A DNA stretch of 63,696 nt, counting the filler, from Conidiobolus incongruus B7586 (Eukaryota): assembly GCA_000697335.1 (NCBI GenBank). It is 10 parts of 10 records of this genome, joined end to end, with 100 filler letters (N's around TTAATTAATTAA, not from the genome) between each part and the next. Parts side by side here need not be neighbours in the genome. Positions count along the whole stretch, not along the records: positions 1 to 1,935 come from JNEM01007131.1; positions 2,036 to 13,321 come from JNEM01007132.1; positions 13,422 to 14,863 come from JNEM01007133.1; positions 14,964 to 18,919 come from JNEM01007134.1; positions 19,020 to 26,236 come from JNEM01007135.1; positions 26,337 to 32,524 come from JNEM01007136.1; positions 32,625 to 34,363 come from JNEM01007139.1; positions 34,464 to 52,245 come from JNEM01007140.1; 2 more parts are not named here. One strand, written 5' to 3'. Within the stretch, counting starts at the first letter, position 1. The number at the start of each line of letters is the position of its first letter. Shown one piece after another: positions 1 through 63,696 of the stretch. A program made the position numbers and the translations under genes. Below the pieces are notes generated by a model, which saw only the letters and a list, made by a program, of their open reading frames with translations, was not told the origin of the DNA and did not search any database.

Positions 1-1466
1 GGTATATTATTTAATAATAAATAAATATATTTAGATATATTTAGTAAACTATTAGCAATAATATTAACCCTTAATATTTAACTAAGGTGAGTTATAAATT
101 TACAGGTTTTTGAGATAAGGGGATATATTTAACAATATATAACCATATCTTTTTTCTTTCTTTGTTATTATTTTATATAATATTTTATAGATATACTAAA
201 TTTTTTTTATTAGTATTATTATACTTAAATCCCTCTTTAAAAAAATCTACTTGTGTATTAATCAACTTTATAAAGAAGGTAAATCAACTTATGATATTGC
301 TAGAATTACTAGTGTTAGTTAGTTTATTATAGCTAAGGTTGTTAAGAATAGCAATAAAAAAACATTTAAACTTAAACTTAAGCATGCTAAAATTATAGAT
401 GAATATGATGAGAAATATATTTGTAGGTTGGTTAATACAGGCAAGTGTAGTACTACAGTAGAAATACAACAGGAATTATAAAACTATATAGGAATATTAG
501 TTAACACTAATACTATTATATGTACTTTACATTAGCATAGATACCACTTACACTTTAAGAAAAAACACCCCCAACTAAAAAAATCCCACTGTAAAACTAG
601 GTAAGAGTTTAAATATTGCTATTAATGCTAAACTAAAACTAATTAGAGTAAGGTTATTTAATCTAATGAAACAAAAATATACTTTAGTGGATCTGATAAA
701 AAAGCTAGATATTTTAAAAAAGATACAAAACTACTTTGTGACTATTATGTTAATTCTACCTAAAAGTATAGTAGTGGGTTAATTATTATTTGGGGATATA
801 TGTTGTCTTTAGGTGTAGGGTATCTTTATAAAGTTAATAAGGGAATTAATATTAAGATGTACTAAAGTATTCTGAATAATAAATTAAAAAAACCATTGAA
901 TAATATAGGTTAAATAAATCTGATGTTATTTTCTAGTAAGATAATGCTTCTTGCTATACTATAGCTTTTACTACCAAATAACTTAAAAATAACAAGATAA
1001 CAGTTATAAAGTAGCTTCTTTAATCTCCTAACCTTAATCTAATTAAATACCTTTGGGATTAGTTAAAAAAAGCTATTAAAGCTTTCCCCCTAGCAAAAAA
1101 TTTAGATCAACTTTAGGAATATGTTTAAGAAGCATAAAACAAGATTAACCCTTCTTAGTGTAAGAAGTTAGTTGATTCTATACCCTACAAACTTAAAGAA
1201 GTTAGAAAAGTTAAAGGTAGATATATTAAGTTTTAATTTTTTTTTATCACCAAAAACCCACAAATTTATAACTCACTTTAGGTAAAATTTAAGGGTTTAT
1301 ATTTTAGCTAATTAATAGCTAAATATCATTATTTAATGATATATATAACTAATAAATATAATAGATTTTAATTATTTAATTTAGGTTTATTTTATTAAAT
1401 ATTAATCAAGTTATTAGTAAAAATATAGGTGTTTTTGATTTTATGACTTATTTTTGCAGGTTAATA
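1..1466 (+). mobile_element. Tc1-like DD34E transposon copy, left end outside window, transposase dead
   Basis: Collinear with copies at 15712, 26127, 29534 and 62519. Degenerate motifs VI*SNETKI, F**DNASCY, SPNLNLIKYLWD. Right TIR ...ttatgacttatttttgcaggttaata ends at 1466, followed by TA. Confidence 0.93.
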
Positions 1467-1646
1467 TATTAAAATATAATTTAACTAATAATATATATAA
1501 AACAAACTAATATTAATATATTATTATTTAAATTTTATTTTTAATTTTTCAAACTAAAAATAATTTAAAAATAATTAATAAATTAAAATTTATATAAATT
1601 ATTTGATATTTATATATATATTAGTTTAAAAAAATAAAATATATTA

Positions 1647-1935
1647 TTTATAAAATAGTAATAGAAGTTACTAATGTAATATAAAGAAAAACTTGATATA
1701 GGGGTAGTATGATATAAAACATATTAATATAACATGGAATATAATATAAAAATATAAACAAAATTTAATTAAGCTTTAAACTAGGATAAGTCACCAATAT
1801 ATTAAAACTTATATTAGATAGCATTAATATTTTATAATATTAAAATAATATAATTTTAATTCTAAAATTAATATAAAAGATAAGTAATAGTAAAAATTTA
1901 GAAAAAAATATTTAATTTACAAAATAATTCAATAT
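1647..1935 (-). repeat. Partial LTR of gypsy family A (reverse orientation, runs into gap)
   Basis: Reverse complement matches the 3' part of the LTR at 34597-34994 and 17286-17472, e.g. aattaagctttaaactaggataagtcaccaatatatt = rc of aatatattggtgacttatcctagtttaaagcttaatt. Left edge approximate. Confidence 0.75.
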
Positions 1936-2035
1936 NNNNNNNNNNNNNNNNNNNNNNNNNNNNNNNNNNNNNNNNNNNNTTAATTAATTAANNNNNNNNN
2001 NNNNNNNNNNNNNNNNNNNNNNNNNNNNNNNNNNN
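1936..2035. other. Assembly gap spacer N44-TTAATTAATTAA-N44 (also 13322-13421, 14864-14963, 18920-19019, 26237-26336, 32525-32624, 34364-34463, 52246-52345, 62419-62518)
   Basis: Identical 100-nt construct with a six-frame stop linker. All nine lie in or beside transposons. Confidence 0.98.
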
Positions 2036-2826
2036 ATTTATATTTAAAATATTAATTATTAGAATTTATAAGAAGGATTGATTTAGTTTAATCTAATATT
2101 TTGTTTTATTTTTAAGTAAAAAATTATATAAAAGAATTTAAGATTTATTAATTATAAATATTTAATATAAAAATCTTTGTTTTTAGTTATAATGTAATAA
2201 ACTTAATTTAACTATAATTAATTTATTTTTTTTAGGTTTTTATTAAATTATAAGATATTTATTTTGTATTTTTATTAATTAAACTAATTTTAAACTTAAG
2301 TATATATAACATACTTATAAAATTAATAATAAGTTACTTTAATAGTTCTTTAATAGAAATAAAACAGTATTTCTTAATATATTTTTTTATTTTATTAATA
2401 AGTAAAAAAGTGATAATAGAAATTAATTTTTTAAATTTTAATAAATTTTAAATAATATCTTTTCTAGCTTTAAAATCACAAATCTAGTGATATATGGTAG
2501 TTTTAAATAAAGCATTATTTTTATAAGTTGTTTATAAGTTTTAGATAATTTTAAAGGGTTTATAGTTAAGTTATAAAAATATAAAAAATAAAAGCTTTTT
2601 GATAATTATTATCTAAATTAAATATAATTAAATTCAAGTATAAATTTTAAAATCAAAATATTATAATAAATAAAATAGTTAAAATTGAGTATATAAATAT
2701 ATATATATATAGTTTGAAAATATTTATTTTCCTATATATTTTATATATAAAGAATCTTTTAAAATGTATAATATATTTAAAGGATCAAAAATTAAAAAAT
2801 TTGCCATTTTTTAATTTCTATACTAA
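2036..2826 (-). mobile_element. mariner (DD34D) copy, 5' part, heavily mutated
   Basis: TIR ttgccattttttaatttctatactaa + TA at 2827-28 is the rc of the left end of the 47469 and 51906 copies. The body is collinear with them. Confidence 0.88.
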
Positions 2827-3269
2827 TATTAATAAAAGATAAAATTATATAACAACAATAATAATAGTATTTTAATAATATTTTAATATTATCATCTGTA
2901 AACTTTTATTATCTATATTAAAACTAAAAGATCTATTTAATATATAATATAAAAGAATTTGATCCAGTTTGAATTATATTGATATTTCTTTTAAAATCAC
3001 AAAAATTAAGAGTGATGTAAATAATTTTTTGAACTATATGAAATAATATCAGTTTTGCCAATTTTTCAAATGCATATTTTTGGTGACTATATTTATAGAA
3101 AGAAATGTATAAATAATATAATACTAATAGTTATTAATTTGGTTAGCATCTATAATTTATATATATATATTAATTATTTATTTAAAAAAATAACAGTTAA
3201 GTCGAATTTGATATGATTAAGGTTGATCTTTATAGTGAATAGGCGTTTCAAGGCCGAATTCTTAGTTTA

Positions 3270-4146
3270 TTTATTCGTTTTCTTCAGTCTATCGGACGGA
3301 TTCATCATCGTCCCTACTAAACCTATATTTATAGAGTACGACATCGCTGTTTGGTTTTGGTAGTAGGAATAGAATTTCTAGAGTCTATCGTAGCGATAGC
3401 CTTCAGTTAAAGCAAATTTTGAATTGAGTGTATATAATCAAATTACTCTGATGAAAACACTCTCACACTAGTTTACTACTTCGGATTCCAGTCCGATAAA
3501 GAAGGCATCTCAATTGAGCGCTAGAGCCAAGTTAGCACTCAGAAACTTTTGATCCCTACTTAAAGTTTCCGTCTTAGGATCGAGACTTCCTGTTGCAATA
3601 TAGGTAATCAATCGCCTGTAACTTTATCGCTATATTAGCCGAAAGGGACGATGGAATAGGCATTGTTACTAGAGTTACCAAGGATGCCAACTTTGACAGG
3701 GAGATGGATGCAAAACAAGTTTCAACTGAGCTCCAATTTATTTTTCAAAACCAATGTTCAATGTACTTGACTTTGGACACCTATAGAACAATTTGAAAGT
3801 TGTTTGCTGGTGAATTTAGTGTTTGAGCAAAATCGAGTTGATCGGTTGGATCGATATCCAGGTATATTTCATCATCGCTATCTAAATACAAATCCACATC
3901 ATTAATATCATCAACATTAGTCAAAGGTGAGGGTGAGGCACTACAATTTTCCTTAACCACAATAGGTTTATCAGTTTAATCATGAGAATATTGGAATGTA
4001 TTGAATGAGCTATAATTGGATGTTTTGCTTTGAGTCTCAGAGCTAGATGCTATAAGATATACATTAGAAAAGTTTGAATTTTGAAATAAAGAGTGTGATA
4101 GGTATCTGAACTTGGAGTAGGATTTTGGCTGTGTTAACATTAACAT
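3270..4146 (-). pseudogene. Decayed coding-like relic of unknown family
   Basis: GC- and CpG-richer island. Minus frame from ATG 4146 reads MLMLTQPKSYSKF...YSHD*TDKPIVVKENCSASPSPLTNVDDINDVDLYLDSDDEIYLDID...VL*VSKVKYIEHWF*KINWSSVETCFASISLSKL..., with scattered stops and probable frameshifts. No motif recognised. Confidence 0.45.
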
Positions 4147-6142
4147 TCCAAATAAAAGAATTTAGTGAATTATTATATAAATCGATAACAACTATAAAAA
4201 ATACATAGTGAATAAATAAATAAATAAAAGTTTCATAAATATAAAATAAAAATGATTCGACTGAGCTTTTTTAGTTGCAATATTACTTAAAACTTTAGTT
4301 CTTAGTGAATTGGATAATTTAGAATTTAATTCTTTACACATTAAATACTTTTTATAGCAAGGATCGTAATTAAAGCTCATATATTGAGAGATAGTTTTAG
4401 GATAAACTTTTAAAACAGTGGTTGTGAACTTAATTTTTACAATATTTAAAATCTATAGCATCAACTATAAAAATGATTGGTTTTGAGCAATAAGCACAAG
4501 TTAAATTCATTGAATGACTGATTAATGTTTTTTATATTGAGTTTAGATATTTTAATTATATGATTTTTTTTCAATTTTATTACTTAAAGTATATTTAATT
4601 CAAATTAAGAACCAAATTGTTTTTGTATAAACCCTTTGGGTTTAAATGTAAACACCTTGATCGATAAATCAAATTAAGAATTTAATCATACTCCTTTTTC
4701 CCTGTTGAATTTGTATATTAGTTCTTTTAGTGATATTAATATCTAATTAAGTCAATTTATTTTTCAGTATTATATTACCAATGTAAAATCTTTGTAATTT
4801 TCTTTGTTAATCCCCCATATTAATTATGAATCGAATAATCTGACAAAGATAACTATCAGTATATGCCAAGATTATATATTAACACAAACACTTAAATCCT
4901 GAACCAAACCATTAATCATGGATCAATTCTTAACCAAAATAAATATTATCCAAATTAAAGTTTTTATTAATGAAATTATTTACCAATAATAAAACTACCT
5001 TTTCTTTATGAGTATATATGAAAGGTAGAAATTAATATTTATTTAGTTTAGCAAAATATGCTTCAAATAACAGTCTAAATGATTAATTCAATTTAATTGA
5101 ACAATATTTATGGAAAGTGTGATATTTTCCAATAAAGTATCATAGATGATTAATATAATGATACAAGGTAGAGTTATCTTTACATTGTTATTAAAAGTTA
5201 TTTTAAATTTAATAAGTATGTAGAAAGCTAGTAACTATTCAATTAAACAGATATTTCATAAAATTAAAATTTTTAATAATTATCTACCAATCACATCAAG
5301 TCTATTATGTATATTAATATATATCATTAGCATTTTATGTAACATGATAATTATAGAATTTTTCATGATCTATGCTTAAATTAAACAGAAATAATGTGAA
5401 AATTGATGAGTTTTTACCTAATTTTGTTCATATTTACATTGAAAATAATGATTTATAAAAATATTAAATATGCCAATATACGCCTTTTAACATAAGATCA
5501 AATTTATTTTATTCACAAAATACTTAATTAATAATAATCAGAATATTATAATCTAAGATTAGGTAATAGAATTTAAATTATAAATATATTTTGATATAAT
5601 ATATTATTGATGATAAATTTGAGAGTTTGATATACTATTTTTAACAATTTAACAAAGTATGTACATTTATCAGATGATCATTACATTTTTTAATTTTCAA
5701 ATCATTACTACCCCTTTATGAGTTAGAATTGTTAAATTATTAATTAAATATTAATTGTTATAATATAATACCTATATTAAAGTACTATACTATTAATATC
5801 AAATGATAACAATTTGGAATTACATGATATTCTTTAGCCTAAGAATTTAAGAGTGAAGATTCGTTTTAGTAATCGTTTCAAATTCTTTTAACTTAATTAT
5901 CAATTACCTCAATTGGGCAATAGGATTTTCACTAGCCTATAAAATTGAAATTCGTCAAATGAATAAATTGAGTACTGTTATCAATTTAATAATTTTAATG
6001 TAAAATAATCATAATTACTCTTTTTCACTTTTAATACCTGTAAATAATTAAGTGATTATTTTTAATTACTATAATTATACCATTATTATTACTGATTGAT
6101 ACCAACTGTTATTCGTATAAATATAATAAATAATAATTTTTA

Positions 6143-7641
6143 ATGCCACCCAAAATTCCACCATTTCAACCTTTAGCACCTAATGACCAACTATATAAGA
6201 TAGCTTGTAAAGCTAATGAACTCTTCGAAAAATGTAATTACAATAGTGCAATTATCGAATATTCTAAAGGTTTGGACCAAGCTAAACCCTTCTCTGACAG
6301 TCGCAGGGCGATGGATTTTATAGCTCTTTTATTGAGTAATAGGTCAGCTTCATACTTTATGTTGAAAGATTTCGAAAGAGCAAAGAAGGATGCTGAGAAG
6401 TGTTGTGGGTTAAGACCTTATTGGGGCAAAGTATGTCTTTATATATTTTCTTAATAATATTTTGTTAAATAGTTATTGTTATTATTCGTTTTTAATAATT
6501 TTTATTTTAGCTATTGAATCTTAATATTAACCGATTAATTAGGGTCATTATAGAAGAGCTGAAGCTCTCTGTGCACAATCAAAATATGACGAAGCTCTAT
6601 ATGCTTATGAAACAGCAGTCAAATTGGTAACTTATTGTAATTTCAATTTTGTTAACCAATATCTTTAATCTTGATAAAATTAGGACCCTTCAAATCACGA
6701 TTTTAGGAGATGTTTATTAAGGACTTGCTTACTAAAAGAGAATCAAACTATGGGTAAATTCAAAATTTTAATTATTAATACTGAATACTAAGCAATCCTT
6801 CAATTCTAAATTAATTAATATTCCAGGGCTTTCCGTAATACAATTATTACCTGGAAGAGATATTGCCATAACAAAAAGACTTAACCCTATTCAGAACAAA
6901 ATCAACCAATTTGCAATTGAAATGAGAAATTTTATTTACATAATAGCTGATACTGATTCTAGACAGTGTATGGTAGTGGATGCTTGTTGGGATACCTCTG
7001 GCATAATAAAAATAATCAAGAAGCATAACTTAACACTAATAGGAATCATTGTAACTCATTACCATTTCGATCATGTTGGAGGTATTCCTCCGCCTCCATT
7101 CGACCAATTTCGAATTAAGGTTAGCGGACTTGCAACAATGTTGAAAAAATACCCTCATATCAAAGCATATATCCATGTCAATGATATACCCTATCTTAAA
7201 GAATCAAACCCAAATATCTCGCATGACCAAATTTACCCTTCAACAGACGACTTGGAACTCACACTTGGGACAAGGACACATTTAAAATTTATTCACACTC
7301 CTGGACATACCTCCGGAAGTCAATGCATTCTTGTCAACGGTAAACGCCTACTTTCAGGCGATACTCTATTCATCGGTAACTGCGGCAGATTGGATTTACC
7401 AGGGGCCAACCCCAAACAGATGTATGATACTTTACAAAAATTACGGAATCTCCCGGATTTTGTGGTAGTTCTACCTGGCCACAACTACGGTGGTGATTGG
7501 ACGACCATTCACCAAGAGAAAGAAATTGGTGTGCTGAAAGAGCAAGCTTATGACGAGTGGATCCGCAAGAAACAATCTAGCCTATCCACCGACCGCGCTA
7601 CAGGCACAGCTAGTTTCGATTCTGGCATTCATCATGTTTAA
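6143..7641 (+). CDS. TPR-domain / metallo-beta-lactamase-fold (glyoxalase II-like) fusion protein, about 418 aa; exons 6143-6430, 6543-6626, 6684-6753, 6827-7641
   Basis: Three GT-AG introns join the ORFs in frame (1257 nt). N-terminal 3xTPR (KANELF...LSNRSASY...WGKGHYRRAEAL...DPSN). MBL motifs THYHFDHVGG, HTPGHT, SGDTLF, GRLDLPG, PGHNY. Confidence 0.9.
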
Positions 7642-8373
7642 AATAAGCTTAAATCATTTACTTTGTATTATTATTATTCTCAATTTCTATTAGATATGGT
7701 GTATTTAGCTTAATTAATAACATGAAATAATAAATTTAAATTACATTTTTAAAAAACTAATTTAAATAATTTTAATTTTATTAAAATTAATAAATAATAA
7801 TGCTAATATTAAGTTATTAAAAATATAGCTCAAATATACTTGTATATTTTTAATTAGATTGTTCGGAGTTAATTTTCAGTAATAACTGTATTTATTACTG
7901 CAAAAATAATAAATATAAAATAACTTTAATATTCAATGGAAAAATAGTATAATATTCGAATATTTTACCAGGATATAATTTATTAAAACCTTTATCATCA
8001 AATATAATTTTTAATTTAATATATTTTATAACAAAAATTGCCACTTAATTATTTTTTTAATTAATAATTAAATTTGAATTTTGTACAATAAAATTTATTA
8101 TATGCATGAATTTCAAAATCTAGACCTTAATTATTTAATTTGTTATCAATTAATGGTTTTATATTTTAATAAATTACTATCCAAACTTAAAATTCCCATT
8201 ACAATCAATTATTCACCACTACACAAAATGTAACAATTATTATCCTGTTAATTCACCAATTGATATAAGAACTAAATTAGAGTATTAGGTGTAATAACGA
8301 ATTGTTAATTATTATAAGTAATAATAAATTTATAATAATATATATTTTTAATAATTATTATTAATTCTATATT

Positions 8374-9533
8374 TTAAATTTTTTTTTCTAATTGAGATTC
8401 TACATCAATATTGACATTCATATGAGCTTCCTTTTTGTATATTGGGAAAATATTAAAGATAAATAAACCTATTACTACGAGAGTGAAAGCTCCATAGTAA
8501 AGCTTGTGAGTCTCCACCTGGAAGGCGAAAATACCGATGACTAAAGTGTAGAAATCGGAGGTTAATAAAGAAATGTTGAAGAATGTAGCACTTGCAAATT
8601 TCATCAATATAGGCGTCAAACTGTATAGTAAGATCATAATAATGGTGAATATAGCAATATAAGCAACTACAATGAGAATTAATGTTAATTTTCAAATATA
8701 TAATAAAATTAAATATATATTAGTTACTTGACATATTTTCAAAGGTCAATTCGTGCCACTCGGAATTTTCCAAAGCTCCCAATTGAATACCACTTATAGG
8801 TAGACCGAACAAGCCTAACAAAGCGATAACTTCATAAAATTCTAATTGGTGAACGAAAAATTCTTGAATAACATTGGAAAAGGCATAAAATGTAGCTCCA
8901 ATAACACAGAATAAATCTCCTAATAAATAATTTTTACCTACATAATAATTAATATTTTAATCTTAAAATATATATTGGGAATAAATACCTTCCCAGTTTT
9001 TGGAAGTGAGATAATCGGAGTAGACTAATAAACCTAAACCTACTAAAGCTAAAACGATACCAAAGAAATGAGTCCAACGATATCTTATCTTTAAAAAGAT
9101 GTAACTTAAAATAACACATGCTGGGGTGGACCATGAGGAGATCAACATTGCACTGATCATATTAGTATGGCCAAATCCTTTCACCACAAAATAGTTGCCT
9201 TCAACATCCATAAGAGCCCAGAATATAACTAGATAAATTATAAATAAATAAATATTGTTTTAATGAAATATTACTTCACTTACTTAAGTACCATTTTTGT
9301 TTAATAATTTGGAAAAACTGTCTGAATCCTTTTTTATAAATAGCGATTGGTACATAAATAAGAGCTAAAAATACGTAGGTAAAAAAACTCTGGGTCATAG
9401 GGATAGTTTTATCCCCAAGGGAAGTGGTCAACAACTGAGTAGTAACATTGGTACCAGTAATACATAGTGACAGTAATTGACCAAATAGAACAATTGACAC
9501 AATGTAGAGAAGTACAGTATCTTTAAAACCCAT
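8374..9533 (-). CDS. SLC35F1/F2-like (DUF914) solute carrier, about 330 aa; exons 9533-9284, 9228-8989, 8937-8728, 8666-8374
   Basis: Three GT-AG introns give a 993-nt frame. Family motifs GQLLSLCITGT, DVEGNYFVVKG, GDLFCVIGATFYAFSNVIQE, SATFFNISLLTSDFY. Multiple hydrophobic helices. Confidence 0.92.
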
Positions 9534-11390
9534 TATGAATACGAAAAATCAACTGAATATAATAAGTGCAGACAGGCGAAATAATAAAGGGTGAATAGTT
9601 TAATTAATGTTGACTACTGACGATTGATGGCATTGAATTTATATTAACAAATTTTCTCTGACAATCAGGTTTATCAAGAATTTGAATCACTTGAACTTTA
9701 TTTTCATCAATAGTAGATTGAGAATAAAATTTTAATTGTGAATAATATTAAAAATGAGGAAATTTATATTAACTCAAAAATTGAATTTAATTCAAGTTTT
9801 TTTTTCAATTATTTTTATTTACTATTCTTTTAATATATTTTATTAAATATTTTACAAGTATCACAATCCTAAAATATAATTAATATAATACTTATGTACA
9901 TAATAATATTATGAAATATTATATACACTATTAATATTGTTTGCAATTATAAAATCGTAAAAAATTTTATCAATTTTAAGTAAAATTAATCTCTGTTCTA
10001 TAATTACTAGATGTAGATAAAGATCATCCTAAAGTTTCTAAATTTTATGGTATTTGAAATCTTATCAAATTTCAAGAAATTGCAACATTATTGGGTTACT
10101 GGTACAAAATTGTATGTGAAAATTGAAGATCTGATGTAAATATTTTGTTGTTTGTAAAGGTACCAAATAAATGGATATGGTTGGCTTATTAAAGCTCAAG
10201 ATAAACTGTTGGATTTGTCTTTGGACATTGTCATATAATAGTCAATTTTAATATCTAAAAAATCCTTATCAATATAATATAATTGATAAGAAACATAATC
10301 AACACTATTGGCAATATACATTCATTATATTCTATAATATTTTATATTTCATTTTAACGATATCAGTGTTAATATATAAAAATTCAAAATTTTTACAAAA
10401 TTTTCACAAATTTATAAATATAGTAAAAAATATGAGTTTATCAATAATTCTAAAATAATATAGAAATATAACTTTAGAATATTATTATTTATTTATATTT
10501 CAAATATAATATATATTAATGAGATAATACCTGAATTAAATTTTAACTCTAATACAGTATATTAGTATATAACTAAAATTATATACAATAATTGAAATTT
10601 TTCTCTAATTCAATATTCAAAATGTAATATCCGAAAATACTTAAAATGATTGAAATGAATCATTATATATAATTTGACCTGGGACAAAATTGTTAAAAAG
10701 AGCCGTTAACAGATGTATATATTTGTAGGAAATTGCCCAAGCAAATTAAGATACAGCATTTCTCAAATAAAATATGCATTTAGAAGCATAACCATTATCA
10801 TCCAAACCCAATCCTGATTGTTAATTTTTATCCAGTATTTGGTCAGTATGAAACTTATAAGTACATTAAAAATTCAATTTGCAATTGCTACAAAAAATAT
10901 AATAGACTGCATTCTTTTATTCGATTAGGATTATTAATGAAAAATTGTTTGAACTAAATTAATTATGTTAGTTAATTAATGATTTATTAGAATTTAACAA
11001 TATAAAACTATATATAAAGATATAACAATTTTAGTCTGAAAATTTGTTTTGAATTTTTTAAATAATCCAAACTTGGTGAGGATTTGGTTAAATTATTAGT
11101 ATTATTATATTTTAACCGCATATATATCAGTATATTTTAAATTTTATAAATAATCAATTTTTAATAATTTTATTTTAGATTATTCATAAAAGTATGAGAT
11201 TCTCATTATTGTTATATATATTCTTAATTGACTTCAAAATAATTGGTTTGTTAATAATTGTTTTGAGATTTTAAGTTAATTAAAAATTATTTGCGAAATC
11301 TTAGTTTCAAAATATTGAGTATTTAGATTGTAGATATATATCAGTGGAAAAACACTGAAATTTGCAAAATATTAATCATGGTAATATATA

Positions 11391-11462
11391 GGGCTCGACT
11401 GGGAATCGAACCCAGGACCTCTCCCACCCTAAGGGAGAATTATACCACTAAACCATCGAGCC
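11391..11462 (-). tRNA. tRNA-Pro(AGG)
   Basis: rc = GGCTCGATGGTTTAGTGGTATAATTCTCCCTTAGGGTGGGAGAGGTCCTGGGTTCGATTCCCAGTCGAGCCC. Acceptor stem GGCTCGA/TCGAGCC, anticodon arm CTCCC-TT AGG GT-GGGAG, T-loop GTTCGATTC. Confidence 0.97.
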
Positions 11463-12419
11463 TCACAGACTGATTAATGAATATTTTTAACACCAATATC
11501 GATACCTTTTTTAACCAATACCTTTTTATCTCTTTTTGTCTTTTCAAAATTTAAAATATTTTTAAAGCTTACAATCTTTTCAAATATAACTCTTCACAAA
11601 CCTCTCATACCTTAAACACTATTTTTTAATTTTTTCAATACTTTTTAATCATTAATTTTATTTAATTTATATATTAAGGCATTTCAAACGAAAATGTTAA
11701 ACATATAACCCACTAGTAGTTATGTCAATATACAAACTTTTCAATAACTTGATTTATATATAAAATACTCAATTATTAAAGAAAATTTTCTAAATATTGA
11801 TAGCTGTAATATTCCTCATTGAAAATTTACCATTCTTAAATTGAAAAATAATATTTAATTTAGTTATCGTTGCAAGAAAAATGTATTTTGTATTTACAAA
11901 CTATATATCTAAATTTATTATTAATATTATTAACATGTTTCAATTTAATTTTATATTGGATCATATTAATACTGAAAACATAATTCTACATTTTAAATTC
12001 ACAATCCAGTCTTTAAAATTTAATTAATGATAAATTAATTAAAAAAATTCTGTAAACTAATCTATTGTTTTATATTAAATTGATTTAATAATTGATTATA
12101 TTTAATTTTAATTATGTCCAATAATATAATAGTAAAATAATAATAATAATAAAATAAAAATCCAAATGATAATTTTTAATTATTAGTTTGAATAGTCAAA
12201 TTATAATATGAAATTATAAACGCATTTTTTGCAGTTTAATTATCTATGAATATATTATTAGAATTGAAGGATTTAAGCAACGATAATTCTTAAATCATAT
12301 ACTATCTTAATCATTTATATTTAAAAATTTAATTTAATTTATGTTATTGAAAACAAAAATCTAATATGTTTGAATTAGGTTAATTTAAGTATTTATAAAT
12401 TAATAAAATATAAATGATA

Positions 12420-13321
12420 TTACTTTGAATTTTAAATTTTGGGAAATTTTTGCAATTAAAAATAAATAAATATTTTGATATAAAATAAAAAATAATAATA
12501 AAATAATATAAATTTAATAGTATTTTATTTCTAGTAACTTTTTGTAATATTTTAGTAAATTTCTAATACTTAAAAAATAGTTCTTTTAATCAAAGATTAA
12601 AATTTAATATTTTACAAACTAAATAAATTTTCTTGCAAAAAATCTTCTTTTTTACAAGTTGTTTTTTAATTGCTTACAGTAATTATAATTATAAAAGTTA
12701 TAATTAAGGGAATATTTTAGATATAGTAATTTCTTCCAGTTATTTTTAATTAGAAATTTTCTTATAGCTTTATATTTATATATTTTATAATAATTATACA
12801 AAACAATAGGTTTTCTGAAATTATATTAAAAACACCAATTAAAAATTATTTTACTTTTAAAGCAATATAAAATTTATTATTAATTAATTTTTTTTAAAAA
12901 CTAAATTAAAATAACATATATTATTATAATTTATTATAATAATTAACATTTGTTTATTAACTAAATACTTATTTAAAGTAATATATAAAGGGGATTGTTT
13001 TAGCTTAATCTAATATCTTAATTTATATTTTATTAAAGGATTATAACAAAAGATTTAAAATTTATCAATTATAATTATTAGATATAAAAGCTTAAGTTTC
13101 TAATAATTTTTTAATAAGTTATATTTAAAAATAGCTCTTTTAACTTTTTTTTAAACTTTAGTTAAATTATAAAGTATTTATTTTATATTTTTATTTATTA
13201 ATTTGAGTTTAAATTTTAATATATATAAAATATTTATAAGATTAATATTAAAATATTTATATAATTTTTTAACTAAAATAAAAAGGTATTTCTTAATATA
13301 TTTTTTATTTTATTATTTATT
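12420..13321 (-). mobile_element. mariner copy (3' part, subfamily shared with 32625-35056), heavily mutated
   Basis: TA + TIR ttactttgaattttaaattttgggaaattt. Body collinear with the other mariners. Its 3' UTR matches 34550-34596 + 34995-35056. Confidence 0.85.
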
Positions 13322-13441
13322 NNNNNNNNNNNNNNNNNNNNNNNNNNNNNNNNNNNNNNNNNNNNTTAATTAATTAANNNNNNNNNNNNNNNNNNNNNNN
13401 NNNNNNNNNNNNNNNNNNNNNATTTTTAGTTATTTTATATA

Positions 13442-14863
13442 TACTAACTTACAAAAATAAGTCATAAAATTAAAAATATAATTATTTCTATTAATATCTT
13501 AATTAATTCTAATTTAAATAAATTTATATTAAACTATGTAATTAATGTATATTTTTTATTTATAATATAATATATAAAATTAAATTTAATTAATTATTAA
13601 TTAATCTATTAAAACTAAAAATATACCTAAGATGAGTTATAAATTTGTGGGTTTTAATATTGATAAAAAAATTAATATCTAGTATATCCATCTTTTATTT
13701 TTCTAACTTTTTTAAGTTTATAAGGTATAAAGTCAACTAGCTTCTTATATTAAGCAAGACTAATATTATTCTAAGTTTCTTGAATATACTCTTAAAGTTA
13801 ATTTAAATTTTTTATTAAGGGGAAAACTTTAATTAATTTTCTTAATTGATCCCAATGATATTCAATTAGGTTAAGATTAAAAGATTGAGGAGGTTATTTT
13901 ATTATAGTTATTTTATTATTTTTAAACAATTTAATAGTAGAATTTATAATATAATAAAAGGTATTATCTTGTTAGATTATAATATTTGATTTATTTAATT
14001 TATATCACTTAATATTTTTTTAATTTAATGTTTAAAATACTTTAGTATATTTTAGTATTAATTCCTTTATCAATCCTATAAAGATATCCTATACCTAAAA
14101 ATAATATATATCCCTAAACTATAATTAACCTATCATTATATTTTTGGGTTATAATAACACAATGGTTATAAAGTAATTCTTTATCTTTTTTGAAATATCT
14201 AACTCTTTTATTAGATTTATTAAGATATATCTTTGTTTTATTAAACTAAATAACTTTACTCTAGTTAGTTTTAGTTTAACTTTAGTATAAATATTTAAAC
14301 TCCCACCTAGCTTTATAATAAGATTTTTTTTAGTTAGGGGTGTTTTTTTAAGATATAAGTGATATCTATTTTAATACAAAACATATATTATAATATTAGT
14401 ACTAACTAATATTTTTATATAGTTTTATAATTCTTGTTGCACTTCTATAATAATATTATATTTATCTGTATTAACTAATCTACAAATATATTTTTCATTA
14501 TATTTATCTATAATTTTAATATACTTAAGTTTTAATTTGTGTTTTTTTAGTATTATTCTTAATAACCCTAGCTATAATAAATTAGTTAATATTAATAATT
14601 CTAGCAATCTTGTAAGTTGATTTATTTTTATTATGAAGTTAATTAATATATAAGTGAACTTTTTTAGAGAGAGATTTAGATATTATAATATTAATTTTAA
14701 AATATTAGATTAATAGTTTTATAATATATTTAATATAACAAAAAAAAGAAAATATATATAAGTTTTATTATTTATATCCTTTTAATATATAAACTTACAA
14801 ATTTTTAACTCATTTTGGTTAAATTTTAGGTATTGATAAATTAACCAATAGTTAATATAATAT
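13442..14863 (-). mobile_element. Tc1-like copy of a diverged subfamily, truncated by gap
   Basis: TIR tactaacttacaaaaataagtcataaaat. Inner repeat gatgagttataaatttgtggg at 13631. Collinear with 15712-17284. Confidence 0.88.
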
Positions 14864-14963
14864 NNNNNNNNNNNNNNNNNNNNNNNNNNNNNNNNNNNNN
14901 NNNNNNNTTAATTAATTAANNNNNNNNNNNNNNNNNNNNNNNNNNNNNNNNNNNNNNNNNNNN

Positions 14964-15513
14964 ATTATAAAAATCCATAAAGTATTATAATTGATAATAT
15001 TATATAATTTAATTATTTAATTTTAAAAATTATTATCCTTTTTCTTTAACATTAATTTAACTATATTTACTATCAATTATCAATAAACTAACTAACTAAT
15101 TAAAATCTTTAAGTTAATAATAAAATCTTATTATAATATTAATTAATTCAATTAAGATAACTATATTTACCAACTTTAATATTTGTTCAATTTATTTACT
15201 AATAAATTAACTAGTTTTAACCTTTATTTGATTCAATATAATAAATATCTTAATTTAATAATTCTTTTAAATATTTAAAATAATCTTGATTTTAAATTAT
15301 ATTAAATTTTAATCTAATATTAAATATATTAATTTTCTTATTAAATTTTATTTAAAAGAAAGATAAAAGGTTATAGAATACTAATATATAAAATTATATA
15401 GAAACCTTTTTAAATATAAAATTAATATATTTATATATCTAAAATCATCAGTTTTTAAAATTATTTTATCTAAATATAATTTAAATCTAAAATATTTACT
15501 ATTATATTATAGT
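14964..15513 (+). mobile_element. Gypsy integrase fragment (older family-A relative) interrupted by the outer gypsy element
   Basis: Collinear with integrase sequence at about 31270-31830. Breaks at the LTR start at 15514. Confidence 0.7.
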
Positions 15514-15711
15514 TATTAAGAGACTAATTCTTTAAATTCTTATATATATTTCTATATCATTTAATTAACTATAAATTATAAAATTAATTTATAATATTAT
15601 AACTAATTTAATTATATAGATAGTATTAAATTATTTAATTTTTTTTTCTCAATTCTTACTATTTTTTATTTTTTATATTATTTCTAAAATTAAAATTATA
15701 TTTTATTAATA

Positions 15712-17284
15712 CACTAACCTGCAAAAGTGAGTCATAAAATCAAAAACACCTATATTTTTACTAATAACTTGATTAATATTTAATGAAATAAACTTAAATT
15801 AAATAATTAAAATCTATTATATTTATTAGTTATATATATCATTAAATGATGATATTTAGCTATTAATTGGTTAAAATATAAACCCTTAAATTTTACCTAA
15901 GGTGAGTTATAAATTTGTGGGTTTTTGGTGATAAAAAAAAATTAAAACCTAGTGTATCTACCTTTAGCTTTTCTAACTTTTTTAAGTCTGTGGGGTATAG
16001 AATCAACTAACTTCTTACACTAGGAAGGGTTAATCTTGTTCTATGCTTCTTGAACATATTCCTAAAGTTGATCTAAATTTTTTGCTGGGGGGAAAGCTTT
16101 AATAGCTTTTTTTAATTGATCCCAAAAGTGTTCAATTAGATTAAGGTTAGGAGATTGAGGAGGCTACTTTATAACTGTTATCTTGTTATTTTTAAGCTAT
16201 TTGGTAGTAGAAGCTGTAGTATAGCAAGAGGCATTATCTTGCTGGAAAATAACATCAGATTTGTTTAACCCATACCATTTAATGGTTTTTTTCAATTCAT
16301 TGTTTAGAATACTTTGGTACATCTCAGCATTAATTCCCCTATTAACTTTATAAAGATACCCTACACTTAAAGACAACATACATCCCCAAACAATAATTGA
16401 CCCATCACTATACTTTTGGGTAAAATTAACATGATAGTTATAAAGTAGTTCTGCATCTTTTCTGAAGCATTTAGCTTTTCTATCAGATCCACTAAGGTAT
16501 ATTTTTGTTTCATTAGACTAAATAACCTTACTCCAATCAATTTCAGTTCAACATTGGTGGTGACATTTAAACTCCTGCCTAGCTTTACAGTGGGATTTCT
16601 TTAGTTGGGGGTGTTTTTTCTTAAGGTGTAAGTGGTATCCATGCTAATGTAAAGCACATATAATAGTATCAGTGCTAACCAATATTCTTGTATAGTCTCA
16701 CAATTCCTGTTGTATTTCTACAGCAGTACCACACTTGCCTATATTAACCAACCTACAGATATACTTCTCATCATGTTCATCTATGATTTTAGCACACTTA
16801 AGTTTAGGTTTAAATGTTTCTTTATTGCTATTCTTAACAACCTTAGCTATAGTAGACTAGCTAACACTAGTAATTCTAGCAATATTATAAGTTGATTTAC
16901 CTTCTTTATAAAGTTGATTAATGTGCAAGTAGATTTTTTTAGAGAGGGATTTAGGCATAATGATACTTATAAAAAAAATTTAGTATATCTGTAAAATATT
17001 ATATAAAATAATAACAAAGAGAGAAAAAAGATATGGTTATATATTGTTAAATATATCCCCTTATCTCAAAAACCCACAAATTTATAACTCACCTTGGTTA
17101 AATATTAAGGGTTAATATTTTTGCTAATAGTTTACTAAATATATCTAAATATATTTATCTATTATTAAATAATATACCTTAATTATATATTATAGTTTCA
17201 AGTAATCTAATATATATAATTGTTTTAGTTATTAATTAAAATATATATATTTTTGATTTTATGACTCACTTTTGTGGGTCAGTG
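15712..17284 (-). mobile_element. Full-length Tc1-like DD34E transposon (1573 bp), TA target duplication, inserted in an LTR
   Basis: TA-CACTAACCTGCAAAAGTGAGTCATAAAATCAAAAA ... TTTTTGATTTTATGACTCACTTTTGTGGGTCAGTG-TA. The uninterrupted LTR is visible at 32401 and 34800. Confidence 0.96.
15942..16958 (-). pseudogene. Tc1 transposase pseudogene, 338 codons, point mutations only
   Basis: MPKSLSKK... VI*SNETKI ... IIVWGCM ... FQQDNASCY...*PPQSPNLNLIEHFWDQLK...KAKGRYTRF*. 34 residues between the second D and the E. ATG-to-stop span of 1017 nt is a multiple of 3. Confidence 0.92.
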
Positions 17285-18444
17285 TATTATAATATATTGG
17301 TGCTATTTATTATAAATTTAATATATTAGTGACCTATCTTAGTTTGAAGCTTAATTAAACTTTATTTATATTCACACACTATAATTATATTATAATATTA
17401 TATTTTTTATTATATTGTTTTTATATTATATTTTTCTCTATATTATATTAGTATTTTACCACTATACTTATATAATAATAGTAATAAAACTATTAAAAAC
17501 CTATTATAAAATAATAATTATTTATATTTAATCTATTTTCTATTATTTTAAATTTTATTTTCAATTTATTTTACTTAAATTTAATATTATACACTATAAT
17601 ACCATCAAAAAAAATACCCTTATATTATTTTAATGATGATAATAGTTTAATTACTATGTAAATTTAAAACTTTAATTTTTAAAAGCTTATTACCTTTTAA
17701 AAAGATGAAATTAAATAACTTTTAATTGAGAAAAACATAACTCAAAATGCTTAAATCTAACAAACTAGCTATTTTACTATTATAAATATATTAAATCTTT
17801 TATTTAATGTTTTTAAAGATAAATTAACCACTTATAATAATTTTAAAAACTTTTATAAGCTTGAAAATTATCATAATTTAATTCTTAATGAAGATTTAAA
17901 GAATACCTTTAAATTAACCAAATTTTTTAGAATAACTTATTTATATTTAATAGTTAATTCATTATAAGTTTAATTTTAAAGAATTTTTAAGAGGATAACT
18001 TACTATAAAAATATAAACCCATAAATAATTAGAAAAAGCTTTTAATAAAAGTTATTACCTAAAAAATTAAGCTTAATTAATAAAAGAAAAGCTTTTATAA
18101 CTTAAATAAAAAACTTTCACAAAATAATTAACTGAGAAATTTAATAAGATAAGTTTAATATATTAAATATCACTTTAAAAAAATAAATTTATAAGTTAAT
18201 ATAATACTTTAATCTTGAAATAAAACTTTATTTAGTTAATAAAAAATATTATAATAATATGTGTTTTTTAATATTTATAATGTAATAATTATGATTAATG
18301 ATATCTTTTACTTTATAATTAAATTTTTTTATCTTAAGAATTAATCTTCTAAATCTTACTTTAATTTACTTAAATCTAAAATAATAAATATTTCTATTTT
18401 AAAGCTTTATGAAAAAACCATTAGTAAAAAAATTAAAGCTTATT

Positions 18445-18475
<31 letters not shown>

Positions 18476-20240
18476 AAAAATTTAAGTGAATTATAAAGTT
18501 AATAAATATTTTTTAAAGTAACAACATCTGTTCAATTCTTAATAATTTTAATCTACCAACCATAAATTAAAAATAAATAATATTAATATAATCTTAAAAT
18601 TACTCTCTTTATAATTATTTAACAAATTTTAATTCAATCCACAAAAGTTATAATAAACTAATGATTCCATAAATTAAATTATATATATTAAAAAGATTTA
18701 ACTAATTAAACTATTAATAACCAAAAATATTCTAGTAATTTATTTACCTTGTAATTTTTTATTTTTAATTATTACATTATTTTTTATTTTAACTAAATAT
18801 TTTATAAACACTTGTTAATGTTTTAATTAACTTTAGTTGTTTTAATTGTAATATCTCTTTTTTTACTATTTTAAAACTTTTTTTACCTATTTAAAAATAT
18901 AGTTTTATAATTAATTATANNNNNNNNNNNNNNNNNNNNNNNNNNNNNNNNNNNNNNNNNNNNTTAATTAATTAANNNNNNNNNNNNNNNNNNNNNNNNN
19001 NNNNNNNNNNNNNNNNNNNCTATTAAATACTTTACTTAATATTAACTCTATAATTGTATCAAATTATTTAATCTTTATAAGTAAAAATCAATATAAAAAA
19101 TTAATTAAAAACTTTAATAATTTATAAACATATGTATTTGCTTATTATTTATCTATTAATATTTTATTTTTTTAATTTCAATAAAACTATAATTAATAAT
19201 CATTTTCTTATATAATATAGTAAGTTAATTTATTAATATTTTTAAATTTATAAATAAATTATCTTTAAATATAATATTAAGCATAAAATTATAATTTGCT
19301 TAAACATATAATTATATTTAAAACTTACTTACAATTTATTTTTTAAATAATATCAAACTTTAAAAGAATAAATCTAAAAATTACTTCAAAATAAATATAT
19401 TAAACTTTTTTCCTTACTATAAAAATCTTTAATTCTCTTTATATAAAAGGTTAATACAGTTTAAAAACTATATATTAATAATTATGTTTTAAACTTTAAA
19501 ATTATTATGGATAAAACTTTACTATTAAACTTATATGATATTAAAGATAAGTTACTTAAATCAACTATATTTATTAAATTAAATGCTAAAAATAGTTACT
19601 ATAATATTAAAATTAAAGAAAATTTCATTTCTTTAACTATTTTTAATATTTTTACCACTTTTACTTAATTTATCATTTCCTTTTTTAACCTTAATTTTAA
19701 TAACTTTATTATTATCTACCTTGATAATATCTTAATTTAATTAATTTCTAACAAATAATATATTTAACATATTAATTAAATTTTACAAATTATTCATAAA
19801 ACATCAATTATCTTTAAAACTATTAAAATATATTTTTAATATTTTTTTTATTTATTTCTATAGTTATATTATTTTTTTTAAAGAATTAACATTACTTTAA
19901 CTAAGCTTAATAATATAATAACTTTTACTATACTTATAAAAAAATCAACTTATATTTATATTTAAATTACCAAATTATTTTAAAAATTTCATTGATTTTT
20001 TTGTTAAACTTATAACCCCTCTAATAAATCTTTTAAGAAAAGACTCTTTTTTTAATTAAATTTTATTCTATATTTTTAACATAAAGGCTTTAATTTTCTA
20101 TATTATTAATGCTTTTATTTTATCTATTTTTGATCTCAAATTATTTATTATTTTTTTTATTAATTTTGGTTTTTTTATAATTAATAGAAAGTTAATTTAA
20201 TTTATATTTAGTTTATATTTTACCATTTAAATATAAGATA

Positions 20241-21550
20241 TTATTTTGTAATTTAAATAATGGGAATTTCTTATGATTGAAAAAAAATAAACATTTTAAT
20301 TTATAAAAAGTAAAAATAAATATATAATATAAAATTAATAATTTCTTTTATCTTTAATAACTTTTTGCTATATTTTTAGCAGAGCTAACACCTAAAAAAC
20401 AATTCTTTTTATCAAAGACTGAAATTTAATGTTTCACAAACCAATTAAATTTTCCTATAGAAATTTTCTTTCTTGCAAGCTAGTTTTTTAATTGCCTAAA
20501 ACAATTATAATTACATGGGTTATAATCTAAAAAATATACTAGATATGGTAGTTTTTTCCAGTTATTTTTAATTAGAAAGTTTTTTACAACTTTAGATTTA
20601 TATATTTTGCAATTATCATGCAAAATAATAGGTTTTCTCAAATTATATTAAAAATACCAATTAGAAATAGTTTTATTTAAAAGAAAATATAAAGTTTACT
20701 ATTAATGGATTTTCCTTTAGGAACTAAATAAGAATAGCATATGTTATTATAATTCATTGTTATATTTAACATTCATTTATCAATAAAGTGCTTATTTAAA
20801 GGAATTAATGGAGTGGGTTGATTTAGCTTAATCTAATATTTTGATTTATATTTTATCAAAGGATTATATAAAAGAAATTAAGATTCATCAATTGTAATAA
20901 TTTGCTGTAAAATCTTTAGTTTTTAGCTATACCTTAGTAAGTTTTGTTTAGCAATAGCTACTCTAGCTTTTTTTTAAGTTTTAGTTAAATTATAAAATAC
21001 CTATTTTATATTTTTATTAATTAATTTTAATTTAAACTTTAATATATATAAAATACTTATGTAACTAATATTAAAATATCTTGATAGTTCTCTAGTTAAA
21101 ATAAAAGGGTGCTTTTTAATATAATTATTTACTTTATTAATAATTAGAAGAATAAGAGTTAAAATTAATCTTTTAGATTTTAACAAGTTTTGGGTAATTT
21201 CTCTCTTAGCCTTAAAGTAATTTACCCAGCAATAAATTGTTAATTTAGATAATACTTTATTACCAAAAGCTGTTTGTAAATTTTAAATGATTTTAAAGGG
21301 TTTGTGGTTAAGTTTTACTGATACTAAAATAAAAAACTTTTGATGGTTACTATTTAGTTTAAACATGATTAAATTAAACAACTAATTTTAAAAAATTAAT
21401 TTTTTTAATCAAAAAAATTATTATATATATATATATATAATTCAAAACTATTTATTTTCTTATTTGTTTTATATATATTTATTTGAAACTAATAATATGT
21501 TTGAAAAATTGGAAATTAAAAAATTCCCTATTTTTTTAATTCTTTGGTAA
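20241..21550 (-). mobile_element. Full-length mariner (about 1310 bp) inserted in the outer gypsy pol
   Basis: TA-flanked imperfect TIRs (ttattttgtaatttaaataatgggaatt / aattccctatttttttaattctttggtaa). rc motifs ITIDES, LHDNCKI, DYNPCNYNCF. Confidence 0.92.
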
Positions 21551-24500
21551 TAAAGTAATAAATAAAGGAGAATAAGTTGAGTTTAACTCTAAAAATATTA
21601 TTTTAAATTTAATAATATTTTAATTAAAAAAAACTAGCTAAATTAAAATACCTAATTTTTAAATATAAATTTTTTATTTTAGTAAAAATAATAAAAAATC
21701 ATTTATATTTTTTATTTTACAATTTTTTTTTGATATTTATAGATTATAAATTACTTATATACTTAAATACTCAAAAGTATTTATTAGGAGAATAAATAAA
21801 ATGGATTAAAACTATTTAAGTATGTCTTGTTTTTATTTAATATTTTTTAGATTAAAAAATGATATTATAGATATTTGGTTAAAAAATCTTTTATATTCAC
21901 CCTTTTTTTTAATTATAAAAACTAAGCAAATATTTTCTTAATAATGATAATTAAAAAAATTCAAAATTTATTAAATTATTTTCAGAATTATTACTAATTA
22001 ATAATTTTTTTATTTTAGTTAAAAAAAATTCTTTAAACTATTACAAAATTAATTAAAATATATCAAAAGATTTAAAATTATTTATAACTTATTATATTAT
22101 AACAATTGTTTATATATCCTTAATATTCTTAAGATTTAATAAGTAATATTTAATCAATTCTATAATTTATTTGTTAGAAGATATTAAAATTTGTTAAAAA
22201 TTGTTAAGAGAATTAAAATAAGGTATAACTAACTTTTATTAGTTAAAACAATTTAAAAATACATTAATACCTATAATATATATTAAATTTATTTTTTTAT
22301 AAGTTTTTAATAAAACTTAAAAATAAATCTAATTTAATTTCATAAAAATTCTTAAATCAACAAATAATTATAATAACTTACTAATTTTAACTGATTTATT
22401 CTTTCAATATATTTATGATATTTTTTATTTCAAAACTTCAATAATTAAAGATATTATATAATTATTAATCTTTAATATCTTTACCTATTATAAGTATTAT
22501 AATAATTATTATTTTATTAGTACCTCTTCTCACTCTAATTCACTACTAAAGATTTGATTATCTAAATTAAGTCTTATCAATATCTTACAAATCACTATGT
22601 TTGAGTGACTTTATTATTACTCAATCTTATATACTTATGTGTATATATTCTACTTAGCTATAAAAAAGACTCAGACTTTCCTCTCTAGCTTATATTTAAG
22701 TTTACATTATTTCTTACATAAATAAACCTTTTGCTTAATTATTAATATATTTCTTATTATTATTAGTTAACACTTTAATACTAAAGGATTTAGTTATCAT
22801 ATATTTCTTAAAAAGTTAAGAGACCTGCTTCTTCTACCCTCAACTGTTATTATTTACTTATATAATAACAGTGATTAAGAAGATTTAAAAGTATTCTTAT
22901 TGCTATAGTTAAAAATTTAATAATTGTAACTTATTGTTTTATATACAATTAAAATAAAATAAACACTTAAAGTTTTAATAACAATAACTATTATTTTATC
23001 AGTTAATCAGATTTTTATAATACTAATAGTATCTTAACTAAATATAGATTAAAATTAAAGTAAACCTAGTAGATTAACTATATACAATAAATGATAACTG
23101 AATTAAATAGTTATAGATTTTTATTATCTATTTTAAGAAACTTTAATAAAGTTAAGTTCTTTGTAAATAACTTGATTACTTATTATAGCTTAAAATCACC
23201 TAAAAAACTAGAAGAATTTTTAAACAAACTAACTAAATTCCTTAAAGAAATTAAAACTCTAGATTTATATAATTTAGTAAAAATTTCAATTTCTAAATTA
23301 ACCTCTTATATTAAACTCTAGTGGTATAAATACTTAAAAGACACACTTAATTTTATTAGTAGTTCTTTTTATCCTGATAGGATTTAAATATTTAATTAAT
23401 TCAAATAAACAATTAAGTAGAGGTTTTATTTATTATATATAGTTACTCTAGCTTAAAATAAGCTAGCAAGGATTATTTAGAAATCTTCAATTAAAAATTT
23501 TCATAGAAGAATTTACCTAGCTTAAATTAAAGATTCCCAACTTATCTAAAGATAAAAAAAAGATAAGTTCAAGAGAAAACTCAAGCCTAATATTTTTAGT
23601 TGTTTACTCTAAGATTATTATGAAAACAGCTAGTTTTGCTACTTTAACTAAAATAGCTATTAAAGTAAAAGATGATTAGAATTATATTAAAGGAATAAAT
23701 AAAAGTCTTTATATAAGCTTTAATAATTCCCTATCTAAATTATCTAATCCTAATGCTATAGATATATCTACAATATAAAAAAAAAGAATCTAACTAAAAA
23801 AAGAAATAATACTTGAGAAAAAATAAAAAATGCTTCTATTGTAGACAAATTAATATAGATTACCATTAGAACAAATGTCCTAGGAAGCTATTTAATAGTA
23901 AAAACTCTAGTGATATAGTTTCAAATATTAATATTTAAATAAACAATAAAGAAAGTAATCAACAGATTAATAATTAATCTAGTTTAAATTTAACCTAATA
24001 TAGTTAAAATAACAAAGAGAAATCTTTGTCAAAAATCTTTTATAATAAACCCTTAAAATTATATTCAAATAACTAAAAATTATTTCAAAGTTCATTAGAG
24101 AAAAAGAGTAATATTTATTTAAATTCTTATTTATTAAATCCTAATAAAAATAAATTATGCTTTTTGTAAATCTTTAAAAGTACTTTAAACAAACACCTTA
24201 TTTCCTTCTTACTTGACTTTAAATATAATAGTATGCTTATTAATAAAGATATTGTCAAGAGATTTAAATTATCTTATAATCAAATAAATATAGTATTAAA
24301 TTATATAAATAATACCTAATAAACTACCAAAGGATTTTTATATTGTAATTTTTATTGATGATAGGTTACTCTAAAAAAATTTAATTTATAATAGGTTTTA
24401 TAAAATATAATGTTATTATAAGTTTTAGTTGGTTTTAAAAGCACTATCTAATTATCATAAATAAAGGTTTATTTAATGAATATATTTTTTTTTATTTTGT

Positions 24501-26126
24501 TATAATAATTTAAGTTATAAGCTAATAACTAATTTTATTATAGAAGAAGGTACTAATAATATCTTTTTTAATAATATAATAATTTCAAGAATATCTTTTG
24601 TAAATTTAATTAAGAAGTTAGAAAATTAATTTGGTATAATTTATATTAACTTTAACACTATCTCTATTTCTTTAAAAGATATAAAAGATACCTTAGATGT
24701 TAAAAATTTATTGTACAAGGTTATTAATAAATATAAAAATGTTTTTAAAATTTTAACCACTCTATTATTAAAAAAAGATATGTTTTATAAAATTAAACTG
24801 TTATTTAACACCTAACCTTATTATAAATTACCTTATCATATTTTTTTAAATAATATAAGGTTCTTTGTGAAAAAATAAACAGGTTATTAGAATTAAATTT
24901 TATATAACTCTTTATAAGCTTTTAAAGTTCAATAGTTTTTTTTATTAAAAAAATATAATAGAGGTTGGTGATTTTATATTGATAATAAAGTCTTTAATAG
25001 TAAAACAATTAAAGATAACACTCTTTTATTTAATTTAAATAAAATTAAAAATAGATTTATAGGTGTAAACTACTTTATTAAAATAAATCTTAAGAACAGC
25101 TATTATAATATCTTAGTTAATGAATAAAGTATCCTTTTAATTACTTTTAATTATATATCAAAATATTATAAGTTTAAAGTTATGAATTTTAAACTTTATA
25201 ATATACTTGCTAAATTTATAAAACTTATAAATAGTTTATTTAGTAAGTATTACAATAATTTTGTTGAATGCTACTTAAACAATATTTTAGTTTATTTAAA
25301 GACTTTAGATAATTATATTTTACATGTAAAAACTATTTTACAGATACTCAACTAAAATTAATTGCTAGTAAAACTCTCTTAATATATTTTTGTTGCTTTA
25401 TCTATTTTATTTTATATATATATTATTTCTTTTAAAGGAATTTCTATCAATCTAGCAAAATTTTAAAGATTATACAATATTACAATCTTTACCAATAAAC
25501 ATTAAGTAATAACTTTTCTAAAATTAGTTACATATTTTAAAAAGTATATTCTTTTGTTTATTAAGCTTACTAGTTTTATGTTTAACTTATTAAAGAAGGC
25601 TAGACTATTTATTTAAACCCTTAATAAAACTTTCTCATTTTATATACTATTTTACTAAATTAATATAGCTTCAATATTTATTATAATTAATTTTAATTTA
25701 CTAGTAATTATATTTATAGATGTATTTACCTACATTATAAATAGTTAGATAGCACAAAGCAAAATTATTGAAGATTTTAAAAAGTATAACCACTTTAAAA
25801 CTTTAGAGGGGGTAACTAAATATTAAAAGGTTTTTAAACATTTAAATCTAAAGCTTTTAATATTCTAATCTAGAAAATTAATACCTACTAAATATAATTA
25901 TCTTTTATATAAGTAAAAAATGTTTATATTATTAGAAATCATAAAAAAGTTTAGTTTTTAGTTGTTTTATTAAGAGTTTTTATGCTTAAGTAATTATAAA
26001 TTATTGATTTACTTAAATTCACAAAAGCACCTATCTAAAAAATATATTAGATAGATAAAAACTATCCAAGAGTATCTTTTCTTAATTAAATACCTTTTTA
26101 GTAAATACAATAAGATTATAGATATA

Positions 26127-27711
26127 TACTAACCTGTAAAAGTGAGTCATAAAATTAAAAATATATATATTAATTAATAACTAAAACAATTGTATATATT
26201 AGATTACTTGAAATTATAATATATAATTAAAGTATANNNNNNNNNNNNNNNNNNNNNNNNNNNNNNNNNNNNNNNNNNNNTTAATTAATTAANNNNNNNN
26301 NNNNNNNNNNNNNNNNNNNNNNNNNNNNNNNNNNNNTTATAAATTTGCAGGTTTTTGAGATAAAAGGATATATTTAACAATATATAACTATATCTTTTTT
26401 CTCTCATTGTTATTATTTTATATTATATTTTATAAATATATTAAATTTTTATTATTATTATTATTATACTTAAATCCCTCTCTAAAAAAATCCACTTGTA
26501 TATTAATTAATTTTGTAAAAAAGGTAAATCAACTTATAATATTGTTAGAATTACTAGTGTTAGCTAGTTTACTATAGCTAAGGTTATTAAAAATAACAAT
26601 AAAGAAATATTTAAATTAAACTTAAGTGTGTTAAAATTATAGATAAACATGATAAGAAGTATATTTGTAGGTTAGTTAGTATAGGTAAATATAATACTAC
26701 TGTAGAAATATAACAGGAATTATAAAACTATACAAAAATATTAGTTAACACTAATATTATTATATGTGTTTTATATTAGCATAGATACCACTTATACTTT
26801 AAGAAAAAACACCCCCAACTAAAAAAATCTTATTATAAAGTTAAACAAGAGTTTAAATGTTACTATTAATATTAAACCAAAACTAATTAAAGTAAAGTTA
26901 TTTAATCTAATGAAACAAAAATATACTTTAGTAGATTTAATAAAAAAGCTAGATGTTTTAAAAAAGATATAAAATTACTTTGTGACTATTATGTTAATTT
27001 TACCTAAAAATACAATAATAGGTTAATTATTATTTGGGGATATATGTTATATTTAAGTATAAAATATCTTTACAAAGTTAATAGGGGAGTTAATACTAAA
27101 ATGTACTAAAGTATTCTAAATAATAAATTGAAAAAAACCATTGAATAATATAGGTTAAACAAATTTAATATTATTTTCTAGTAAGATAATACCTCTTGTT
27201 ATACTATAGCTTTTACTACCAAATAACTTAAAAATAATAAGATAATAGTTATAAAGTAATTTCTTCAATTTCTTAACTTTAATCTAATTAAATACCTTTA
27301 GGATTAATTAAAAAAAGTTATTAAAGCTTTCCCCCTAGTTAAAGATTTAAATTAACTTTAGGAATATGTTTAAGAAGTATAGAACAAGATTAACCCTTCT
27401 TAATATAATAAGTTAATTGATTCTATACCCTATAAACTTAAAGAAGTTAGAAAAGCTAAAGGTAGATATACTAGGTTTTAATTTTTTTTTATCACCAAAA
27501 ACCTACAAATTTATAACTCACCCTAGGTAAAATTTAAAGGTTAATATTTTAGTTAATTAATAGCTAAATATCATGTTTTAATGATATATATAATTAATAA
27601 ATATAATAGATTTTAATTATTTAATTTAGATTTATTTTATTAAATATTAATTAAGTTATTAATAAAAATATAAGTGTTTTTGATTTTATAACTTATTTTT
27701 GCAGGTTAGTG
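26127..27711 (+). mobile_element. Tc1-like copy inserted at the end of the inner gypsy RNase H (contains a gap)
   Basis: TA-tactaacctgtaaaagtgagtcat ... acttatttttgcaggttagtg-TA. Flanks rejoin as gat ata tta agt aga (D-x-L-S-R). Confidence 0.94.
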
Positions 27712-29533
27712 TATTAAGTAGAAATCTAATCTATATACTAATATGTAATAAATATAAAAAATCAATTAAAACTAGCTTAACAATTATTACCTTAAATAAT
27801 AAAAACTATTATTAGACTTTAAAAGAAAAACTACAAGATGATAACTTTTATTTGATAATTAAAGCTAAAATAGAAGAGAATAATAAGAAAACATTTTCTA
27901 ATTATAAAATATTCTAAATATTAAATGGTTAGTAATATAAACATGATAAATTATATATTCTAGAAGTTTTTAACCTTCAATTAAAGATTTTAGAATAATA
28001 CCACAATTATAAGTTAAGTGGATATTAAAGTTAGATTTATCTTATAAATAATATTCAAGCAAAATATTATATACTAAAATTAATTAAGTTGGTAAAAAGC
28101 TACTATAGATTTTGTAATAGTTGTTAAAAAAATAAATATAGTATAAAAAAAATAGTTGGTAAATTAAACTCTTTACCTTTACCATTTAAACCTTAAACTC
28201 AAATATAACTCAACTTTATAAAAATAACTAAGTTAAAAACAAGCTATGATAATATTTTAGTAGTTGTTGATTTATATAATAGATTTGCTTATTTTATTCC
28301 TATTTATAAAATAGTTACAATGCTTAAAATAGCTAATTTATTAATTAAAAAAATGATTTTATTATATAAATTACTTATTACTATTATCACTGATAGAGAT
28401 TTTAAATTTACTTTGAAATTTTAGAAAGCTTTTATAAAGCATATAAATATTAATATGAAGCTTAATATCATTTGCCATTATTAATTAAATAAACTAGTTT
28501 AAAAAGTTATTCAGACTTTAAAAGAGATAGTTAGAAATTATATTCATTTTAATTAAGATAATTAAGAATCTCTTTTATTTTATTTACTATTTGCTTATAA
28601 TAACTTAATTAATTAGTTTAGTGATTTAACTCTATATTTTATAAATTATAATTAATATCCTAATTTATTAATTAGCTTTAACTTAAATATTATCATTAAT
28701 AAGTTTATCATAGATAAATTACAAAGATTTGAATTAATCCACCAAATAGTTTTAGAATTAACTCAGTTGAAAAAAATATACAATGAAAATTATTATTCAA
28801 AATTCCACAAAACTCTACTTGAATATAAATCTAAGTCCTTAGTTTTTTTAAATATAACAGATATACCTTTCACCAAGCAAATATCTAGAAACAACATAAA
28901 TTAAAAGCTTATACTATGCTAGATTAAACTATTTTATATTTTTAAAGCAGGCTCTAAACCTAGAAATTTTGAATTAAAATTATCAAAAACTTATAAATAT
29001 CATCTAGTCTTCTATACCTCATTGTTAAAACTATATCATTATCCTAAAAATAAGTTTCTTGATTAAAATTTCAAAGAACCTTTATTACCTATTATTAATA
29101 ATTAAGGGGATAAAGAATATTATATTAATGAAATTCTTACATATAAAACAAAATATAGAAATCCTTATTATTTTATAAAATGGTTAGGTTATTTTAATTT
29201 TAAATCAACTTAAGAATTACTTAGACTAATTAAAAACACTTATACTTACCTATTTTATATCAAAAAAATTAAAGGGAGTAAGACTATATCAATAGCTTAA
29301 TATAATCTAGAAGGGGTGTAAGTATTATAACAATTACTACTTAATTAATATTTTTTCTCAATCTAATTTATTATTAAAGACTTAATTATCCAAATTAGGT
29401 TTTATAAACATTTTACAAATCTTTATATTTAAGTAACTTTACTATTACTTAACCTTATATACTTATGTATTATATTCTACTTAGTTATAAGAAAAACTTA
29501 GATTTTTCTCTTTAGTTTACACTTAAGCTTATA

Positions 29534-31102
29534 TACTAACCTATAAAAGTAAGTTATAAAATCAAATATATATATATTTTAATTAATAACTAAAACAATT
29601 ATATATATTAATTTACTTAAAATTATAATATATAATTAAAGTATATTATTTGATTATAAATAAATATATTTAGATATATTAAGTAAACTATTAGTAAAAA
29701 TATTAACCTTTAATATTTAACTAAGATGAGTTATAAATTTGTAGGTTTTTGAGATAAAAGGATATATTTAACAATATATAACTATATCTTTTCTCTCTCT
29801 TTGCTATTATTTTATATAATATTTTATAGATATACTAAATTTTTTTATTAGTATTATTATACTTAAATCCCTCTCTAAAAAAATCTAATTGTATATTAAT
29901 TAACCTTATAAAAAAAAAGAATTCAACTTGTGATATTGCTAGAATTACTAGTGTTAACTAGTCTACTATAGTTAAAGGTATTAAGAATAGCAATAAAAAC
30001 ACATTTAAACTTATACTTAAGTATATTAAAATTATAGATGAATATGATAAGAAGTATATCTATAGGTTAGTTAATACAAGTAAGTATAATATTACTGTAG
30101 ATATATAATAGAAATTATAAGACTATACAAGAATATTAGTTAACACTAATATTATTATATATATTTTATATTAGCATAGATACCACTTACACTTTAAGAA
30201 AAAACACCCCTAATTAAAAAAATCCCATTGTAAAATTAAGTAGGAGTTTAAATGTTACTACTAATATTAAATTAAAACTAATTAGAGTAAGGTTATTTAA
30301 TCTAATAAAACAAAAATATACTTTAGTAAATTTGATAGAAAAGTTAAATACTTTAAAAAAGATACAAAACTACTTTGTAATTATTATGTTAATTTTACCT
30401 TAAAGTACAATAATAAATTAATTATTGTTTAAGGATATATGTTGTTTTTAGATATAAGATATCTTTATAAAGTTAATAGGGGAATTAATACTAAAATATA
30501 CTAAAGTATTCTAAACAATAAATTAAAAAAACTATTAAATAGTATAGGTTAAACAAATCTAATATTATTTTTTAATAAGATAATACCTTATATTATACTA
30601 TAGCTTCTACTACCAAATAACTTAAAAATAACAAGATAATAGTTATAAAGTAGCTTTTTTAATTTTTTTACTTTAACCTAATTAAACACTTTTAGAATTA
30701 GTTAAAAAAAGCTATTAAAGTTTTCCCTCCAATAAAAAAATTAAATCAACTTTAAAAATATATTAAAGGAGTATAAAACAAGATTAACCCTTTTTAGTAT
30801 AAGAAGTTAGTTGATTCTATACCTTACAAACTTAAAGAAGTTAGAAAAGTTAAAGCTAGATATATTAGGTTTTAATTTTCTTATCACTAAAAACCAACAA
30901 ATTTATAACTTATCTTAGGTAAAATTTAAGTATTTATATTTTAACCAATTAATAGCTAAATATCATCATATAATGATATATATTATTAATAAATATAATA
31001 GATTTTGATTATTTAATTTAAGTTTATTTTATTAAATATTAATCAAGTTATTAGTAAAAATATAAGTGTTTTTGATTTTAAAACTCACTTTACAGATTAG
31101 TG
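29534..31102 (+). mobile_element. Full-length Tc1-like copy (1569 bp) inserted in the inner gypsy 3' LTR
   Basis: TA-tactaacctataaaagtaagttat ... actcactttacagattagtg-TA. Flanks rejoin to match the 5' LTR at 22691-22720. Confidence 0.94.
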
Positions 31103-33090
31103 TATTACTTCTTACATAAATAAACTTTTTCCTTAACTATTAATATATTTCTTATTATTATTAGTTAACACCTTAATATTAAAGGATTTAATTATTATAT
31201 ATTTCTTAAAGATTTGAGTAACCTACTTCTTTTACCCTTAACTATTGTTATTCATTTATACCTATTATAAAATTTTATAAATTATTATATTTAATAGAAA
31301 TATATAATTCAACACTTAATTTTAAAAGCTATTATCTTTTTTCTTTAAGATTAATCTAATTATATCTATTATTAATTATTACTAAATTAATAAACTTGTT
31401 GAAAAAACTATTAAAATCTTAAAATAAATGATTAAAGCTTTTATTAAAATTAATTAGTTAAATTAAAATACTTATATCTATTAACTTTAATATTTATTTG
31501 AAATTTTTACTAATAAATCAATAGGTTTTAATTTTTATTCTATTAATTATAATAAATAACTTAATTTAATAGTTATTTCAAAACTTTAAATCAACTTATC
31601 TTTAAATATTGTTGAATTTTAATTATTATAAATATAATAATTCTTTTGTTAAATTTAACTTAAAACAAAATTAAAAGATTATAAAATAATAATATTTAAA
31701 GTTATTTAGAAATCCTCTTAAATATAAAGTTAATATGTTAATATACTTAGAATAATTTACCTTTAAACTTATCTTACTTTAATCTACCTTAAATCTATAA
31801 TACTTATTATTATATTATAATCCCTATAAAATTTAGTTTATTGATTTAAATTTTGAAAATATTATTTTAAAATTATCTCTAACTTTGAGAATTAACTTTA
31901 CCATTTATATATATAAAAACAAACTTTATTTCAAAGATTTTAATACTTTTTTTAATTAATTAAAAACTTTAAAATTCAATTTAATTATTAATTAAAATAG
32001 ATAAAATGAATATTATATTAAATATATAATTAAATCTAAATCTATTAAGAATAAACTTTATTTCTATATAAAATAAATAGGTTATTCTATTAAAGTAATT
32101 ATATCAGAACCCTTAGAAAATATTAAGAATATTTTAATTTATTATATCTATTTATAAAAATCTAAAAAGTATGTCTCTTTTAAAAACTTATTTAAAGAAT
32201 ATTAAAAGACTAATTTTTTAAATTCTTATATATATTTCTATATAATATAATTAATTATAAATTATATAATTAAATTATACTTTTATAACTAAATTAATTA
32301 TATAAATAGCATTGAATTATTTAATAAACTAGGTTTTGCTTTTTTCTCTCAATTTTTATTATTCTTTATCTTTTACATTATTTTTAAGGTTAAGACTATA
32401 TTTTATTAATACTATAATATATTAGAGTTATTTATTATAAATTAAATATATCAGTGACTTATCTCTATTCAAAACTTAATTAAACTTTATTTATATTTGC
32501 ATATTACAACTATATTATAATACTNNNNNNNNNNNNNNNNNNNNNNNNNNNNNNNNNNNNNNNNNNNNTTAATTAATTAANNNNNNNNNNNNNNNNNNNN
32601 NNNNNNNNNNNNNNNNNNNNNNNNTTAAAATTAAAATTAATTAATAAAAAAATAAAATAAATATCATATAATTTAACTAAAATTTAAAAAAGTTAGAATA
32701 GCTATTATTAAACAATACTTATTAAAATATAGCTAGAAATGAAAGGTTTTATAATAAATCATTATAATTGATGAATATTAAATCTTTTTATATAATCTTT
32801 TATTAAAATATTAATCAAAATATTAGATTAAGTTAAATCAACCCCCTTTATAAATTTCTTTAAATAAATATTATATTAATACCAAATATTTATTATTATG
32901 AAAAATTATAATAGTATATGTTATTCTTATTTAACTCTTAAAAAATTAATTAATAGTTGATTTTATATTTTGTTTTTTATACAAAACTATTTTTAATTGG
33001 TTTTGTTAATATAATTAAAAAAACCTATATTTTTTATAATAATTATAAAATATATAAATCTAAAGTTATAAAAAACTTATTAATTAAATA

Positions 33091-33205
33091 TTACCATAGA
33101 ATTAAAAAAATGGGAAATTTTTAAATTTCTGATTTTTCAAACATATTATTAGTTTCAAATAAGCAAATATATACAAAACAAATAGGAAAATAAATAGTTT
33201 TGAAT

Positions 33206-33241
<36 letters not shown>

Positions 33242-34363
33242 ATATTTTTTTTGATTAAAAAATTAATTTTTTAAAATTAGTTGTTTAATTTAATTATGCT
33301 TAAACCAAATAATAACCATTAAAAGTTTTTTATTTTAGTATTAATAAAACTTAACCACAAACCCTCTAAAATCATTTAAAATTTACAAACAACTTTTAGT
33401 AATAAAGTATTATCTAAATTAACAATTTATCACTAGGTAAATTACTTTAAAGTTAGGAGAGAAACTACCCAAAACCTGCTAAAATCTAAAAAACTAATTT
33501 CAACTGTTACTCTTCCAATTGTTGATAAAGTAAAAAATTATATTAAAAAGCACCTTTTTATTTCAGTTAGAGAATTATCAAAACACTTTAATATTAGTCA
33601 CCCAAGTATTTTATATATATTAAAGTTTAAATTAAAATTAATTAATAAAAATATAAAATAGGTATCTTATAATTTAACTAAAGCTTAAAAAAAGCTAAAG
33701 TAGCTATTGTTAAATAAAACTTACTAAGGTATAACCAGAAACCAAAGTTTTTACAGTGAATTATTATAATTGATGAATCTTAAATTCCTTTGTATAATCC
33801 TTTGCTAAAACATAAATCAAGGTGTTGAATTAAGCTAAATCAACCCCCTCTATAAATTCCTTTAAATAAACACTTTATTGATAAGCAAATGTTAATTATA
33901 GCAATAGATTATAATAGCATATGCTATTCTTATTTAGTTTTTAAAGGAAAATCTATTAATAGTAAACTTTATATTTCTTTTTTAAATAAAACTATTTCTA
34001 ATTAGTATTCTTAATATAATTTGAGAAGACTTATTATTTTATATGATAATTGCAAAATACATAAATCTAAAGTTGTAAAAAACTTTCTAATTAAAAATAA
34101 CTGGAAAAAACTACCATATCTAGTATATTCTTTAGATTATAACCTATGTGGTTATAATTGTTTTAGGCAATTAAAAAACTAGCTTACAGGAAAGAAAATT
34201 TTTATAGGAAAATTTAATTGGTTTGTAAAATATCAAATTTCAGTCTTTAATAAAAAAAACTATTTTTTAGGTGTTAGATCTTTGTTAAAAGTATAGCAAA
34301 AAGTTATTAGAAATAAAAAAAATTATTAATTTTATATTATATATTTATTTTTACTTTTTATAT
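33091..34363 (+). mobile_element. Near full-length mariner, right TIR lost in gap
   Basis: TA-ttaccatagaattaaaaaaatgggaaattt. MLKPNNNH... IIIDES ... YDNCKIHK ... LDYNLCGYNCF. Same subfamily as the 20241 and 62070 copies. Confidence 0.93.
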
Positions 34364-34596
34364 NNNNNNNNNNNNNNNNNNNNNNNNNNNNNNNNNNNNN
34401 NNNNNNNTTAATTAATTAANNNNNNNNNNNNNNNNNNNNNNNNNNNNNNNNNNNNNNNNNNNNCAAATTTCAATTGTTAATAAAAAAAATTATTTTATAA
34501 ATATTAAGAGTTGGTTAAAAATATAGTAAAAAGTAATTATTAATAAAAGAAACTATTAAATTTATATTATATCTTTATTTTTATATATTATATATT

Positions 34597-34994
34597 TGTT
34601 AAGAGACTAGTTCTCTAAATTCTTATATATATTTCTATATAATTCAATCAATTATAAATTATATGGTTAATTTATACTTTTATAGCTAAATTAATTATAT
34701 AAATAGCATTGAATTATCTAATAAATAAAGTTCTTTTTTTTCCTCTCAATTCTTATTATTTCTTATTTTTCATATTATTCTTAAGATTAAAACTATATTT
34801 TATTAATATTATAATATATTAATATTACCTAATATAAATCTTAATATATTAATGACCTATCTTAGTTCAAAGCTTAATTAAACTGTTTATATTTGCACAC
34901 TATATCTTATATTACCTTACCATATTTTATGCCATTAATTTTTATATTAAGTCTTCTTTTATATTATATTGGTTTAATTACTATTATATTTATA
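34597..34994 (+). repeat. Solo LTR of gypsy family A (398 bp)
   Basis: Starts TGTTAAGAGACTAG and is collinear with the 15514 and 32200 LTRs. Flanked by atatt / atatc (5-bp TSD with one C>T). The homologous empty site in the 12420 mariner has a single atatc. Confidence 0.85.
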
Positions 34995-37900
34995 ATATCA
35001 AAATATTTATTTATTTTTAATCACAAAAAATCTATATAATTTAAATTATAAAGTAATATTAATTATTTATTATAACAGAATTATATTTACAAAAAATTAA
35101 ATAGAATTTAATAATTTTTATAATAAGGGTAAACTCAAGTATTTAAAGGAATCCCTTAAAAAAATATAGAATATAATGCAAACAGCCAAAAAAATTGGTA
35201 AAATAAAGAAAAAACAATTGGGTTAAATTAGTATAATAAAGAAGAATATTTTCTTAGGAAAGGTGAATAGTTTAAATATTTCAAATTTATTAAAAAAAGG
35301 CTAATAATATGGAATTTTCAGAATATCACAAGTTTTTAGACTAGGGGTTAAAATATACCCATCATATTGAAATTTTGCTAAAATATTTACAAAAACATAT
35401 AAAAATAAATTAAGAAAGTAAAATTAGTTTTAAAATAAATATTTATTATTTTTTTATATTTATCCTTCAATTATCATTAATTCTTTATTTTTGATATTTA
35501 TTAATTCTTTGAAATCTTTAATTTATCAAGTGGTTATGAATCTTGATATATCAAAATAGAATATTAAATAAAGATATACTATAAATACATATTATATTAA
35601 AAGTTTAATTAATTTTGAATAGTAATTTTTGTTTTATAATTGACGATATAAAAAATTTTTTCTATATTAAAATCATTTATAATATATATTTTAATTTATA
35701 TTAATGTTAATAGAATTAACTTGATTTATGTTGAAAAATTTCTTAATAATATACAAAAACCTAAAGTTTTTATTAACTTATAATCATAATTATAAAATAT
35801 TCTTTGAAATCTTAATACTATTATTATTTAACAAGTATATTAAAATATTTCCTTAATTTTATTAAAACTGGTTTTATTACATTATATATTTATAATCTAA
35901 GATCATTTATTAATATTTATATTTATATTTTGAACTTGACTGAAATATAAGAAAAATAGACAAAAGTTAAAAGAATTTAATATTAAAATATTGGTAAGTT
36001 AAAAGAAATATGAAAAAATAAAGATACTAATAGTTTTTAATGTTAATTAAATAAAATGATATATTATATAAAACAATTAATTCAATCTTATAATTTCAAA
36101 TTTAGAAATAATAAACCCATATTACAAATAAATATATTCTGTTATTGATATTTATATTATACTTTATACCATTATTAAATATTGATATTTCTTGATTGTA
36201 TTTTATATTATCTTGTAATTAATTTATATTTATTATATAAAAATTAAACTAAATATTTTAGAATTATATTTTTATTTAGTTATGATTTTTTTAGTATTCT
36301 TTGAAATTATAATTTATAAAACTATTATTAAATTTTAATAAAATATAATAATTTCGATAATTTTATCTCAAACGGATGTTTTAATCGAATAATCTAATTA
36401 GTAATTTCCAAAAAAAATATTTTCTAGGATTTGCTATTTCAAATAATCATTATAATTTATTTTTTCTTTGATATAAATTACCTGTACTATATTATTAAGT
36501 TATTACCTTTATTTAACTCAAATTTATTTTATTTATCTTAAAAAAATAAAGTAATTACCAAATATTAATATTCGATAATATTATCCTCCAAAATACATAC
36601 ATTATATTATACAATTTTACAATTATTTTTGATTTTTCAATTTTATTTAAATTAACGATCTAAATTTGACAACTAAATTTTGAGATTTAAGTATATAGAG
36701 TAATAATAATAAGAATAAAATTATATATCAGGATAAAATATATTAATTAAAAACAATGTTATTTAAAGTAGAATTTGATGATGAATTTTAATATAATAAA
36801 TCAATGTATATATTTGTAATTTTCTTTAATATCATAATATTATTATCTAATACTCTTTATATATACATAAGGCACAATATAAATAATACTGATTAATAAA
36901 CCTTATTTGGGTGTTAGTTAAATTCATAAATTAAAAATATAGTGATTTAAAATATGCGTGGCTAGAATTGCAATATAATATTAAGATGGTATAATTACAA
37001 TAATTAAGGTATCATATTAAAATAGTAATAGCAATATATAATAAAATCCTTAATTCAAATAAAAATTTAAATTATAATTAAGGGATTACCTCAATCCCAT
37101 ATATTTGAAAATTAACTAAATAATATAAATTAGGATAGTTTATTATAATTAATAGAATAATTTTTAAGAATCAAGTGATAGAAATTTAATTAAGAGTTAA
37201 TTATAAGCAAGAATAAGGGAACAAAACTTATTAATCAAATTCAATTAATATATACAATTCCTTTTATATAAACTTGAATTTAAGAAAATGATTAAATATA
37301 GAGTTAAACAAAATAATATATAAGTTATAAACATATAAAAGTTAACAAGGACTTTGAGGTTTGGTCTCTTCACAAAATTCAATTCAAAATTTCGACTTTA
37401 ATAACAAAGGTTATATATTATGAAATATTCTCCAACATAACCAGATTAATTTTAATTTTGTTTTTTAAAGATAAGCACACGAAAAGATTCAAAGTGGTAA
37501 TATTATTAATAAAAAGGTTAATATCAATAATTAAATTATAATAAATATCTAAATTATACACAAGATATGAGATAAATCAAATATGACAATTGATATTTTT
37601 AATTATCAGAATTTATAATTAATCAATATTATTTAATTATTTTTAAAAACTTTGAAAATCCTTATTCTATTAATATTTTAATAAATATAATTAAATTATA
37701 AAATTTTAATTGCTCTGTTATATTATATTAATCAATAGAATATAAAAGATTATGTTAAATATAATTTTTTATAGTTAATATAAAATATTTTGGGAAAAAA
37801 ATTTTGATATTATATTCAGTTAACTTTAACCTATAATTATCTATATTGAAATTAATTAATTTTCTAATAAATTATAATTTTCCTAGTATAAATAATTTAA

Positions 37901-40900
37901 TTAAATTTTTTTGGTATTTATTTAAAATAAAATTATATAATAAACATAAGGTTATGATATCAACCTATTAAATTTATATAATGGTTTTATATTTATTATA
38001 ATAAATTTGATTTTCCAAAATAGGAAATATTTTCAGTAAGATTGGTAATATACAGCCTTTTGGAGGGTAACTAGATATGTGATAGCCAAAATTGGATGCT
38101 TTTAAGATTGGAAATTTAATTGAATTCATGTTAACTAAGAACTATGTTGAAATTAATTATCTCAAAATTGGGGCTTAATATTTATTTTTATTAGTTACGA
38201 ATCAAGGAAGAGAAGATATCATATTTTTAGAGAGCAAAGGAAAATAAAATATGAAGTATTAAATAATTGAGAACTATTTGTATACTTACAAACTTAGAAT
38301 AGGTTGTTTATTTCGCTGATTAATTTAATTTGCAGTTCTTGCTACTCTAGTTATTGATTTGTTAGTCTTATTGATTCCTTGATTCAGTGTGGAAATTGAA
38401 GCTGTTATGATGGTGGCAGAGAATAGCCTACAATGTATCTTGAAGCCAATTACACTATTCTGATGTTAAAACATAAACCACTTTTCAATTACTATATTGT
38501 TACATTTATTCAAATAAATTTATTAGCATTATCTTGAAAAAATCGAATATTGGAGATATAATTAAGTTTTTGAGGTGTTAATTAGAATATAAAATATGAA
38601 TATTACTAATTATGATAGAGAGAAAATCCCTGGTTTTATCTAACATCAAATATAAAGATTTTTAATATCCTAATATATATTTCTAATCAATTAATATTTA
38701 ATATTTTGCTCATCCATTTATATTAAAAGTTAATAATTTGCTCCAATTATATTTTATGTAATTAATAAATTACAATATAGGACATAGCTTTGAAGTTACA
38801 ATTTAATTAAATTACAATAAAAATTGCATCAACAAATAAATAAGATATGCTATTATAATCATTAAATAAATATATATAAATACAATGATTATATTAAATT
38901 TTAACAATTTTTTGTAATATATTATGAACAAATTATTATTTTAATACTATTAATTGGACAATTAATATTTTATCCATATCAATATAATCATTGAAAAATG
39001 ATCATATATAGGGTTTATATAAGGAAAGATATTGAAAAAAAGTAATTTTTTCAAGTGATTTCAATTTAATTAATTAACCCAATAAAAATTTATTTTTAAA
39101 TTCCTCAAAATCCCAGTTGTTTATCATTATATTACAAATTCATTATATATATATTGAACTTATTAATTCCTATATTAATTAATTTAAACTATTTTAATCT
39201 ATACTTGATTTTAAAATTAAAATCAATACAAATATTTTGGGTATTTATAAACTAGTATAGATATTAATTTTCATTTAATGAGTTAAATATCATATTTGTT
39301 ATTTTCCTGAATATTCTTCTTTATATAATATACTAATAATCAAACAAGTAAATATTTCAATGGATGATAAAAATAGAAAGTTAGGAAGTCGTCTGTATTC
39401 ATTTAATTCTCCTTATTTATAGGTTATAAAAGCTATTCATGTTCAATATAACTATTTAATTATTTCATAATTATTTAAAAATAGTTCTCATAATAAGAAG
39501 TTGGTATTATGAAATCAATTACAATATATTATAATTTAATATTTATGATATTCATTTGAAAATAGTAATTTCTGAATATATATTTAAATTTTACTCTTAT
39601 TTTTCCTAATTAACTATTTTCTTATTATTTTATTAATCAATTACTGCGCAATCATTCTTTTTAGAATGTGGTGAAATTGATGATATTTAAAAAATACCGA
39701 AGTAATTACCTAAAATTCATTTTAGATAGTTGTAATGCATAATAGAAAAAAATAGATGATTTTGAGTGTTACAAGGCATATCCCGAATCATGAAATATAA
39801 TGAATCTAAAATTAATAATAATGATGGTGCAAAAATTACGGTGTATTTGTGATTATCACAATTAAAATATTTGCTAATGTATCATAATCAAAAAAGTGAT
39901 CAATCATTTTTAGTTATAAATTATAATGTGGAATTGTTCATTATAAATTAAAATTATTGTTTATGTAATATTATTACTATTTGATATGAGTTTTACTTGG
40001 TAATTTTGATGAAACTTTGTAATATTGGAAGGTGTCAGTAATTTTGATGTGCCTATATTGTAAATAATTACAATTCTGTTACGATATTAGTTATTCAAAA
40101 TCTCAATATTTGTTAATAACACTCTGTTATCAGATGATCTAAATATTAAAACATCTTCGATAATATTGAATATGATATAAACATTCTACTATATAAGGAA
40201 ATCATATCTTATTGCAGGATAAAGGAGTAAAATGAAAATTTTTCTTTCAGTAAGTGCATCATCATAGAAATATATAATTTATTCAATAAAAATACAATGC
40301 TGTTTATATCATATTTTTAATCAAGTTATACTAATTTTTAATTGTTAATTAAATGGTAAAATTACAACTCTTGATAGATAAATAATTTTTGTGATAGGTA
40401 TTTTGTATATTCATAATTAAAAGCCATTGGGGATAGTATTGTATAAGCTCTCAGGAACTTGAAATTAAAGTTAAATTACCTCGCTGAATTTCACTCTTTG
40501 GGTAGATATCAAAAATTTTTGGGTAACATCCGATTCAGAAAGTGGGAATGATTAGACTATGAATAGAATAAGAATTATTAAATTCTCAAACATTGCAAAA
40601 AAATAAACACCAAACTATTTTAAGTAAAATTGAAAATTTTTTGTATAATCATTAAGTAGATATGCTAGTTTTAATGATCAGGTTTAACACAAATATTATA
40701 GAAGAGAAATAATTTTGATAAACAATGTAAATACTGAATTTTATGAAAAATTTATTATTATTCAAAATATTTGGGTTCATTTTTATGCAATTTGGCAATT
40801 AAATATCTGCATTAATCCTAATAATTCAATAAATTAATTCAGCTAATGATAACTACCAAAATTTCAATTTATATTTAATAACTAGAAATTCATTTAATTT

Positions 40901-42359
40901 GATTTATTCAGGTTGTATAATATTTATTCTTATTTAACTTATTATTAGATATCGGATATAACAAACTAGAAATGTGTATATCAATAATATTTAATGTTAA
41001 ATTTTATATAATAAAAAACCAATAAGTCTAAAAAAGATTGTCAAGTGATAAAAGTAATATTGAAAACTATCTTGAAAATTTACATCACATTTTAATTCAA
41101 AAACATTCATTGATTATATATCAGTTTTATCATACAGAAGTAGAGTTTAATATAGTATTGAAATATTTTAATTAACATTAATAAAATAATAGAACAATCT
41201 AAATTTAATTTATATTTTAGTCGATGTTTTCAAGGAGGGGTTGAAAAATTCAATTAAAGTGAAACGGAATTTGGCATTTGACAACGCGACAAAATAAATA
41301 ATGATTTAATTCGTAATTAAAATTTCACCTATATGAAATGGCAACCTTTTGATGTATGAACCTGAATGAAGAAACTAGAGACATAATAAAGAAATAAGAT
41401 TTTGTTTATTTACTAATATAATGAAAATTATGTAATCAAAAATTTGTTAATAAGTCAGAAAATTTTCAAAATAAATACATAATTGTTAAGGTAGCCAATT
41501 CTGTTTGAATTGTTTTTATAATTATTAATTAGTAATCCTATATATGTATAACCATAAAATATTTATATCTCCACTACACTTATTTTAAATAATATTATGA
41601 TGATGTAATTTCTTTTTTCTCTATTATTCAACTGAATTTGTTTAATATTACATATAATGCATACAAATAAGAAAAAATAGTAGTTAAGCAATTATCTAGT
41701 ATACTCAAATAAAATTTAATTAACAATTCACTAATATGTTTAACAAATTTTAGTCTATTATTTTATATTTATATACATTATTATTTGAATTAATTATATC
41801 AAGTCCGAATTAAAATTTATGCAAATGAAAATGATTAGTAAATTGATTAAAAATTAGGAAATGAATACTTTACTTGCACCACATTCTGTTAAATTTCCGG
41901 TTATGCAATCAATTTGAAAAAAAAAGATTCAAGATTGTAAGGTTTCACTCATTATTTACCATTAACTTCCGCATATTCCGATGATTAATTAGTTGGTGTC
42001 ATGTTATAAAATACACTGAACCATAGAAATTGTTTGACTCTTATAGTACCTTATATAATATAATATTTCTTCCGAAAGTAATTAATTGTTTTACCATTAG
42101 ATTGGTTTTAAAGACCAGTTTTATTGCATACCTTTGTTTGTTGCACATAAAAATATTAAAACCATTCATGATAGAAAGTAAAATTTTTAATTTCAATTGT
42201 CAAAATTATATAAAAATATAAATTTTAATGATATTTGAAGTATCCAATCAAATAGAATTTATTTAATGTGATTTATATTTTTAACCAAAGTTTGAATTTA
42301 TCACTCTTGTTTTAATTGGTGTATTTTTCAACTAATTGTTGGTGTTCATAGATTTAAAT

Positions 42360-44099
42360 ATGTCAGTGGATCTCAAAACAAAAAGTGAAAAAAAGGAAAG
42401 CACAATATCTTGCTATAGCTGTAGAGAGAGACGGATACGTTGTGGAAGAGAGTTACCAAGTTGTGAAGGATGCATTAGGAGGGAAATACAATGTAGTTAT
42501 CCGAAAAACTCTCATAAACGAAAGAACGAGCCCACCACTTATTCTTCAGCTCAAAACAAACTAAACTTTAAAAATACTAACAAACACATCCAGGTACAAA
42601 ATCTTGAAAATGTAGCATTGAAAGTACATACTTCTAGCTTTGATTCCAGTGATCATTTTGATATATTTATTTTTGAACCTATTCCCAAACCTTCTGAACG
42701 ACCTGTTACTGACACAACCCAAGCTCTGAGCCGCCCAATTCGGTTGAAACAATCTCAAAAGCTTGAAACTCATCTTATATTAATGCTCACAATGCAGATT
42801 ATTGAATTTGATAGACGCATCATCCCAGAGATTGATTGGTTTGTAGAAAAAGTACAGCTAGGCATCTTTGGTGGAGTAATCAAGGTTACCCTCCATATTA
42901 ATCAAGACTGGATCCAGGAGTTGTTTCAACCTAATTTTAAACAAAAAGTCATTGAAAGTTACTTTAGAAGCTTTCACTCCTTAGTTACATATGTATCAAA
43001 GCGCAATTTCTATGTCAATATGGATAATATTTCACCGGTGCTTATGAGTGTGATAATGTATGTAGGCTACACTAATTGCCCGATGCAACACCCAGAATTG
43101 CGCAAATATCTCAAACATTCTGCAATGATCCAATTGAAGAAAAATAGGTATAAAATTTCGATTAGTAACTGCCAAGCTTTCTTTATATTCAGCTACTCTA
43201 TGCTATTCCAAGGGCAAGCAAAACAATCTGTACCATATTTCAATCTAGCTTGCTTAATGGCATCTGCCCTAGGTATTCATGTAGATATACCCAATATCAA
43301 TCTTGATGTACAGTCAGAAAGACATTGTATACGGGACCAGTCAATATCTCACGACTCTCACCTAGCTAATACACTAACCATACAGCCATTTTTTATGTTT
43401 ATTGCACCATACGTCACCATAATAGATCCTTATTATCAGGCGAATCCTTTTTCCACAGATCCTTTTGAAACACTATATGCCAGATGTGTATCCACGTGTA
43501 GATATGCTTACAATCGGTACTGGATGCCAGCAACAACACACTTCGTTGTATATTCAATAATGATATCTACAAAACCTGTCGATTTTGAATCCCCTGAAAT
43601 ACTTAACAAAATTCAATTTTTCCACGAGCTGTACAATTATTGCATGATTCAAACCCTCATCTTATTCATCAATTTATCCAAACAGTACAAACTTGAAGAA
43701 GAGCTTAACATTATCGCCAAGCAGGTGTGGGTATTCTTTGCAATGTATTGCCAACTGCAGGTAATTTTATATGCCCAATTTCCTCCAACAGTAGATCCGG
43801 ACACTGGTAACCTCAATGAAGGTACAATGAGAGCCATTCATGCGACTACAGCAATGTACAACATTACTTCAATGGAACCAGAGGGGTGTATCTCAATGTT
43901 TTATCATTATTTATCTAGTATTTCGCTATTTTATATTAAGACTATAGTGAGTTTACATCAATACCCAAAAATCCAAGATAAATTAAAAATTAAATTCAAA
44001 AAAACTTATGATTTATTCACTCTATATCAACATAAGTATCATTTATCTCTAGATACTCTACATGTAGTTCAATCTATGATGAAGTATTTTAAAATTTAA
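42360..44099 (+). CDS. Zn(II)2Cys6 fungal transcription factor with middle homology (Fungal_trans-like) region, 579 aa, intronless
   Basis: CYSCRERRIRCGRELPSCEGCIRREIQC = C-x2-C-x6-C-x6-C-x2-C-x6-C. MHR-like IESYFRSFH... and ACLMASALGIH...ERHCI. First ATG is at 42360 (the ORF track starts at an upstream TTG). Confidence 0.95.
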   Translation: MSVDLKTKSEKKESTISCYSCRERRIRCGRELPSCEGCIRREIQCSYPKNSHKRKNEPTTYSSAQNKLNFKNTNKHIQVQNLENVALKVHTSSFDSSDHFDIFIFEPIPKPSERPVTDTTQALSRPIRLKQSQKLETHLILMLTMQIIEFDRRIIPEIDWFVEKVQLGIFGGVIKVTLHINQDWIQELFQPNFKQKVIESYFRSFHSLVTYVSKRNFYVNMDNISPVLMSVIMYVGYTNCPMQHPELRKYLKHSAMIQLKKNRYKISISNCQAFFIFSYSMLFQGQAKQSVPYFNLACLMASALGIHVDIPNINLDVQSERHCIRDQSISHDSHLANTLTIQPFFMFIAPYVTIIDPYYQANPFSTDPFETLYARCVSTCRYAYNRYWMPATTHFVVYSIMISTKPVDFESPEILNKIQFFHELYNYCMIQTLILFINLSKQYKLEEELNIIAKQVWVFFAMYCQLQVILYAQFPPTVDPDTGNLNEGTMRAIHATTAMYNITSMEPEGCISMFYHYLSSISLFYIKTIVSLHQYPKIQDKLKIKFKKTYDLFTLYQHKYHLSLDTLHVVQSMMKYFKI

Positions 44100-44836
44100 A
44101 TAAACTATTAGTAATAATTATTAATTTTTATTGTAACAAATATTTTTATGCCATATCAAAATACTTTGGAATTATTTAATATATTGAAATTTTCTCACAC
44201 ATTTTAATATTTTAAAAACAATACAAGTAAATTATAGTAAAAAAGAAATCATATGGCAATTATTTAATTATACATGTTATTATATATTTAGTTACAAAAA
44301 CAAAGCTATTATACCTAAAAGTAAATAAAAAATTAAGTATTATTTTTTGTAAATATAAATTAAACAAATTTATTTAATATATTATATTGAACCAATGTTC
44401 CAATAAAATTAATCTCTTATAATTATTAGAATATAAATTTATTAAGCAAAAAATCGTTTAAAACTAACTTACAAATGTTAATAATAATAATACTTTAATT
44501 CTCTCATACAATATTTTTAAACAAATTTATTAAGGAAATTTAATATATATAAATAGATCGCTATCAAACTTTATTTTTTATAATAATTCTGTGATACTAT
44601 AAAAGTTAGGGTGCATAAACTCTTTCATGGATAATATATAATTTTGGTCTAGTACATTAGTGATTAATCATTTTTAATTCAGTCAATAGAAGTAGATTAC
44701 CTTTTTTTGGTAATTCATGTCTAAGTGTAATTTTACTAAAATTTAAATTGTTGGAACCGAATTGAAAAACGAACACTTTTGGTTTAGGTAATGATTTGTA
44801 TGATACTGTAGTATAGGTAGGGAAAAGATACTAGCA

Positions 44837-46553
44837 ATGATTAAAAATAAATATGATGAATATGAAATTTCAGCATCTTGTGATAGTTGTATGAAAAAGC
44901 GGATTAAATGTGAGAGAGGATTGTCGCGCTGTGAAGGTTGTATTAGAAAAAGTAACCATTACACTTATCCCAAGAACTCTTATAAGCGCAAAGTAATACA
45001 ATTAGTCTAGTCTCTAGTCAGAGTAAGATAAAATTCTAGTTAACAGTACACAAATAGGGTCAAGAAGGCTGCAAAGTCTGTTTCTGAAAGCTCACACCTC
45101 CAGGTTCGAAAACAGCCAAAAAAAATAGATAAACATACTTGAACCGATTCCTATTCTGCCTAAAGCTTCTATCATAGCCTCAACCCAATGCTACTCCATC
45201 AAATTCTGATCAAACAATCCCAGAAGTTTGAAACTCAACCTATTCCAATGTTCACCAAGAAAATCACTATTGGAGGAGAATATTATCGCAGGGGTTATTT
45301 GTTTATTTGAGAGGTGCAATTAGGCATTTTCGAAGGAATGACTATAAGCACACTACATTTAAATTAAAGCTAGATCCAAGAGTTATTTGATCCATACTTT
45401 AAGAAGTACTATTAATAATTATTCAAGTAATTTTTTCTTCTTAATAGCCTATATTTCAAAGTAAAAATCCTTTGCTGACATCAATACTATTACACCAGGT
45501 CTAATGAGCATAATAATGTGTTTGGACTACACGACTCACTGTAAACAACTTCCTGAACTTGGGAAATATATTAAACACTTATCACTAATTGAGGTAAAGA
45601 ACAAAGTATTTAAATATTTTTAGCACTTGTAGAGGTCTGTATTTACAGTTATTTGATGTTATTTCAAGGATTAGCTAACAAATCAGTATCTTGTTTCAAC
45701 CAAGCTTGTTGAATGGAAATAACATATGGAACGTATTTTAAGAATATCATATATTAGTGAAGATATTCTATATAAATCAAACTGTTAGATACAGTAATAT
45801 CCCAAGACTCTTATCTTTCTATTATCTTATCTAAACAGTTCTATTTCTTACTTGTGAAACATGACATTGTTATTACTAATCCAATATATCGAATCAATCC
45901 TTTTTCCAACCACTTTCATGAGTTAATAGGTATGGAATAAATATTATGAAGTAGATTATATTATATTAATCACTGGATGCCAACGATAACGCATTTGGTT
46001 GTATGCTCATTGACTACCTCAAAGAAGCCTATTGATTTTGAGTCACAAGATTTTAAAATGAAAATCCAGTTTTTTAATGAACTAAAGTATAACACGATTC
46101 ACACTTTAGTTGGATATCTATACCTAGCAGAAAAATATTTCGATGAAACATACTTGAGTATTATCAGAAAATAAGTGTGGACGTTCTTGGCTTTTTACTA
46201 CCATTTGGTTATGGTACTCTATGCTCCATTTCCTTCAGCTGTTAATTCCAAGACTGGTAAACTGAATCAGAGTATAATGAAAGCGACCCTGTAGCCACGA
46301 CCATATGCAACATCACAGTACTTCATCCCGAGTGGTGGATGGCAATGCTTTGCCATTGTCTATCAGGCATCTCATTGCTTTGTAATAGAATAATGATTTT
46401 GCTTAAGCAAAGCTCTCAAATCCAAATGAAGATAACTAACAAATTTGTCCATATATAAAATTTGCTCTGGTAAGAAAGCATAAGTATTACTTCTCTAAAG
46501 ATATTCTAAGTGTAATAAATTCTATGCCAATTTTTCTAAAATTCAAATTATAA
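44837..46553 (+). pseudogene. Tandem pseudogene paralog of the Zn2Cys6 factor
   Basis: SCDSCMKKRIKCERGLSRCEGCIRKSNHYTYPKNSYKRK (sixth Cys is Tyr). Collinear blocks KQSQKFET, LFQGLANKSV, HWMPTITHLVV, KTGKLNQ. Many stops and frameshifts. Confidence 0.92.
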
Positions 46554-47468
46554 TATGTTTTTTTCTGATCTTTTTTCTTATTTGTTGATAGCTAGAGATT
46601 TATTATATAATACTATATTATAAGGTTCCTATAGTTAATAAATTATTTATAAATCATTATGCAAATTAGAACAAATATCATTAATGAATATCTTATTACT
46701 ATTTTAATAAAATTCCAAATGAAACGATAATATATGATTTTATAGAATATTTACAATGATTGAATGGTAAAAAATATATTAATAAATATTGTGATTTAGA
46801 AAAAATAATCAATATTTGAAAAATGAAAAACTCCAAAATGTTCTGTATAATTCTTTTTTGATGCTATAGTTAATTTATTGAATTTATTATTATTTGGCAT
46901 TTTTTATATATTATGCTTTGTGTTAAAATTTTTAATTATAATTTTAAAAAATTTAACAATTTAAAATTTCTTATTAGCAAACTCAAATACTATATAACTA
47001 TTCTATAATTTTCAAATTTGGAAGTATAAAATTAAATACTTTTAATAGAGTAGTAGTAAAAAATTTAAATATATTAATATTAAAGTATAATATTTAAGAG
47101 TTAGATTTCAAAATCAAATATTTAAATATAGTGACAGAAAGAATATATCTGATAAAAATACCTATTTTATCTTAGTATAATAACGCTTATTAATAATATA
47201 TTCAATTAAAATAATTTAAATTCGAATTTGCATAATCATTTGATATAATAATTTTATAATTATTCTGAAACTGAATTTACTTATATAGTGATGATTATAG
47301 TGTTTTAAATATTAATTTTGTTTAAATCAACCTTTAATAATAAATGACAAAGGTCAACAGAACTAGAAATATTAATAATGAAATATAAATAATATTAAAA
47401 TCTATATATGTCTCATTATAAAAGATTTGTTCTAATTAAGACTATGTGGTTGATATAACTTAAGTATA

Positions 47469-48787
47469 TTAGTATGGAAATTAAGAAATGGTAAATTTTT
47501 TAATTTCTGATCTTTCAAACATATTATATATTTTGAAATATTTTATATATTTAAAATATATAGGAAAATAAATACTTTCAAACTTTATATATAAATATTC
47601 GATTTTAATTATTTTTTTATTTAAATATTTTGATTTTAAAATTTATATTTAAATTTAATTATATTTAAACTAAATTTTGATTATCAAAAAGCTTTCAATT
47701 TTGTATCTTTAAAACATAACCATAAACCTTTTAAAATCATCTAAAACTTGTAAACAGCTTATGGAGATAGTGCTTTATTTAAAAATACTATATATCACTA
47801 AATTTGTGATTTTAAAGCTAAAAGGGATATTATTTAAAATTTATTAAAATCTAAAAGATTAATTTCTATTGTTATTTTTTTACTTATTAATAGAGTAAAA
47901 AAATATATTAAGAAATACCTTTTTATTTCTGTTAAAGAATTATTATAATAATTTAATATTAATTATACAAGCATATTATATTTACATAAGTTTAAATTTA
48001 GATTAATTAATAAAAATATAAAATAAATATCTTATAATTTAACAAAAGCCTAAAAGGAAATTAAAATAGCTATAGCTAAATTAAATTTGTTAAGGTATAA
48101 CTAACAACAAAGGTTTTTACAGTGAATACTTATAATTAATAAATCTTAAATTTTTTATATAATTCTTTACTTAAAAATAAAACAAGATATTAGGTTAAGA
48201 TAAGTTAATCCCCTTTACAAATTCTAATAAACAAGTACTTTAAATATAAGTGAATACTAATTATTATAATGGATTATAATGGTATATAATTTTCTTATTT
48301 AATATCTCAAGAAAAATCAAATATTAATAAATTATATATTATTTTTTTAAATAAAACAATTTTTAAATGGTATTCTTAATATAAATTAAAGACACCTATT
48401 ATTTTGTATAATAATTATAAAATATATAAAGTTAAAGTTATAAAATATTTTTTATATAAAAAAAATAGAGAGAGTTATCATAACTAGCACATTCACTTGA
48501 TTATAACCTATATGATTATAGTTGTTTTAAACAATTAAAAAAATAGCTTGCAAGAAAAAAAATTCCTATAAATAAATTAGATTAGTTTATAAAATATTAA
48601 ATTTTAGTCTTTAATAAAAAGAACTATTTTTTAAGTATTAGAAACTTACCAAAAATATAGTAAAGAGTTATTAATAATTAAAAAGGCTATTAATTTTATA
48701 TTATTCATTAATTTTTATTTATTATTTATTAATTTATTTATTTAATTTTAATTTCAAAATTGTGTTATTATTTAATTTCTATATTAA
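47469..48787 (+). mobile_element. Full-length mariner (1319 bp), heavily mutated
   Basis: TA-ttagtatggaaattaagaaatggta ... tgtgttattatttaatttctatattaa-TA. Collinear with the 51906 copy. Confidence 0.93.
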
Positions 48788-51700
48788 TATTATATTAACT
48801 GACAAAAATTTATTTATTTTATCAGATGTTTCAATCAAAAAATATTTATTAATATATAATTTAAAGATTGAAATATAATAATAATTGCATATCAATATTT
48901 AAATATTGATTTTATATAATTATATCTCTGATAATAAGTTAATTAATTAATAGTTGATATAATTAAATTTATTATTATCAAAAGAAATGTTTTTCATTAT
49001 AATCTATATATTGAATGATTAAAAGCTTATTTTCCTTTTGATATAAGTATTTATAATATCAAAGAGTATAGATTATACTAGTCATCTGATATCATAGTTA
49101 TTAATAGTAAACTAGAAATTAATAACCAAGTTTAATTATTGTAGCATCTAAATAATTAATTACTTCAAATTAGGTAGATATTACACATTATCAAGTTAGA
49201 TATTATATTGTTATTCAATATATTTTTCTTTTATTGATTCAAAATCGATTGAATTCAATATTGAATTAAAATATATTGATATACTCTTTCTTTTTTTTTG
49301 CTAATTTAATATTTTATATTTAATATTATAAAACTCTTGTAATACTTCTAATGATTTAGATTTTAAATTTATCTAATTATAAAATCTTCATTGATCATTA
49401 TTATATATTTTTGAATATTATTAGTTCTTGAAGATATATAATAATAATAATAATATAAAAAATTTTACAAACTAATCTTATATATGAAGCTTAAATATTT
49501 TATCATTACACTAAAAATAATCTAATAAAATTTTTATTACAGGTATAATAAATTTATTGAATATGGTGAGAAAATCATTTTAATAATTATTTTCATAGTA
49601 TGTGATATTAAAGTGATTAATTTTCAATTTTTTGTAGTCAATTTAATATCTAATTTATAATATATTAACAGTATAATATTCATTTAATTATTCATATTTA
49701 TTTAAATAAAATTATTTTTCAAAATTCATTGCAGATAATTTCTAAATTTCTTGAAAATATGCAAGGATTAGGTAATGTTGTTCTAGTTTGAATTGAAATA
49801 ACCCAATCTAATTTACTCTCTTTGAATAAATTATAAACAGAAATTTCTAATAGTTCTCTAATTATATCTGATATCCTTTAAAAGATTAAAAAATAAAAAC
49901 AATTAAAATTTTTTATCTAATTAGGAATTCACCCCAATTTAATATTAGAAGATCATTAATAACAATATTGTCTCTATTTCTGTATTTCAAAAATACCTGT
50001 CTGTCTAGATTCGATAGTTAAGTTCACATTACCTCCTGTTCATAGTGGAATTGTTAGTCCATAATCAAATGATATTCTTTAGCTCTTTTATTAGAATTTA
50101 TCCAAAACCTACATCAGTCACTGAATGAATTATTTAAACCCAGAAGTGATAAGAATAAAAAGGATCCAAAAGTTTCTGAATATTTTGCTATGACGTCTCA
50201 ACAGTAAGTTTTAAGACATATAGTCCCAATATGTTCAAGAGGAGGATTAATAAATAATTTACTAAATCTTATTACAAGTACTTCTCTAACAACAATCTTT
50301 ATTTACAAAGCTTCTTATAAAACACAACACTTAATGATATTTAATGAAAATATTACCAAATTTTAAAGCATGAGATAGAATAAATGGATTTTCACATGAT
50401 TTCAAAAAAAAATTTGAAATTAGCTTAAATTAAGAAAATTATTATATATTGAATAAAATTTTAATAGATATTGTATATTTTTGTCAAATAATCTTATAAT
50501 TGATATTAATAGAGAATTAACAAACTATATTTATGGGTAAGAATATCCAATCTATTCATTATTTTACAATACAATGATTATCCTAATATTTTTAAAAATT
50601 TATTCAATTGTATATTTTAATTCAAATATGATTACTTACGATATATACAAATACTTGTTATTAATAAAATATCCGTTCTTCAATGCTTTACATTACTTAT
50701 TAATGCTTTATCTATTAATTAAATCATATTTTAATAATTTAATATATAGATACAAATATTATCGTCTGGAAAACTAATTTCATATTTTAAAAACAGTCAA
50801 ATTTGATATTCAGATTATTTAATTACAAAAAAGAGGACAGAATAATTATATAATTTTATCTCATAGTTTTTATGTCATCTATGGTTTTATTTATTCATTA
50901 ATTAGATATTTATATTAGATCTATAATTAAATCAAGCAAATATTAATTAATATTATATTGTAAAATATATATTTGATAGTTTTGAACAATCTTAAAGAAT
51001 TAATTAATCTTCTTATAAATCTATCATAAATTTTTAATTTATCAGACTCTAGTATATTGATCAACACACAAAGATTGTATCATATATTAAAATCGGCTAT
51101 ATATGTCTTATAAATTTATTTTGGTAACCCTGAATATATTAAATTCAGAAATATATGCTGTTTAGCATTTAAAGCAATATTGTTATTTAATATTTATTAA
51201 TTATCGGATGTTTTCAATGATTATAGTGAAATATTATAAAAACATAATATATTTGTTAATTATATTTTCACTTTAGAATACATCAAATTATATCTCAAAC
51301 ACTCTGTATCTTGTTATATATGAATTTTACTAGATAATTGAATCAAATTTGAAAATGCTTTTTAAATATTTTCAAACAAATACATACAATGATATTAATA
51401 AATATTTTATATATACAAACTATTAATGCGATGTTATATTCAGACATAATTAAATTCAAAAATTCTAATCTTTTAAGAGTCATAATAATTAGAAAAGAGT
51501 AAAAAGCTTAAATAACAGACTTTTTAACTTTTTGGAATATTTAAGAATATTATTTATAATAGGTATCAAACTCAAGTTTAAGTGTATTTATGCTTAATGA
51601 AACTTCTATTATTTTATTTAATTTTTTTCACTTATATAAAGTTTTAAATAATACTAATTGGTCAATTACTGTCATATAAATTTTACAAATTTGACATCAA

Positions 51701-51905
51701 TATAAAACCGATGGTTATTATATCTAATGATAAAACTATATTGTTTAATGAAATCAATATATTACCATATGCATTTAAAATATCCATTGAATATATTTAT
51801 TTGTGTAAGGAAATCTTGAAAATTTTTTAGTTAGATTTTGTTAATTTATAATTAAAAATAGTATCAGAAATCGAGTGTCAATATTAGCCTGTAAAAGCGA
51901 AGTTA

Positions 51906-53072
51906 TTAGTATGGAAATTAAGAAATGGCAAATTTTTTAATTTCCAATCTTTCAAACATATTATACGTTTTGAAAGATTATATATATATAAAATATATAG
52001 GAAAATAAATATTTTCAAACTATATATATATATTCAATTTTAATTATTATTTTTATTAAAATATTTTGATTTTAAAATTTACACTTAAATTTAATCATGC
52101 TTAAACCAGATTGTGATTATCAAAAGGCTTTTATTTTTGTATCTTTAAAACTTAACCATAAACCCTCTAAAATCATCTAAAACTTGCAAACAGCTTATGG
52201 AGATGGTGCTTTATCTAAAACTACCATATATTGCTGGATTTGTGANNNNNNNNNNNNNNNNNNNNNNNNNNNNNNNNNNNNNNNNNNNNTTAATTAATTA
52301 ANNNNNNNNNNNNNNNNNNNNNNNNNNNNNNNNNNNNNNNNNNNNTAGAGTAGCTATAGCTAAACTAAACTTATTAAGGTATAACCAAAAACAAAGGTTT
52401 TTACAGTGAATACTTGCAATTGATGAATCTTGGATTCCTTTATATAATCCTTTACCTAAAAATAAAACAAGATGTTGGGTTAAGCCAAATCAATCCCCTC
52501 CACAAATTCCAATGAATAAGCACTTTGAATATAAGTGAATGTTAATTGTTGTAATAGATTATAATGGTATATAGTCTTCTTATTTAATACCTCAAGGAAA
52601 ATCAATTAATAGTAAGTTATATATTACTTTTTTAAATAAAACAATTTCTAAATGGTGTTCTCAATATAAATTAAGGACACCTATTATTTTGCATGATAAT
52701 TGTAAAATACATAAAGCTAAAGCTGTAAAAGATTTTTTATATAAAAAAATTGGGGGGAGTTACCACATCCAGTATATTCACCTGATTATAATCCATGTGA
52801 TTATAATTGTTTTGGACAATTAAAAAAACAGCTTGCAGGAAAAAAAATTCCTGCAAACAAATTAAATTGGTTTGTGAAACATCAAATTTCAGTCCTTAAT
52901 AAAAAGAACTGTTTTTTAGGTATTAGAAGCTTACCAAAAGTATGGAAAAGAGTTATTAATAATAAAGGAGGCTATTAATTTTATATTATTCATTAATTTT
53001 TATATATTATTTATTAATTTATTTGTTTAATTTTAATTTTAAAATTGTGCCATTACTTAATTTCTGCACTAA
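51906..53072 (+). mobile_element. mariner DD34D, least mutated copy (internal gap)
   Basis: TA-ttagtatggaaattaagaaatggca ... tgccattacttaatttctgcactaa-TA. LAIDESW, ILHDNCKIH, LPHPVYSPDYNPCDY. 34 residues between D2 and D3 after restoring one A in a homopolymer at ~52743-49. Confidence 0.95.
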
Positions 53073-53789
53073 TAATAGCATCTTCAATAGAAAAGTTTCA
53101 ATATATTACATTTAATAAAAGATATTAGAATTGATTTTTTACTAAATATTATTATATAAACAGTTATAATAAATATATCGAATGTACAGATTGAATTCAA
53201 TTAATCAAATATAATTTTCTCACTTCAAGTAGCTAGTATTGGAAAATGTCCTTGTTTTATAATTATCTTGAAAATATATAAAGAAAATTCCACCATTGAA
53301 ATTTAAATACAAACTACAATCTCTAGATTTCTACAAAATTCAAAATGATATAGAAATAAGTAAGATTAATAGTATAGTAATTAATCACTATTAATATGAT
53401 TTATTTTTCAATATTTATGTTTTTTTTCATATTTTACTTTTTTTACTTTTAATAACCAATATAATTTGGAAAAGTTTTATAATAACAAAAATTTTAATAA
53501 TAAATTTTTAAAATCCTAACGAATTAAACATTAGTACAAAATTTATCATAATTTGAATTTTTAAAATTATCTTTAAAAATTGTAAATTACAAATGAAGTT
53601 TAATATCCATCATATATTGGATTGTTATATTATTTGAAAAAAGACAATTTATGAAAAATAAAATATAAGATCATATAAGGGAAATTTAATATTAGTATAT
53701 AAATTAATGAATGACTAAATTTTGAAATCAAAATGAAATAAAATTATTTAAATATAATTCATAAATATTAAATTATAATATTAAATTAA

Positions 53790-54064
53790 TATTTTTTATT
53801 TAATGAACAATTGTTTCCTCTAATTTTATTAAGCTTTTAATTCTTACAGCTAGTTTTTTTATTAAAAACTGAAATTTATAATTTTAAAAACTAAATTATT
53901 AAATATATAAGAGTTTTTTTGTAATTATATTTTAATTACTTAAAATAATTTTCATTATATAGGTTAGGTTTTATTTAATATAGTAGAAAAGATAGCTTTT
54001 TCTAATTTTCTTATATTAAAAATTTTTATAAAATTAGCTTGATTTTTATTGTAATTATTATATA
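53790..54064 (-). mobile_element. Very degraded mariner C-terminal remnant
   Basis: Weak collinearity with the rc of the mariner 3' end (attaaaaactgaaatttata, aattacttaaaataatt). Edges approximate. Confidence 0.5.
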
Positions 54065-54461
54065 TGTTAAAAAATTAGTTTTTAAAGTTCTTATATATAT
54101 TTTTATATAGTATATTTGATTAAAAATTAATCAATTAATTTATACTTTTAATATTAAATTAATTATATAAATAATATTGGATTATCTAATATAATAGGTT
54201 TTTTCCTCTTAATTCTTATTATTTCTTTTTTTTATATTATTTCTAAAGTTAAAATTTATTTTTTGAATATTATAATATATTGGCACTATCTAATATAAAA
54301 TCTAATATTTTAGCGTGGAATTATTTATTTACAAGGCTTAATTAAACTGGGTTTATATTTATATTATCTTGTTATATTATTGGTACTATATTACAAGCCA
54401 TATTACTTTTATATTAAGTTTTCCTCTATATTATATTTATTTTATTACCATAATACTTAAA
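54065..54461 (+). repeat. Solo LTR, diverged member of gypsy family A
   Basis: Starts TGTTAA and is collinear with 34597-34994. No clear TSD. Confidence 0.78.
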
Positions 54462-54959
54462 AAAACAATATCAAATTTAAATATAATATTATTGAATAAT
54501 ATATAGATTTATAATATAATTATTATATATAAAATTAATAACATTTAAATCTATAATTTTATTTTATAAATTATTAATATAGTGGTTTTTGAATTCAATA
54601 ATAAAGAAATTTTTAATATAATTTATTATCTTTAAATATAAGATATATTTTCATTATATCTTTCAATAATATTAAGTATATTAATATAATATATATTAAC
54701 AAAATATTAATATAAAGAGATATTATAGGAATATAATACATTTATGCAATATAAATATATAATATAATGACTAAAATCGAAAAATTCAAATTAATATTCA
54801 AAATCTGTAAAAATTAATTTATAATAAAGAATTGAGTTATAATAATTATAAATTATGAAAAATTATTATTTTGAATAATAATTACAAAATTTATACAGCT
54901 TAATTGGTTAAAGGTTTTCAATATAAAGATATTAAAAAGAATTACCATATTAATTATTT

Positions 54960-55246
54960 TCAATAAATTATAAATTATGTGATTATAGTTGCTTTAGGCA
55001 ATTAAAAAATATGTTTATATGAAAAAAATTCCTTTTAATAAATTAAATTAGTTTACAAAATATCAAATTTCAGTATTCAATATAAATTACTTTTTTAGGT
55101 GTTAGTTGCGAGTCAGAACTATAGCAAAAAGCTATTAATAATAAGAGTAATAATTTTATATTGTGTATTAATTTTTATAAATCATATATTAATAATTCAT
55201 TTAATTTTGATTTTAAAACTGTGCCATTATTAAGTCTCTGTAATAA
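54960..55246 (+). mobile_element. mariner 3' fragment with right TIR
   Basis: tgtgattatagttgctttaggcaatta (CDYSCFRQL). Ends tgtgccattattaagtctctgtaataa-TA. Confidence 0.8.
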
Positions 55247-56763
55247 TACTGTTTTTCAAAATTGATAAAATTTTGGATATCAAATAAAGGTTAAATTATA
55301 AACCCAAGCTTTTAACAAGACAAATCTTTTTATAGTTCAAATGATAAATAAATAATCATTTGATTAAAAAAAGTTCAAAGATATTCAATATATAATGTAT
55401 TTAAATTATAATTTTCAAAAATATTTATTGCAAAATTAGATAATCTTTATTGTTTTGTAACACAATGGAAATTTTAAAATGATTCAATTATAAAAATATT
55501 TATTAAACCAATCTTAAATATTTATTCGAATTTTTATATATATATATTCTTAAGTATTTAAAACGATCAATAATTTCGAAAATAACCATATATTATTGAT
55601 TTTTTAAAATTAATGATATTTCGGATTCAATCTACAACTATATTTGAATTATGGCAAAAATAAAAATAAACAACTAAATAATTATATAGAATATGAAAAA
55701 TATACTATTATATAGCGAAAAAGGGAAAATCAAAAAGATGTCTGCTAATTTGGTATATTAAATCAAATGCAATAAATATACTTCATCAAAACTATAATTA
55801 AATAATAGACTCATAAAAATATACAAAAACTTGTTTAAAACATATAGAAAAAATGTGCTTCAATAAAATATTGGGATAAAGAGGCTAAATAATGGGCAAG
55901 TAAATGTAGAAAATATATCAAGATATGCAGACTCAAGTTTATCACCATTTCTATAATTTCTGTAAAATATCAAACCTTATTTATAAGAGAAATATTTTTG
56001 TCATCAAGCGATTTGTCTAAAATGCTCAAATGTAAGCTTATAACTTTAATAATTATGCTGATTTCAGAATTGTAGTTATGATAGAATGCCACCAAATTGG
56101 TATAATTTTTAAACCTTAAGCAATAAAAAAAATCATTTTGAAAGAGTTGAAAAATATTTAATCAAATAATCCTTTATCATGATTTATTGCATTGTGATAT
56201 GATAATGGATGTAATTCAGTTTGCTTTTTATGAACAATTGAGATATTCAGAGAAACAATATTGAATTAAGCCAGTTGACTCAATTCCTTTCGATATAGAA
56301 TCAAATTAGTGATTAATTGACATGTATAATATATTGCATTTTATATATTCTAAATGAGAAAATAAATATTAATATTATCAATCATTTTTCATTTTTATAT
56401 CAACAAAATAATAAATAAGCAAAAGATTCAAAATTAAGAATACAAATTACCTTGTATGATAATTCGGCAATTAATACATCTAATATTACTAAAAATTCTA
56501 TTAAAAATAAAAAATGGTGCATATCATTACAATCTGGATATCCACAAAATTTAAATTTATATTGTTCTTTGTGGGTTTAGACTTAAGTTGAAGTCTGTGA
56601 AGGAAAACAATATCAAAATCTGAACTAATTAAAGATGAAACCTGAAGAATTATTAAAACACTAACAAAAAAGTGCTTTTAATGAGGTATCACAGTTGTCT
56701 AATACATAGTGAGATATAATACAAAATAATGGTGAAAATTTAATCATTATATTTATTATTGAT

Positions 56764-57097
56764 TGTCACGGGCCGGAGGACCCGTTCGTCCTTAACAATT
56801 CAATTTATTCGAGAACCCCGTCACAGATCCACCTGCAACGTGACCACAAAATACACCCAAGCAATGCAATCAATCGTTCCATCTGACTTACGGTTAGTAC
56901 GCTGGGAAGACACGTCAATCAAACTATAAATATGCCGGCTACAGCCAAGTTATCACGTCGGTCCTCTTCCTAGGGTACAGCCCAATAATCCAGGTTAAAC
57001 AATAAATTACCCCTTTTATATCACCAAACAGGTGCCGTCCCGGAAGACGACTATTTACTTAAAAGTTATTGGACACTTGACTTGCCAGCCAGTGTCA
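56764..57097 (+). repeat. CpG-rich solo-LTR-like unit (334 bp)
   Basis: TGTCAC...GTGTCA termini, internal TATA (ctataaata) and AATAAA. Same length and layout as the adjacent LTR 57125-57459. No TSD or PBS seen. Confidence 0.65.
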
Positions 57098-57124
57098 CTA
57101 TTAATTTTATTTTGGTAATAATAC

Positions 57125-60100
57125 TGTCACAAGTCAGGTGACTCTCCTCCCACATAATATGCTTACTTCAAATGAATATAAGGGTCATCCCCCCCCTCAC
57201 ATAACCAACCACTTCAACCCTATCCTTTAATCAGCTAATGATACAACCCTCTAGAAAACTCCAGAAACCTACTACTCTATGTACTATATATAGAACCCAG
57301 AAACAAAGCTATTTTGCACAGAAGGAGTTTGATCTGGGTCTTCCTAGCTATTTAGCTCAAACCAATAAACCCCTTATCTCCCTAACCTTTACCTGGAATT
57401 CCCTAGATCTCTCTCTTTTGCTTATACTATTCCAGACACAACTTTCCCAAGATGTGTTAATTTGGTGGAGAATTTATACCCTTATCCCCTATTTGCTGAA
57501 GATTATACTATTCAAATATTAATCAATAAGAGTATAATTCCAAAAAATATATAATTGTTAAAAAAAATCAATATGTTTAAGAATAATTTTACCAAAAAGC
57601 ATTGAATACTACTTTTAATATAACAACCTAAAATGAATGAAGAAACTAAGTATTACAACATTAATATGGATAATCATCACTAAAAAGATAATATGATGAA
57701 TAACAAAGAATATGAACCACAAAATAATATTGAAGATTTGAAACAACAACCTGATTTTATCCAAGAATTAAAGAAATCACTTAATAATCTTAACTGTGAA
57801 CAAACCATTACTCTAAAGAAATTAATTGAAAAAGCATCTAAACCAATTAACACCACTTTTGATAATATTAACTTAAACTTCTATAGCAAAAATAACACTC
57901 CTAATATCAAACCAAAAACTCAAATAATAATTAATAATAACAATTTAAACCCAAGAAGTTTTGAAACCAATATTAGTTTTTACATACTATTCAACCTTTA
58001 CAATCTTGTTAATTAGACTAATTAGCTATATTTCAATGTAAAAAAGTTTAATCCCAAAGCATAGATAGAATAAGTTAAAGTGCTAAAGGAAATGTATAAT
58101 GTGCTAGATAATATCACACTAAAGAAGGTTCAAATTATTATTGATTTGAACACTAGCTATTAGCTTAGAAACATTATAAACTATAAACCCAACTTTATAT
58201 AGAATGATTTTGTCAAGAGATTCAAAGAATGCTTTTATAATCTAAATTGTGAATAAGAATTGATCACCAAATTATACTTAGCTAAGATATATCAAAACAA
58301 ATAAGTTGAAGATTTTGCTTACAGGATCAAAAACTAAACTTAATCTCTATAATATAGTTATGATATTAATCTTGTTAAAATATTTAAAAAAGATTATGTC
58401 TAAAAATTTATGAAAGAGTTATTCAAGAATTAATCAACTTTAGCATTAGATTTAAATTTAGTTTCAATAAAATATTAGAATCTATCATTAAGAATGAAAA
58501 AATTATTATAGAAATTGAAAAATATAAACAAAACAATGTTTTCAACAGAAATCTAAATGAGTTTATCAAAAAACTAAATAAGTTTGTAGAAGAAAGTAAC
58601 TAATATCATAAACCTCACAAAAGTTTTTCATAAAAGTTAAGACCTCTGTTTAAATCAAATCACAGCTTTAAAGACACAAGAAATAACAATAACAATTGAA
58701 AATCAAGTGAAAAATCCCTATTCTTTAAAGAAAAAACAGGGAATAAAGAAGGAGAAGCAAATACTAAAGTAGATAATTATTTTATTACAGATTTTACAAT
58801 TAATAATTTATATGAATAAAATACAAGTGAAGTTATAATTAATCCTAATATAATAAAGAAGGATGATAAAGTTATCAATAAGTGTATAGTTATTAACTTA
58901 AATTAGTTAAAACCTAATTTGTTAATATACTATAACCTAACTCTTACCAACCTTTTTTAAAAACTGAATAAATCTTTAGTCACTGAACATAATAAAGATT
59001 TAGTTGAATTATTCATAGCTATGTCTTACAAAAGAAACAAAGATGAGAATTACTCTAGTAAAAATAACAACAAAAAAATTAAATTATCAATTAATAATAT
59101 ATAAAACTCTAAAACAAATAATGATAAATAAGATCTATCAAATAAAGATATATTTATAAAAAAGAAGAATAGATTTACAATTAGAAAAAAAAAATTAAAA
59201 GAGGTTATATTAAAAAAGCTATTAATAAAAAAAATATAATCAAATTAATTTTAAACTATATAATCTAAATTCTACTATATACTTTAATAGAATTATCCCT
59301 AAAATTGAAAACAAAGCTCATTAAACAAATAAATCTAAAAATTCCAAACCAGGCTCTTATAATGAATGTATGTGAAAATATAATATTAGTCTCAAAATTA
59401 CACAAAGAAACTATTCTACTAAAGAAGTTCTTTAAGCATAACATTAATTATAACCTGTTTATATTAAAAGACACTGTTATTAAACTAAGAAAAAATACTA
59501 AAATTAGAACAGGTATTGCTATTACACTTCTAAAAAACATATACACTAAACTTAAATTAAGATCTAGTTTGGTTTATAATAATAGTTTAATAGTAGAAGG
59601 AGGTATAATTAACAATAAATATCATAATAAAATATTTGTAATTCTTAAAAATCAAAATAATACTAACAAATTAGTTAAAAAATAAAGCAAAATTGTATAG
59701 TTAATCTTAATAGAAAATCACCATACTTAAATTATTAAAGTTGAACTTAATAACTTACCATACTCTAACTACAATAAAAAAAGCTTTAAATTTATAAATA
59801 AAATTGAACAAACAACTAGTGAAGATAATTTGCTAATGGGCTTAGGTTGTCCAAAAGCAGAAATCAAAATATATAATATTAACACTATAATCTACATTAA
59901 TGGTAGTGTTGGTAAAGACATTATAAGTTAAGATATAGCAAAATTTATTAGTATTAAAGTATTAGAAGAAACTAATATTATGCTTTAAATACTAAATGGT
60001 ATTATATATCCAATTAGAGAAACTGTTGAAATACCTATTAAAATTACTAATATCAAAATAAAAGTGAATTTTACTGTTGTGGAATCTAATAATATATCTG

Positions 60101-62069
60101 TGTTGTTTAGTTGCTTTTAGCTAAATACTATAAATATAGAAACAATATAGAAAAACAAAATGTTTACAATTAACTTTAAAAACTAAAAAGGTATTCTAGA
60201 TATATTTACAAATAACAAAATTAACAATAGAAGTTTAATTAAAGTATTAGAATTTTATAGTAATTTGATGTTAAATTTTGACAAAAAAATCATAATGAAT
60301 TAATTAAATATTTGTTAAATATTTTAAATAAATAACATGACAAAAAAAAACTTATTGAAATTTTTAATATAAACCTTAGAATTTATGTAAAATCTCTTTA
60401 TGATTTAAATGGAACTAACAAAATCAAACACTATATCTCACTAGAAAATAAAAGCATAAAACTAATCCATAAAGGAATATTAAGAATCTTAGTCTACTTA
60501 CAAGTTAAAATAGAAAAAGAAGTTAAACAAATGTTTAACACTAATGTTATTAAACAATCTAACTTAATATAAGCAAGTAAATTAATTATAGTACCAAAAC
60601 AAAACAAAGGCATTAGACTTTATATTAACTATAAACTAATAAATACTATAACAATTAAAGAAAAGTATCTATTGCTAAATATATAAGATATTATTAACAT
60701 ATTACAACCTAGATTTATTTTTATTATATTCAATCTAATGAGTAGTTATTGGTAAATTTATATGGTTGAAAAAAACAAAATTAAAATAGCTTTTCATATA
60801 TTTTAAGATTACTATTAATTCACTAGAATATTATTTAGATTGATGTTAACCTTGAATATATTTTAAAAATTAATAAATATAACATTTAGCAAGTACATCA
60901 ATATATTTATATATATCTATTTAGATAATGTTATAATATTTTTTAAATCAATTAAAAAATATTTTAAACATATCAATTTGGTATTTTAATCATTTTATAA
61001 TATAAACTTAAAGATTAACTTAGAAAAATTTTATTTTTGTTTGAAAAAATTAATTATTTAGGCTTTGTCATCAGAAATAGAGTTATCAAAACCAATCTTA
61101 GAAATATAAAAAAAGTCAAGAATTTTAAAACTCTTAAAGATAAAACAGATGTGAAAACATTTCTCAGCTTATCAAAATCTTATCATTATTTTATTAAAAA
61201 TTATTCAAAAATTACTGCACTATTTATTAAGTTTACTAAAGAAAAAGTTAAATTTGTATGGTTATCTAATGAAAAAGAAGCTTTTCATACACTTATCAAT
61301 AAATTAACCAGTAAACCTATTTTAACCAGCTTAGATTTTAAAAAAGAATTTATACTATCAACAGATAATTTAGATCTAGCTATTAAAATAGTTCTAGTAT
61401 AGTTAAACTTAAATAGAAAAGAAAAAGCTTGTAGATATTTTTTTAGAATTTTGTCCCCTATAGAAAAAAAATATTCTGTTATTTAAAAAGAAGCTTTTAT
61501 AGTTGTTTCAACTATAACTTATTTTAGAAACTATTTATAAAGCAAGCATTTTATAATTTATATAGATTATATGCTTCTTTATCAGTTTTTGTTTACTATA
61601 GAACCTTTTGCATAATTAACTTGATAAGTTACTACTCTTATAGAATACAATTTTACTTTTGAATATAAACCCAGCAAACATAATAAGAATATTAATAAAT
61701 TAAGTAGATTAAAATTTAAAGTATTATTTACAAAAGAAATTAAAATGATTAATGGAAAAAAATATAATAAAACTTCAGAAAAAATTATTCATCATTTATT
61801 AAGAATAAAATATAATAAAAAGTATAAACCTATAAGTAATATTAGAAACAAATACATTAAATTCAGAATTATTGATAATAAACTATTCAAAGTCAAAAAA
61901 TCTAAAAAAAGTATTATATATAAGTGAGTACCAATTACTAAAGAATATTTTAATATTATTAAAGCAGCTTACAATAATTTAAAACATTTCATAACAATAG
62001 CTACATTAGAAAAAGTTATATCAAATTACTACTAGCTTAACTTTATAAATAATATTAGATCTTATATTA
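57125..62069 (+). mobile_element. Ty3/gypsy element (family C): 5' LTR 57125-57459, PBS 57463-57473, gag-pol pseudogene interrupted in integrase
   Basis: LTR TGTCAC...GTGTTA, then TGGTGGAGAAT (complementary to a tRNA-Ala-type 3' end). Protease-like IYINGSVG ~59890, RT IYLDNVI ~60915 and INYLGFVI, RNase H FILSTD, integrase zinc-binding region ~61955. Confidence 0.9.
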
Positions 62070-62418
62070 TTACCATAGAATTGAAGAAATGGGAAATTTT
62101 TTAATTTCTGATTTTTCAAATGTATTATTAGTTTCAAATAAGCAAATATATTCAAAACAAATAGGAAAATAAATAGTTTTGAATTATATATATATATATA
62201 TATATAATAATTTTTTTAATTAAAAAATGAATTTTTTAAAATTAGTTGTTTAATTTAATCATGCTTAAACCAAATAGTAACTATCAAAAGTCTTTTATTT
62301 TAGTATTAGTAAAACTTAACCACAAACCCTCTAAAATCATTCAAAATTTACAAACAGCTTTTGGTAATAAAGCATTATCTAAATCAACAATTTATTGCTA
62401 GGTAAATTACTTTAAGAG
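62070..62418 (+). mobile_element. mariner 5' end inserted into the gypsy integrase, runs into gap
   Basis: TA-ttaccatagaattgaagaaatgggaaattt. MLKPNSNYQKSFILVLVKLNHKPSKIIQNLQTAFGNKALSKST. Confidence 0.9.
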
Positions 62419-62518
62419 NNNNNNNNNNNNNNNNNNNNNNNNNNNNNNNNNNNNNNNNNNNNTTAATTAATTAANNNNNNNNNNNNNNNNNNNNNNNNNN
62501 NNNNNNNNNNNNNNNNNN

Positions 62519-63696
62519 TTTTACCTAAGGTGAGTTATAAATTTGTAGGTTTTTGGTGATAAAAAAAAATTAAAACCTAGTATATCTACCTTTAGCTTTT
62601 CTAACTTCTTTAAGTTTGTGGGGTATAGAATCAATTAACTTCTTACACTAGGAAGGGTTAATCTTGTTCTATGCTTCTTGAATATATTCTTAAAGTTGAT
62701 CTAAATTTTTTGCTGGGGGGAAAGCTTTAATAGCTTTTTTTAACTAATCCCAAAGGTGTTTAATTAGATTAAGGTTAGGAAATTGAAGAGGCTACTTTAT
62801 AACTATTATCTTGTTATTTTTAAGCCATTTGGTAGTAGAAGCTGTAGTATAGCAAAAGGTATTATCTTACTAGAAAATAACATTAGATTTATTTAACCCA
62901 TATTATTCAATGGTTTTTTTCAATTCATTGTTTAGAATACTTTAGTACATTTCAGAATTAATTCCCCCATTAACTTTACAAAGATACCTTATACTTAAAG
63001 ACAATATACATCCCTAAACAATAATTGACCCATCACTATACTTTTGGGTAGAATTAATATAATGGTTATAAAGTAGTTCTGCATCTTTTCTGAAGTATCT
63101 AGCTTTTCTATCAGATCTACTAAGGTATATTTTTGTTTCATTAGACTAAATAACCTTACTCTAATCAGTTTCAATTTAACATTAGTAATGACATTTAAAC
63201 TCCCACCTAGCTTTATAGTGGGATTTCTTTAGTTGGGGGTGTTTTTTCTTAAGGTGTAAACAATATCTATGCTAATATAAAGCATGTATAATAGTATCAG
63301 TGCTAACCAATATTTTTATATAGTTTTGTAGTTCCTGCTATATTTCTACAGCAGTACCACATTTGCCTGTACTAACTAACCTATAGATATACTTCTCATC
63401 ATATTCATCTATAATCCTAGCACACTTAAGTTTAGGTTTAAATGTTTTTTTATTGCTATTCTTAACAACTTTAACTATAGTAGACTAGCTAACACTAGTA
63501 ATTCTAGCAATATCACAAGTTGATTTACCTTCTTTATAAAGTTGATTAATACACAAGTGGATTTTTTTAGAGAGGGATTTAGGTATAATGATACTAATAA
63601 AAAAAATTTAGTATATCTGTAAAATATTATATAAAATAATAGCAAAGAGAGAAAAAAAATATGGTTATATATTGTTAAATATATCCCTTTATCTCA
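62519..63696 (-). mobile_element. Tc1-like copy, both ends missing (gap and window edge)
   Basis: Collinear with 15891-17068; differs by transitions. Confidence 0.93.

Follow-up and report, generated by a model that had tools for sequence, protein, structure and literature searches.

Repeated DNA in the window (the whole 63,696-nt stretch analysed here) carries dense C-to-T change that likely stems from DNA methyltransferases targeted to transposons and not from the RID of classical fungal RIP. On balance, we lean towards a RID-independent mutator directed at transposons, in which DNMT1 would act at CpG and a Dim-2-like enzyme at CpA and CpT.

CpG loss is confined to repeats

Three repeat blocks totalling 31,608 bases contain 0 CpG against about 127 expected, and CpG is lacking throughout 1-3202, 12283-35643 and 57050-63696. 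The repeats and the host sequences are listed below (o/e, observed/expected).

1..2884, no strand: block A; Tc1-type copy c1, an unclassified repeat and a mariner-like piece (2036-2884); 0 CpG, 18.7 expected
12356..35210, no strand: block B, the main transposon cluster; 22,327 called bases; 0 CpG, 142.3 expected from base content
57124..63696, no strand: block D; gypsy 2, a mariner-like piece and c5; 0 CpG, 77.5 expected
1..1663, plus: Tc1-type DNA transposon c1, truncated by the window start; CpG-free; found by self-BLAST and alignment
15712..17284, minus: Tc1-type c2, least mutated, bounded by TA dinucleotides; Pfam DDE_3 (E=4.2e-11) and HTH_Tnp_Tc3_2 (E=2.9e-08)
26337..27911, plus: Tc1-type c3, within gypsy 1; its start is 26123-26236, before the gap
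29531..31107, plus: Tc1-type c4, inserted in the gypsy 1 3' LTR; most mutated copy
62519..63696, minus: Tc1-type c5, interrupted by a gap and truncated at the window end
13431..14863, minus: Tc1-type c6, diverged; excluded from rate counts
22491..31260, plus: gypsy 1; LTRs 22491-22862 and 29319-29530 plus 31104-31260; RVT_1 (E=0.0061)
57124..62010 (right end approximate), plus: gypsy 2; LTR, gag-like region, RT and RNase H; Pfam RT_RNaseH_2 (E=3.4e-21) and RVT_1 (E=0.00076)
19102..19900, plus: third gypsy-like element, an RT remnant with no match in a Pfam search; 40% identity to gypsy 1 RT (126 aa, E=5e-17, both sequences AT-biased)
47466..48796, plus: isolated mariner-like copy surrounded by unique DNA; 1 CpG
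51904..53077, plus: isolated copy across a gap, which we take to be mariner-like from its motif; 1 CpG inside (51966); DDE_3 (E=0.0027)
20231..21669 minus, 32969-34363 plus, 62055-62416 plus and the older 12410-13321 minus: mariner-like subfamily B
53683..55255, no strand: old isolated repeat relics; CpG at background (3 against 3.6 expected)
56765..57123, plus: CpG-rich LTR-like piece adjoining CpG-free gypsy 2; 17 CpG, o/e 1.05; an unmutated exception
6142..7641, plus: host TPR and metallo-beta-lactamase-fold hydrolase (TPR-MBL) gene; control and phylogenetic marker
8374..9516, minus: host gene for an SLC35F transporter; control; Pfam SLC35F (E=1.7e-24 and 2.5e-16)
42360..44099, plus: intact Zn2Cys6 transcription factor gene; control
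44843..46548, plus: Zn2Cys6 pseudogene, a 59% identical paralogue; 19 CpG kept, o/e 0.44
3351..3712, minus: frameshifted UHRF1-like SRA-domain pseudogene; CpG o/e 0.80 over 3200-4150

Genes, pseudogenes and unique DNA have CpG o/e values of 0.44-0.80, which serve as a compositional control only. Unique non-coding DNA is 18.7% GC with a CpG o/e of 0.53, and unique DNA with GC equal to that of the repeats holds 84 CpG in 18,068 bases at a CpA o/e of 1.13; the CpA o/e of block D is still 0.92. The composite RIP index is above zero in 61 of 126 index windows. At four of eight repeat boundaries the nearest CpG outside lies 6, 75, 76 and 102 nt away. The motif gcga at 51897-51900 stands 6 nt beyond the aligned boundary of the 51904 mariner-like copy, as had been claimed for the flank of a mariner TIR at 51906, and the copy has an internal CpG as well.

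Old decayed DNA within block B, judged old by its in-window relatives only, contains 0 CpG against 17.3 expected; set beside the background level of the isolated relics, this was counted in favour of marking maintained by the cluster. The 59% identical paralogue and the 359-bp LTR-like piece, which may or may not be repeated, escape, yet diverged in-cluster DNA is CpG-free.

Repeat copies differ mainly by transitions

Over their whole length, two Tc1 copies are separated by 120 transitions and 2 transversions. Alignment of 792-1082 with the reverse complement of 16105-16388 gave 29 transitions, 0 transversions and 11 gap columns, the retained C lying in CpA at 18 sites, CpT at 10 and CpC at 1. 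The sequence-only reading of this DNA had reported nothing but transitions over 280 nt of Tc1; the overall pattern proved stronger than it described. Contigs of the source sample (run X1) differ by transitions at 331 of 345 variable places on c2; runs X5 and X7, of the same species label, gave one short piece each on c2 and were left out. The c2 transposase keeps a frame of 1017 nt (16958-15942, minus) with ten premature stops (8 TAG, 2 TGA), in agreement with the earlier description, except that Arg codons are hit in addition to Trp and Gln.

The same reading had extended this pattern to mariner and three gypsy families, which was borne out in part. The gypsy 1 LTR pair differs by 53 transitions and 7 transversions, but mariner-like pairs are less pure than Tc1 (93:11, 74:31 and 106:58). 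No second copy of gypsy 2 was found within the window, and for it and the third gypsy, each without an in-window partner, support consists of zero CpG and decayed RT motifs. TIR-versus-TIR comparisons (8:21 and 11:14) were too diverged for use, and the older mariner-like pairs and c6 were left out of rate estimates because of their divergence. The Zn2Cys6 paralogues show 340 transitions to 346 transversions, with changes running both ways.

Direction and sequence context

Compared with intact transposase relatives, the C/G allele matches at 107 positions and the T/A allele at 5, which shows the reconstructed C-to-T change in the Tc1 copies to be one-way. Both the direction and the restriction of CpG loss to repeats had been proposed beforehand and are upheld. 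Among inferred cytosines, all 65 at CpG were lost, compared with 144 of 223 at CpA (0.65), 91 of 200 at CpT and 79 of 365 at CpC; 31 of 233 conserved codons were dropped from these counts as having no compatible source codon. At 26 columns with conserved Arg, no CGN codon is left. Both strands are mutated in the order CpG > CpA > CpT > CpC, and the 3' neighbour (0.14-0.66) has a far larger effect than the 5' neighbour (0.23-0.37). No TpCpG restriction was seen among just 18 scored CpG cytosines.

Because no copy retains any CpG, its role as the main target is invisible in pairwise alignment. The earlier description of the change as mostly CpA with some CpT fits the non-CG contexts and misses the prime target. 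The mutations are shown to have been acquired largely copy by copy, independently.

Rate, mutation load and strand pattern

Copies c1, c2 and c5 carry one private transversion each over 1173 columns, and 245 of their 1155 C/G observations have changed. C>T in these young copies exceeds transversions about 280-fold, conservatively 84-fold, on a base of 3 transversions in one family. The ratio at CpA is 415, conservatively 116, on the same 3 transversions and one family (a ratio of 50 is rejected, 2dlnL 58.7); that at CpG is at least 445. Human CpG shows a C>T excess over transversions of about 30-fold. Since C>T outpaces transversions to this degree, ordinary decay of 5mC appears too slow.

Copies with the same number of transversions differ in load (116/266, 74/267 and 99/267, P=0.0006). 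Strand-coordinated mutation tracts are the mark of single RIP rounds; none was detected in any of five copies (permutation P 0.41-0.92), although many rounds could erase such tracts. In a simple runs test a weak tendency to cluster appeared (z -0.5 to -1.4), but it disappeared when the site layout was preserved.

Host placement and the methyltransferases of C. coronatus

The TPR-MBL exon shares 84% identity with Conidiobolus coronatus KXN72584, and a quick one-gene tree of zoopagomycete rows joined the two with an SH-aLRT of 100. These data support the predicted placement of the host as an early-diverging Conidiobolus-like fungus grouping with C. coronatus (Zoopagomycota), in line with the Conidiobolus/Entomophthorales affinity first suggested; an ascomycete host was discarded on this marker. 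Placement is by this single gene because a search with the Zn2Cys6 protein gave only five relatives. Metagenomes were scanned twice for the host locus, yielding 117 and 80 pattern matches, none of which was confirmed.

The supplement table of PMC9915587 lists DNMT1 (KXN74494), UHRF1 entries and HELLS for C. coronatus, and gives DNMT4 (RID), DNMT5 and DNMT3 as not detected. The tree in that paper places KXN73869_Conidiobolus in the Dim-2 clade (99.9/97), whereas its table marks Dim2 undetected for Conidiobolus and puts KXN73869 in the Coemansia row. RID is reported mainly from Pezizomycotina (PMC5751038). Stajich et al. 2024 give a RIP index of 24.2% for Zoophthora radicans and suggest, with caveats, RIP outside Dikarya (PMC11105155); to call the present system undescribed, as the sequence-only reading tentatively did, was thus too strong. 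A 2025 kingdom-wide screen concluded that only ascomycetes bear RIP-like signatures and gave C. coronatus a no_rip score.

Discussion

Under the mutator that we favour, fresh insertions would receive a heterochromatin mark, their CpG being methylated via a DNMT1-UHRF1 pathway and their CpA and CpT by a Dim-2-like enzyme. Marked C would then become T at an enzyme-driven rate, probably in vegetative growth as with Dim2 of Zymoseptoria tritici, and elements would be killed as their Trp, Gln and Arg codons turn into stops. Big clusters would remain marked, so that new CpGs are purged continually, while isolated old relics would lose the mark. The decayed UHRF1-like SRA gene in the window was counted in favour of this reading. 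Against it, the enzyme list is that of a relative, C. coronatus, and not of this host; C. coronatus itself had the no_rip score; and homology sensing would explain just as well the sharp edges, the mutated isolated copies and the escape of the 59% paralogue and the short LTR-like piece.

Homology sensing, together with premeiotic timing, defines RIP. It would mark a true RIP analogue, independently evolved or pre-Dikarya, in which duplicates pair at about the time that zygospores form and a methyltransferase-like enzyme mutates them in bursts. We consider this unlikely, though it accounts for the mutation of every repeat class and for unequal copy load, and the two escapes match quoted RIP thresholds of about 80% identity and 400 bp (PMC2621366). 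The positive composite index also agrees with it, as do the RIP-index signal and two-domain methylases that PMC11105155 describes in Entomophthorales. It sits poorly with CpG as first target, with in-cluster DNA that is CpG-free even when heavily diverged, with the missing strand tracts (though many rounds would blur them) and with the reported distribution of RID.

That heavily methylated transposons simply decayed by passive hydrolytic deamination over a long time, with no mutator, is more doubtful still. CpG leading on both strands without tracts is what such decay predicts, CpG 5mC has been described on repeats of Phycomyces and Linderina (PMC11258239), and CpG signatures are attributed to methylation plus deamination in PMC4352252 and PMC3318451. 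The C>T/transversion ratios at CpG and CpA are, however, far above the human CpG figure, and mutation reaches 30-65% at non-CpG sites, where methylation is usually weak.

An APOBEC/AID-like deaminase acting on transposon DNA or reverse transcripts would give dense, one-way C>T but was discarded as highly improbable, given that DNA transposons are mutated equally on both strands without clustering and that 3' context dominates. Genome-wide AT bias or assembly artefact, to which the AT-rich, CpG-poor unique DNA and a scaffold with 9 gap linkers might point, is just as remote and was set aside because equal-GC unique DNA and two pseudogenes keep CpG, the paralogues differ evenly in both directions and the same transitions recur in independent source-sample contigs.

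The closest experimental parallel to the favoured mutator is Z. tritici, where PMC8016269 shows Dim2-dependent mitotic CA>TA mutation. Common to both is C>T confined to repeats, methylated ones in Z. tritici and putatively so here, with a strong CpA component and over 95% of changes C>T; Z. tritici needs no sexual cycle for this, and the present host would probably not either. That Dim2 leaves CG alone, over 98% of C>T falling at CA, whereas in the present repeats CpG goes first and changes extend to CpT and CpC; a second route is therefore needed for CpG loss. Z. tritici is moreover an ascomycete, while the present host is a zoopagomycete with a putative enzyme. In Neurospora crassa and other Pezizomycotina, RIP by RID/Masc1 (= DNMT4) likewise changes C to T in one direction and within repeats only, favours CpA ahead of CpT outside CG, preserves frames as stops accrue, and leaves AT-rich blocks and a positive composite index. 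The present case differs in that CpG comes first and RID is not detected in C. coronatus; strand tracts, which many rounds would erase, were not seen. In Tuber melanosporum (CpG and CpA) and Pucciniomycotina (CpG/TpCpG), transposon CpG loss is tied to DNMT1/Masc2-class enzymes in PMC4352252 and PMC3318451; Tuber shares the CpA layer but has RID, and in contrast to both, non-CG sites are heavily hit here and the 18 scored CpG cytosines show no TpCpG restriction. Z. radicans belongs to the same fungal order, and repeat-directed C>T outside Dikarya is suggested there from a dinucleotide index alone (PMC11105155), whereas here alignments give direction, context ranking, rate and the lead of CpG.

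We propose, tentatively and at somewhat short of an even chance, that zoopagomycetes have a RID-independent mutator of RIP strength built on DNMT1-UHRF1 and a Dim-2-like enzyme, that such hypermutation arose before Dikarya, RID being a specialisation that came later, and that current RIP screens would miss it in AT-rich genomes. The window offers alignment-level evidence that a Conidiobolus relative undergoes C>T change as strong as RIP and limited to repeats, against the ascomycete-only conclusion of 2025. Should DNMT1 and Dim-2, without RID, prove to be the enzymes, this would be a natural system for learning how a methyltransferase converts C to T, and it would bear on the small genomes of the Conidiobolus grade versus the swollen ones of Entomophthoraceae.

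Transitions between repeat copies

Five Tc1-type copies were compared:
1..1663 (+), copy 1, cut by the window start
15712..17284 (-), copy 2, least mutated
26337..27911 (+), copy 3
29531..31107 (+), copy 4, most mutated
62519..63696 (-), copy 5, cut

The Tc1 alignment described in the sequence-only reading was reproduced, with 29 transitions and 0 transversions. Pairwise alignment of copies 1 and 5 gave 120 transitions and 2 transversions in 1177 columns, copies 2 and 5 gave 88 and 2, and 293 of the 329 variable columns in the five-copy alignment were C/T or G/A. The gypsy 1 (22491..31260, +) LTR pair differed by transitions and transversions at 53:7. Contigs of the source sample placed on copy 2 (run X1) showed that the family is repeated genome-wide, that 331 of 345 variable places are transitions, and that the same sites are mutated recurrently across the family. 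The variation threshold in run X1 was 3%, below which private transversions would lie, and its best sample may itself be the source of the window. Between the termini of copy 2 (15712 and 17284), one position reads TG versus CA, a single CpG lost reciprocally within one element.

Direction and sequence context

Changes were polarised with four intact transposases of 48–54% identity. The conserved codons held 179 variable positions, and there the intact transposases matched the C/G allele alone in 107 cases, the T/A allele alone in 5, both in 24 and neither in 43. AT-only codons were retained (Lys 74/75, Ile 57/60, Tyr 25/25). No CGN codon is left in 26 Arg-conserved columns, where CGN derivatives make up 65 of the 130 codons, and Trp codons now read TAG (20), TAA (20), TGG (9) or TGA (1). 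The 13 CpGs fixed by relatives were lost in 65/65 observations (TA 31, TG 18, CA 16), and the changed fractions elsewhere were CpA 144/223, CpT 91/200 and CpC 79/365. With the relatives left out, reciprocal TG/CA was present in 9 columns and CpG was lost in 44/44; the mariner-like copies showed 12 reciprocal columns. Gypsy 2 (57124..62010, +) has 0 CpG, yet a CpA o/e of 0.92, which argues that CpG goes first. Both strands are mutated, and no strand tracts were seen (permutation P 0.41–0.92), although repeated rounds of mutation would wipe such tracts out.

CpG in repeats and unique DNA

Three repeat blocks were delimited:
1..2884
12356..35210, the main cluster
57124..63696

Their 31,608 called bases contain 0 CpG versus 127 expected from the CpG o/e of 0.53 in unique non-coding DNA (Poisson ~1e-55), at similar GC (16–22% in the blocks, 18.7% in unique non-coding DNA). 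Isolated mariner-like copies (47466..48796 and 51904..53077) hold 2 CpG versus 10.3 expected. The earlier claim that unique DNA is spared was borne out at the level of composition, with CpG o/e of 0.59 in exons, 0.44 in a Zn2Cys6 pseudogene and 0.80 in the SRA-pseudogene stretch; 300-nt flanks had indices of the unique-DNA type.

Other features of the window are:
3351-3712 (-), frameshifted UHRF1-like SRA-domain pseudogene, a dead 5mC-reader gene adjoining a CpG-free block
11391-11462 (-), tRNA-Pro(AGG) gene, own CpGs retained
44843-46548, tandem Zn2Cys6 paralogue turned pseudogene, with many stops and frameshifts, CpG retained
56765-57123, LTR-like piece adjoining gypsy 2, GC 43.5%, 17 CpG
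14964-15711, 31264-32522, 34464-35119 and 54043-54519, unclassified AT-rich repeat families among the transposons
1936, 13322, 14864, 18920, 26237, 32525, 34364, 52246 and 62419, nine artificial linkers at gaps, each of 100 bases with 12 fixed bases between two runs of 44 N

Two successive frames of the SRA pseudogene match consecutive parts of the UHRF1 SRA domain (E=9e-4, with 11/11 matches to UHRF1/2, and E=0.63). The LTR-like piece shares its first six bases with the gypsy 2 LTR, is of similar length and carries TATA-like and AATAAA motifs; similarity to that LTR was weak, and no second copy was found within the window. Candidate readings are that it is young, single-copy or below target length. 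Elements run on across at least two linkers, so the scaffolding looks real.

Timing and rate

Copies shared derived alleles about as often as expected under independence (114 vs 118 and 59 vs 57, among others; highest 22 vs 15), so most changes postdate insertion. Private transversions in 1173 columns numbered 1 each in copies 1, 2 and 5, 7 in copy 3 and 13 in copy 4. At sites where at least one copy retains C, the young copies (1, 2 and 5) were changed in 245 of 1155 observations, 280 times the transversion rate, or 84 times at conservative bounds. C>T/transversion ratios by context (conservative values in brackets) were 415 (116) for CpA, 241 (66) for CpT and 95 (20) for CpC; the CpG ratio was at least 445, from a site set detectable only with two mutated copies.

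Targeting

Targeting can be read in two ways. Homology sensing is favored by boundaries that are sharp at four of eight places (6–102 nt; the other four 243–450 nt, mean spacing 215), by mutations in isolated copies, and by the unmutated state of the Zn2Cys6 paralogue, which has 59% identity, and of the short LTR-like piece. Targeting by chromatin domains is favored by the old and decayed repeats within the main cluster (8786 bases, 0 CpG versus 17.3 expected), set against an isolated old relic holding 3 CpG versus 3.6 expected and the isolated mariner-like copies with their 2 versus 10.3.

Host placement

An exon of the TPR-MBL gene (6142..7641, +) showed, among the matches listed, 84% identity to C. 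coronatus KXN72584, 87% to one other protein and at most 65% to Basidiobolus; the best 120 of 7334 matches included no named ascomycete. Placement by phylogeny, as had been proposed, joined the exon to C. coronatus (SH-aLRT 100) within a zoopagomycete group of support 84 (quick tree, 32 rows). By this one gene, the host is a Conidiobolus relative, probably of a species other than C. coronatus.

Candidate enzymes and alternative explanations

The supplement to PMC9915587 lists DNMT1, UHRF1 and HELLS for C. coronatus, and DNMT4 (RID), DNMT5 and DNMT3 are absent from that listing. The published tree places KXN73869_Conidiobolus within the Dim-2 clade (99.9/97), and the Conidiobolus table row of the same paper marks Dim2 as not detected. 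Rows 71 and 73 of supplement 2 enter KXN73869, Conidiobolus in the tree, as Dim2 under Coemansia, apparently a row slip. In Z. tritici with intact Dim2, mitotic mutations per line are reported to rise from ~13 to ~170, and Dim2-linked mutations are >95% C>T, with >98% of C>T at CA (PMC8016269).

The lineage appears to have DNMT1 and Dim-2-like enzymes. A DNMT1 layer would act at CpG and a Dim-2-like layer at CpA/CpT, a combination that we modestly favor as accounting for the context ranking. A premeiotic RIP analogue is unlikely. Passive decay is somewhat less likely again: human CpG transitions run at about 30 times transversions, and the C>T/transversion ratios found here at CpG and CpA exceed that figure, which strains this explanation. 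A deaminase and a general bias or artefact are both very improbable.

Relation to known systems

A composite RIP index of 24.2% is given for Z. radicans in PMC11105155, which cautions that its candidate enzymes are not to be taken as RID. PMC12543289 reports signatures in ascomycetes only and scores C. coronatus as no_rip, which counts against extending the present result to the genus; a screen for AT-rich-word enrichment may be blunt in a genome of 28% GC. The literature search, which covered only a minority of subscription papers, found no alignment-based report for Conidiobolus. Further sources were PMC5751038, PMC11258239, PMC13297926, PMC3318451, PMC7862722, PMC4352252 and PMC2621366.

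The process resembles both RIP and the Dim2 mutator in mode of action, but the CpA-first order that defines RIP and the sparing of CG that defines Dim2 were each contradicted here. The C>T process is real, confined to repeats and of RIP strength, in a zoopagomycete.
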